From a virus (taxonomy: Duplodnaviria; Caudoviricetes): a stretch of 40,001 bases of DNA. The first letter of the stretch is position 1; every line of letters begins with the position of its first letter. The translations under genes were made by a program, and so were the position numbers. The stretch is taken from positions 1-40,001 of the IMG/VR virus record IMGVR_UViG_3300035003_000006; one strand, 5' to 3'. The notes beneath the pieces were generated by a model that worked only from the letters and a program-made list of their open reading frames with translations, searched no databases and had not been told where the DNA came from. Shown here in pieces: positions 1-40,001 of the stretch.

Positions 1-426
1 TTAGGCGGCAACGTCTAACCCCTTTTGCTTCTGGTTTGCACCACAAGCGCGGCCGATGCACTGGCGGGTGCAAAATGTCTGGCGGTATCCCTTCCGCACT
101 AGGTGGGTCTTTCGCCGCTCACGGGTGAAAGACTGGCCACAACCGGGACAGTCGAGCGTCACCATCGTGCGCGACTTCCCCTCGCCGTGGATGCGAGCGT
201 GCTCGGCCCTTGTCACGAGCTGGAGGTTCTCCAGGCGGTTGTCGTGCTTGTCGTCGTTGATGTGGTGAACAATCTCGTCTGGTGTGAGTAATCGGCCTAG
301 ATGCTGCTCCATAACTACGCGATGCACAAACACGTAGCGATCAGTGAAGCGGTGCGGGTGATCGGGGCAGTGGACGGCTAGGTAGCCTCGGGATTTGACG
401 ATTGTTCCCCAGTTGATTTGATACAT
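1..426 (-). CDS. HNH endonuclease with C-terminal zinc ribbon
   Basis: [13 protein letters not shown]...[16 protein letters not shown]...H motif, then CPGC and FCTRQC; GGGAGG SD upstream. Confidence 0.85.
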
Positions 427-507
427 ACCTCCCTGTTGTTATTAGTAACCACCTCCCTATGAAACGCCTCACAGCGGGGGCAGCAGAAGGGGCGGGGCGA
501 GGCATGG

Positions 508-726
508 CTAGGTGGTGGGCTTTTTATCTACCAACAGCGCCAGTAGGTACGCAATACCGACCAACAAGGACGCTTCAATGCGGCCTTGTTTGGCAAAAGC
601 GTATGCTAAATAGCACATGGTTAAAAACAAACCTGCTCTGAATGCAAACTTTATAAACACGATAAGGTATATGGTGGCTATGCCTCCCGGTGTGTATTCC
701 TCCTTTAATTCATTGTAGGGCTTCAT
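508..726 (-). CDS. Small membrane protein
   Basis: 72 aa ORF with hydrophobic segments, in line with neighbouring phage ORFs. Confidence 0.6.
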   Translation of the reverse strand: MKPYNELKEEYTPGGIATIYLIVFIKFAFRAGLFLTMCYLAYAFAKQGRIEASLLVGIAYLLALLVDKKPTT

Positions 727-782
727 ATTTTACTCTGGGTTAAGGGTAATGGCGTGCTCCGGTGTGTGCTCTTGTGGTGTGG

Positions 783-1037
783 TCATAAAACTTCCACCTT
801 AAACTCATTACCGCCATCTATCTCGTTCGTTCTGTCACAAACTTCCTGGGCACGCTTCATGCTTCTGTAGGTCAATAGGCGAAGACCTGGTGCTGGATTT
901 GCTAGATAGTTTCGATAAAGGCGGCGGCGACCAATTTTAGTTGCGTAAAACACCGCTCGCTTTTCACCCACCCCTAAACTCTTACCGTTAACATCGAACT
1001 CCTCTTTACCCTCGGCGGTTATGATGTAAGTTGCCAT
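783..1037 (-). CDS. Hypothetical phage protein
   Basis: 84 aa ORF in the tightly packed minus-strand run. Confidence 0.65.
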   Translation of the reverse strand: MATYIITAEGKEEFDVNGKSLGVGEKRAVFYATKIGRRRLYRNYLANPAPGLRLLTYRSMKRAQEVCDRTNEIDGGNEFKVEVL

Positions 1038-1038
1038 A

Positions 1039-1197
1039 CTAGTTATCTGGTTGCTTGTAATTTTCTCCTTCGATTTCCCTGTCGAAGTTGTTTAATTCTG
1101 TATCCCGCGCCTCCTGGCTTAATGCTGTTTGTTTTTCGTATCTGCGTGGCTTAGGTGGTGTCCAAAGCGGTGGTACATCGTCGTCTAGTAGTCCCAT
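1039..1197 (-). CDS. Small hypothetical protein, 52 aa (MGLLDDDVPPLW...), not in ORF track
   Basis: Manual translation; fills the gap between neighbours with 1-3 nt spacing. Confidence 0.55.
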   Translation of the reverse strand: MGLLDDDVPPLWTPPKPRRYEKQTALSQEARDTELNNFDREIEGENYKQPDN

Positions 1198-1200
1198 ACA

Positions 1201-1314
1201 CTATGCGGGGCTGTTCCTTTTCTGGTTAATTGCTGGAGCGAAGGTTATGCAGGTGTGTGGCACGCTAACATCCACTAGATTACAGGTGGGGCAGAGTTTC
1301 CTTTTTGAAGTCAT
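1201..1314 (-). CDS. Small Cys/His protein, 37 aa (MTSKRKLCPTC...HTC), not in ORF track
   Basis: Manual translation; CxxC...HxC; abuts neighbours. Confidence 0.45.
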   Translation of the reverse strand: MTSKRKLCPTCNLVDVSVPHTCITFAPAINQKRNSPA

Positions 1315-1319
1315 AGTTG

Positions 1320-1550
1320 TTATTGCTTATCATCGCTGGGGGTGGGGGAGTGATAATTCACGTTTACCTCGGTTTTAATGCCGCGTACGAAAGAATTAGC
1401 AAGGCCGTAGACCATAAGAATAGTGCCGAGTGCATCAGTAAACTTCTTTCCTACGTCTGTCGCGGTTTTGTTCCAGCCATAGTAGGCACTTCCACCAAGC
1501 CATATTGCTAGGCCGCTAAAGAACACAATGTCGTACAAATATTTTTTCAT
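1320..1550 (-). CDS. Small membrane protein (2 TM)
   Basis: Two hydrophobic segments; operon packing. Confidence 0.65.
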   Translation of the reverse strand: MKKYLYDIVFFSGLAIWLGGSAYYGWNKTATDVGKKFTDALGTILMVYGLANSFVRGIKTEVNVNYHSPTPSDDKQ

Positions 1551-1555
1551 AATTG

Positions 1556-1903
1556 TTATTTCTTATCCCCCTCACTTACTTGGGCGCGGAGGGTGGTGAT
1601 AATGTTGTCGAGGACGGCTTTATGAACAATTTCCATATGTGCCTCTACTTCGTGGTTCCTGCCAGCATAAACTAGATTGGTGACTGAATATTTTTTCTCT
1701 TTCATCCCCTCACACATCCCCACCACCGCATCCACTACCTGTGTGGCGGTTTGGGCTGTGTTGGCTTTACTTTTTTGCTCCAAAAGGACGCGGAACTTCT
1801 CGGGTATCTCGTAGCCCGCGTCGCGTAGTGCGTACACAATGTCGCGGCACATCTCCATATCTGCTGTTTGCTGCTGCTTTATGAGGTCTGTGATGAGGGT
1901 CAT
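1556..1903 (-). CDS. Hypothetical phage protein
   Basis: 115 aa; ATGA overlap with the upstream ORF. Confidence 0.65.
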   Translation of the reverse strand: MTLITDLIKQQQTADMEMCRDIVYALRDAGYEIPEKFRVLLEQKSKANTAQTATQVVDAVVGMCEGMKEKKYSVTNLVYAGRNHEVEAHMEIVHKAVLDNIITTLRAQVSEGDKK

Positions 1904-2130
1904 GGTGTTTTATTAACTAACTTATAAGACTCGAACACTCCGCGACGTACTTGCTTGAATATCCCTCTCTTTACCATACGCTTACAACAACGTCTGATGA
2001 GGTCATCACGATAGCGTGGTGATACACCGAACACTCCGTCTTGCGATTTTGCAATTTCGATAATGCGAAACTCCATCGCATCAGCGTACTTGTGCATTTT
2101 TTGAAGTGGGATGTCTCGGTGCAAATCCAT
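1900..2130 (-). CDS. Hypothetical basic protein
   Basis: 76 aa; coupled to both neighbours. Confidence 0.6.
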   Translation of the reverse strand: MDLHRDIPLQKMHKYADAMEFRIIEIAKSQDGVFGVSPRYRDDLIRRCCKRMVKRGIFKQVRRGVFESYKLVNKTP

Positions 2131-2131
2131 G

Positions 2132-2413
2132 TTACTTTTTCTTAGCTGCTAGGGTGTCCCTCATCGTGTTGCGAAAGGCTTTGAACGCCATCCATTGCTT
2201 TGTGCCTCCATCTGGTTCTCTGTGTTCAATCTCGTCTGACAGTTTGATGCAATCCTCCACCGCCTTCTGGTAGCCAGCGGTGTACGCTTCTTCCTGTAGT
2301 GTGGTGACATAGCCAAGCCTTACCACAGTGAGTTCTCCCGCCTCTTTAGCGCACTCGGAGCGCTGTAATCCTTTCATGTGGAAGTCTGGCTTCTCGTCAT
2401 CGTGTGTGTGCAT
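2132..2413 (-). CDS. Hypothetical phage protein
   Basis: 93 aa; operon packing. Confidence 0.65.
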   Translation of the reverse strand: MHTHDDEKPDFHMKGLQRSECAKEAGELTVVRLGYVTTLQEEAYTAGYQKAVEDCIKLSDEIEHREPDGGTKQWMAFKAFRNTMRDTLAAKKK

Positions 2414-2424
2414 GTGTGGGGTAA

Positions 2425-2685
2425 TTAGTCATTAGTAACCTCTTTCTTTCTTGCTGCCCACCACTTCACGTTTGGCGGTGGCGTCGAGTTCATGCCGAAC
2501 CACATCACTTCGTTGTAGCGTCCCTTGACCTTCTGTGTCGGCCAGGTGGCTACCAGCTTCCTGGTGGCCTCTAGGTCCCGGCTGATGAGGCTGGCGGTGA
2601 GCTTGGTGTAGTACTCCCGCTCCTCATCGCTATTGCGGCGTGGGGGGGGTAAGCGCTTGGTCGTGCGATTGCTATTGGTAGTCAT
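2425..2685 (-). CDS. Hypothetical phage protein
   Basis: 86 aa; operon packing. Confidence 0.65.
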   Translation of the reverse strand: MTTNSNRTTKRLPPPRRNSDEEREYYTKLTASLISRDLEATRKLVATWPTQKVKGRYNEVMWFGMNSTPPPNVKWWAARKKEVTND

Positions 2686-2697
2686 AATTGTTCAGCG

Positions 2698-2937
2698 TCA
2701 CCGACCTGCTGCGTCGGCTAATTCTTTGTGCATCTCGGCGCGGGTCTGCTTCATGATGTCTTCAAGGTTTGCGATACCTTCCTGGTAGCCGCGCTCCTGG
2801 GCAGCCTCGTCTACCTCAATGAGTATCTTTCTGATAACAGCCTCTAGGGTGCCGAGCTGGCCTTCTCCTCGGGAAAGCTTCTCTACCCGGTGCATGATGA
2901 TGTTGGTCTTTTTGTCGATGGTGGTTCGGTCAATCAT
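2698..2937 (-). CDS. Hypothetical helical protein
   Basis: 79 aa; starts 1 nt after the upstream stop. Confidence 0.65.
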   Translation of the reverse strand: MIDRTTIDKKTNIIMHRVEKLSRGEGQLGTLEAVIRKILIEVDEAAQERGYQEGIANLEDIMKQTRAEMHKELADAAGR

Positions 2938-2938
2938 G

Positions 2939-3277
2939 CTACCGGCTGTTAGCGCTAATAAATTTATCTACCCCCATTTCCTTGATCTCCTTCCGGAAGC
3001 GGTTGAACATCCACTTCCCCCTGTGCAGTTGTTCCCCCTTATTCTTTAGGAGCCATGCCTCCCGTTCGGACATGATGCGGGTGAGTTGCTTGGCCTGGTG
3101 GATGGTGACGCTGTTGGCCTTGATATGCCGCAGCCAGGCGGGGTATCCCCACGGGCCGGTCTCAGGGATATCGAAGAAGGCTTTGAAGTGATCTACTACC
3201 TCGACGCCTGACCAGGTTTGCTTTGTTTTTGGAGGAGCGGCGAGGGCGGCTTTGATGTGGTCAAACTTGAGGGGCAT
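2939..3277 (-). CDS. Hypothetical protein
   Basis: 112 aa; operon packing. Confidence 0.7.
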   Translation of the reverse strand: MPLKFDHIKAALAAPPKTKQTWSGVEVVDHFKAFFDIPETGPWGYPAWLRHIKANSVTIHQAKQLTRIMSEREAWLLKNKGEQLHRGKWMFNRFRKEIKEMGVDKFISANSR

Positions 3278-3289
3278 ACAACTTTGGGG

Positions 3290-3568
3290 CTATTCGTTTA
3301 ACGCTACGCTGACGTAAGGTATCGGAATCTCTAAGGAAGTCTGGCTGTATACCTTCACCAACTTGAATGTATGTACCTCATTCTCACTATACTTCTTCAA
3401 TTCGTGCACCAGCTCAAAGCCAGCTTTCTTAAGCTGCTCTCGCACCGGCTCCACATCCCAGGGAGTGGTTTGAATACCTTGCTCTGTAAGGAAGCGAGCG
3501 AGGTGAGCATCTATCATTGATGCCTTTCTGTGTGCTGCCTTAGTGGCTATGTCATGTATGAAGTTCAT
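3290..3568 (-). CDS. Hypothetical protein
   Basis: 92 aa; operon packing. Confidence 0.65.
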   Translation of the reverse strand: MNFIHDIATKAAHRKASMIDAHLARFLTEQGIQTTPWDVEPVREQLKKAGFELVHELKKYSENEVHTFKLVKVYSQTSLEIPIPYVSVALNE

Positions 3569-3701
3569 TGCTGTTTTTATACTGATTGATAATTTTATCT
3601 AGGAACCCTGCTACTGTCTTCGTGTCCTTATGCTCCTCCAGCCAATCCTTCTGCCGTGGGTCAATGCGTACGTGGGTCGAGAACCTACTGTTTTGGCTCA
3701 T
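3552..3701 (-). CDS. Putative ribbon-helix-helix DNA-binding protein, 49 aa, not in ORF track
   Basis: MSQNSRFSTHVRIDPRQKDWLEEHKDTKTVAGFLDKIINQYKNSNELHT: beta strand followed by two helices, typical RHH pattern. Confidence 0.55.
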   Translation of the reverse strand: MSQNSRFSTHVRIDPRQKDWLEEHKDTKTVAGFLDKIINQYKNSNELHT

Positions 3702-4080
3702 ACAGCCCGTTCTCGATTAGGTAGATGAGCATCTTGGCGCGGGCGTCGGCTTCGATAGTGGCCCATATGCCACTGAAAGGAATCACTGGCGCATCGTATG
3801 ATTGCTCAAGTGCATAGCGAACCTCCCAACCATGAAATGTCCTGTGCACCTCTAAAAAATACCATTCGCGTCCTACCTTGATGATATATGGCAACATCTC
3901 ACCCAGCTCGGCGACGGTGAAGGCGCAAGCGCGCTCATCACCTACCCAATTCTCTACGGCGCCCGATGCTGTAATGCGGGCGTGTTCAAGATTCCATCCG
4001 AAGAAGCTCTCTTGCTTCACTCCTAGTTCCTTGAGGCGCTTTGCCAATTCAAGGGAACAAACTTGGTCTTCTACTTTCAT
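3685..4080 (-). CDS. Conserved phage hypothetical protein (likely start MKVEDQVCSLELAK at 4080)
   Basis: QVCSLELAKRLKELGVKQES...AFTVAELGEMLP...EADARAKMLIYL pattern; the longer track start runs through a low-complexity tract. Confidence 0.8.
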   Translation of the reverse strand: MKVEDQVCSLELAKRLKELGVKQESFFGWNLEHARITASGAVENWVGDERACAFTVAELGEMLPYIIKVGREWYFLEVHRTFHGWEVRYALEQSYDAPVIPFSGIWATIEADARAKMLIYLIENGLYEPKQ

Positions 4081-4499
4081 AGGCTCATAAGTTAACGTAA
4101 GGCCCTGCGGGCCTGGTAATCTTCCTTCTCTCCCTCCCTCTCCCCCCGGAATGCCCCTTGTCCTTGCCATGTTCGACGAGTGTCGAGCCTTGCTGGATAG
4201 TAGTAGCATTAGAAGAAAAAAGACGCGCGGCCCTTTTTCTCATTCCGTGTGGGTGTCGGTCGGTCGATTGCTCACATCCGTAGCTGCTATAAGCCTGCTA
4301 CCACTGTGAGGGTGTCTCTCGGCTTTGATGATTGGTTCGCGGGGAACTCCCCGAAAGTCAGATTTACTTTACATACGGGTATATTTTGCTTGTGCCCAGG
4401 TCGTGGCCTTCCTCTCCTAAACGAGCCGTGGTAGCGCTACCTGCCATTGTCTCACCGCACAAACTGACTTTATTTTTCCCCCGTGAACCAACCATCAAA

Positions 4500-4620
4500 A
4501 ACGCAAAAAGCCCAAGGCTTACGCCGTGAGCTTGCTGCGGTTAGGTGCTATCCAGAACATTGAAAGTATAACACAGCCGAAGCCGTTTACGCACTCAGTG
4601 CTTTGTACTCTGGATAGCAT
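4500..4620 (-). ncRNA. Candidate ~120 nt structured small RNA or leader
   Basis: Extended -10 TGaTAGTAT at 4628-4636; hairpin 4546-4619 with 11 bp perfect outer stem and cUUCGg loop; GUAA-loop terminator with U tract at 4505-4533. Confidence 0.5.
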
Positions 4621-4675
4621 GTCTGTAATACTATCAGACTTCCGGCGGCGGGGTAGTGCGAAGTCCATTCTACCC

Positions 4676-4684
4676 TGTGGATAA
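4676..4684 (-). promoter_or_regulatory. DnaA-box consensus TTATCCACA
   Basis: Exact match, intergenic, about 40 bp upstream of a -10 element. Confidence 0.5.
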
Positions 4685-4747
4685 TGAACCCGAATCACTT
4701 GACGGCCGTTCGCCACAAGGCGAATCTGTCACACTAAGACAAGAATT

Positions 4748-5629
4748 ATGCTAGGAAAATCAATGTCTCAGAGCGCCGTGCGGCAGCTCCAGGTGGACCG
4801 TTCGGTGCACATGGGTTGCCAGGACAACTTAGCCTTCATGCGCCCTCTCCCCAAGGAGAGCATGAAGCTCATTGTTACCTCACCGCCGTACAACATCGGA
4901 AAGTCGTACGAGGCACGTTCGCCTCTCGCTGAGTATGTGAAAGCGCAAGCTCAGGTAATCTCTGAGTGTGTGCGGCTACTCTCTCCTACAGGGTCGCTGT
5001 GCTGGCAGGTTGGCAATCACGTTCAGAAGGGTGAGATTTTCCCCTTGGACATGATCCTCTACCCAGTTTTCCAAGAGCACGGGCTTAAGCTGCGGAACCG
5101 GATCGTCTGGCATTTTGAGCATGGTCTGCACTGCTCAAAGCGCCTCTCTGGCCGCTATGAGACGATCCTGTGGTTCACTAAAGGTGACGACTACACCTTC
5201 AACCTAGACCCTATCCGTGTTCCCTCTAAGTACCCTACCAAGAAGTATTTTAAGGGACCAAAGGCGGGTCAACTTTCCTGCAACCCTCTCGGCAAGAACC
5301 CCGGCGACGTTTGGATATTCCCCAACGTGAAGTCGAACCACGTAGAGAAGACCATCCACCCCTGCCAGTTCCCCGTCGAGCTGGTGGAGCGCTTGGTGGT
5401 GTCACTCACTGAGCCAGGTGATGCCGTGTTCGATCCGTACATGGGCGTCGGCAGCAGCGTCATCGCCGCCATCAAGCATGATCGCGTTGGCTACGGCTGC
5501 GACGTAATGCAGCAATACGTTGATGTAGCTTGGCGTCGGGTCCACCAGTTCCGCGCTGGGACCCTTGAAACACGGCCGATGGATAAGCCCGTGTATGATC
5601 CCTTACTGCCGTACGGTGGCCATAAGTGA
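4748..5629 (+). CDS. Beta-class DNA methyltransferase, probably N4-cytosine (M.BstYI/M.BglII-like)
   Basis: TSPPYN motif IV, HPCQFP, and DPYMGVGSS motif I in beta order; overlaps the endonuclease start. Confidence 0.93.
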   Translation: MLGKSMSQSAVRQLQVDRSVHMGCQDNLAFMRPLPKESMKLIVTSPPYNIGKSYEARSPLAEYVKAQAQVISECVRLLSPTGSLCWQVGNHVQKGEIFPLDMILYPVFQEHGLKLRNRIVWHFEHGLHCSKRLSGRYETILWFTKGDDYTFNLDPIRVPSKYPTKKYFKGPKAGQLSCNPLGKNPGDVWIFPNVKSNHVEKTIHPCQFPVELVERLVVSLTEPGDAVFDPYMGVGSSVIAAIKHDRVGYGCDVMQQYVDVAWRRVHQFRAGTLETRPMDKPVYDPLLPYGGHK

Positions 5630-6237
5630 GGATTGTAGAGACTTATTCCCATTTAAACGGGCTTGAGTACCTCATAGTGCATAAGCCCCAACTCTGGCAG
5701 GAGATTCAAGATGTGATTGCCGGGGTGAATGCCCTCGCTTTCAAGACTAAGGTATCGCAGGAAAAGACGATGATGGGGAAGATGTTGTATTCCCCTAAAG
5801 AGATGAATGCAGCAATCAACCAAGAGTTTAAGCTGCGTGGATGGAATGAGAGCCGGACATCATACTGGGTAACTAAAGACGCTAAGATGATCCGACGCAC
5901 GATGAGCTTAACGGCGGTCGAACAAAAAGTTGAGATTGAAGCGTCTGGTGAAGTGCCAATCTTTTCGTATAACCAGACAGACTTTGTGAAAGATCGAGTG
6001 GCTGTTGAGGTCCAGTTTGGGAAATACTCGTTTGTAGCCTACGACCTATTCGTGAAGCATATGGCTTTTTATGTTGGTGACGTGATTGATATCGGCGTCG
6101 AGATTTTACCGATGAAAGAGCTGCAAAAAGATATGTCTTCTGGTCCCGGCTATTATGAGGGTGAGCTGTACAATTTGATTAGGCAAGGGCGGGGGATACC
6201 AGCGGTGCCACTGGTGGTCGTAGGGGTCGCCGCTTAA
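5626..6237 (+). CDS. Type II restriction endonuclease, BstYI/BglII family (predicted RGATCY)
   Basis: 203 aa; YSHLNGLEY, YNQTDFVKDRVAVEVQFGKYSFVAYDLFVKH and RQGRGIPAVPL closely match recalled BstYI. Confidence 0.92.
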   Translation: MRIVETYSHLNGLEYLIVHKPQLWQEIQDVIAGVNALAFKTKVSQEKTMMGKMLYSPKEMNAAINQEFKLRGWNESRTSYWVTKDAKMIRRTMSLTAVEQKVEIEASGEVPIFSYNQTDFVKDRVAVEVQFGKYSFVAYDLFVKHMAFYVGDVIDIGVEILPMKELQKDMSSGPGYYEGELYNLIRQGRGIPAVPLVVVGVAA

Positions 6238-6596
6238 TGCGTCAGCGGGGTCAAACTAACCTCCACCTCATCGGTCCCGCCCTTCCTCACCTTCTCAGCC
6301 GTGATGGTGATGGCACCAATGTACTCCTGCTCGTCACCGGGGATGATCCCCGCGACCACTAGCGAATCAGCCACCATCTTGGCCATGTAGACGTGATTAT
6401 CGATGTCTAGGGGCGTTCCGTGCAGCTTGAAGTGATAATGAACGTGTATGGGGTACGGACCCTCGTAGCGGTCAATTTTGGCCTCTAGGACAGCACACCA
6501 GTACGCCTCCTTGTGCTCCATCCGCTTCCGAAAATGTACCCCGGCGTATATTGCGTTCAAAGATACCTTTTGCGGAATGGCGATAGTAAATTTCAT
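6234..6596 (-). CDS. RusA-like Holliday junction resolvase (likely start 6596)
   Basis: SLN..Y, DIDN...K...D.L...GII.GD motifs; TGcTACAAT 6 nt before ATG. Confidence 0.8.
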   Translation of the reverse strand: MKFTIAIPQKVSLNAIYAGVHFRKRMEHKEAYWCAVLEAKIDRYEGPYPIHVHYHFKLHGTPLDIDNHVYMAKMVADSLVVAGIIPGDEQEYIGAITITAEKVRKGGTDEVEVSLTPLTH

Positions 6597-6616
6597 CCGC
6601 TTATTGTAGCAATAAG

Positions 6617-6642
6617 AAACCCACCTCATTGAGAGGTGGGGT
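6617..6642 (-). terminator. Intrinsic terminator
   Basis: CCCACCTC-5nt-GAGGTGGG stem followed by TTTCTTATT on the minus strand. Confidence 0.6.
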
Positions 6643-6837
6643 AGCGTTAGCGCTGCTCGATGATGGTCATGAGCACGAGACGCGCCTGTGCGGGTGTCAT
6701 GAAGTCCCGCAAGGATCGGTAGAGACGCATCTGCGCTCGATAGCGGTGACGTGGGCGGTACCACATCTATCTCGCGTCAGCATGTGCGAACATGACTGCC
6801 TCCTTTGATGAACGGACCTACCGCAATGATACCACCT

Positions 6838-7038
6838 TCAATTTATCTCTTTCTGAGTTGGATTAGGGAGATGAAGCGTTTGCGGAAACGGCGTAAGCGA
6901 GACGCATTCTGCGTGAAATTCCAAACCGGCCCCTCGACTAGTGTAGTATTGCTGCCCCAGCTCTATTACGTCCTTACAAGCAGCGCACTTTAGTGGGGCG
7001 AATAAGTGCTTACGGCGGCGGAGTAGCTTACAGATCAT
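6838..7038 (-). CDS. Small LIM-like zinc finger protein
   Basis: CAAC...I..G..Y...FHAEC pattern. Confidence 0.6.
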   Translation of the reverse strand: MICKLLRRRKHLFAPLKCAACKDVIELGQQYYTSRGAGLEFHAECVSLTPFPQTLHLPNPTQKEIN

Positions 7039-7216
7039 GAAGGGTGGAGGCGGCTGGGGTGGCCGCGAACCTGAGAAATGCCTGGAAGTGTTCTGGCGAT
7101 AACCAGCCACACTCCATTGCCTCGTACACATCCCAGCCAGGGGTCAGCTCATTTAGCTCTACCCACGCTTGCCACTGTGGGGAATCTACGACTGTTCGGT
7201 AAAAGGACGGGTTCAT
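7028..7216 (-). CDS. Hypothetical protein
   Basis: 62 aa; operon packing. Confidence 0.6.
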   Translation of the reverse strand: MNPSFYRTVVDSPQWQAWVELNELTPGWDVYEAMECGWLSPEHFQAFLRFAATPAASTLHDL

Positions 7217-7291
7217 ACTACGGCAAGCCTATGATCAGCTTACGCAGCCGGGCGTGCTCGCGGATGAGGATGGCTTCGTGTTCGGGATTTG

Positions 7292-7501
7292 TCATAGGTT
7301 TACGATAGTACGGGTAGGCTTCTTGAAGTGCGCCAAAACTAGTACTTTACCGATCACCCACTTATAAAGCACTTCCGGCAGCCACCACGGTTTCGTCTTT
7401 ATGTAGAGTTTGCAGTAGCTGTTTATGGTCTGCGCTTGTTTGTCGGCGATCAGGTAGGCGTGTTTGGCAATAATCTCATCTTGCTCTAGGTTCACTTTCA
7501 T
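7292..7501 (-). CDS. Hypothetical protein
   Basis: 69 aa with KPWWLP..LYKW segment. Confidence 0.65.
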   Translation of the reverse strand: MKVNLEQDEIIAKHAYLIADKQAQTINSYCKLYIKTKPWWLPEVLYKWVIGKVLVLAHFKKPTRTIVNL

Positions 7502-7503
7502 AT

Positions 7504-7686
7504 CTATTTCTTACCGCTCCCAAACGCGAGCATAAAGCGCTCAAGCAGCGTAGGTGGTGGAGTGAGATACCCTCGCTTAAACGCCAAGCGGGCGGTATCG
7601 CTGATAATGTGATTTATTCTATCGTCAAAATTAAGCGGCATGGTAAACCACTGCTCAAACTTGTGGTCAAGGTACTCATTTTCCAT
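7504..7686 (-). CDS. Hypothetical protein
   Basis: 60 aa; operon packing. Confidence 0.6.
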   Translation of the reverse strand: MENEYLDHKFEQWFTMPLNFDDRINHIISDTARLAFKRGYLTPPPTLLERFMLAFGSGKK

Positions 7687-7689
7687 AGG

Positions 7690-8055
7690 CTATTTCTTAC
7701 CACTCCAGAACAGGTACACCGTCACGTCACACGCGGTACCTATTCCGACGCTATTAAACTTCTGGTCTACGATGTTGGCCTTGTGGGTAGGCGAGGCCAT
7801 GAGGGCCGTCTGAATAGCCGTTGCCCGCTGTAGGTCGGTCTGTTTCTTTACGACGGGGAACTTGGCGAGGTTCTCCGCTACATAGCCGCTGTAGCCTTCA
7901 AAGGCCGCCTTCCAGCCGTCGTGGGACCACTGCCTGTCGGTGCATAGCTGTTCGGCACGGGTCTGGGCGCGGGCGGATAGGTCGGTGTCGTAGGTGAGCG
8001 GGGTAGTGCGGGCCTGGTTGGTGAGGAGTAGGAGGGCGATGATGAGGGGTGTCAT
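7690..8055 (-). CDS. CAP (SCP) domain protein with signal-like N-terminus
   Basis: L...AQ.RA, WSH, AENLA, LMASPTHKANI, SVGIG motifs. Confidence 0.85.
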   Translation of the reverse strand: MTPLIIALLLLTNQARTTPLTYDTDLSARAQTRAEQLCTDRQWSHDGWKAAFEGYSGYVAENLAKFPVVKKQTDLQRATAIQTALMASPTHKANIVDQKFNSVGIGTACDVTVYLFWSGKK

Positions 8056-8059
8056 AATC

Positions 8060-8479
8060 TTATCGCTTGCCAGCTTCTAATACAGGCAGTCCGGCTTCCG
8101 TCGGGATATAGATCACCTGGCCACCCTTGGTGCTCTGAATCCATAAGTAGCGAAGGTACTCGTCGTTGTCTTTCAAACCTTCACCAATAATCTTGTTCGC
8201 CTCTGCTACTCCACGAGCGCGGATAATCTCTGCCTCTGCATTTGCAGTTTCCTGTTTGATGCGAGCCTCGGCCTGCAAGGTGGCGCTTTCATTTGCTGCC
8301 CGCGCTTCTTCGATGGAGATTTGCCTATCCCACTCTGCCTCTCTCAATGCTGCTTGTCCGCGCTTCTCCTGGTAGTACCCTCTGAACTCTGCGTATACCG
8401 CCCCTGCTCCAAACAGGAAGCCTGCGATTACACCAACACCGATAACGATCAATATACTTCTGATTACAAATTCTTTCAT
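8060..8479 (-). CDS. Membrane protein with SPFH/band-7-like C-terminal coiled coil
   Basis: N-terminal TM; AEAEIIRARGVAEANKII, EYLRYLWI and VIYIPTEAGLPVLEA segments. Confidence 0.75.
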   Translation of the reverse strand: MKEFVIRSILIVIGVGVIAGFLFGAGAVYAEFRGYYQEKRGQAALREAEWDRQISIEEARAANESATLQAEARIKQETANAEAEIIRARGVAEANKIIGEGLKDNDEYLRYLWIQSTKGGQVIYIPTEAGLPVLEAGKR

Positions 8480-8501
8480 AAGATTTTTAGTATGTTTTTA
8501 G

Positions 8502-8708
8502 CTACTGAGGCTTACTAATAAGGGTGTACCGATAATCTACGCCATTCTTCTTTGGCAAGCGCTCCCCAGCGATCTGCCAGCCTTCGGCGCGTAGATCTGC
8601 GATACGGGCGGCGAGGCGGCTAATAAAGCGGGATAGGCACTGGTTGCGCGTGATGGTGCCCCTGGTTTCGAGCTGCTTAGCTATCCAGGCAACTTGCGAG
8701 GTTTTCAT
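8502..8708 (-). CDS. Winged helix-turn-helix protein
   Basis: G.IT......I.RLAARIADLR..GW.I...Y.L pattern of phage HTH proteins. Confidence 0.8.
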   Translation of the reverse strand: MKTSQVAWIAKQLETRGTITRNQCLSRFISRLAARIADLRAEGWQIAGERLPKKNGVDYRYTLISKPQ

Positions 8709-8796
8709 ACAGTAGCGATATTTGCGAGATGTTTAGCTACTACCAGTACGGATAACACTACAACGGCAACTAGCCCGAATGAGATAACTCCGTCGA

Positions 8797-8994
8797 TCAA
8801 TTGGTCAAAATTATCCATGATGTTATTACAGCTACGAAGGTTAGTAAGAGGAAGGCGGGCGTGAAGGTAAAGCGGTAGAGGGTGCGAAGGATGTGGAGGC
8901 GGCGACTGGGACGGAACTGTGCCATGCGGCGCTCTCGTGCTGCCTTTCCTTCCCACCAGTCGCGGTCATCGCGGTCTGGGGTTTCAAGTGACAT
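8797..8994 (-). CDS. Small protein with C-terminal TM
   Basis: 65 aa; starts 3 nt after the ssb stop. Confidence 0.55.
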   Translation of the reverse strand: MSLETPDRDDRDWWEGKAARERRMAQFRPSRRLHILRTLYRFTFTPAFLLLTFVAVITSWIILTN

Positions 8995-8997
8995 ACG

Positions 8998-9402
8998 CTA
9001 GAAGGGGATGTTTTCTGGGTTAATCTCCTCCTCCGGGTAGTCTGGGACCACTCTCGGCTCTGTTTCTGCACTGGCGCTTGTCAGCTTCGGACCAAACTGC
9101 ACTCGCTGAGCGACGATCTCAGTCCGGTAGTGCTTCACTCCATCTTTATCCCAGGACCGGGTAGCTAGCCGCCCTTCTACGAGGCAGATGCCGCCCTTTC
9201 GGAGGTACCTAGCGCAGTTCTCAGCGGCCAGGTCGTACACGACAATGTTGTGGTATTCGGTGTCCTCCTTTCTTTCGCCCTGCCGCTCGTATGACCGTGA
9301 TGTAGCGAGTGAGAAATTGCAGACGTGCTGGCCGCTCGGCAATGCTTTTAATTCAGGGTCCCTAGTGAGCCGACCAACGAGTGTAACGGAATTTAAATTC
9401 AT
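8998..9402 (-). CDS. ssb: Single-stranded DNA-binding protein
   Basis: N.V.LVGRLTRDPELK, VEGRL.TRSWD and acidic ENIPF tail. Confidence 0.97.
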   Translation of the reverse strand: MNLNSVTLVGRLTRDPELKALPSGQHVCNFSLATSRSYERQGERKEDTEYHNIVVYDLAAENCARYLRKGGICLVEGRLATRSWDKDGVKHYRTEIVAQRVQFGPKLTSASAETEPRVVPDYPEEEINPENIPF

Positions 9403-9405
9403 AGA

Positions 9406-10011
9406 TTATGCTGTTGAGTTAGTAAGCTCTATCTTTCGCTGTTCCTTCATGGCGTCTACCTCTGGGTCTTTCCATAGGCCATTTGGTAAGCCCCTGAAGG
9501 TTGTCTTTAGTTCGTCAAGTGATGTGGTCTTGGCGATCAGCTCGATAGCGGCCTCAACGGTTATGGCCGGTTCTGCTGGCTTACGGGCGTGGGCTGCGGG
9601 CTTTGGTGCCGCCTGAGCTGGCCTGGCTGGTGTAGCCTTAGCGACTGCCGCATTCGCATCATCATCGTCAGCTTCTAGGCCGAGCATGGCTACTAGAGCG
9701 TAGCGCCGATAGTAGGTGATGTTCGATCCAAGTTTCTGTGGGTCGCCCTTCTGGGAAAACTCTAGGTAGCTCTCGATGGATGTCTCACTTTCTGTGTCGT
9801 AGAGGACCGTCTTGAGCCCGTTTGCATCTGGTATCTGAGTGAGAACGATGCTCACTGCGCTGAGAGCCGGTTTGACCTTCTCTAGTACCTCATCAATATC
9901 TGCATACTTGCTTTTGAAGTGCGGGTTGTTAGAGTCTTTTTTGATTGATATGCCAGCCTTCTGAAACTCAAGGAGCTTGGTGTATATGGATGTCTTCTTT
10001 TTTGTTTCCAT
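9406..10011 (-). CDS. ERF-family single-strand annealing protein
   Basis: NPHFKSKYA and GSNITYYRRYAL..MLGL..DDDDA signatures. Confidence 0.93.
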   Translation of the reverse strand: METKKKTSIYTKLLEFQKAGISIKKDSNNPHFKSKYADIDEVLEKVKPALSAVSIVLTQIPDANGLKTVLYDTESETSIESYLEFSQKGDPQKLGSNITYYRRYALVAMLGLEADDDDANAAVAKATPARPAQAAPKPAAHARKPAEPAITVEAAIELIAKTTSLDELKTTFRGLPNGLWKDPEVDAMKEQRKIELTNSTA

Positions 10012-10028
10012 GTGGGGAGCTTAGGTTG

Positions 10029-10217
10029 TTAAAGTAGCTCTCGTGCTTCCTGCGCTTCCTGCATCATGGCAAAGTAGAATTTGCGGTAGAAATTGTTCGA
10101 CTGCTTGAGGTTAAACTTCTTCATGATCTTAGGGCGAGGGTGTCTGATCGGGTCCTGTACGTGCTCACACATCGCGGTATAGAGAGCTTTTGTAAGCGGG
10201 AGCGTTTTGGCTGCCAT
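10029..10217 (-). CDS. Small hypothetical protein (likely start MAAKTLP at 10217)
   Basis: The longer track start crosses a terminator and promoter; AT-rich leader before 10217. Confidence 0.55.
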   Translation of the reverse strand: MAAKTLPLTKALYTAMCEHVQDPIRHPRPKIMKKFNLKQSNNFYRKFYFAMMQEAQEARELL

Positions 10218-10293
10218 TGATTTTATGCTTAATTTATAATGCTGGTTTCCCAACACAGTAATGTTACCATAATAGTAACAATGCGCCAGTGAG

Positions 10294-10302
10294 TTATACA
10301 CA
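10294..10302 (+). promoter_or_regulatory. DnaA box TTATACACA upstream of the ERF-SSB operon promoter
   Basis: Matches TTATNCACA; TGgTAACAT extended -10 lies about 25 bp downstream on the minus strand. Confidence 0.45.
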
Positions 10303-10308
10303 GACCAC

Positions 10309-10333
10309 AAAAAAGGCACCCGTGAAGGTGCCT
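10309..10333 (-). terminator. Intrinsic terminator
   Basis: AGGCACC-TTCACG-GGTGCCT followed by a T run on the minus strand. Confidence 0.8.
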
Positions 10334-10397
10334 GATTTGCCAAACAAGAGTGCTCCCCACCCTGTAAAAAAATGGCGTGGCTGATGCGCCTCATTGA

Positions 10398-10712
10398 TTA
10401 TACACCATCTAGCTTTCGGCGCTCGCGGTCGAGCTTAGTCTCTGGGTATATGTTGTTCTGCCGAATGTAGAGCGCCAACGCCGCCGGATGGATAACCCCT
10501 ATGGCAACCAGCCCTATTCGGCTGTTTACCTCGGTCGAGAAATGTCCGTGCATCCGACAGTGGTGGACACAGAGCGTCCAGTTGGCCCCGAGAGAGACAC
10601 CTGTGAGAGCGCAATGGCTATCGGCAACACCGTGACTATCGCCGTCTACCCACTCAATGTGTTGCCTGAGTAGGCCGCGATCCTCATATGGTGTCACCTT
10701 GACAATCTGCAT
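10398..10712 (-). CDS. Hypothetical protein (likely start MQIVKV at 10712)
   Basis: Own TGcTAGACT -10 7 nt before ATG; flanked by terminators. Confidence 0.6.
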   Translation of the reverse strand: MQIVKVTPYEDRGLLRQHIEWVDGDSHGVADSHCALTGVSLGANWTLCVHHCRMHGHFSTEVNSRIGLVAIGVIHPAALALYIRQNNIYPETKLDRERRKLDGV

Positions 10713-10739
10713 ACTTCCAAGTCTAGCACCCAGGTACAC

Positions 10740-10757
10740 AAAAAGCCCCGAGGGGCT
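10740..10757 (-). terminator. Terminator ending the late/lysis operon
   Basis: AGCCCC-TC-GGGGCT followed by TTTTGT just after the holin stop. Confidence 0.65.
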
Positions 10758-10764
10758 GTGTGTA

Positions 10765-10956
10765 TTACTTGGCAGCTTTAGCATTCAAAGCTTTGCTCAC
10801 CTCGCCGAGGATGAGACCTAGGATGAGAGTAACGAGCTGCGGTAGTTCAAGCGCCGCGAGGTTGTCGAGTGCGTATGCTACAAACGCCGCTACTCCGATC
10901 ATTCCTCCGCGCCATAGGAACGACTTAACTCGCTTCATCAATGGTGATTCAGTCAT
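10765..10956 (-). CDS. Holin (2 TM)
   Basis: 63 aa, two hydrophobic helices, basic tail, directly after the amidase. Confidence 0.75.
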   Translation of the reverse strand: MTESPLMKRVKSFLWRGGMIGVAAFVAYALDNLAALELPQLVTLILGLILGEVSKALNAKAAK

Positions 10957-10957
10957 A

Positions 10958-11482
10958 TTATTTGTGTCTACGTTTAGTTATTAAGTTGATCATGAGCGCC
11001 CGTAGCTGCGCGATCTTTTGCGTGAGTGAGAATATCTGGTACTGCACGGCAAAGTGGTCATCACGCAGCAGCCGCCCATGACACGTCTTTGTCGCGTACT
11101 TTCTGTGCGGGTAGGTCGGGATATTTGGGTACTTTTTAAGTAGGTCGCCATACAGCTTGTACCAGGCTTCCATCTGCGCCTGAGTGGGGAGGGTGAGGTC
11201 GAAGTTTCCGGCAAAGCACACGCCGATAGATGACTTGTTCATACCAAAACAATGTGCGCCTATGTCAATGTGAAGACGGGTTTGAGTTACTTGTCCCGTC
11301 TTGTTTATGTAGTAGTGATACCCCACATAATAACCAAGGCTAGAAGGATAACCCAAATTTATACGCGGGTTTGCTAAGTGGTCGCGGTCACATTGCTCAA
11401 CCGTATAATTGGAACTGTCAGCAAGCGGATTAGCGTCAGTGCCGCCAGTGTGATGAGTGATGACAGCGATGGGAGTGTTCAT
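10958..11482 (-). CDS. Endolysin, N-acetylmuramoyl-L-alanine amidase (Amidase_2, T7 lysozyme-like)
   Basis: HHT, YHYYI, GAH, SIGVC..GNF, PT.AQ and HR....TC zinc motifs. Confidence 0.93.
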   Translation of the reverse strand: MNTPIAVITHHTGGTDANPLADSSNYTVEQCDRDHLANPRINLGYPSSLGYYVGYHYYINKTGQVTQTRLHIDIGAHCFGMNKSSIGVCFAGNFDLTLPTQAQMEAWYKLYGDLLKKYPNIPTYPHRKYATKTCHGRLLRDDHFAVQYQIFSLTQKIAQLRALMINLITKRRHK

Positions 11483-11490
11483 AGGGACTA

Positions 11491-11784
11491 TTAGAACTTA
11501 TCTCGAATGTACTTGAGGTCTTCCTTGATCTCCCTGATGTCACTCTTGTAGTCAGTGCGCAGGGTATCAATCTGTTTCTGGTTATCCGCTATCTGCTCTT
11601 TGTTGTACGCCATATCTGCCTCAGCCTCGGCGTCTAGCTGCTGCACTTGGTAGTAGAGAGAGTACCAGGCGGCGGCTGATGCGAGAACCATACCGATAAC
11701 AACGTACCAAAACTTGCGGATAAAATTAGCAAGCATAGTGTCGATTTCTTGTTTGACGATTCTGGTGATTTCGGTGCTTTCCAT
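11491..11784 (-). CDS. Single-TM coiled-coil protein, probable lysis accessory
   Basis: One TM followed by heptads; immediately upstream of the endolysin. Confidence 0.6.
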   Translation of the reverse strand: MESTEITRIVKQEIDTMLANFIRKFWYVVIGMVLASAAAWYSLYYQVQQLDAEAEADMAYNKEQIADNQKQIDTLRTDYKSDIREIKEDLKYIRDKF

Positions 11785-11812
11785 GCAACAAAATTATAGC
11801 ATCTCCAAAATC

Positions 11813-12835
11813 TTACGAAGCTAGGCCCGTATTTCGAGTGACTATAGATAGTCCAGTGCTGCCTGCTCCACCATCGCGGGTCGATGTTCCGGTAGCAGCG
11901 CTACCCACGGCGTTAGTAGATGATCCCCCAGCACCACCACGGCCGGTGTCGCCCGTGGTTCCCACCTCCGCTCCAGTGCCGCCTGCTCCACCAGTCTTCA
12001 CAACGCTCCCAGAGTTAGCAATTAAGCGCCTGTAGATGCCGACGAAGAAGCCACCACCTCCACCACCTCCACCACCTCGCATATGTTCCGTACCGCCGCC
12101 AGATGCGTTTCCACCTGCCGCGCCTGCAACGCTGATGTTTGAGGTGACGTCCCATTCCCCACTACAATTGATTATCAAAGCGCCGCCGCCTCGACCGCCG
12201 TTTCCGCCAGTCACGGCAACGCCACCGTTATTGAACGTGCGGACGCTCCCGCCTGCACCACCACTGCCAGGGACTAAAAATGGAAATAGGCCAGTCCACA
12301 ATGATTTAAGCATGGTGGTGAAGTCGGCTGATGGTGCACCACCCGGACTGCCAGTGGTCGGGGCTAATACCTTGTACAGCGATAGGCCATAAGCCGGTGT
12401 AGCAGCCCCATGTGGGACCGTAGTAGCGTTGGCTGCGGTTGTAGCGCCAGTACCACCAGCCGCTCCCATACCAGATGCGTTGATTGCCGGGTTAGCGCTC
12501 GATGTCACGGTGAGTTTTCGGCAGTTTATGATGATCGTCGTGCCGTTAGCGTTCGGGTTTGAAAACGCGAGATTGGCGGTGCCTGTGATAGAAACATCTC
12601 CGTAGTTTCTTACAACAAGTGCTGCGCCTGCACAGTTTATAGTGGTTGTACCAGAACTGATGATGAGGTCGCCATCACTAGCATCGGTTGCCATGTTGTC
12701 ACGAAGGAAAACAGAGTGGATCATCGCATCGTCTTCAAGCTGTGCGACATGACCAAAATCATTGGCGGGGGTGCCGTTGCGCTCAGCTTTGATTATAAAG
12801 TCTGTTGGGTCTCCGACCTGTCCGGGGTCAATCAT
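11813..12835 (-). CDS. Glycine-rich tail fibre/tip protein
   Basis: GSGGAGG, GGRGGGAL and GGGGGGGG repeats; last tail gene. Confidence 0.8.
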   Translation of the reverse strand: MIDPGQVGDPTDFIIKAERNGTPANDFGHVAQLEDDAMIHSVFLRDNMATDASDGDLIISSGTTTINCAGAALVVRNYGDVSITGTANLAFSNPNANGTTIIINCRKLTVTSSANPAINASGMGAAGGTGATTAANATTVPHGAATPAYGLSLYKVLAPTTGSPGGAPSADFTTMLKSLWTGLFPFLVPGSGGAGGSVRTFNNGGVAVTGGNGGRGGGALIINCSGEWDVTSNISVAGAAGGNASGGGTEHMRGGGGGGGGGFFVGIYRRLIANSGSVVKTGGAGGTGAEVGTTGDTGRGGAGGSSTNAVGSAATGTSTRDGGAGSTGLSIVTRNTGLAS

Positions 12836-12839
12836 AAAA

Positions 12840-13274
12840 TTACGAAATATCTATCTGATACTCAATCATAGCATTCTGCCCGCTGGCCTTGGTGAAGACA
12901 GGCGTGATGAGCGAACGGGCGAAGAGCTGGGTACCAGAGCGTAGGGCAAACTCGCGGTAGGTGCCGTTGGCGAGCTCCGCATCGGTGATATAGAGCTTGA
13001 GCGTCACCCTTGTGGCTGTAGCTACCTTGGAGCGGATGAGGATGCCGGTAAGGACGGGTGTCTCCAGGTTCGTGTCACCGATCGTGGGGGCCGTAGAGCC
13101 GGTGCCGATCTCCCCGGATGTGATCCCGAGAGGGAAGGTCGGATCGCTGATAAGGGCGCGGGCAACCAGGCCAGTCCCGTTTGATGCACCCTGCATGATG
13201 AGGTTCTTAGACCAAGGCGAAACCACCTCTTTTCCGGAAGCGTCTTGAGTGATGAAGCGATAGCGGCCTTTCAT
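12840..13274 (-). CDS. Tail tip/baseplate protein
   Basis: NLI...G, IGTGSTAPT.GDT.LET, ANGTYREFAL and LFARSLI pattern; position. Confidence 0.75.
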   Translation of the reverse strand: MKGRYRFITQDASGKEVVSPWSKNLIMQGASNGTGLVARALISDPTFPLGITSGEIGTGSTAPTIGDTNLETPVLTGILIRSKVATATRVTLKLYITDAELANGTYREFALRSGTQLFARSLITPVFTKASGQNAMIEYQIDIS

Positions 13275-13288
13275 GCTGTCATTATACG

Positions 13289-15313
13289 CTATGCCCAGGT
13301 GAAGAAGCCCCAGGTCATAGGGGTCTTACCTGTCTGAGACACCTCTACGTCGGTGTAGCTACACGTCATGGCTCGTCCTGCGCCATCTGCGCCTGATGCT
13401 TGAATGGAAGGCCCGACTACCAAATAGGCAGCCCCCGCTGGAGCTACCGCCGAACCACCTACCGTAGTCCAGGCATTTAGATTGCTGTTATTGATTGTGC
13501 CCGTTGATGTGTTTCCTACGCGATTGCCTGCGGCGTCGTACCAAGTTATGCGGATCACGCTGCTCACCTGGGCAGCGTTGCTCACAGACTGCAAATAGTA
13601 GTCCATGTTGAAATTGTATGTTTCACCCGCTACTACAGGTATAGCCGTTGCTAACTGGGGGAGCGTAAGTGTAGGCCCTGGATAAGTAACCGTGTTGGAT
13701 ACGGCCACCAAATCGACGGTAGCGCCCACCTTATCCAGGGCCGTGGCTACAATCGTCACACAATCACGGTCGTCTACTGTATCAAATTGAGCCGACGAGG
13801 TGGATGTGCCTGACGGGGTAAGCGCCCAGCGATAGCGATTGTTTGTCGTACTGCCGCCCGCTGTGCCGTCTATCCACCGCTGAAAGGTGGATGTGGCGGC
13901 TGTGAAGGGCGGCTGGTCAGAGAAGTCGCTGTTGCTCAAGAAAGCCCAAACAAACGGCCCCGTGTTCGTCGTGACCGCACCCATGGTGTCATCCACCGCC
14001 ACGGCATCCTCCAACCGCAGGAAGTTCACCAACGACAATTGCTCGTCGATGGTCAGCTCTTCCTTGAGTAGGAGCTTTTGGAGAATCGAGATGATACCAA
14101 CGGTCTTGAGGGTTGCCAGTGTGACGCTCCACAAGCCGTCATACGTGGCGTCAGTGGACAGGTAGCGGTATTGCACCTTCTGGATGACAAACTCCTCGTC
14201 TAGGGCTCTCAGGGCGTCCGTGGCGCGCACGATCTGCCCCGACCGCAAGCCAAAGCGATAGGTTTCGACCGTCCCCTCAGCGATGGATGAGGCGTACGCC
14301 TTGAGCTCGGCTAGGCCGCGTTCGATAGCCTGGTCTTCGGAGACGATGTTGGTGTCCGTGATGGCAAACTCGTACTCGCCAAACTCAGCGATTGAGGCTG
14401 GATCAGGGACGTTCACCAGGATCGGCAGCAAGGGGTTGCCCGTGATCTCGATGTTGGTGACGGCGGGACCAGTCGGGAGTGGCGGGATATTGCCCGCGGT
14501 GAAGCGAAGGTATTTCTGATTGAAGCTCCACATGCAGTCAAAGGAGCCGTCGTCGTCGGTGTTATCGAGGCCAACAGTTTGAGCCCATCCGTCTACGAGT
14601 ACCGTGGGACGCTCCGCAAACTTGTATTTTGTATCAAACTCAGCCGTCACCCCGTTCCCTGCCAGCTCCACAGTGCTAGGCGTGCCGGGAACTTCGCCAC
14701 CTTGAACCAGCACGCGGTTGCGGAGTTGACTGATATCCTTGGTGATTTTGAGGCTATCTCGGATGTAGTTACCGTCTGAGATGGAGAACGGTGCGGGCTC
14801 GCTGTCACTAGCGAAAAAATGGATATCCTGGTTGTAGTCCACATACCACTGGTAGTTCACTAAATCGGCTAGCTTTTTGAGCGCATCACTCATGGTAATG
14901 CGGTTGAAGGCAATTGAAGCTACCTCAATGTCAGCCATGACAGCCGTGGTAGTGAAGGTGGGGGCGTATTTCGTGACTAGATCAGCGATGATGGCGTTGA
15001 TGGTCACTCCCTCATAGCGCTCTACCACCAGCTTGCGATTGAGGAAAAAGGTGTAGTCGATACAGGACACGCGGTAGCGGATGGTGTTCACCCCTACCAG
15101 TTCATCCTCTATCGAGGTGATGACACCACCAAAAATTCGCACGCTATTGCGCGTGACGATGACCTCGGCATTAAGCGCGGGGGTGTACGAATCGAGCGGC
15201 GTTTTCTCAATGGTGAAGTCGGCGGTATCGACACGACTGTTCACGCTATCAGTGATGGTGATGTCTTCGATAAGCGCAGTGCGGTCTACTCCACCGATAG
15301 TGACTACAATCAT
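13289..15313 (-). CDS. Tail hub protein with C-terminal carbohydrate-binding-like domain
   Basis: Follows the TMP; RIFGG.I, C.DY, YQWYVDY..DIHFF, NRV.V.GG, SIA.FG.YE and GLRSGQ motifs. Confidence 0.85.
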   Translation of the reverse strand: MIVVTIGGVDRTALIEDITITDSVNSRVDTADFTIEKTPLDSYTPALNAEVIVTRNSVRIFGGVITSIEDELVGVNTIRYRVSCIDYTFFLNRKLVVERYEGVTINAIIADLVTKYAPTFTTTAVMADIEVASIAFNRITMSDALKKLADLVNYQWYVDYNQDIHFFASDSEPAPFSISDGNYIRDSLKITKDISQLRNRVLVQGGEVPGTPSTVELAGNGVTAEFDTKYKFAERPTVLVDGWAQTVGLDNTDDDGSFDCMWSFNQKYLRFTAGNIPPLPTGPAVTNIEITGNPLLPILVNVPDPASIAEFGEYEFAITDTNIVSEDQAIERGLAELKAYASSIAEGTVETYRFGLRSGQIVRATDALRALDEEFVIQKVQYRYLSTDATYDGLWSVTLATLKTVGIISILQKLLLKEELTIDEQLSLVNFLRLEDAVAVDDTMGAVTTNTGPFVWAFLSNSDFSDQPPFTAATSTFQRWIDGTAGGSTTNNRYRWALTPSGTSTSSAQFDTVDDRDCVTIVATALDKVGATVDLVAVSNTVTYPGPTLTLPQLATAIPVVAGETYNFNMDYYLQSVSNAAQVSSVIRITWYDAAGNRVGNTSTGTINNSNLNAWTTVGGSAVAPAGAAYLVVGPSIQASGADGAGRAMTCSYTDVEVSQTGKTPMTWGFFTWA

Positions 15314-17448
15314 ACGCGCTGATTTTGCTTAAGCACCCCTACCACCTTATCGAGCAACCGCTCGGCCATGTCCTTCTCGCCCATGAAGCTGTTGCCGGTG
15401 ATGGTCACATAGATCGGGGAACCACCAGCCATCGCCGGTTGGAGGGCATTGTTCGGGATGATGGTGCCTGACGCATTCGGTACGAAGAGCTCGGGACCGA
15501 CTTCTCCGACGATGTACGGGGTGCCGCCTGTCACGGGACCGCCGCTGGCCCGGCCGCTGATCTTGCTGCTGGTGAAGAAGCTACCACCGCTCAGCTTTCC
15601 ACCTGATAGCTGGCTCATGCTCGAAACAGCGCGGTCAAACGCCTTTTTCATGCGCTCGGCTTCGGTCTCGGCTACCTCACGGGTCTTAGCAATGGCTGAC
15701 TGCATAGTGCTCTGGGCTGCGCCGAAGGACTGAGCGATAGCGCTGCTCTTGAGCTTTTCTGCGCCGATTTCCTGCTGAATCTCCTGTAAGCGCACAAGCT
15801 GGGCCTCCAGGCGGGCTACACGCTCCTTCTGGATGTCTTCCACCTTCCGCTCAAAGTCGGACAGGGAAGCACGGCGTTCGGCCTCATCAAGCTCGGAACG
15901 CAGCATAACCCGCATGTCACGGGTTGTACGGAGGGCTTGCTCTTCGTCGGCGATGGTCTTCCTCAGCTCACGGATGCGGGTGGCATTGCTGTCGTTGTCT
16001 TCATCCTTTTCCAGTTGCCGGAGTTCCTTCTTTTTGTCCGAAATGCCGTTCTCCTGCTCGATGATAGCTTCGGCGAGCTGCTTTTTTGAATCAGCGTCGT
16101 CCTTGGCCACATCATCAAATATGCCCGCCGCTTCTTCCTTGAGCCTTTTGATTTTGTCGGCTGTCTCGCTGGACGCTTTCCCTAATCCTGCGATTGATCC
16201 ACCAAAGTTTTCTACCTTCTTGGATTGGCCTGCTAATGGGTCCGCAAACCGATTGACGGTGCCTTGCAGGTCTACCACTGCGCCCTTAGTGGCAGCGGTG
16301 GTGGTAGCGACGGTACCCGTTACCTTTTGAGCGAACCATACTACCCCGTCAGCGACCCACATAAAAGCGGCATAGAGGTCTTTGAGGTATTCAATCATCA
16401 ATTTTATCGGCAATAAGATGATCTTCAACGCAAGCGGTAGTGATTGCCACTTGGTAGCAACAACGTACACGGCTGTACCTAAAGCAGCTAAGCCAGCGAT
16501 TATCAGTGTTATTGGCGACATGAGCACGCTCACAGCCAAAGCGAGGGCACCTACCACGACCGCCAAGCCTGCCACGGCGGCGGTGGCGATGATGATGTTT
16601 CGGGTCAGGACAGGATGCTTCTCGATCCACTCGCCCATCTTTTGAATGATTGGGGCAACCTTGCTGAGCACGCCCTCCAACACGGGGATGAGCTGCTGGC
16701 CGATCTTGGCTGATAGGTTGGTCAGCTCGGCTTGAAGGATGCGCTGCCGGTTAGCCAGGCTGTCGCTCGTGTTGGCGAAGTCTCCCGCTGTGACGGCCGT
16801 TTGCTGCATGATGAGCTGGACACGCACCAGGCGCTTTTCCTGCTCGGTGAGGTCAGTGACGTTCGTTTGGATGCCCTGGGAGAACAGAAAGGTCTGGAGA
16901 GAGGCGTCTGTCACATCCCCCGCATAACGGCGAATAGCCTCCGTTTCCCCACGGATGGCCTGGTTGATCGCGCTCATGGCGTCGGACACGTCAGTATTGA
17001 AAACGGACGCCATATCAGCGGCGCGGGTGGCCAGCTCGGTGGTCATGTCGGCAACCTCGCTCAGCGGCTGTCCGGTGTCCTTGAGAAGCGCTCCAGTGAT
17101 GGTGGCCATCTGGTTGAACTGGGCTTTGGCGAGGCCAACGCTCTTAGCCGCTGTCTCCCCGAACTTGAGGATTTCGTCGGCACCCTCGCCGAACACCACG
17201 TTCACGGCGTTGATGCTCTCCCCGAGGTCACTGGCATTTTTGATGGCGCTCTTTGCCACTAGGGCGATGCCGCCCAGGGCTACCGCTCCAGCGGCGGCAA
17301 TCTTCTGAAAGACAGGACCAAGCTCGTCCATCTTGCGACGCATTTGAGCCGTGCTTTCCTGCACGGTCCCCATATTCCGCTTGAGACTATCAAATGCCGC
17401 CTTTGACTGATCGAGGGCGTTAATTTTTACGACTACGTTCGGCTGCAT
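15310..17448 (-). CDS. Tape measure protein
   Basis: 712 aa Ala-rich helical protein with central hydrophobic segments and GRASGGPV...YIVGE.GPELFVP. Confidence 0.95.
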   Translation of the reverse strand: MQPNVVVKINALDQSKAAFDSLKRNMGTVQESTAQMRRKMDELGPVFQKIAAAGAVALGGIALVAKSAIKNASDLGESINAVNVVFGEGADEILKFGETAAKSVGLAKAQFNQMATITGALLKDTGQPLSEVADMTTELATRAADMASVFNTDVSDAMSAINQAIRGETEAIRRYAGDVTDASLQTFLFSQGIQTNVTDLTEQEKRLVRVQLIMQQTAVTAGDFANTSDSLANRQRILQAELTNLSAKIGQQLIPVLEGVLSKVAPIIQKMGEWIEKHPVLTRNIIIATAAVAGLAVVVGALALAVSVLMSPITLIIAGLAALGTAVYVVATKWQSLPLALKIILLPIKLMIEYLKDLYAAFMWVADGVVWFAQKVTGTVATTTAATKGAVVDLQGTVNRFADPLAGQSKKVENFGGSIAGLGKASSETADKIKRLKEEAAGIFDDVAKDDADSKKQLAEAIIEQENGISDKKKELRQLEKDEDNDSNATRIRELRKTIADEEQALRTTRDMRVMLRSELDEAERRASLSDFERKVEDIQKERVARLEAQLVRLQEIQQEIGAEKLKSSAIAQSFGAAQSTMQSAIAKTREVAETEAERMKKAFDRAVSSMSQLSGGKLSGGSFFTSSKISGRASGGPVTGGTPYIVGEVGPELFVPNASGTIIPNNALQPAMAGGSPIYVTITGNSFMGEKDMAERLLDKVVGVLKQNQRV

Positions 17449-17877
17449 ATTTCTTTTGTAGGTATTTTACTATTGCCCGGATAAAGAAGTCGGGTTGCCG
17501 ATAGAACGTATCGTAATCCCAGCCGAAGTGCTCGCAAACTATGATGATGCTGGTGAGATCAACTCCATCATTTTTTTTTGCTCTTCTAGGATAGAGCTGT
17601 ACACAAACTGGTAGTCTGGCTCTGGCATCCGCTGGAGGCGTGAGAGGCAGTCGGTGCCATCCTCGTCGATGCTCAACACCGATAGATTGATGAGCTCATG
17701 CTTCTGAGCGAGCGTCACCTTCTTCATATCCGTGATAACGAAGTCAGTACCATTGTCTGTCTTCATATACTGCATCTGGGCGTTATCCACGGTCTCGCGC
17801 TCGGCTCCCGTGAGCATAGTCTTAATGACCACCTTGCGCTTTTCTACCGGGGTCTCAATAACTTTAGTGTGCTGCAT
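17420..17877 (-). CDS. Tail assembly chaperone G (17539-17877) and -1 frameshift product GT (to 17420)
   Basis: A9 slippery run at 17571-17579; the -1 frame stays open as NDGVDLTSIIIVCEHFGWDYDTFYRQPDFFIRAIVKYLQKKYAAERSRKN. Confidence 0.88.
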
Positions 17878-17879
17878 GT

Positions 17880-18866
17880 CTAGTTGTAGTTAGCCTTCTC
17901 GTTTACCACAGCGACAGTGATGCCACTTGCTGCCGTATCGTCGTAGTTTGCCACAAAGCTGAGCTTTTCAGTCGCTACATCGTCTAGGGAGGCACTCTCC
18001 TCAGCCATAAAGGTGACGTTCGGTAGGGTGATGATAAGGCTAGGGCGTGCTGCAACACCAATGGGCTGATCCGTGTTGATGATGCTGATTGACATAGCGC
18101 GGGTAGTATTCGCTACGGCAAGGTCTCGGTAGGTATCATCTTCCTTTTCGAATGTGAGTGAACCAGTGACGGTAAGAAGCTTTGAGATAAAGTCCACATC
18201 CGGCACCGATAACATTGACCGTTTGCCACGCGATCCACGATCCAGGTTGATTTCACTATCAGTGAGGACCAAAGCCGTTGCGCCAGTAAGGCCAGCGACG
18301 TTGGCGGCAACCTTGATTGTCACCATCTGATGCGGAGCTAAGTAGTCGTTGGCGGCAAAAGCTGGGGTGAAGTTTGCCACGTTGGTTTCTGAACGTGCCA
18401 TGAGGTCAGCGTCACAGTTCACCACGTCATCGTTTGGCATTTTGATGCCAAGGCGAGCGCAGATTGCTCCAATGGCCTGGCGGTGAGAAAAGCCACCTCG
18501 GGCAAGCGAGAGAGATAGGGTCGGCTGGAGCACGGCCGGGTTAAGAGTGAAGGTGTGGCGGTACACAACAGTTTCACCCGCCTCAGTGGCGCTTGAAACA
18601 CCTCCTAGAAGCGACTTGAGAAGATAGCCGATGGTACGGAAACGAAGATTGAATGCCGCTTTCGCTTCGACACGGGTACGAGTGAGCACCTGGCCCTGAG
18701 AGTTCATCCCATTGAGCCTGGTCTCCTTGATGTCTACCTTTTCAACAACGGTTTGAGCCATGATCGGCTCACGCGCTCGGATATAGTCCTGAGCTGCTAC
18801 GAAGGTGCCACGCACTGTCTCAGCGGCTAATCCTACTGCAATACTTTCTCCACGTACTAATGGCAT
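17880..18866 (-). CDS. Major tail tube protein
   Basis: 328 aa; G...E..RGT and Y.HTFT motifs; position before the chaperone and TMP. Confidence 0.88.
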   Translation of the reverse strand: MPLVRGESIAVGLAAETVRGTFVAAQDYIRAREPIMAQTVVEKVDIKETRLNGMNSQGQVLTRTRVEAKAAFNLRFRTIGYLLKSLLGGVSSATEAGETVVYRHTFTLNPAVLQPTLSLSLARGGFSHRQAIGAICARLGIKMPNDDVVNCDADLMARSETNVANFTPAFAANDYLAPHQMVTIKVAANVAGLTGATALVLTDSEINLDRGSRGKRSMLSVPDVDFISKLLTVTGSLTFEKEDDTYRDLAVANTTRAMSISIINTDQPIGVAARPSLIITLPNVTFMAEESASLDDVATEKLSFVANYDDTAASGITVAVVNEKANYN

Positions 18867-18869
18867 ATA

Positions 18870-19040
18870 CTAAATCTTAGTCTCTTTATAAACCTTCTTC
18901 GCCTTCTCCAACGCCTCCTGATAATCCGCTGCCTCTACCGTCACCCCAAGCTCTGGGAAGTTGTAGCTAGTTAAGCCGTCAACAGCCCTGATGACATCTG
19001 AGGTGCGTGCATCTGCCCTTGTATTTATGTCTTTCTTCAT
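18870..19040 (-). CDS. Small hypothetical protein, 56 aa, not in ORF track
   Basis: MKKDINTRADARTSDVIRAVDGLTSYNFPELGVTVEAADYQEALEKAKKVYKETKI; TGgTATCAT 6 nt before ATG. Confidence 0.7.
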   Translation of the reverse strand: MKKDINTRADARTSDVIRAVDGLTSYNFPELGVTVEAADYQEALEKAKKVYKETKI

Positions 19041-19061
19041 ATAGCAATGATACCACGGCCA

Positions 19062-19493
19062 CTATGACCGATCTTGATGCACCGTCACCTCCAGTTGCAA
19101 CATGGCCATACGCATAGGAATATCCCCGCCTCCTCCATAACCCCATGAGACATTGCTGAGGCGTACCCAGCCATTTGGGAGGTTAAGGTCGCCGGGCTTC
19201 TCAAACACATCCCGGTAGAGCTCTCCGACAGCATCGGATATCGCCTTTTCAGCCAGCTCGCGGGAGGCTTCGGTCTCGTCGATCTTGTACACGACATACA
19301 GATTGAAACCGAATTGCTTTCGGTCTGACCCGTTAGATGTCCAGGCATTCTCAGTGGTGCCATATTCCAGCACATAGGCTGGGTAGGCATCGTACTGATC
19401 TACAGGAGCGCGATAAAACACCGCATGAGCGGTTGATACAGCGGTAATGCGAGTGATAATCGCTTCTCGAATGTCCTCTGGTAGATAGCTCAT
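19062..19493 (-). CDS. Tail terminator/completion protein
   Basis: Size, YP motif and position. Confidence 0.7.
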   Translation of the reverse strand: MSYLPEDIREAIITRITAVSTAHAVFYRAPVDQYDAYPAYVLEYGTTENAWTSNGSDRKQFGFNLYVVYKIDETEASRELAEKAISDAVGELYRDVFEKPGDLNLPNGWVRLSNVSWGYGGGGDIPMRMAMLQLEVTVHQDRS

Positions 19494-19906
19494 ATACGTT
19501 TAATGATACCAGGAATAATCTTGGCGGTTTCGCTCTTGATGAATAGGTCGGCGTTGGCTAGTGCGGTAGTGAAGAAGTGGTTTTCCTTTCGCCTCCCACC
19601 ACCCTTCTTCACGCGGTTCTCATGGTATGGCGCTCCGTGCACGAAGCGGGAGTAGTTAGCGAATGCCTTGACCGCTCCAGATAACTCCCCGCCTCGAACA
19701 AAGCGGATTTGCCGGGCTAGATTGCCAGTACGAGACCTGGCCTGATCGGGGCCAGCGACGTTGGCCCGCATGGAGACCTTCGCCTCGCGCTCGATCTTGC
19801 TCCCCACCTTCTCGGTGAACTCAGCGAGCTGCGCCTTAGTGGCCCGTGGAAAGCCATCGGCGAGCCTAGAGACCTGCCGGATGTCCACCTCCACGCCTAC
19901 CTTCAT
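19490..19906 (-). CDS. HK97 gp10-like neck protein
   Basis: RTGNLARQI and YSRFVH.G motifs. Confidence 0.8.
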   Translation of the reverse strand: MKVGVEVDIRQVSRLADGFPRATKAQLAEFTEKVGSKIEREAKVSMRANVAGPDQARSRTGNLARQIRFVRGGELSGAVKAFANYSRFVHGAPYHENRVKKGGGRRKENHFFTTALANADLFIKSETAKIIPGIIKRI

Positions 19907-20202
19907 GACGCTCGGGCTTGAGCCTCGTAATGGGTCTTGCTGCGAAAGGTCAGCTTCTGGACGGCATCCACCTCATACTCTTTTCCGGCACCGTCGATGA
20001 GCTTGTCGCCGATCCGCAGCTCCACACGGGACATGATGAGGAAGTTCTTGCTGAACCGGCCAAATTGGCCTGGCGCTAGCTCCCCTGATGTCGGCTGGAT
20101 ATGGCAAGGCACCCCACTCGATACCTGAGCGTAGGTGGTCTTATTGCCCGTCACGCTGCCCCGGGAGATGGCGATAGTGCTAGTGAAGTAGGTATCCAAC
20201 AT
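19903..20202 (-). CDS. Head closure (stopper) protein
   Basis: 99 aa beta-rich protein; VPCHIQP and IGDKL...YEV; position. Confidence 0.75.
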   Translation of the reverse strand: MLDTYFTSTIAISRGSVTGNKTTYAQVSSGVPCHIQPTSGELAPGQFGRFSKNFLIMSRVELRIGDKLIDGAGKEYEVDAVQKLTFRSKTHYEAQARAS

Positions 20203-20206
20203 ATCG

Positions 20207-20767
20207 CTAGAATGAGAGGGTCCTGTGGGCGTCTAGCGTCTTCAATGCGGCCTTGTACTGTGCCCGTTGCTCTGAATCCTTATAGACAACGGTAAACTGC
20301 CCGATCTTCTCGCTCTGTACGCCGTCATCCTGGTTCTTCGACTGGTTAACGATGCCCGCTACCAGGACAGTGGCGGCGAATTGGATGGCTGGAGCGTCCG
20401 CAAGGCTGGCATAGTAGCCAAATTTCCCGGTCACTTCGACGTTCTGGCGGCCAGTTATCCACAGGGGGTCTTCTGAAACCAGCCTATTTTTACGCGGTTT
20501 ATTGGCAGGGTACTGGTATGGCGTGACGGCTACCCCGTCGATGGTGACGGCTGTGATGGTGTGAGCATCGTCAATAAGTAGCTCCTCGGTACCATTCCCA
20601 TCGTATTTCCGGGTCTCCGGGGCTGTCTCGGCTACCAGTTTGCGGCCGGTATGCGTGTCCATGTACTGCGAAACAGCGTCAATCCAGCTATCGAGCTGGT
20701 CGTTATAGGCGTCGTCGATCTCGGTGAGTAGGTACTTCTCTACGGCGTCCTTAGTGGTGTACAGCAT
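20207..20767 (-). CDS. Head-tail adaptor
   Basis: YTT...V..YL, YDGNG, GRQNVEVTG.FGY and SEKIG.F.V.Y motifs. Confidence 0.85.
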   Translation of the reverse strand: MLYTTKDAVEKYLLTEIDDAYNDQLDSWIDAVSQYMDTHTGRKLVAETAPETRKYDGNGTEELLIDDAHTITAVTIDGVAVTPYQYPANKPRKNRLVSEDPLWITGRQNVEVTGKFGYYASLADAPAIQFAATVLVAGIVNQSKNQDDGVQSEKIGQFTVVYKDSEQRAQYKAALKTLDAHRTLSF

Positions 20768-20866
20768 ACTATTCGCAGCTTACGGTTGAGGCTGATATAA
20801 AGGTCGATTCCATATTACCTAGCCATTGTATCACCGCCGATACTATACAGACGCGCCAATTCATAC

Positions 20867-22966
20867 CTAGAATGACGGCTGGTTATACCCAAACTTGAGC
20901 CATGAAACGTGGAGCTCGGATGCACTCCCCGCCGTTGACTTTCCGATACCCGCAGTTGGTGCCACGAGCTGTGTGGATGCAGATAGGTTCATGGTGCAGT
21001 TGGCGACTTCCGTATAGACGTTGTTCGCTTGCGTACGTGCTTTGATGATGAATTGGACAGCGGTGTTACTCACGCTTGTTACTGGTATTTCGCCTAAGAA
21101 GTATGTGAATGGGTTGAGGTTACCACTAGGGAAGGATGAGGATGCGATACCGGTGTTGATGTAGGTGGTGCCGCCCGTTGATGGGTTACAAGCCACGAGC
21201 CAGTTAGCAGTGGTGCTGGTAGCGATGATATAGACGCCTTGTGCTGGTTCAGTAGCGAAGTCGGTTGAGACACCCAGCTTGTCAGTGATACCCGCCACGA
21301 CAACTGTTGAGGTGGCGTTAGCGATAGCATCCTGCTTGATGCCAAACTCAAACATGACGCGGTTTCGCTGGATGTCACCAAAGTCGATACCAGAGGCCCA
21401 GCCGATGCCCATACCGTCACCAGCGGCTGTCACCGTACCAAGCGCACCTGGTCGGAGGCGGAAGTAGGTGGTTGAGCCAGTGGTCGGGGCCACGAAGTCG
21501 ATTACGCCGTTAGCGTCTTCGAGGTACGCATAGCGACCACAACCACGTAGGGTGTCAGCCGCTACCTGGGTGACTTCCGCGGTTGGCGTGGTGCAATTCT
21601 CTCGCACCCACGTACCCTCGTTCATGATGCCGTCGATGAATAGGGCGGCACTAGATGTTGCGCCGTAGTACGTCGAAGTGGCTAGCTGGGTCTTCCCGAG
21701 AATAGTCACATCGCCGGAGAAGATGGTGCGAGCCATATTCACAAAGAACGTCCAAATGCTGTCTACAAGGCGTATTGCGAGGCTAGAGGTGGCCGTTACC
21801 TCAGTGCCTGTGGCTGCGTACCAAGCCAGCTCCCCAGTGTTGCCGCTGTTGACCGTGCCAGAGCCGCCGCCACCCCCTCCTGCGATGCCCAGCGAGCTGG
21901 TAGCCACCCAGGCGGTGCCGTTTGCTGTCGCGGTGAGGACGCTGCCCACAGTACCCGTAGAGGATGAGCTGTCAGCGAAGCGGCCAGTGAGGCGCATGTC
22001 GCCGGAGACGGTGAGGTGAGCGGATGGTGAGCTGGTGCCGATGCCAAGAAACCCAAAGTCGGAATTGAAAAGCATTTTATCGATACCAGCACGCTGCCAG
22101 ACATAGTCGTGGCGACCAGTGGAGCTGCTCACAATGTTGAAATACACACCATGACTGGTTCCGTCAGTTTCGTCTTGTGAAGCTGTGAAAAAGGTGTGTC
22201 CGTCATCAACCACAATACGCATGCGTTCACTTACTGCGCGGCCGACTATTATGGCGGCATCGGCACCACCAGTGTATACATTGAAGTTCCTGCCAGTAGG
22301 GTTTACGTTAATGTTGCCGCTAGAATCCGCAGTAAATGAGGCGTACGCATTGCCGTTGTGGCCGAGACGTAATTGCTCAGATGTGCTCTCAATGTGGATT
22401 TTAGATGCAGGACTCGTAGTGGCTATACCGACATTACCGGCTGAGCTTATCGTGAATGGAGTAGTTTCTGACCCTATTACACCACCCCAAATGGTAAGCC
22501 CACTTGAAGGGGTCGCATTATGGCTTCGTAACTCCCATTGTGAATCGGCACCAGTCGTCTCTGTCAGCCTTATTGCGGAAATACCGTCACCAGATACTAC
22601 TTCGAGCTCGTTACCGGCCGAGGTGGTACCAATGCCCACACTTCCCACAAAGCTACTGGGTGCACTCGATGTCGAGATGAGGTTTGCAACGCTTATTGGA
22701 ACACCCCAGTAAGCTGTAAGAGGCCGTAGTGCACCGCCTACAAATTCCCACAGGCTGCTCCCGGCACCTCCCGAAATGCCTAGCGATGAGGTTGAGACTG
22801 GACCGTAGGTGCCGTTAGCCCTTCCTACGAGCACCTGGCCTAGCGTAGGGGCTGTGGTGGTGCCGGTACCACCTTGCTTGGTGGATAGTGGGGCAATCTG
22901 TCCTGCGGCGATGACTGGCGAAATCAGTAAAAGAAGTACGACAATGGTAAAGGTGATATTTTTCAT
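20867..22966 (-). CDS. Fibre/adhesin-like repeat protein with N-terminal signal peptide
   Basis: MKNITFTIVVLLLLISPVIAA; GGTG; three VGIGTxSP-type repeats; ATSSLGI-type repeats. Confidence 0.8.
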   Translation of the reverse strand: MKNITFTIVVLLLLISPVIAAGQIAPLSTKQGGTGTTTAPTLGQVLVGRANGTYGPVSTSSLGISGGAGSSLWEFVGGALRPLTAYWGVPISVANLISTSSAPSSFVGSVGIGTTSAGNELEVVSGDGISAIRLTETTGADSQWELRSHNATPSSGLTIWGGVIGSETTPFTISSAGNVGIATTSPASKIHIESTSEQLRLGHNGNAYASFTADSSGNINVNPTGRNFNVYTGGADAAIIVGRAVSERMRIVVDDGHTFFTASQDETDGTSHGVYFNIVSSSTGRHDYVWQRAGIDKMLFNSDFGFLGIGTSSPSAHLTVSGDMRLTGRFADSSSSTGTVGSVLTATANGTAWVATSSLGIAGGGGGGSGTVNSGNTGELAWYAATGTEVTATSSLAIRLVDSIWTFFVNMARTIFSGDVTILGKTQLATSTYYGATSSAALFIDGIMNEGTWVRENCTTPTAEVTQVAADTLRGCGRYAYLEDANGVIDFVAPTTGSTTYFRLRPGALGTVTAAGDGMGIGWASGIDFGDIQRNRVMFEFGIKQDAIANATSTVVVAGITDKLGVSTDFATEPAQGVYIIATSTTANWLVACNPSTGGTTYINTGIASSSFPSGNLNPFTYFLGEIPVTSVSNTAVQFIIKARTQANNVYTEVANCTMNLSASTQLVAPTAGIGKSTAGSASELHVSWLKFGYNQPSF

Positions 22967-22970
22967 ATGG

Positions 22971-23306
22971 TTATATTATAGCCCTGAGCGACATCCCTAT
23001 GTCTGGGACGAAATCGAGCGTGACGGTAAGGGGGGTGTAAGTGAATCCTGCGTCTTTAAAATAGGTCGCACCATTTACCACGATGTACTGAGGTTCTGAT
23101 GGTACGGAGAAGCTGGCGGTTATGCCGTCCACGGCCTCGGATAAGTCCACTACTGTCGGCCGGAAAGTAGCCTTGAGCTGCCCTACCGTCACCTTGAATG
23201 AGGTACCAGCCGGATCGCTGGTAGTGTCGGATACATCCACGATATGCAGCAAATCCGCATCATTAAGCGTGGCTATGGCAGCTAGATCAGTGAGTTTTCT
23301 TTGCAT
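22971..23306 (-). CDS. Virion accessory protein
   Basis: KLTDL..IAT...DLL.IVDVSD...GTS.KVT anchor-type motif; located in the head operon. Confidence 0.65.
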   Translation of the reverse strand: MQRKLTDLAAIATLNDADLLHIVDVSDTTSDPAGTSFKVTVGQLKATFRPTVVDLSEAVDGITASFSVPSEPQYIVVNGATYFKDAGFTYTPLTVTLDFVPDIGMSLRAII

Positions 23307-23309
23307 AGG

Positions 23310-23531
23310 CTAGTTAAAAATGAAGGTATTGCCATCTTGGAATAAGTATACCTCGCCGTCCTGGAACAGCTTGATGGAGACCGGAGCAACACACAAATCA
23401 CCGTATGGCTGCGCTGCGGCAGAATACGGGCTTATGGCGTCAGTGTAGGGGGATGGCGCTGGATTATATGGACGGGCAGCGTCGGAATAAGGGGATGATC
23501 CGGGTGTGAATGGTGGGACACAGGAAGGCAT
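23310..23531 (-). CDS. Small PY-heptad repeat protein
   Basis: Five PY repeats at 7-residue spacing, then two LFQDG motifs. Confidence 0.7.
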   Translation of the reverse strand: MPSCVPPFTPGSSPYSDAARPYNPAPSPYTDAISPYSAAAQPYGDLCVAPVSIKLFQDGEVYLFQDGNTFIFN

Positions 23532-23533
23532 GG

Positions 23534-23926
23534 CTAGGATTTAGTGAGCTCCCCCTCCTTGATCGGCTCAGACACCTTAGCATCCCTGATCGCCACGTAT
23601 GCGGCACGCTTAGCGGCCAAAACCTCGGGCTGGGGCACGCCAAGAGCCTCCTCCTGGATCAACACCGCCAGCTCCTCCCGCAACGCCTCTAGGGGCGGTT
23701 TCTTGGCATCTGGCGAGGGTGGGACGGGGGTCAGGGTGACAGGGCCGGGGACGATCTCCTCAAGCGCCTGGTCGCGGGCGGCGAGGTTGGCAATCATCTC
23801 CCGTATCTTAGCCTCCATCTCTGCCTTCGTACGTACCTGAAAGCGGAAGTACGAAGCGTTAGACAGCAAAACCGTCACCTCGATGAGGTCACGTTTCGGT
23901 TCCACCTTGATGATCTCTACGTCCAT
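23534..23926 (-). CDS. Hypothetical protein
   Basis: 130 aa ORF in the head operon. Confidence 0.7.
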   Translation of the reverse strand: MDVEIIKVEPKRDLIEVTVLLSNASYFRFQVRTKAEMEAKIREMIANLAARDQALEEIVPGPVTLTPVPPSPDAKKPPLEALREELAVLIQEEALGVPQPEVLAAKRAAYVAIRDAKVSEPIKEGELTKS

Positions 23927-23995
23927 GGCGATGGGCTTAGCTTGGTAATGCTGCGGAGCTCGGGCTGAGGGCCGACGTATCGGCCCCCAAGCGAG

Positions 23996-24241
23996 CTACT
24001 TAGCTTTCTTCTTCGGGGTTTCCCCTTCGGCTTCTGCTACTTCTGCTCCCTCTACGTGCAATCCACCCTTCATCACCTGGTTTAGACCGTAGTCATTGAG
24101 CCATGTGATAGCTACCGTCTCCTGCTCGGCCAGCTCTGGGGTCTTCACCCAGGCACTAAGCCAAGTTAGGCCACCTTCTCCTACCGCGATTACCTTGGCG
24201 AATGTGCCTTGGTAATGCTCAATAATTTGACCAACAGTCAT
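23996..24241 (-). CDS. Hypothetical protein after the capsid gene
   Basis: 81 aa; starts 1 nt after the MCP stop; followed by a hairpin at 23957-23996. Confidence 0.7.
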   Translation of the reverse strand: MTVGQIIEHYQGTFAKVIAVGEGGLTWLSAWVKTPELAEQETVAITWLNDYGLNQVMKGGLHVEGAEVAEAEGETPKKKAK

Positions 24242-24242
24242 A

Positions 24243-25547
24243 CTATGAGGCTAGGTTAGTCTTGATAGTAGCAAAGGTACCAGTCAAGAAGGCTCCGTTG
24301 TCGTTTGCTCGTACGTAAGAGGCGAGACGGCGTCGGAGTTTAACTGTGATGATGTCCTTCACAAAGTCGGTACCATCAGAGTTGGTGATCTCAATCTCTA
24401 CGCCACCCTTTCGACGAACATGCAGCTTGCGGAAGTCTCCCATGAGGAAGGTACCAGCAGTGATTGCAATGTTTTCGATTACTACAGCGCCACCTACACG
24501 CATACCATCTCGGGTATAGAACGGAGGTAGGACGTATTGGCCGGTCGTGTCCTTGGTAAGGTCCATAGCTTCGATATCGATCGGGTTAAGGATGATATTG
24601 GTAGCGCGGAACTTGCCCTTACCTGTCGTCGCAATCTTAGTAAGACCGATGCGAAGCACGTCAAAGTGCGATGCGCCTACAAGGATTTGAGCGCCGATAA
24701 GTGAGTTAAGGTCAGTTGATACACCAAGCACGCCTTGGAGCTGCGGAGCGGTACCGTTACCAGAGAGAAGCTGAGTATCAGTGACGATATTCACATCCTC
24801 GGCTAGGAAGCTCTTGATTGCAGCTACAAGCCCTGGACCATCATTAAGAAGCTCAACAGAGTGCTTGTTCGTGACGGTAATCTTCTGCACTGGCTTCTTG
24901 AACTCCTGGAAGGTGAAGTCCTTCTCAGGCATGGTTGCGAGCTCAGCGGTTGACGCTGGCGCACCAGTCTCAGTCACCACTTCTACCCATGACACGTTGT
25001 CCGAGGTTGTCTCAGCCGTGTCAGCGATCTGCTCAATGAACACATCACGGACAGGGTTTCGGGTAAGGGCTGGGTCAAGGTCAGGTAGGATAACATCACC
25101 AGTCAAAGACACCTTCGATACACTCTTAGCGAGGTAATCGAGGTCGGCCTTGCTGTTGATCTCAAACTGAACGGTACTACCAGTCTTGGTAGCGACGTCC
25201 TTCAAGCCCTTGGTGACGGCTTCGACGTCAAACGACGCTTTCTGCTCGGTCTGGGCCACTACAGTTGCGGTCTTCCCTTGAGCCTTCGTCGCTACAGCAT
25301 CAAAGAATTTCTCTACCGCTTCGGTAGTCTTCTCAATTTGGGCTACTACCGCAGTGTCGCCAGTCGCCATAGCTTTACGCATGGCCTCGGAGAGCATTTT
25401 GGTAGCTTCATCAACACCACTCTCGATATCAACCGCAGTTGTATCGTCAGCAGTTACCTCTACGTCAGCGCCATCCTTCTTAACGAGGGCGCCTTTCTCA
25501 TCACAGTAAAATTTCTTACCGTTGATGAGCTTAAAAAACTTCAACAT
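24243..25547 (-). CDS. Major capsid protein, HK97 fold (start 25547 or 25580)
   Basis: N-terminal delta-like region; SVELLND, LLSGNG..PQL.G, KD..GQY, GDF and F.KD motifs. Confidence 0.95.
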   Translation of the reverse strand: MLKFFKLINGKKFYCDEKGALVKKDGADVEVTADDTTAVDIESGVDEATKMLSEAMRKAMATGDTAVVAQIEKTTEAVEKFFDAVATKAQGKTATVVAQTEQKASFDVEAVTKGLKDVATKTGSTVQFEINSKADLDYLAKSVSKVSLTGDVILPDLDPALTRNPVRDVFIEQIADTAETTSDNVSWVEVVTETGAPASTAELATMPEKDFTFQEFKKPVQKITVTNKHSVELLNDGPGLVAAIKSFLAEDVNIVTDTQLLSGNGTAPQLQGVLGVSTDLNSLIGAQILVGASHFDVLRIGLTKIATTGKGKFRATNIILNPIDIEAMDLTKDTTGQYVLPPFYTRDGMRVGGAVVIENIAITAGTFLMGDFRKLHVRRKGGVEIEITNSDGTDFVKDIITVKLRRRLASYVRANDNGAFLTGTFATIKTNLAS

Positions 25548-25602
25548 AACAATAAAGTTATTGATTAAAAGAGCACCCATTTCAGGGGTAGAGTGGTATT
25601 GC

Positions 25603-26253
25603 TCACTTTTTAAGTTGTCGGATTGCCTTGTTCAAAAGCTCTATGGCGTTGCGCTTGCGAGCTATCGCAGGGTCAGCCACCTCGATGCTTTCCTCGATTT
25701 GCTTTTTAGTATCGATAAGGGTCTGAGTTGTTTCCTCAGCGGATTTGATGAGTGCGCGACGGTTAGAGCCGATGCCTACCAGTGAGCATTCGATAAGCTC
25801 ACACTCCTTGAGGACAAAACAGTCACTCTCTTCGTCGTAATCAACGATATGCGGCATGAAGCCGACACTGACCATGTTGAGGTCGCCGCGTACTAGGTGA
25901 TCCCATGCCCGCTGGATGTCGGGGTGAACCGCTACGGCAAACTCAGCTTCGCCTAGAAGCATCTTTTTACCTGGGTTTTCTGGGTCGTTCTCAAGCCATA
26001 CCCGTAGCCACTTCCCGAGAGGGTAGTCGCTTGATCGGTGATTGAAGAATAGGGGGGCGTTCTTCTCGAAGTGCTCTAAGCGCCAGGTGTCCTGGTCAAC
26101 AATGTCGCCGTGACGATCTACGCTACAGGTAGACATGACAAAGATGGCTGTGTGGCGCTTCTCATCGAGGGTGACTGCTCGCTGCACGATGTCGATATCA
26201 ACACGCTTGCCGATCATCTCCTGTGCTGCTTTTTGTTTGAGCTCGATTTTCAT
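25603..26253 (-). CDS. HK97-family prohead protease
   Basis: DRHGDIV, LFFNH, SVGF and ELIECSLV...SN motifs. Confidence 0.93.
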   Translation of the reverse strand: MKIELKQKAAQEMIGKRVDIDIVQRAVTLDEKRHTAIFVMSTCSVDRHGDIVDQDTWRLEHFEKNAPLFFNHRSSDYPLGKWLRVWLENDPENPGKKMLLGEAEFAVAVHPDIQRAWDHLVRGDLNMVSVGFMPHIVDYDEESDCFVLKECELIECSLVGIGSNRRALIKSAEETTQTLIDTKKQIEESIEVADPAIARKRNAIELLNKAIRQLKK

Positions 26254-26260
26254 ATGCAGA

Positions 26261-26839
26261 TTATAACAGATGGCTAAAACGGCGTGCTTTATGGCCGTAT
26301 GTGTCCGTTGTTTTATGGCAGGGCTTACATAATGTCCGACCGTTATCTATTGCAAACCTCAGCTCGGGAAAATATGCGAATGGCTTTATGTGATCTGCTT
26401 GTAGCTCCCTCTTTGTTCCACACCATATACATTTGAAGCCGTCTCGGTAAAATACTGACCTTCGCCATAGATCATATTCAGCGCTTCTCCTTATACGAGC
26501 GTTTCTGGGGGAGCTGCACTGATCCTCTGGTTTTCGGATACCCCTGTTCCAGCCTCGGCCTTTCGCTAAACCTGTGGTATTCATGTTTTTGAATGGTCCG
26601 CGCCGACCTCTATTCCAGGCGGGCTGCCCCATCCTCGAAGCAGATAACTTCCTTCGAGATTGCGCGGACATTGGCTTGCCGCGATTATGCGAGGGCTTAC
26701 CAAAATTAGGGTTTTTACTCCCCAGCTTAGTCTGTCGTATTAGCTCCCGTGTTTTCTCTGATGGAATAACACCGGCGGAGTTTTTGTTTCCCATTAATGC
26801 TTTGCGAATTTTATCCTTTGTTTGTTGTGAGTGAGCCAT
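26261..26839 (-). CDS. NUMOD3-HNH homing endonuclease
   Basis: HS.QTK.KI repeats, WNRG, RDGFKC..CG, ADHIKP and NGRTLC.PCH. Confidence 0.9.
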   Translation of the reverse strand: MAHSQQTKDKIRKALMGNKNSAGVIPSEKTRELIRQTKLGSKNPNFGKPSHNRGKPMSAQSRRKLSASRMGQPAWNRGRRGPFKNMNTTGLAKGRGWNRGIRKPEDQCSSPRNARIRRSAEYDLWRRSVFYRDGFKCIWCGTKRELQADHIKPFAYFPELRFAIDNGRTLCKPCHKTTDTYGHKARRFSHLL

Positions 26840-26858
26840 ATAGTCATTAGTGAATTAG

Positions 26859-28874
26859 CTATACAGCAGGCCCCAAAACGCAACGACATGAAATGGAGTG
26901 CTCCGCTGGGTAGTGCTCCCCATTCGGGAACGCCTCGCCCTTCGCTACAATCACACCTCCATTAAGGCCACCTGACGCCACATCCTTGTGGTCATCCCGC
27001 ACATTGTCATCCCCGACATTAATCCATTCCTTTCCTACCACCACGGCACTCTGGTTGTAGGCGTCATTGGTGGCTTTGGAGAGAATGAAGCCTGTCTCGG
27101 TGCGAGCTATAGTCTTAGCTCGCTTCACTGTCATATCGTCGAAGTAGTCACGGATAGAGCGGCCGATTTTGTCGATGCCATCTCCGTTTGCTACCCCATC
27201 CACAATCTTGCTCTTGAGCACCTCGTACGTGGTATCGATGATCGAGCCGGTGAAGAACGCTGCTCGGCCTTCCATCGATGCCAACAACTCCTCATTGGTA
27301 AAGAATTGGTCGTCAGCCTTGCGGAAAAGGGCGTCTAGCGCCTCCTGACCACTCTCCTTGTACATCTTCACCATAATCGGGGTGAAAGTGGCCTTAGCGA
27401 GCGATTTCTCGCCAATTACGTCCATAAACAGGCCGGGTGTGAGGTCGGTAGCAAGGATGCGTTCCAGCATTCCCTTGTGGAAGGCGTCGATTGCCTCTTT
27501 GAAGACATCGGCTTTGCGGTCAGCCTTCTCGTTGTACGCCTTCGCATAACCTTCCTTGAGGGCCTTGGTGGCGAAGATGCTGCTCATGCTGCGCTTTGGC
27601 TGCGTCATGAGCGTGAGGTTCACGATTTCCTCGATGGCTGCGAGCTTGCGGACCAACGACGGTCGGGCGCGTAGGAAGCGCTTGGCCTGCTCTTTTACGG
27701 CCTCACTAGGGACCGCTGGCGACGGCGTGTTGGTGAGCTCGTCCCCACCTTCTAGCGCTGGGTAGTCGTACATAGACCGGGCTTCGTTGGCGGTGATGAT
27801 GCCGCCCTTCTTGAGCTCGGTCGTTTCCTTGAGCTTGAGCTCTCGATCTACCGGGACCGGATCGGTGAAGGCGAAGAAGACAGCCTCATCCATCTGGGGA
27901 ACCAGGCGGTTGTTGAGGATGTCCATGAATGCCTCGAATACGGGGACCACGGCCTCCTGGAGATACATCCGGTAGGCTTCCTTGGCGTTGGCGAGGTTCA
28001 CATCGTCTGACGTGACCATGGCCTTCGGGACATGCAGGGCGGCGAGGATGTCATCACGCAAGAACTTCTGCGTCTCGATGAAGTCCATCTCTTTCGGGGT
28101 CTTGTTGAGCTCCTGGACTGCCTTGATGTTGCTGCCGAAGACCGCCACCTGGCCTCCCTCTCCGCGGCCGAAGATGCTCTTCCATTTCGCACGGAAGGTG
28201 TGCCCTGCCTCCTCGTCCACCACCTGATCGGCAAAGACCGCCATGTCTGGGCGTCCTTGGTTCTTGAAGAACTTCGCCTGGTACTTGGTGGCCTCCTGCT
28301 CGGTGAGGATGCGTGAGCTCGCTGGGCGTACTACCCCGACACCACGCAATGGGTTGATCGGGTCAATATTCCTGATATGCAAAATGTCTTCCGGGCGGAA
28401 GCGGACCACTGTGCCGTGGTTGTACTCATAGGAGAGAATGGTGGTCTGATCTGGAGAGAGCACAATCTGCACATGGTCGGGGCGAAGCGATAGAAGCTGC
28501 GTAATCCGGCCATTCTCACGATGGGTGTATATGAAGCAGTCACCTGATAGCAGGTAGTAGGTGAAGGCGAGCTCTAGGAACTGGCGCTGTGTCTCGAAAG
28601 GGTTGGGTGTGCCTAAAAGGCTGAGGATAGGGTGATCGAACACCTCCACCACGTCGCCGCGCTTGTTCTTGATGCGGTAGAGCTCAAGGGGAATGCCAGC
28701 GGCACGCTTACTGATCTTCGATACGGCAATGTAGAGGTAGAGGCTGTCTTTGTATGAGCCAATGTTCTGAATGTCGGCCGCGTTGTCGAAGCCTGAAAAT
28801 GTCTGATTAACCCCGGTTAAGAGCGCTAAATTTTTGGTCCTTCCCCTGAACAGCCGCTTTATTAGATTAGGCAT
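26859..28874 (-). CDS. HK97-type portal fused to Mu gpF/SPP1 gp7 head morphogenesis domain
   Basis: LL..PNP, LRPD.V, ILH.R, ITANEAR; C-terminal IARTET, KEW..GD..VR..H and CRC. Confidence 0.93.
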   Translation of the reverse strand: MPNLIKRLFRGRTKNLALLTGVNQTFSGFDNAADIQNIGSYKDSLYLYIAVSKISKRAAGIPLELYRIKNKRGDVVEVFDHPILSLLGTPNPFETQRQFLELAFTYYLLSGDCFIYTHRENGRITQLLSLRPDHVQIVLSPDQTTILSYEYNHGTVVRFRPEDILHIRNIDPINPLRGVGVVRPASSRILTEQEATKYQAKFFKNQGRPDMAVFADQVVDEEAGHTFRAKWKSIFGRGEGGQVAVFGSNIKAVQELNKTPKEMDFIETQKFLRDDILAALHVPKAMVTSDDVNLANAKEAYRMYLQEAVVPVFEAFMDILNNRLVPQMDEAVFFAFTDPVPVDRELKLKETTELKKGGIITANEARSMYDYPALEGGDELTNTPSPAVPSEAVKEQAKRFLRARPSLVRKLAAIEEIVNLTLMTQPKRSMSSIFATKALKEGYAKAYNEKADRKADVFKEAIDAFHKGMLERILATDLTPGLFMDVIGEKSLAKATFTPIMVKMYKESGQEALDALFRKADDQFFTNEELLASMEGRAAFFTGSIIDTTYEVLKSKIVDGVANGDGIDKIGRSIRDYFDDMTVKRAKTIARTETGFILSKATNDAYNQSAVVVGKEWINVGDDNVRDDHKDVASGGLNGGVIVAKGEAFPNGEHYPAEHSISCRCVLGPAV

Positions 28875-28890
28875 ATAGCTAGATTATATC

Positions 28891-30039
28891 CTATGCGATG
28901 AGGAGGCCCGCCTTCTTGCGTACCGCACCATACCTGACGGCATCTAGGGCATGGTCAAAGCCTCCTACTGGGACGTTCAGGCTCTTACCTTCTTTATCCA
29001 TCATCCAAACGTAGTTCCGATATTCCTTGGCTAGGTCGGTACTGCGCTTGGTGTAGCTGATCGATTGAGACTGGAGATAGTCGATACCTTGGTTGACGCT
29101 GCCCGGTCCCTTCTCGGCACCGATGATATTCACGCCAAAATCCCTTATCTCGGCAATCGACTTAGGCTCTGAGCTATCAGCAATTACCAATGTGCCTGGC
29201 TCTGGAAGGGCAAGAATGTGGTTCGCGATGGGTTTATTCTTCATCCCTGTGCGATAAAGTTCCTGGTCTAGGATGATACCGCCATTGTAGTCGTAGATAG
29301 CAATGATCGCGGTAGGGTCGTTTGTGTAGCCGAAGTCCTGCCCACGGGTACGCAAGCGGGCTTCAAAAGGTATAGATTCAAGTTCCCGCCAGCCGGTGTA
29401 GATGCGCCCTGAGACTTCACCTAGGAGACCAAGGCCATACACGCGCCACCACTGCTCGCGGTGCTTGTTCATCTCAATCTTGCGGACAACCTCGGGCTCT
29501 AGGGCCTCGTTATCTTTATAGGTGAGGATGATGTGGTCATACATTTCCTGCGGCCAGTGACCCAAAATCTCATTGTGGAACCAGAACTCGGAACTTGGAT
29601 TAAAGTCGATCATGTAGAGCTCGCGCGTACGCACGAATGTCTGATCGAAGGCTGAGAAGGGATTGTTGTTGGCTTCATTCAGAAGCGCCCGGTCCCGGCG
29701 AGCACCACGTAGCTTGTCGCCGTCATCGGTACTGAAAAACTCGATGATGGAGCCGGTCTCAAACCGATACTTACGATCCGTGGCGTTCCAGCGGGCGTCC
29801 TTCCAGTAGCCGTGGCCCTGCATGATGTTTTGGAAATCGAGCATCGCACCTCGTTTGAGGTTTGGGATGCTGTCAGCCATGATTGAAGTTAACTTTGGTG
29901 TTTTGTCCCGCTGAGACAGGTCTATGAGTTTTGAAATAGCACTTATCGTCTTAGACGCACTAGTACCACCCTGGAGCACCTGGAGAGGCTTACGCAGCCT
30001 CAGTACCTTTCGGGTCGCTGTCGTTATCGAGTAGTGCAT
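28891..30039 (-). CDS. terL: Terminase large subunit, PBSX-like
   Basis: QGGTSASKT, LNEAN, DFNP, DFGYTNDP, ADSSEP and DHALDAVRY motifs. Confidence 0.95.
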   Translation of the reverse strand: MHYSITTATRKVLRLRKPLQVLQGGTSASKTISAISKLIDLSQRDKTPKLTSIMADSIPNLKRGAMLDFQNIMQGHGYWKDARWNATDRKYRFETGSIIEFFSTDDGDKLRGARRDRALLNEANNNPFSAFDQTFVRTRELYMIDFNPSSEFWFHNEILGHWPQEMYDHIILTYKDNEALEPEVVRKIEMNKHREQWWRVYGLGLLGEVSGRIYTGWRELESIPFEARLRTRGQDFGYTNDPTAIIAIYDYNGGIILDQELYRTGMKNKPIANHILALPEPGTLVIADSSEPKSIAEIRDFGVNIIGAEKGPGSVNQGIDYLQSQSISYTKRSTDLAKEYRNYVWMMDKEGKSLNVPVGGFDHALDAVRYGAVRKKAGLLIA

Positions 30040-30550
30040 AGGCTAAAAGAGGGGTAGGTAGCTTTTCGTTGAGACTGGTTAGGTCCAACTTGTCACCATA
30101 TTTCTTCGGTTTGAGCTTTGAAGCGGTCCACTTGCGAGTGTCAACCCGTAGGCGTGAGCGCTGGATGTGCTCGGCGTTAACGACGGTAAAGATCTCACCG
30201 TCCTGACGGTATTTCTCGATGTAGTCATTGGTACCATCATCAGCAATTTCAAGCATTTCCTCCACCATTAGATCAGCTTGGATATCTCGCGCCACTTTGT
30301 ATTGTTCCAGAAAGTCCTTTTTATCCTCGTCCAATAGCCAGTACATGACTGTTGAAATGGCGGGCATGTCATACCCACGGCAAATAGAGCGGAGGCTTTC
30401 ACCCTCAGCCAAACGTGCACAGATTTTCTGAGATAGTTCTGGGGTGAAGACTGAGGGCCGACCCATCGGCTGCTCTGGGTCAGGAACTACAACAAGTTCA
30501 GCGACATCGGCGGGCTTCTTAGTTTTCTTTGGCTTTTTGGCTCTTGCCAT
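29990..30550 (-). CDS. terS: Terminase small subunit
   Basis: GRPS, IC.RLAEGESLRSIC, LEIADD and RLRVDTRKW.ASKL.PKKYGDK motifs. Confidence 0.93.
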   Translation of the reverse strand: MARAKKPKKTKKPADVAELVVVPDPEQPMGRPSVFTPELSQKICARLAEGESLRSICRGYDMPAISTVMYWLLDEDKKDFLEQYKVARDIQADLMVEEMLEIADDGTNDYIEKYRQDGEIFTVVNAEHIQRSRLRVDTRKWTASKLKPKKYGDKLDLTSLNEKLPTPLLAYALLDNDSDPKGTEAA

Positions 30551-30574
30551 ATGTAAATACTATAGCATAAAGCG

Positions 30575-30609
30575 ACAAAGAAACGGCCCCCATGGTGTTG
30601 AGGGCCGTT
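30575..30609 (-). terminator. Terminator after DUF932
   Basis: AACGGCCC...GGGCCGTT followed by TCTTTGT on the minus strand. Confidence 0.7.
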
Positions 30610-30613
30610 GTAG

Positions 30614-31327
30614 TCAGACGGTCTCGCAGAAACCGTCAATGATCGTGTGGATGGTCTGGGTGGCTTGGGGGTTCTCAGCCACCTTGCCGCGCAGGGCGTA
30701 CGTGGCGGCATTGAAGAGCCTCCATGCAGTCTCCCCGCCCCAATCATGCGGAGGCCGTTCGTAGGCTTCCAGGACATCCGGGATACGGCCTTGGTTGATG
30801 GCACCCCGCTTGTAGAAGCGCATGATCGCGTCATGCACCTCGGGTTCCAGCATGGGGCGGCCCCGGTAGTTGTCGATCTGGTGCGCCTGGGCGATGCGCT
30901 TCTGCTGGAGCGGCTCCACAATCTCCATGACGATGCCAGGGAGGTCGCGGCGGGCGTTGATGGTGTGCTTGCGCTTCACCACCGTCTCGCCGTTGAAGGC
31001 CGTGTTGTCGCAGACCAGCACCCGCGAGCCGAAAGCCAGACCAACGGGCCAGCTCTTGTCGTGGCTATTGCGGAGGCCGAGCGTGTCCACGTAGTCGCCG
31101 TAGGGCGAACGCAGGGACATGACACCGAAGTAGCGTTGACCATCGGGCATGATGGCGTGGTGCTCTTCGACAATCTCGTGTTGGTGGTAGCCGAGGGCAT
31201 ACCGAACCATGTTCACGAGCTCGTGGTGCGGGAGGGGGACATGCGAGGCCGTAGCCTTGGGCGTGTCCACCTGGCGCAGTTCGTCGTAGTCCACCAGCCG
31301 GGCTCCGGCATGGATGATGAGGCTCAT
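30614..31327 (-). CDS. DUF932/DUF945-family protein
   Basis: H.P.PH, LGLRNSHDKS, G.RV.VCDN..F, KRKHT and W.LFNA.T motifs; AGGAG SD. Confidence 0.88.
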   Translation of the reverse strand: MSLIIHAGARLVDYDELRQVDTPKATASHVPLPHHELVNMVRYALGYHQHEIVEEHHAIMPDGQRYFGVMSLRSPYGDYVDTLGLRNSHDKSWPVGLAFGSRVLVCDNTAFNGETVVKRKHTINARRDLPGIVMEIVEPLQQKRIAQAHQIDNYRGRPMLEPEVHDAIMRFYKRGAINQGRIPDVLEAYERPPHDWGGETAWRLFNAATYALRGKVAENPQATQTIHTIIDGFCETV

Positions 31328-31376
31328 GGCAGTCTCCTATGTTGAGGAACGGTACTGCCTGTTATACTACCATGCC

Positions 31377-31586
31377 ATGCCTACATTTCAGCCGAAAGTC
31401 AGTACTAAAAACCGCGATTACCCTTGCCGTGAATGTGGGGCTTACGCGAAACAAGTGGGGCCGCGAAACATGTTTATAACTGGTATAGATGGGAATAACG
31501 CAGCGATCACAATGCAGGCTGTTAAACGACCGATATGCCGCACCTGTTTTTGTAGGACTAATACAGGCCACTACGCGTGCCAATAA
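31377..31586 (+). CDS. Small zinc-finger protein, 69 aa
   Basis: CREC...CRTC; TGtTATACT 8 nt before ATG; ends at a hairpin. Confidence 0.5.
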   Translation: MPTFQPKVSTKNRDYPCRECGAYAKQVGPRNMFITGIDGNNAAITMQAVKRPICRTCFCRTNTGHYACQ

Positions 31587-31611
31587 AAAACGCCGGGCTG
31601 GGTGCCCGGCG
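31585..31611 (-). terminator. Terminator, possibly bidirectional
   Basis: CGCCGGGC/GCCCGGCG stem with a T6 run on the minus strand. Confidence 0.75.
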
Positions 31612-31643
31612 CTCTCTATCACCAGCTAGTCACGTCGGCGCGT

Positions 31644-32171
31644 TTACCAAGAGGATTGGTAGGTGAACATCGTGTCCAGCGGGGAGTCCAGTGCAAGCCT
31701 TAAGATTTTTTCGGTCTGGCGTAAGTCTGCGATGTAGTGTTCATCGTAGTGGTAATAGCCAAAGAAGAAGCCTTCTCGCGTTGGCAACAGCTCCTTCGCA
31801 ACCGTTGGGTCTTCCACTACCTGACCGTTCACGATGGTGTCCTTCCACCCATCACCCTCCCAAGATTGCCCCACGGACACATTCCCAGGTACAAGTTTAG
31901 AGTTGTCCAACACCTCTTTAACAGCAGCTAGTAGTTGACCCAGTTGGCTGCGAGATACGCCGTATTCCTCGCAATCGTCCTTCCCTCCTTGTACATTATC
32001 CACAAACCAGGCGTGTATCTGGTTCGCCTTGCGCCAATAACCTATTTCCTCTTTCGGCTCTTCCTGTCCTACCTCGCTGGGCGCGGCAGCATCACCTTTC
32101 CGCACCACCTTTGGTTTCACTTTGCCTACCGTTGGCTTGCGCTTCCGATAGAGATACATATCTAAACCCAT
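31644..32171 (-). CDS. Conserved phage hypothetical protein (start MGLDMYL at 32171)
   Basis: MGLDMYL, YWRKANQIH.WFV, LLPT..GFFFG and Y.SSW pattern. Confidence 0.85.
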   Translation of the reverse strand: MGLDMYLYRKRKPTVGKVKPKVVRKGDAAAPSEVGQEEPKEEIGYWRKANQIHAWFVDNVQGGKDDCEEYGVSRSQLGQLLAAVKEVLDNSKLVPGNVSVGQSWEGDGWKDTIVNGQVVEDPTVAKELLPTREGFFFGYYHYDEHYIADLRQTEKILRLALDSPLDTMFTYQSSW

Positions 32172-32176
32172 AAGCG

Positions 32177-32422
32177 TTAGTTTTTTGGGCTTTCTACAGC
32201 CGCTAGTAATTCTTGTACCATCTTGATGGTTTCTAGGTGTTCCTCGTTCTCCTCTTTGTTTTCTCTGGCCATGTCTGCCATCCACTCCAAGCGGGAGTAG
32301 AGCACGTCTGTAACCTTCATGTATCGTTTTCGTCCGTCTGTGGTTGCCTCCTCATCTTCCCAGTTGTCCCAGTTAATCTGCTGGGCGAGGTCGAGTAACC
32401 TCTCGTCAAGTCGGTTGGTCAT
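32177..32422 (-). CDS. Hypothetical acidic protein
   Basis: 81 aa; 5 nt from the next gene. Confidence 0.65.
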   Translation of the reverse strand: MTNRLDERLLDLAQQINWDNWEDEEATTDGRKRYMKVTDVLYSRLEWMADMARENKEENEEHLETIKMVQELLAAVESPKN

Positions 32423-32517
32423 ACTAGTTTAATGGGAGTGTCTTAAGCGTTTCTCCCACTCGTGACGTAAGTGCAGCACAAAATAATTGCAAGTGGGGCG
32501 GGCAGTATGAGCAACTA

Positions 32518-32536
32518 TGAGGAGGTATCACGCTTT
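32518..32536 (+). repeat. 19 bp direct repeat, copy 1 (TGAGGAGGTATCACGCTTT)
   Basis: 18/19 identical to 34135-34153. Confidence 0.8.
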
Positions 32537-32541
32537 AATAC

Positions 32542-32572
32542 AAAAAAAGGCCCCGCAATCACATGCGGGGCC
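32542..32572 (-). terminator. Terminator of the relaxase-CHC2 operon
   Basis: GGCCCCGCA/TGCGGGGCC stem followed by T7. Confidence 0.85.
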
Positions 32573-32578
32573 AAGAAG

Positions 32579-33112
32579 TCAGAACTTCCACGACGATGGG
32601 AGCTGCACGTCAGTGACGCCCAGATACCCAATGAGGGTTCCGTCAGGCAGCCGCACTGGCCACGCGACTTTCCCCTTCATAATGCCTCGTGGTGCGAAGC
32701 CACACCCGATGCGCTTGGCGTCCTCCGGCTCGATGCCAAGGGCCACCACCGCCTCGTGGTCAGTTTCAAGGTAGTCGAGAGGCTTGAAGCCCTCACTGGG
32801 CTTGTCTCCCCTCGTGCTCTTTTCCGGCGATGTGGCCTGGTTGCCGACGATGTAGGCCGCTGCCTCCTTGGGAGAACAGCCGCGCACGAACGACACCAGG
32901 CTCAGAACGTCCCCGCCTTTTTGGGCCGGGAAGCTGTACCAAGCGTTCTTTGCGGGGGTAATCGCCATGCCTCGCTCATCCCCCTCGCCGCTAGGGCATT
33001 GACACCGGAAGGCGGCACCATGCGGTTTGAGCTTGAGGCCCAGCCGCGCAGCAACACTTTCGATGCTATGCTCCGCTTTTATCTTGGCAAAGTCGTACTG
33101 GTAACTGGACAT
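32579..33112 (-). CDS. DnaG N-terminal (CHC2-like) protein lacking TOPRIM
   Basis: I..V...LG, CP, WYSF....GGDVL.LV and GKVAWPVR..DG..IGY.G; GGAGG SD. Confidence 0.85.
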   Translation of the reverse strand: MSSYQYDFAKIKAEHSIESVAARLGLKLKPHGAAFRCQCPSGEGDERGMAITPAKNAWYSFPAQKGGDVLSLVSFVRGCSPKEAAAYIVGNQATSPEKSTRGDKPSEGFKPLDYLETDHEAVVALGIEPEDAKRIGCGFAPRGIMKGKVAWPVRLPDGTLIGYLGVTDVQLPSSWKF

Positions 33113-33143
33113 TTTGCACCTCCACGGGTTGTACGTCCGTGGT

Positions 33144-34052
33144 TTATAGTAACACCTCCTCGCCTGTATCTAGTCGTATAGCAGGGAGGCCAGCTCGCAA
33201 CCAAGGGACACTAAATAGGTCAATGGTAGTATCGAGCTGAAACAGGAAGATATTAGACTTCCCCGCCACCTCCTCTACCACTGCAATCTTCCCCCGTAGC
33301 TGCTCCATGGTGGCAGCAGTCACCAGTACCCGAAGGTTCTCAATACCTAGCTGCTTTTGGTACACCTTGCTCTCTACGATGATGTTCTGGTAGGCGAGCA
33401 CCTTGCGTAGAAAGGAAGAGGCGCGGAAGTGCGACCTTCGAGGGCGGCTTTCGTTCTCCGCTTCCAGTACGTAGTAGCGTCGCTTGTCTGTATCGAGGGC
33501 AAAGAAGCCGTCAGCTCGTACCCCTTTGCTATACGTCTCCACCCGGCCGCTTGGGAAAGTGTAGGTGAAGGTGCAGGGGAGTTTCAGCGGGTCAGGGAGC
33601 TCGTTGTGTTCCAGCAGCTCCTCTTGGGTGATGAACGCCTTGCCCGCACCCGCTTCGATGGAAGCCAGCACGTCGCAGATTTTCAATTGATGGGTGTGGT
33701 AGCGGCGGGCTTCACCGGGAGGCTGGGTGAAGTGAGCAACCACCTGGTGCGGCTCGATGCCATGGCCTTTGAGAAGGGCACGGCCCTCCGGGGTGATGAA
33801 GTGCTGCACCTCAGCAAAGGGGTTGGCCCGCTGCTCGGTGCGACGGCCCATATACCCGCTGCGGTAGAGGAGCTTGAGCTGGATGCGGATACGCTTAGGG
33901 CTACGGGCGGGCAGCAGCTTATAAAAGCGCGAAGTCTGCACCGTGTCGTACCGGGCGGCGATGGCGAGTATGTCAAGGACGTTCTGCGTGAGGTCGTAGT
34001 TGGGTGGCTTCGGCCCACGGGCAAACCGTCCGATACGCTTCTTTGGCTCCAT
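33144..34052 (-). CDS. Replication-relaxation (Replic_Relax, MOBC-like) relaxase
   Basis: N-terminal winged helix (LT...IL, L..LY..GY, ITPEG), H.L.I.D, DGFF, LEAE, K..AY and RVL motifs. Confidence 0.85.
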   Translation of the reverse strand: MEPKKRIGRFARGPKPPNYDLTQNVLDILAIAARYDTVQTSRFYKLLPARSPKRIRIQLKLLYRSGYMGRRTEQRANPFAEVQHFITPEGRALLKGHGIEPHQVVAHFTQPPGEARRYHTHQLKICDVLASIEAGAGKAFITQEELLEHNELPDPLKLPCTFTYTFPSGRVETYSKGVRADGFFALDTDKRRYYVLEAENESRPRRSHFRASSFLRKVLAYQNIIVESKVYQKQLGIENLRVLVTAATMEQLRGKIAVVEEVAGKSNIFLFQLDTTIDLFSVPWLRAGLPAIRLDTGEEVLL

Positions 34053-34134
34053 ATTTCCTTGATTGTATCACGGACAGTCAAGGACAACGGTTGCTATGGG
34101 ACGGTATGAGACAAGTGTCGCTTATGGATGTGAG

Positions 34135-34153
34135 TGAGGAAGTATCACGCTTT
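34135..34153 (+). repeat. 19 bp direct repeat, copy 2 (TGAGGAAGTATCACGCTTT)
   Basis: 18/19 identical to 32518-32536. Confidence 0.8.
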
Positions 34154-34272
34154 GTTACTCCCCCACTCCCCCACCGGGTGTGCCGGTCAAAACGGGGTAG
34201 GAGAGGGGCAGAAACTTTTTAGAGCGACATACACCTAACAGGGAAGGGGCCGAGATAAGGCTATAAACAAGG

Positions 34273-35835
34273 CTAATCTTCAACCATGAAGGTTTTTCCA
34301 TCAGTTGTAGGTTTTGGTGTTTTGAGAGGGGTCTGTTTCACTTCGGGGGGTGTCTCGGGTTGCCGAGATTTCGGGCCGTAGAGCTCCCGCATCTCAGCCT
34401 GTATCTGTTTGAGGTTTTGGAGTGGTGGTACCTTCTCCAGCCGCCCAAACTCTACCGGGTATTCACGAAAACCAATGTCACGGAAGTGCGCTGCGAACGT
34501 GCCGCGCTTCACTCTGTCTAGGTAACTGGTATCAACGCGCATCTGCTTAGCGAATACCGCAGCGTCACTAGCCGACACTCCCCCGCACATCTTTATCGCC
34601 GTGGTACCCATCATCACGTCGCGGAGCTTTGCCGGTAGGTCTGACAGGGTTTGGTGCGCTACGATCATGCCCAGCTCAAACTTCCTAGTCTGTCGGAAGA
34701 GGTCAAGCAGGATAGCGTCCTCACTGGCGTAATCGGCGTACTCGTCAATGTACATATACGTCCGCCGCCTGGTGCCTTCCCTTTGCATCATCGCATTGAG
34801 TATCTGCGCTATCCAGAGGCGACCAAAGAGCATGGCCTGTCTCTGGCCCATGTACGCCTTAGCGGTGTTGATGAGTATGACCTTCCCGCTGTCTAACGCC
34901 TTGTTGATATCAATACTCATCTCATCGGCCATGAGCATGGTTTGCAGGGTCTTGTCAGCCAGAAGTGCCTGGAGGCGGCGTGCGACTTCCCCACGGCTGT
35001 CACGGTATTCCCCTTTAGGGTTCGCGTACTCCATATAGAAGCCTCTCTCCACTGGCCCCATGTCGGCAAGCCGAACGATGGAGGCAGGGTTCTGGAGGGC
35101 CTCTAGGAAGTCACCCATCGTGCTCGGGGTGCTCAGCATGTAGCGGCAAAGGTAGTCGAACATCCCTTGCTGCTTTGAGGTCATCTCAGCGCCGATAGCC
35201 GATAGGGCGTAGGTAAGGAGGGCTACGCGGCTCGTGAGGTTCGCTGTGGTGCCTGCAAACACGTTGAAAGCCGGGGGACAGGTAGCCGGGTCAATCAGGA
35301 TAAGGCGGTCGTACGGTATGCGCCTCGCTAGGTTGTTGATGAGGTCGTTTTGGCTGTCTATCACCACGATGGCGGCATTAGTCTCCAAATCGTCCAAAAC
35401 CATATTTTGAAAAAGCTGTGACTTCCCCCAACCAGGTGGCCCTACTACCCAGTGGTGTTGGGTACGTAGGTTTTCGGGAATGATGGGTTTAGTTGGTTCT
35501 ACAGGCTCAGGTGGTGCAGGGACCGCCTCGGGTTGTGAGAGATGTAGAAAGCGCTGGAAGCGGACCGCATCTACAAACATAAAAATAACCGTCACCGCCA
35601 TGATAAATGGTAATAGGTAACCGATGAAGCCAATCAACATTGATGGATGTGTGAATATAAGGATTCCAATAGTGGACATAACCGCAGCAAATATGAACAT
35701 TGCAATATGGGACGGGAGTATGGGCTCAAAAGGGCTTTTGTAGGGAGGTCGTATATACCACTCAATGCCAATCCAAAATGTGCCAATCGCTACTAGTATT
35801 GCTACAATCCCAACCACATATTCCATGACAGGCAA
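34273..35835 (-). CDS. VirD4/TraG-like coupling ATPase with three N-terminal TM helices
   Basis: H.WVVGPPGWGKS Walker A, VIDSQ, YMYIDE Walker B and RKF.LG..VAHQ. Confidence 0.9.
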   Translation of the reverse strand: MPVMEYVVGIVAILVAIGTFWIGIEWYIRPPYKSPFEPILPSHIAMFIFAAVMSTIGILIFTHPSMLIGFIGYLLPFIMAVTVIFMFVDAVRFQRFLHLSQPEAVPAPPEPVEPTKPIIPENLRTQHHWVVGPPGWGKSQLFQNMVLDDLETNAAIVVIDSQNDLINNLARRIPYDRLILIDPATCPPAFNVFAGTTANLTSRVALLTYALSAIGAEMTSKQQGMFDYLCRYMLSTPSTMGDFLEALQNPASIVRLADMGPVERGFYMEYANPKGEYRDSRGEVARRLQALLADKTLQTMLMADEMSIDINKALDSGKVILINTAKAYMGQRQAMLFGRLWIAQILNAMMQREGTRRRTYMYIDEYADYASEDAILLDLFRQTRKFELGMIVAHQTLSDLPAKLRDVMMGTTAIKMCGGVSASDAAVFAKQMRVDTSYLDRVKRGTFAAHFRDIGFREYPVEFGRLEKVPPLQNLKQIQAEMRELYGPKSRQPETPPEVKQTPLKTPKPTTDGKTFMVED

Positions 35836-35837
35836 CC

Positions 35838-36173
35838 CTACTTCAAGCGACGCTGAGAATTATCAGTACCGCGTAGCGGTGAGGGTGTTGATTTAGGTAG
35901 AAAACAGACAATAACGGTAATGCACCACCAAACCACCACGGGGAAGAGACCGCCCTCCTTTATCCAGTCTAGGCCAAAAACAGGCTGGAAGTTACGCGCC
36001 CACACGACGAGCACGAAACCAAAAACCGATATACCTAAGAGAATTGTAAACCAGTCGCCATCTAGCTTGTGCCAGGGGACCAGTTGGCGACGGCTTTTCA
36101 GGTACCAAGCCACAGCACACATCGTCCATACGGTAGGACTATACAGAAACGCCTTTGCTGCTACCTCGTACAT
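35838..36173 (-). CDS. Three-TM membrane protein (likely start 36173)
   Basis: 111 aa hydrophobic ORF between the two ATPase genes. Confidence 0.7.
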   Translation of the reverse strand: MYEVAAKAFLYSPTVWTMCAVAWYLKSRRQLVPWHKLDGDWFTILLGISVFGFVLVVWARNFQPVFGLDWIKEGGLFPVVVWWCITVIVCFLPKSTPSPLRGTDNSQRRLK

Positions 36174-36181
36174 CCCGCCCC

Positions 36182-37291
36182 CTACATGAAATTGCGGCGC
36201 ATTGTCTCTTCGATGTACGGGCGGCTCTCTGGGAATCGCTCCGGGTCGAAAGACACAACCGTAACGTCTCTGTCCCCCTTGCGCCATGGGAATTTTCGGT
36301 AGGTGAAGTCAGGCAAGTCTTCGAGATTTACCGACAGTGCGTTTTCAGGGAACCACTTTTGATAGCGCCGAGCGTCATCGTCAGATACCCGGAAGACGTG
36401 GCTCTCAGCGTTCCCTTTGAGCGCGTCAAACAGCTCGTTGTCTAGCTGACTGGCAAACTGGTTGATGCACACCAGGTTGACGTGGAACTTACGGATGCCG
36501 GTGAGCATCTCTTGGAGGATGTCCGGTGCCCACGTATGGCACTCATCGGCCACGATGTAGAACGGGGTGGTGGTGGTGCGGGACAGTGCCGCGACCTGGG
36601 TGAGTGCGAGTAGCATGTTCCCTACCAGCCGCACATTCTCGTCTCCCAGCGCTCCCGTAGGTAGCCGGGCGATCAGGATTTTGTTGTTTAGGACAACATC
36701 AAACAGGTCGAGTTTTGTCTTTTGGCTATCAAAGACACGAGAAAGGTCATCGTCGGCACGGAGTTGGTAGAACTTATTGTAGGTTGATTTTATTAGCTCC
36801 CATTGATCTCTGGCTTTGAGTGTGCTCATAAAGTCCCAATGTTCTTTTCCGGCACGGTTAAGCATCGTACTAGTGAATGTGTCTCTTACCGCTTGGTCGG
36901 TAAGGAATGGCGGGATGTCCAAGACGGTGCCCTGTCCGATAAGAGCGAGGACGGAAGCGTGTACGGTCATGTCCATGTTGGCGGTAGCAGCGTCAGGCAT
37001 TTTGGCGAGTGAGCGGACCATCGCCACGAACGCTTTAGCGGTGAGGGAATTGTATTGTGGCTGTACGTCAAAGGGGTTCCACTTAAGCGGAAACTCGTAC
37101 GGGTCGAATAGTAGTGTTTCCTTGCGCCGTGATTTCGGAATAGTGTCGAGTAGGTCAGTGGCGTCCTCGCCATGCTTGTCGAGGAATAGTAAGCCGCATC
37201 CCGCGCGTATCGCGGAATTGATAAGGTGTTTGGCGTGTGTGCTCTTGCCCGTCCCTGTGCTGCCTAGAATGTGGGTGTGCGCCATAACCAC
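36182..37291 (-). CDS. Soluble VirD4/TraG/HerA-like ATPase
   Basis: HTHILGSTGTGKST Walker A, LDKHG, YIVADE Walker B, RKF...NQ..SQL and FRVS.DDA. Confidence 0.9.
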   Translation of the reverse strand: MVMAHTHILGSTGTGKSTHAKHLINSAIRAGCGLLFLDKHGEDATDLLDTIPKSRRKETLLFDPYEFPLKWNPFDVQPQYNSLTAKAFVAMVRSLAKMPDAATANMDMTVHASVLALIGQGTVLDIPPFLTDQAVRDTFTSTMLNRAGKEHWDFMSTLKARDQWELIKSTYNKFYQLRADDDLSRVFDSQKTKLDLFDVVLNNKILIARLPTGALGDENVRLVGNMLLALTQVAALSRTTTTPFYIVADECHTWAPDILQEMLTGIRKFHVNLVCINQFASQLDNELFDALKGNAESHVFRVSDDDARRYQKWFPENALSVNLEDLPDFTYRKFPWRKGDRDVTVVSFDPERFPESRPYIEETMRRNFM

Positions 37292-37917
37292 AGCACCACC
37301 AGACCAGTAGAGCCGCGTGTGGTGGCACGGTTATCTGGTGGATGGTTCTGTGGTTAAGGAACAAGTCCAAGTTGAATTGTACCGTGTCTTTTAGAACTGT
37401 CCCCCGAAACGTGTCCTAGCGATAGCGCCGTGACCAACCACGTTTAGCAGCCGCAGTCTTCACGGTAGGGAAGCAAGGTTGGAAACGTGGTTGGTCACGG
37501 CGTGTAGCCGGGGACACGTTGAGGGGGAAGCGTTGTATCTCCTGGCCTCCGGCCGGAAATAGCCTCTACCAACATACGTCAGTGTATAAGTGAGCGGTTT
37601 TGGTATATGTGTGGTATAGTTGTAGTGTCGTTGGTTGATGGGGGAGCCGCTAGGCAATTGTTTTGAGGTGACGTACAGCCTTCGTTGGTCAAAAGGCCAA
37701 CAAAGTCACTTCCCCACCAGCCCGCGACGCATTGTTAGTAGAGTAGAGTGGTGGCGGTAGGGTAGTGAAAAATAGGGCATCGGGCTACCTATGCCAGCAC
37801 ACCCACTGATATACATGATGTTGCAATCTGTATGGAAATACTCTAGCGATCGTTTCCTACGATTCTTACGTACTCGGAACACCGGGTCTATCGCGCCCAC
37901 TCTACCCTGCTTGCAAT
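37285..37917 (+). other. Non-coding array of long stem-loops (ssDNA origin/promoter or ncRNA)
   Basis: Perfect 20 bp inverted repeat 37426-37445/37483-37502 plus three further multi-stem domains. Confidence 0.75.
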
Positions 37918-38043
37918 ATGTTTAAATTTAGAGATTTTTTAGCTGCGCCGTTTTATCTACTAGGGATAATGTTTTTGTACCTGGCTGTGTCTGTAGGTGG
38001 TAGGTGGACGGCAGAAAGGGTGCGTGAGTTCTTGAATAGGTAA
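37918..38043 (+). CDS. 41 aa single-TM peptide, not in ORF track
   Basis: MFKFRDFLAAPFYLLGIMFLYLAVSVGGRWTAERVREFLNR; ends at a hairpin. Confidence 0.55.
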   Translation: MFKFRDFLAAPFYLLGIMFLYLAVSVGGRWTAERVREFLNR

Positions 38044-38073
38044 AGGGCGGCTCCAGTTAGGATGCCGCCCCTT
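38043..38073. terminator. Hairpin between convergent genes
   Basis: GGGCGGC...GCCGCCC stem with inner TCC/GGA pairing. Confidence 0.6.
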
Positions 38074-38078
38074 GTCGT

Positions 38079-38516
38079 CTATGCAGCCATGTAGTGACCC
38101 TTGCTAGGAGTGGTGATCTTCCCCTCCTTGGTCAAAGCCGCCACGGCATTGCTGATGCTCTGCTCAGCCGCCTTGTCGGTAGCACCCATCGCAGTGAGCA
38201 AGTCCTTCCGGCTGATGCCGTCCTTGTTCTCCGCGATCTTGGCGAGCACCGCTTCACGTACGCCTGCTTTGCGAGGCTTCCGGGTACCAGTGGAAACACG
38301 GGGCTTCTTCGCCTTCGGTTCCACCGTTGCCGGGTGCGGGTTGAAGTAGCTCTCGATGCGGTCGAGCTTGCCGTCAATGACAGCGAGCTCTTCATCGATG
38401 GCGGCGCGACGTGCTTCCACTTCCTCGCGTTGCTTGGTGAGCTGTTCTTTAGCCCTTTGCATGAAGGCGTCGGGGTCTTCTTCCTTGCGGGCCTTGGCGG
38501 TTGCTACTTCGGACAT
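38079..38516 (-). CDS. Coiled-coil plus C-terminal winged-helix DNA-binding protein
   Basis: Heptad N-terminus, K/R/P-rich linker, then REAVL..I....GISRKDLL...SISNAVAAL.KEGKI....GHY; AGGAGG SD. Confidence 0.8.
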   Translation of the reverse strand: MSEVATAKARKEEDPDAFMQRAKEQLTKQREEVEARRAAIDEELAVIDGKLDRIESYFNPHPATVEPKAKKPRVSTGTRKPRKAGVREAVLAKIAENKDGISRKDLLTAMGATDKAAEQSISNAVAALTKEGKITTPSKGHYMAA

Positions 38517-38580
38517 GGTGCCTCCTGTGTGTGCTAGTCCAGTGGGTATGGTACTACACCAAGGAGATGGTATGATGGAA

Positions 38581-38650
38581 GGGCGATGTACCTAGGTGGG
38601 CATCGTTCTCTCTGAAAACGCTGAAAGCCTCGTGTCGCGCGAGGCTTTTT
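38581..38650 (+). ncRNA. Candidate ~70 nt small RNA
   Basis: TGgTATGAT at 38568-38576; hairpin 38581-38608; terminator AAAGCCTCG/CGAGGCTTT followed by a T run. Confidence 0.45.
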
Positions 38651-38658
38651 GCGTGCAT

Positions 38659-38694
38659 GAAAAAGGGGAGCCGGAACGATGCCCGGCTCCCCTT
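38659..38694 (-). terminator. Terminator after int-alpA
   Basis: 12 bp stem AAGGGGAGCCGG/CCGGCTCCCCTT ending in a T run. Confidence 0.85.
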
Positions 38695-38705
38695 GCCCCT
38701 AAAAC

Positions 38706-38897
38706 TTAGGAGCTTTCGCGTGCGCTGATGCGTAGCTGCAACCAGGTAACCACTTCATCCTTCACCCACCCAACCCTCGCTTGCCCCAGGCGCACCCGTT
38801 TAGGAAACTCTCCTTTGGCTTCGAGGCGGTCGATGTGAGCTGGGGAATAGAGCACCAGGTCACGCACTTCACGCTTTGTGAGTAGTATTTTCATCAC
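38706..38897 (-). CDS. alpA: AlpA-family excisionase/regulator
   Basis: LL.KREV...V.YS..HI.RLE..G.FPKRVRLG..RVGW...EV..W. Confidence 0.92.
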   Translation of the reverse strand: MMKILLTKREVRDLVLYSPAHIDRLEAKGEFPKRVRLGQARVGWVKDEVVTWLQLRISARESS

Positions 38898-38927
38898 GGA
38901 AACTCCCGCAGTGGGAGCTAGCCGCGA

Positions 38928-40001
38928 CTAGCCCGGTTGGTGCCCAGGCGAGGGGACTGTAGCCGAAATGACTGGGGTTATCCAGTTCTCAAATGCAGTG
39001 ACCGCGCGGCGCATCTCATCGATGTATTGATACCTGTTATAAGTGCGAGCTACCCCGGATATCTGCCCGGTAGCGTGGTTGAGAAGGGCCTCAATGATGT
39101 GAGGCGGGGTGCCAAGCTGGGCGTGTACTGTAGCGTAGGTACGCCGAAGGTCGTGTAGCGTCCATTTTGCCACTTTAGAGGCGGTATCAAGCCTCGCCTT
39201 AGACTTTCCCCATCCTACCCATTTAAGAGGCGTATCGAGTAGATTTACTGCTAATCCAGGGACAGGAAAGGTGTGGGTGCGTTTGTTTTTCGTATGCTCG
39301 GCGGCAATGGTCACTAGATCATCGGCTAGTACCATGTGCTCCACTTCCCCGCGCCGTTGTCCTGTGAGCATGAGCACCTTCACTATCCTGCCGAAGTCAT
39401 CGTCTGGACAGGCGTGCCAGATAGCTTTGAGCTCGTCGGGGGTGAGTACACGCTCCCGGCTGTCGTTCTTCGCTGGGGTGGTGAGCTTCTCAGTCGGGGC
39501 GTCATCAATGAGATGCTGCTCGACGCACCAGTTGAAGAACCGTCGCAGGGTGACGAAGGCGTAGCGCTGCTCCATCGGCCCCTCAAAGCGCTTGAGCTGC
39601 TTGAGCACGTCCCTGGGGGTGATGTCAGCGAGGTTGCTGCGTCCCCAGTCCATGCGGTTGAGGCGGGAGCGGTAGCCTGCCAGCGTTGACGGTCTCACCG
39701 TCGCTTCACTGAGGAACCGCGTGCGGGCGTCCTCGTAGGCGAGGAAGCGGGGCTTGGTCTTCCCTAGCGTCTTCTCAGCGAGGAGCCTCTTCGCCTCGGT
39801 GCGGGCTTCTGCGAGGCTGATGATAGGGTAGCGGCCGATGGTGTGCCGTCTCCCTTTGCCGATAAGGACCAGGAACGTCTTGCTCTGCTTCCCTACCCGG
39901 ACACCGAACCCGCGCGGCGCAGTGTCCCAGATCATCGTGTGCCCGGCAGGTGGGTTGGGGGCGGAACGAATGGCGATGTCGGTGATGGCCTTTTGCACCA
40001 T
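38928..40001 (-). CDS. int: Tyrosine integrase, P4-like with arm-binding domain
   Basis: WD...GFGVRV...SKTF arm domain; TGQRRGE, KN, HDLRRT, LNH and YNRY catalytic motifs. Confidence 0.97.
   Translation of the reverse strand: MVQKAITDIAIRSAPNPPAGHTMIWDTAPRGFGVRVGKQSKTFLVLIGKGRRHTIGRYPIISLAEARTEAKRLLAEKTLGKTKPRFLAYEDARTRFLSEATVRPSTLAGYRSRLNRMDWGRSNLADITPRDVLKQLKRFEGPMEQRYAFVTLRRFFNWCVEQHLIDDAPTEKLTTPAKNDSRERVLTPDELKAIWHACPDDDFGRIVKVLMLTGQRRGEVEHMVLADDLVTIAAEHTKNKRTHTFPVPGLAVNLLDTPLKWVGWGKSKARLDTASKVAKWTLHDLRRTYATVHAQLGTPPHIIEALLNHATGQISGVARTYNRYQYIDEMRRAVTAFENWITPVISATVPSPGHQPG

Follow-up and report, generated by a model that had tools for sequence, protein, structure and literature searches.

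Gene content and organization

The window (the whole 40,001-nt stretch of viral DNA analyzed here) holds a 40-kb provirus that joins virion, lysis and SSB genes of Paceibacteria type to an integration and DNA-transfer cassette of alphaproteobacterial type, a composition that is well supported (Table 1). The gene set is complete for a temperate, siphovirus-type member of the Caudoviricetes (TerS/TerL, portal, HK97 capsid, tail tube, tape measure, lysin, and integrase). No XRE/CI-type immunity repressor was matched among the 62 window proteins (Pfam/PHROG), the wHTH protein is the sole conserved repressor candidate in the window, and no tRNA gene was detected inside it. As the preliminary description had reported, an o-spanin lipoprotein is not visible, i.e., no ORF with a lipobox lies near the lysis genes; gene 11491 gives a weak Rz-like PHROG match (E 4e-4). 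The ATSS protein has the N-terminal hydrophobic, signal-like stretch and the repeats first ascribed to it (five ATSSLG-like copies, degenerate ones counted). A cargo hot spot holds the restriction-modification (R-M) pair in the window and a nucleotidyltransferase–patatin pair in a Sphingopyxis relative.

Table 1. Features of the provirus, with window coordinates, strand and basis of assignment.
Feature	Position	Strand	Basis
Tyrosine integrase, Arm-DNA-bind_3 domain	38928..40001	-	Pfam/PHROG; window ends at integrase ATG
Hairpin burying alpA SD and start codon	38889..38927	-	Fold z -4.2
AlpA-type excisionase, SD-led	38706..38894	-	PF05930
Coiled-coil and winged-helix (wHTH) DNA-binding protein, SD-led	38079..38516	-	Structure model
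T4CP2, soluble coupling-protein/HerA-type ATPase	36182..37285	-	DUF87, weak TrwB_AAD
Small membrane protein separating T4CP1 and T4CP2, start uncertain	35838..36173	-	Sequence
T4CP1, membrane-anchored coupling-type ATPase	34273..35835	-	TrwB_AAD_bind at cut-off
Replic_Relax/MOBC-like relaxase	33144..34052	-	PF13814 in family members; conserved residues; N-terminal wHTH
CHC2 zinc-finger (primase-type) protein, SD-led	32579..33112	-	PF01807
DUF932 protein, SD-led	30614..31327	-	PF06067
TerS and TerL	28891..30550	-	Pfam/PHROG matches, TerL tree
Portal-MuF fusion, HNH, prohead protease, HK97-type capsid	24243..28874	-	Pfam/PHROG
Secreted ATSSLG-repeat protein, like Paceibacteria surface proteins	20867..22966	-	Genome comparison
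Siphovirus neck/tail: adaptor, gp10, terminator, tube, chaperone, tape measure, hub, tip, fibre	11813..20767	-	
Lysis: membrane/coiled-coil protein, Amidase_2 endolysin, holin-like protein	10765..11784	-	Pfam/PHROG
ERF annealing protein and Paceibacteria-type SSB	8998..10011	-	SSB identity, tree
BglII-like restriction-modification cargo, opposite strand	4748..6237	+	PF01555, PF09195
Small SD-less early/accessory genes: rusA, CAP, SPFH-like, HTH_39, HNH, unknowns	1..8956	-	

Two styles of expression signal

The two parts of the element differ in how their genes begin. With SD sites scored as GGAG/GAGG 4–11 nt upstream of the curated start on the minus strand, alpA, wHTH, CHC2 and DUF932 carry one (4 of 10 cassette genes), whereas none of the 50 genes of the virion, lysis and early sets does, which bears out the split first noted (Fisher p=4e-4, though Fisher p-values overstate certainty because the elements are non-independent samples). 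The integrase could not be scored, as the window holds no DNA upstream of its ATG, and in the HNH gene at 1–426 a GGAGG directly abuts the ATG, a spacing too short to count. These SD sites are kept in orthologues of alpA (10/11), wHTH (9/9), CHC2 (19/21) and DUF932 (18/20).

A TAyAAT-type hexamer lies 5–10 nt upstream of the ATG in 9 of the 50 non-cassette genes (terS, portal, protease, the ATSS gene, tail terminator, 18870, 12840, 11491, and rusA) and in the relaxase gene, against a background of 4 of 552 other ATGs in the window. Seven of these 10 hexamer-led genes have the TG extension, e.g., terS and the relaxase, whose extended hexamers sit 8 and 9 nt before the ATG, respectively. The earlier statement that such genes mostly have a -10 hexamer is borne out in part but was too strong: among the 41 genes that lack it, 27 are stop-coupled (start ≤20 nt from the preceding stop). 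Both signal classes are retained across orthologues of 25–70% identity; in the relaxase, only 6 of 17 orthologues have the TAyAAT motif.

By a mechanical test, the -10-ATG style marks 6 of 26 ORFs of the window's virion/early region, and 27 of 164 genes on Paceibacteria chromosomes versus 1 of 126 in Alphaproteobacteria. The relatives' flanks lack this style: in Sphingopyxis it occurs in 8 of 35 prophage genes versus 0 of 13 genes of its own flank, and in Dongia in 0 of 41 flank genes. The acidobacterial and actinobacterial elements had no such excess by the same test. TAyAAT promoters and leaderless mRNAs are expected to function in Alphaproteobacteria as well. The intergenic DnaA boxes first listed as a trait did not hold up, with five matches against 2.07 expected, five of 100 shuffles reaching five, and three of the five within coding sequence.

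CPR affinity of the virion, SSB, and surface protein

The Patescibacteria-like character proposed for the virion side was borne out by the SSB, the ATSS protein, the head-tail synteny with Paceibacteria prophages and the promoter style. The SSB shares 63% identity across its full length with a Kaiserbacteria chromosomal SSB and is placed by the tree as sister (support 0.925) of a Kaiserbacteria SSB from an rpsF-ssb-rpsR-type locus. It scores at least 100 bits in 85 of 101 Paceibacteria genomes and, the Sphingopyxis prophage copy excepted, in 0 of 200 alphaproteobacterial genomes. The N-terminal 389 aa of the ATSS protein are matched in 11 of 101 Paceibacteria versus 0 of 101 alphaproteobacterial genomes, and a Dongia gene resembles it at the N-terminus only (E 3e-4). 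The portal reaches 175 and 156 bits in Paceibacteria versus ≤123 in Alphaproteobacteria (Sphingopyxis prophage aside).

Three prophages with CPR chromosomal flanks (G476, G546, and G588) have their head-tail order in common with the window, including that of portal and protease, and are without the ATPases and relaxase. They share four to five genes with it in conserved order, at identities of only 24–40% (hub, 31–40%; gene 12840, 31–39%). TerL was rejected as a CPR marker, as its signal is mixed: 14 of 80 loci are Patescibacteria-labelled, others being binned with DPANN or Bacteroidota. The best match to a cultured-phage TerL among 50,697 records is 42%, and no cultured member of the element family was found. 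The modules group with different lineages, not with a single one.

Relaxase and coupling-type ATPases

The relaxase and coupling-protein calls of the preliminary description stand at the family level and not beyond it. PF13814 is matched by 48 of 69 members of the relaxase family, the window protein itself giving no match; H121, D181 and E197 are invariant in the family, and we take D181 and E197 to fit the D-x-ExE acidic catalytic motif. A fold search of the relaxase recovers an N-terminal wHTH, which also crowds the results for the C-terminal part, and only weak nuclease matches. T4CP1 matches TraD at E 2e-5, under the curated cut-off. The coupling ATPase adjoins the relaxase, an adjacency conserved among relatives, and no mating pore (VirB4/VirB6 and partners) is encoded among the 62 proteins, where only sub-threshold ATPase cross-matches appeared.

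Coupling-type ATPases are present in 10 of the 11 elements that lie on non-CPR contigs and in none of the 12 CPR-associated ones, nor did any of those 12 bear the cassette. A relaxase was not detected by profile search in any of the six acidobacterial elements. T4CP2 homologues occur in five of five Paceibacteria and two of five alphaproteobacterial genomes. A CPR origin of the ATPases was considered and rejected, as the sisters of the Paceibacteria copies are two alphaproteobacterial copies from outside prophages, and not the window's. The coupling protein, first counted among the modules that might group with CPR, is not CPR-specific, and its homologues also occur outside prophages.

Integration cassette and relatives in other chromosomes

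The integrase was correctly held to resemble those of Alphaproteobacteria (six of seven organism-named matches; best, Limobrevibacterium, 67%). The alpA hairpin recurs with differing sequences in three relatives (z -6.9, -3.8, and -6.1; four of four tested, window included) and is predicted to act as a translational lock on excision. The modelled wHTH protein (helix H15–58 followed by the wHTH) matches a Rok-like architecture, with an N-terminal coiled coil and a C-terminal winged helix, and is a candidate silencer of CPR-type promoters. The fold search does not single out Rok, whose domain appears at rank 41 (E 0.11).

Relatives were found in Sphingopyxis, Dongia, acidobacterial and actinobacterial contigs, with 20 of 80 TerL loci examined at greater length; Bacteroidota loci, short contigs, L025, L030, L032 and L034 were covered as ±10-kb loci only, with no ATPase match, and the element maps leave out L323–L328. 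Repeats (att) of 26–58 bp at tRNA or tmRNA genes bound six of nine elements on non-CPR contigs; none was found for the Sphingopyxis (contig cut), Kocuria and Paeniglutamicibacter elements. The nearest relative (L087, 79%) carries an att-like tRNA-Phe piece that occurs in 19 of 301 alphaproteobacterial versus 0 of 201 Paceibacteria genomes, through which its phage-end genes are joined to the integrase, as expected for an excised form. Integrase and att-like piece both point to Alphaproteobacteria, and not to a CPR-type site for the window. The cassette is carried by unlike virion modules, i.e., the window-type set and a different set in Dongia, and one Pyrinomonadaceae element appears, as read from its sequence, to be interrupted by IS-like genes. 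A Saccharibacteria origin of the actinobacterial elements gained no clear support: the Kocuria capsid is matched in 1 of 201 genomes of class Saccharimonadia and 2 of 151 of class Actinomycetes, and among cultured phages its best matches are Mu-like proteobacterial ones.

A proposed two-cell cycle and its alternatives

We favor, at a probability of about 0.6, a phage that multiplies in an epibiont from the Parcubacteria and whose DNA passes into the epibiont's host, to be stored there. Virions would be made in the epibiont, and phage DNA would be pumped across the cell contact into the host cell, where the element would wait, integrated at a tRNA gene. The relaxase, with its promoter of virion-gene style, would be made in the CPR cell and would start transfer via a borrowed channel, proposed because genes for a mating pore are missing from the element. 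AlpA, wHTH, CHC2 and DUF932, all SD-led, would act in the host, in excision control, silencing, and second-strand synthesis. A return trip, the least supported part of the cycle, might proceed by excision followed by transfer to or uptake by an attached epibiont, or by a low virion yield from the host. Of the two-lineage phage suggested at the outset, the anatomy stands, while the relaxase- and T4CP-driven crossing between cells is inferred from co-occurrence only; the further suggestion of a mavirus-like anti-parasite weapon is unsupported.

The strongest competing explanation, which we consider unlikely, is that a phage with CPR ancestors merged with an integrative mobilizable element, and that the hybrid now goes through every stage of its cycle in non-CPR hosts. 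Its CPR-style signals would be inherited and still working, and its relaxase and ATPases would serve replication or let it hitch-hike by conjugation between ordinary bacteria. All cassette-bearing elements with flanks do sit on non-CPR contigs, ATPases of this type are found in alphaproteobacterial loci where no phage gene was seen close by (once beside a relaxase) and in a record that has no virion genes annotated, and the Rz-like match of gene 11491 points the same way. Yet such a fusion requires several independent host switches with the cassette paired each time, and the virion-gene signals show no drift to SD despite 30–40% orthologue divergence. Retention of the Paceibacteria-type SSB and surface protein, the failure to find an o-spanin near the lysis genes and the lack of cultured members among those found also weigh against it.

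Improbable, in our view, is a one-way sink, in which CPR phage DNA integrates in the epibiont's host, never returns and is kept for its defence cargo. No return route is evident, and the cargo hot spot and the apparently broken Pyrinomonadaceae element agree with this; however, a dead end would not keep a host-type integrase, SD sites, the alpA hairpin and intact virion genes across diverged members, and the L087 joint resembles an excised form. An artefact of assembly or binning that spliced a CPR phage to an island from an alphaproteobacterium is largely refuted and very improbable, for although relatives come mostly from metagenome-assembled genomes, a 59,390-nt contig (perhaps the window's source) contains the window with zero differences and even depth, plus 19 kb of flank to its left, the junction recurs in independent records, att repeats are precise, and one carrier, L084, is an isolate assembly.

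Returning to the two-cell cycle, we extend it only tentatively, as something possible rather than probable, to a widespread class of phages that would replicate in CPR cells, cross by relaxase processing, lie silent at host tRNA genes, controlled by a distinct set of host-style genes, and re-emerge upon epibiont attachment. If so, the host would carry a stored anti-epibiont phage.

To our knowledge, few Patescibacteria have an identified host, and work on CPR phages is scarce. Should the elements pass back and forth between the partners, finding a CPR-type prophage in an ordinary genome would flag the species concerned as host to an epibiont, and CPR hosts could be named straight from genomes (Sphingopyxis, Dongia, Pyrinomonadaceae, Terracidiphilus, Kocuria, and Paeniglutamicibacter), with the isolate lysogen L084 as a culturable handle. 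The phage life cycle would then span two phyla and include contact-dependent passage of DNA, and would offer a bacterial counterpart of stored virophages. Even as fused elements, these genomes would represent an undescribed family of phage/mobilizable-element hybrids with repeated crossings of phylum borders.

Comparison with known systems

No earlier description of such elements was found in the literature searched, which covered few subscription journals. The nearest parallel is Xhp1, which Schaalia odontolytica XH001 carries as a prophage; the epibiont Nanosynbacter lyticus TM7x induces Xhp1 and can itself be bound and infected by it (PMC13578794). Like the element proposed here, Xhp1 resides in the chromosome of the epibiont's host; unlike it, Xhp1 forms plaques on its own host, which it also lysogenizes, and its infection of TM7x is weak (PMC13578794). 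The window differs further in its CPR-type virion and SSB genes and its built-in relaxase and ATPase, neither of which is reported for Xhp1 in the available part of that source. Spacer links also suggest phages that touch both partners, with neither a two-lineage architecture nor a transfer module described in the accessible portions of those sources.

The Paceibacteria prophages (PMC12455944; G476, G546, and G588) resemble the window in size, head-tail order, portal-MuF fusion and mostly SD-less starts but, as far as the available text describes them, lie in CPR chromosomes, use a Xer-like integrase and are without the ATPase/relaxase cassette (PMC12455944). From the other side, integrative mobilizable elements with MOBC/Replic_Relax relaxases combine, as the window does, an integrase and an excisionase with a relaxase and a coupling ATPase, lack a mating pore, and integrate at tRNA ends as the window's relatives do. 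MOBC relaxases are related to restriction enzymes, according to the portion of the source at hand (PMC6499999). What sets the window apart from those elements is that its cassette is fixed within a full tailed-phage genome, the rest of whose genes point to another phylum. The virophage mavirus in Cafeteria burkhardae, as given in the available excerpt, is a parasite's parasite, stored in the genome of the shared host and reactivated on infection (PMC8547959), a pattern to which a two-cell phage might correspond. Mavirus, however, belongs to a eukaryotic system and acts against a giant virus (PMC8547959).

Provirus extent and proposed cycle

As a mechanism we favor, at a probability of about 0.6, a two-cell cycle in which a phage would replicate in a Parcubacteria epibiont (Patescibacteria, here CPR) and be transferred into, and stored in, the epibiont's host. 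The window, a virus record of 40,001 bases limited by the integrase ATG at 40001 and the HNH stop at 1, is a provirus cut from a longer sequence: a public run, possibly its source, has a 59,390-nt contig that contains it with zero differences and continues for 19,241 bases on the left, before base 1, and for 148 past the integrase. The window's TerL cluster is also on record for a 117-kb contig. Scanning 62 proteins against Pfam and PHROG recovered a full set of siphovirus genes together with ERF/SSB/RusA, an amidase lysin and a right-end cassette (see table). Adjoining rusA is a defence hot spot whose cargo is a restriction-modification (R-M) pair in the window; in the Sphingopyxis relative it is a CBASS-like combination of a weak SMODS match and patatin.

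Coordinates of features in the window and in related loci
Feature	Sequence	Position	Strand	Remark
HNH gene	window	1-426	-	GGAGG immediately touching ATG; neighbors lack Shine-Dalgarno sites
BglII-like R-M pair (hot spot)	window	4748-6237	+	strand opposite to other genes
Hot spot adjoining rusA	L168	12562-14375		
Secreted CAP-domain protein and SPFH/flotillin-like membrane protein	window	7690-8479	-	within early genes
Secreted ATSSLG-repeat (ATSS) protein	window	20867-22966	-	
TerL	window	28891-30039		
Hairpin	window	38889-38927	-	right after integrase stop; covers alpA Shine-Dalgarno site and start codon
Cassette	window	right end		integrase, AlpA, wHTH, two coupling-type ATPases, 302-aa relaxase-like protein, CHC2, DUF932
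Two tandem coupling-type ATPase matches, like the window's pair	L344 (Paceibacteria chromosome)	G294:C1:793866-796997		

Two styles of expression signal

The preliminary description had reported Shine-Dalgarno (SD) sites on cassette genes and few elsewhere, and the counts agree: 4/10 cassette genes carry one, against 0/50 other minus-strand genes. Its claim that the latter mostly have a -10 hexamer (TAyAAT-type, 5–10 nt before ATG) stands as an excess, with the hexamer before 9/50 non-cassette genes and the relaxase gene vs. 4/552 background ATGs, but not as "mostly," since 27 of the 41 remaining genes begin no more than 20 nt from the preceding stop codon. DnaA boxes, also described, do not rise above chance level in the window. 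With up to three candidate starts allowed per gene, orthologues retain the SD of CHC2 (19/21), wHTH (9/9), AlpA (10/11), and DUF932 (18/20) and the -10 motif of the protease (6/6), portal (6/8), TerS (4/5), and relaxase (6/17); none of the 17 relaxase orthologues checked has a strong SD. The hairpin burying alpA is conserved, with varying sequence, in 4/4 elements tested (z -3.8 to -6.9). Relaxase genes without TAyAAT at five related loci (L137, L305, L306, L307, and L315) have no SD and show a CTATC/ATATC-like word ~9–10 nt upstream of the ATG, which may be a leaderless promoter of host type.

When ORFs called by length were tested mechanically, the -10-ATG style appeared in 6/26 virion and early ORFs of the window, 27/164 ORFs of ten Paceibacteria stretches and 1/126 ORFs of ten alphaproteobacterial stretches. 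GC is 0.42 in the Paceibacteria set vs. 0.62 in the alphaproteobacterial set, whose three lowest-GC stretches (0.49–0.57) scored 0/43. The Sphingopyxis element has the style in 8/35 prophage ORFs vs. 0/13 in its flank. The same test gave no excess in acidobacterial and actinobacterial elements, which counts against the two-cell cycle. Because TAyAAT promoters and leaderless translation should function in Alphaproteobacteria as well, we read the styles as ancestry, with tuning likely, and not as proof of exclusivity.

Distribution of the cassette

Among TerL-clade elements on non-CPR contigs, 10/11 are positive for the ATPase profile; the exception, from a Geobacteraceae, is ended by the contig edge and has a weak CHC2 match. 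The profile matched 0/9 CPR-binned phage contigs and prophages and 0/3 further Paceibacteria prophages, a difference whose nominal p of 1e-5 is too low because the elements are related and CPR-binned contigs of 33–41 kb may be incomplete or mis-binned. In a TerL tree (59 rows, weak backbone) ATPase-bearing elements are scattered among CPR-binned and other sequences. IMG/VR DUF932 loci of at least 50% identity carry ATPase and relaxase in 9 of 12 cases, the other three beginning at CHC2 by the contig end, and a 30-kb contig of a second public run holds the cassette and the ATSS gene (~85–95% identical) with 16.9 kb of unlike sequence in between. In the family of the 302-aa protein 48/69 members match PF13814, the window protein not among them; in the model of the window protein (pLDDT 95) the N-terminus forms a winged helix, and the rest drew only weak nuclease matches.

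Several results count against the two-cell cycle. None of the elements found in CPR genomes bears the cassette, and a profile search found no relaxase in the six acidobacterial elements. ATPase homologues occur in 5/5 Paceibacteria genomes and in 2/5 alphaproteobacterial genomes (2–3 each), the Paceibacteria copies being sister to the alphaproteobacterial ones and not to the window's; the ATPases are not CPR-specific. The main rival, a hybrid of phage and mobilizable element that has completed a host switch, we consider less likely. A GenBank record labelled Microcystis phage (PP438423.1) has an ATPase, weak relaxase and DUF932 matches, ParA and no annotated virion gene; its content resembles that of a mobilizable element or a fragment of a plasmid.

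Relatives in non-CPR chromosomes

Six of seven organism-named integrase matches are from Alphaproteobacteria. In the 79% relative L087, phage-end genes are followed by a tRNA-Phe 3' piece and then the integrase; this piece (≤3 mismatches) occurs in 19/301 alphaproteobacterial and 0/201 Paceibacteria genomes. A TerL scan of species genomes gave 80 loci, 14 labelled Patescibacteria. Long contigs carry others, and these contigs come from Sphingopyxis, Dongia, Pyrinomonadaceae and other Acidobacteria, a Geobacteraceae, Kocuria, and a Paeniglutamicibacter isolate. Between the Sphingopyxis element and the window 21 proteins are shared (capsid 75%); that element borders tRNA-Thr, followed by high-GC genes. 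The Dongia element joins the window's cassette to a different virion module. Repeats (att) of 26–58 bp at tRNA/tmRNA ends flank 6/9 elements tested. For Dongia, Pfam names pantoate ligase, Kup, and HPPD among the flank genes, and for Sphingopyxis a reductase and a nitrilase-family protein; such genes would fit metabolically complete cells. The unpublished control genome G055 enters the alphaproteobacterial tallies only.

Kocuria (L264–L267) and Paeniglutamicibacter (L178–L181) carry related prophages with a coupling ATPase and a Mu-like capsid, whose 19 cultured matches include no actinophage; the Kocuria prophage has a PF13814 relaxase (E 8e-21) with a -10 motif. Searches for a Saccharibacteria link of the Kocuria element gave no clear association, a further point against the two-cell cycle.

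CPR affinity of the phage genes

Compared along its whole length, the window SSB shares 63% identity with the only SSB encoded by a Kaiserbacteria MAG, and it matches 85/101 Paceibacteria-class genomes at ≥100 bits; in 200 alphaproteobacterial genomes it reaches at most 98 bits, save in the related Sphingopyxis prophage. A FastTree phylogeny (36 rows) places the window, Sphingopyxis prophage, and Kaiserbacteria SSBs together (support 0.925). The ATSS protein matches 11/101 Paceibacteria vs. 0/101 alphaproteobacterial genomes. A portal search matched 4/401 Paceibacteria genomes, and the three loci fetched are all prophages in which the genes for portal-MuF, protease, tube, and tape measure follow the window's order; they have a Xer-like integrase and neither ATPase nor relaxase, and two of the three have homologues of the hub and of the tail-region gene 12840. 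Identities of the shared genes to the window are 24–40%. The flanking genes, named from sequence reading, are presumably CPR chromosomal. The closest cultured-phage matches are 42% (TerL) and about 28–30% (capsid). Exchange of terminases is suggested because the window and Sphingopyxis TerLs are not sisters despite close head-tail genes.

Steps of the proposed cycle and known systems

Under the two-cell cycle, a Parcubacteria cell would produce both virions and relaxase, and the coupling ATPases would pass nicked DNA through a borrowed channel; PMC12102498 describes T4SS as widespread in Patescibacteria, mostly without a relaxase. Inside the host cell, CHC2 and DUF932 would assist the transferred DNA in becoming established and the integrase would insert it at a tRNA end, after which the hairpin could keep AlpA low and the wHTH protein could silence the strong promoters.

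In the main texts searched, we found no account of CPR-type phages with a transfer cassette in non-CPR chromosomes. Paceibacteria prophages are reported to be ~44 kb (PMC12455944), spacers link to both epibiont and host groups (PMC10746230; PMC12960796), and epibiont and host were each assigned separate phages, in text where the word "relaxase" does not appear (PMC13059738). Xhp1 is a host prophage that a CPR epibiont can induce and that can infect the epibiont; unlike the proposed cycle, it reinfects its own host (PMC13578794).

What the first reader, a model, noticed from the sequence alone, without database searches (positions are those of the whole stretch)
32579..37291. Complete virion phage carrying a relaxase and two coupling proteins but no mating-pair genes
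Seen: between the integrase and terminase sit a soluble VirD4-like ATPase, a 3-TM protein, a membrane-anchored VirD4-like ATPase, a Replic_Relax relaxase and a primase N-terminal fragment. All are co-oriented and appear intact, and no VirB-type channel gene is in the window. Known: relaxase plus T4CP without Mpf genes defines mobilisable elements, and this is not an expected part of a siphophage. Inference: the genome has two transmission routes, virions and ssDNA transfer through a borrowed type IV secretion channel.
Basis: partly seen in the sequence, partly recalled or inferred. Interest (0 to 1): 0.92.

Follow-up and report, generated by a model that had tools for sequence, protein, structure and literature searches.

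The report
Temperate phages with built-in conjugation module
A family of tailed prophages, mostly in Alphaproteobacteria, keeps a relaxase-family gene, coupling-protein-like ATPases and a conserved long DNA hairpin inside the same integrated unit as its virion genes, so these phages likely spread both as particles and by borrowing another element's conjugation channel.

Summary
The order int-alpA-(HTH)-ATPase(s)-relaxase-CHC2 recurs in 18 of 18 IMG/VR loci (relaxase beside CHC2), 16 with head genes downstream, across at least five unrelated head modules. In three bacterial genomes the module and virion genes lie between one pair of tRNA att repeats (38.5-39.8 kb) with one integrase, and one 39.4 kb record is circular. 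A tandem island-plus-prophage or a misassembly is therefore not the explanation. The relaxase is a PF13814/MOBC-type wHTH-nuclease with invariant D181/E197; the large ATPase models closest to TrwB/VirB4, ahead of HerA. New here: a 120-225 nt strictly Watson-Crick-covarying hairpin (window 37396-37533) sits upstream of the ATPases, one per element: a candidate oriT/origin. The same module forms capsid-less att-bounded defence islands (18-20 kb), interleaved with phages in the relaxase tree, and the ATPase-relaxase pair also sits on plasmids that have their own Rep. No other initiator, helicase or primase was recognised in nine phage genomes (one weak hit), so the relaxase probably also starts phage replication. 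Nicking, transfer and virion production are untested.

The parts
38928..40001 (-). Tyrosine integrase with Arm-DNA-bind_3 domain; the only integrase hit in the window
38706..38897 (-). AlpA excisionase/regulator
   Evidence: PF05930 3e-9
38079..38516 (-). Coiled-coil plus winged-helix protein, present in many relatives
37396..37533 (.). Conserved long hairpin (perfect 20-bp inner arms 37426-37445 / 37483-37502); candidate oriT and replication origin
   Evidence: (z -8.2)
37353..37381 (-). -10-like TACAAT (37381-37376) followed by a recurring GGAC..GTTC leader motif; likely promoter of the ATPase-relaxase operon
   Evidence: seen by eye in the flanks printed; not scored
36182..37285 (-). Soluble VirD4/VirB4-like ATPase; absent from the module in 9 relatives
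35838..36173 (-). Small membrane protein (2 clear hydrophobic segments), no homolog in related loci
34273..35826 (-). Membrane-anchored TrwB/VirD4-like ATPase, next to the relaxase in 37 loci
33144..34052 (-). PF13814/MOBC-type relaxase: N-terminal winged helix, C-terminal restriction-endonuclease-like domain, H121/D181/E197/E199/K217/Y221
32579..33112 (-). CHC2 zinc-ribbon protein, DnaG N-terminal part without Toprim domain
30614..31327 (-). DUF932 protein, recurring cargo downstream of CHC2 (ArdC occurs at this place in several relatives)
28891..30550 (-). terS and terL
10958..28874 (-). Portal-Mu_F fusion, protease, capsid, adaptor, tail tube, tape measure, tail proteins, amidase
6234..10011 (-). 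Erf, SSB, RusA: recombination/replication accessories; no initiator, helicase or primase hit

Best explanation
This is one att-bounded temperate phage whose early region is a MOBC-type relaxase module, and it likely moves by two routes: in its own virions and as a single strand passed to another element's type IV channel. Shown: one integrated unit, intact catalytic motifs, TrwB-like fold, conserved hairpin, capsid-less and plasmid versions of the module. Inferred steps: Int/AlpA excise a circle; the relaxase binds and nicks at or near the hairpin; rolling-circle synthesis, perhaps helped by the CHC2 protein, SSB, Erf and RusA, supplies DNA for TerSL packaging (no other initiator recognised); alternatively the membrane ATPase takes the nicked strand to a helper T4SS, with ArdC/DUF932-type cargo aiding establishment. 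Loss or gain of the virion block converts between phage and a mobilisable defence island.
For: Relaxase upstream of CHC2 in 18 of 18 IMG/VR loci, ATPase in 17 of 18, head genes in 16 of 18. One att pair and one integrase around module plus virion genes in Novosphingobium aquae (17-bp tRNA-Leu repeat, 38.7 kb), Palleronia KMU-117 (48-bp tRNA-Asn, 38.5 kb) and a Proteobacteria MAG (42-bp tRNA-Lys, 39.8 kb); G011 is 39,420 bp with 123-bp terminal repeats. D181 and E197 in 108 of 108 homologs, E/D199 in 94 of 108, matching the DEE motif of MOBC (PMC6736028, passages). ATPase model: Foldseek TrwB E 4e-14, TM 0.69, against HerA 2.5e-10, TM 0.57; VIA VirB4 Z 27.8 (rmsd 3.0, 315 aligned), TrwB 27.1 (3.6, 342), HerA 21-22; 23 of 33 members hit TrwB_AAD_bind. 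MOBC plus own VirD4 without Mpf is the known signature of mobilisable elements (PMC5704250, PMC5357655, passages). The ATPase-relaxase pair is also on plasmid pRS11DPr5 and on record PP438423, which have their own Rep initiators, and on a Sulfitobacter plasmid; on pRS11DPr5 a weak hairpin match (E 0.043) lies 0.5 kb upstream of the relaxase. Hairpin: 79 cells changed on both sides against 2 on one side; found in 10 loci outside the training set and 6 more; none in 8 terL-only control loci. ArdC downstream of CHC2 in 6 loci by Pfam.
Against: No nicking, transfer or virion was observed; the window is integrated with flat depth. The window relaxase has no PF13814 hit itself. A sequence profile of the ATPase ranks HerA (4e-7) and DptH (6e-7) just ahead of TrwB (1.7e-6), and VIA ties VirB4 with TrwB, so 'coupling protein' is not proven. 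A crude hydropathy scan finds no membrane segment in many of the large ATPases (0-5 segments). The hairpin model missed 4 phage loci searched twice (L038, L042, L045, L047) and the Sulfitobacter plasmid stretch. A VirB4-type helper (PF03135) was found in 3 of 5 host genomes, only 1 of the 3 with the phage form. Since no other initiator is recognised, replication alone could explain retention of relaxase, hairpin and CHC2. No covalent MOBC-DNA intermediate has been shown (PMC12857230, PMC6736028, passages).
Confidence: 0.55

Rival explanations
1. Replication only: relaxase, hairpin and CHC2 form the phage's origin and initiator, and the ATPases act inside the cell (strand displacement, membrane tethering, or handing DNA to packaging). 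There is no conjugative route.
For: No initiator, loader, helicase, primase or polymerase hit in 9 phage genomes apart from one weak phrog_3926 hit (6e-8) in G001 and a proofreading-type exonuclease in G011. The module sits where int-alpA-primase blocks sit in P4/PICI-like elements (recalled). G014 has further VirD4-like ATPase genes among its recombination genes. Several large ATPases show no hydrophobic segment.
Against: The same ATPase-relaxase pair is kept on replicons with their own Rep3-type initiators and on capsid-less islands. ORFs under 70-125 aa and ORFs across stretch borders were not scanned, so an unrecognised initiator is possible.
Confidence: 0.2
2. Helper-independent DNA donation: the two ATPases and small membrane proteins push DNA out without a borrowed VirB channel (TdtA- or Ced-like), and the recipient takes it up by competence or vesicles.
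For: Two paralogous ATPases in 24 of 37 loci; best NCBIfam hit of the soluble one is CedD (7e-10, far below cut-off); 2 of 3 phage-bearing hosts lack a VirB4 hit.
Against: The membrane protein is not conserved and the second ATPase is missing in 9 complete modules; no conserved channel candidate was seen.
Confidence: 0.12
3. Anti-phage pair: HerA-like ATPase plus restriction-like nuclease carried as a defence moron.
For: PADLOC mad8 6e-16 and 3e-12, HerA only at the Walker A region; HerA first in the sequence profile; capsid-less forms carry other defence genes.
Against: Fixed position between alpA and terminase, linkage to the hairpin and CHC2, TrwB-first fold match, relaxase-family nuclease.
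Confidence: 0.06
4. A mobilisable island integrated in tandem with an unrelated prophage, or a misassembly.
For: Capsid-less att-bounded islands with the same module exist; such tandems are common (PMC5704250, passage).
Against: One att pair and one integrase in three genomes; a circular 39.4 kb record; all 7 phages in the window's relaxase clade (97/97) share the window's portal type at 53-63% identity.
Confidence: 0.02

Closest known systems
MOBC + VirD4 mobilisable elements (CloDF13; streptococcal IME class 8, Rel_PF13814)
   Same: PF13814-family relaxase next to its own VirD4-like ATPase, no Mpf genes, site-specific integrase (PMC5357655, PMC5704250, passages).
   Different: Full head, tail and lysis genes inside the same att pair; tyrosine integrase with AlpA; often a second ATPase; a truncated primase-like gene; alphaproteobacterial hosts.
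pAD1 TraX / oriT2 (MOBC prototype)
   Same: Restriction-endonuclease-like DEE active site (PMC6736028, PMC12857230, passages). The nic site of pAD1 lies in a large inverted repeat of about 140 bp (recalled from Francia and Clewell 2002; paper not held, concerned the 2013 paper and failed).
   Different: pAD1 is self-conjugative; its five direct repeats near nic were not seen here (exact repeats of 13 nt or more were not conserved); no sequence comparison with pAD1 was made.
P1-like phage-plasmids and their mobilisable derivatives
   Same: Conversion between virion and conjugative mobility; mob or oriT in 30 of 38 derived plasmids (PMC10879196, passage).
   Different: There mob/oriT is found in only two intact P1-like phage-plasmids; here relaxase, ATPase and hairpin are core genes of intact integrative prophages with several head types.
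P4 / PICI / cf-PICI satellites
   Same: int-alpA-...-primase-like-terS gene order (recalled).
   Different: Own terL, tail and lysin; relaxase and ATPases in place of primase-helicase.
Frpo/ssi single-strand promoters
   Same: Long imperfect hairpin more stable on the template strand of the downstream genes (27 of 27); Frpo description in PMC11541004 (passages).
   Different: No consistent -35/-10 pair inside the stem; the -10-like hexamer lies outside it; it precedes transfer genes rather than leading-region genes.

Membership tests
MOBC / PF13814 relaxase | Match to PF13814 | tested here: inconclusive
   Window protein: no hit at E<=1; 3 of 5 close homologs hit; 4 of 5 syntenic relatives hit at E<=1e-3, 3 at or over the cut-off.
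MOBC / PF13814 relaxase | D-x(n)-E-x-E acidic triad in a restriction-endonuclease-like domain after a winged helix | tested here: met
   D181, E197 in 108 of 108; E/D199 in 94 of 108; model pLDDT 96 with wHTH matches; FokI, MunI, PfoI only weakly (E 0.01).
MOBC / PF13814 relaxase | Site- and strand-specific nicking at oriT | not testable with these tools
   Needs purified protein.
Type IV coupling protein (VirD4/TrwB) | RecA-like ATPase with Walker A/B and all-alpha insertion, TrwB-like fold | tested here: met
   VirB4 ties.
Type IV coupling protein (VirD4/TrwB) | N-terminal membrane anchor | tested here: inconclusive
   About 3 segments in the window protein; 0-5 in relatives by a crude scan; the soluble paralog has none.
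Type IV coupling protein (VirD4/TrwB) | Binds relaxosome and T4SS channel | not testable with these tools
   Needs two-hybrid, pull-down or mating assay.
Integrative mobilisable element | att-bounded, own integrase, relaxase, no Mpf | tested here: met
   (att sites shown in relatives; the window record is trimmed inside them).
Integrative mobilisable element | Transfer in trans by a helper | not testable with these tools
   Mating assay needed.
Temperate tailed phage | Complete packaging, head, tail and lysis gene set | tested here: met
   holin and CI-type repressor not identified.
Temperate tailed phage | Infectious virions containing the module | not testable with these tools
   Only indirect: circular 39.4 kb record G011.
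HerA-type defence ATPase | Closest fold and profile match to HerA, with Sir2/NurA/DUF4297-type partner | tested here: not met
   TrwB ahead of HerA in both fold searches; partner is relaxase-family; sequence profile alone is ambiguous.
Known structured RNA (Rfam) | Match of the hairpin to an Rfam model | tested here: not met
   No match over 37396-37533 at E<=5.

The most novel reading that the evidence does not exclude
A class of 'phage-IMEs': integrative tailed phages that use one MOBC relaxase and one hairpin origin both to replicate for packaging and to hitch on foreign conjugation channels through their own coupling protein, and that repeatedly turn into capsid-less mobilisable defence islands. 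They could cross receptor barriers by mating and then spread as virions.
Probability: 0.45. Interest if true: 0.92.

Novelty: new variant of a known kind. Interest (0 to 1): 0.8.

Why it matters
Virion transfer and conjugation are usually treated as alternative mobility types, with conversion between them described as loss of one and gain of the other. A conserved phage family that keeps both gene sets in cultured hosts (Novosphingobium aquae, Palleronia KMU-117) makes dual mobility directly testable. It also supplies a covarying candidate oriT for the poorly understood MOBC relaxases, a possible new phage replication mode, and an origin for a set of alphaproteobacterial defence islands. MOB-suite calls both named plasmids with this pair non-mobilizable, so the module is missed by current typing. 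It is rare: 1 of 400 other genomes of the class sampled.

Tried and rejected
Window relaxase alone found nothing in IMG/VR or GenBank phages; the CHC2 protein found nothing in phages or plasmids by tblastn. Deep alignments A5 and A6 were too diverged for pattern scans of some collections. terL-anchored scan: only 1 of 30 loci (75% terL identity) carried the module; the other 29 (47-58%) did not, many being short. Relaxase fold searches were filled by winged-helix proteins; the nuclease domain was not folded alone, so no solved relaxase match was tested properly. Complex prediction of ATPase domain with relaxase gave no answer. The 24-nt imperfect direct repeat flanking relaxase and CHC2 had no counterpart in relatives. 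An RNA reading of the hairpin is not excluded but is disfavoured: G-U in 62 of 1076 trunk pairs on the antisense strand and 24 of 1036 on the sense strand, no U-tract, no Rfam hit; I put it near 0.1-0.15. No att or excision junction can be seen in the trimmed window. Record PP438423 'Microcystis phage' was examined as a possible isolate of this family and rejected: no head-gene hit, Rep3 and ParA instead. Four look-ups in earlier scan findings returned nothing. Ten literature searches (open-access library only, no supplements read) found no description of this phage family.
Full report
Observation. The record is a gene-trimmed virus record of 40,001 bases with nearly all genes on the minus strand. 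From the right end: integrase, AlpA, a winged-helix protein, a soluble P-loop ATPase, a small membrane protein, a membrane-anchored P-loop ATPase, a 302-aa protein, a CHC2 protein, two unknowns, DUF932, terS, terL, portal-Mu_F, HNH, protease, capsid, neck and tail genes, amidase, Erf, SSB, RusA and a restriction-modification pair. No Mpf gene and no second integrase was hit. One Logan contig of 59,390 bases holds both tested halves without a break, extends 19 kb beyond the window start at the same depth, and ends 148 bases past the integrase start; the element is therefore integrated in that sample, which may be the window's own source.

The relaxase. The 302-aa protein has no Pfam hit, but 3 of its 5 nearest homologs hit PF13814, as do 4 of 5 syntenic relatives tested. 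A profile finds 1,827 cluster representatives at E<=0.001. In 108 aligned homologs H121, D181 and E197 are invariant, position 199 is E or D in 94, K217 in 107 and Y221 in 96. The model (pLDDT 96) has an N-terminal winged helix; restriction enzymes appear only weakly for the rest. PF13814 equals MobC in CONJscan terms (PMC5357655, passages), and MOBC enzymes use a DEE motif like restriction enzymes (PMC6736028, PMC12857230, passages).

The ATPases. Walker A and B are kept in both paralogs across relatives. Sequence profiles do not separate HerA, DptH, TrwB and DotL. The model of the large ATPase matches TrwB first in Foldseek (E 4e-14, TM 0.69; HerA 2.5e-10, TM 0.57); VIA gives VirB4 27.8, TrwB 27.1, DndH 25.3, DotL 25.0, HerA 21-22. 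The Atlas neighbours are TrwB_AAD_bind/DUF87 clusters, two of them mostly viral, and structural neighbours include Patescibacteria proteins. The large ATPase lies next to the relaxase in 37 loci; 24 have a second one; 9 loci with a complete upstream region have only one. The small membrane protein has no homolog in relatives.

The family. A CHC2-anchored scan of IMG/VR gave 18 loci: all 18 have the relaxase upstream, 17 an ATPase (one is cut), 16 have a terminase, portal or capsid hit within 10 kb. Head types include the window's portal-Mu_F type, Mu-like portals, an SU10 capsid, a lambda GpA terminase and Phage_capsid_4. This collection is selected for viruses. In GTDB genomes 24 of 31 loci have the relaxase (the rest are 4 DnaG hits and 3 partial cases); 3 of the 24 have head genes within 10 kb, and several others are cut short. 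In metagenomes 14 loci of 3 kb or more have relaxase plus CHC2 and 6 have head genes, one being the same element as an IMG/VR locus. Hosts are mostly Alphaproteobacteria, with Halioglobus and a few others. The CHC2 family was found in 1 of 400 further genomes of the class.

One unit, not a tandem. In Novosphingobium aquae, Palleronia KMU-117 and a Proteobacteria MAG, the module and the virion genes lie between one pair of tRNA 3'-end repeats, 38.7, 38.5 and 39.8 kb apart, with one integrase inside. G011 is 39,420 bases with 123-base terminal repeats. Many CHC2 homologs sit on contigs of 36-40 kb. In the relaxase tree (40 rows, none dropped; 7 unclassified rows not counted) the window's clade (97/97) holds 7 phages, all with the window's portal type at 53-63% identity, and 4 capsid-less rows. 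Phage and capsid-less labels need at least 7 changes over the tree. Two capsid-less forms are att-bounded: Tropicimonas S265A 19.6 kb at tRNA-Arg and Dinoroseobacter S76 18.4 kb at tRNA-Leu. Capsid-less forms carry type I RM, CBASS, Abi_2, kinase/PP2C and methylase genes. The other 'capsid-less' labels rest on 5-10 kb of downstream sequence. The tree is unrooted, so loss and gain are not told apart.

A cis element. A perfect 20-bp inverted repeat lies upstream of the first ATPase. The same place holds an inverted repeat with a GACC/GGTC core in 17 relatives, and each extends to a 120-170 nt hairpin with an outer TTCCGC...GCGGA stem; the window copy folds at z -8.2. Over 24 pairs in 18 sequences, 79 cells change on both sides and 2 on one side (the structure was derived from these sequences and they are related, so the controls overstate significance). 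A model built on them finds one copy per element in 10 further loci and 6 more, always between alpA/HTH and the first ATPase, and none in 8 control loci; it misses 4 phage loci. The template strand folds more stably in 27 of 27, with few G-U pairs, and Rfam has no match. This fits a DNA hairpin. I recall that the pAD1 MOBC nic site lies in an inverted repeat of about 140 bp; that paper was not seen. A single-strand promoter or origin is the alternative role.

Replication or transfer. In nine phage genomes (window, G001-G003, G011-G015) PHROG scans of the non-structural ORFs found recombination and nuclease genes but no initiator, loader, helicase or primase, except one weak initiator hit in G001 (short ORFs and some stretches not scanned). 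That points to the relaxase, hairpin and CHC2 as the replication system; relaxases of integrated elements are known to start autonomous replication (PMC5714925, passage). But the ATPase-relaxase pair is also kept on replicons with their own Rep: pRS11DPr5 (with a CHC2 protein and a weak hairpin match upstream of the relaxase) and PP438423, and on a Sulfitobacter plasmid. ArdC and DUF932 recur downstream of CHC2; their link to conjugative elements is recalled, and the leading-region paper read did not name them and found no leading-region enrichment for MOBC (PMC11541004, passages). A VirB4-type helper was present in 3 of 5 hosts. The most economical reading is one nicking system serving both packaging-bound replication and helper-dependent transfer (0.55); replication only is the main rival (0.2).

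Literature. Ten full-text searches of the open-access library found no description of such a phage family. Seen as passages only: PMC5704250, PMC5357655, PMC11389934, PMC12282955, PMC10879196, PMC12857230, PMC11541004, 10.64898/2026.01.13.699239, PMC5714925, PMC6736028, PMC11104534. No supplements were read; subscription papers and supplementary lists of prophages or IMEs could hold these elements. The nearest precedent is P1-like phage-plasmids, where mob/oriT occurs in only two intact elements (PMC10879196).

Verdict. A real, conserved and rare phage family built on a MOBC-plus-coupling-protein module with a candidate oriT, interconverting with defence islands. The architecture is shown; dual mobility is likely but untested. 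Interest 0.8.

Noticed in passing
window 38674-38929 (-): Rfam Trans44_sRNA (Ruegeria) matches over the alpA ORF at E 4e-12, below gathering; the curated 'sRNA' may overlap an alpA gene of a similar element.
   Followed up: no
L166 (PP438423.1): GenBank 'Microcystis phage Mwe-JY31' (22 kb, 35% GC) shows Rep3, ParA, DUF932, VirD4-like ATPase and a relaxase homolog but no head-gene hit in 14 CDS tested; it looks like a plasmid.
   Followed up: partly
L162:1885-3843 and 7620-8858 (G014): Further VirD4-like ATPase genes among the recombination genes of one relative, far from the module.
   Followed up: partly
window 32579-33112: The CHC2 protein keeps only one invariant cysteine (C39) and ends before a Toprim domain; probably a non-catalytic DNA-binding or host-replisome adaptor.
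   Followed up: partly
window 32518-32541 and 34135-34158: 24-nt imperfect direct repeat (88%) flanking relaxase and CHC2; no counterpart seen in relatives.
   Followed up: partly
window 37353-37381; L050, L051, L054 upstream of first ATPase: Recurring TAnAAT followed by GGAC..GTTC and, in some, a second inverted repeat beginning TAACGGTAGC; possible regulated leader.
   Followed up: no
window 4748-6237 (+): Methyltransferase and type II restriction endonuclease on the opposite strand; G013 has a different RM pair at a similar place.
   Followed up: no
whole window: No CI-type repressor or holin was hit among the 61 ORFs scanned in PHROGs.
   Followed up: no
G001:C9 50961-52154; G005:C5 202205-203236; G013: In some members the integrase lies at the far end of the element, opposite in orientation, so attP falls between int and alpA; G001 has a second int-alpA element just outside its att site.
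   Followed up: partly
L071, L054, L051, L052, L050: Capsid-less versions carry CBASS (SMODS, SAVED, E2/ThiF), type I RM, kinase/PP2C, Abi_2 and a C5 methylase.
   Followed up: no
L072: A partial CHC2-family match without relaxase in a Ca. Kaiserbacteria MAG; the ATPase's structural neighbours also include Patescibacteria proteins.
   Followed up: no
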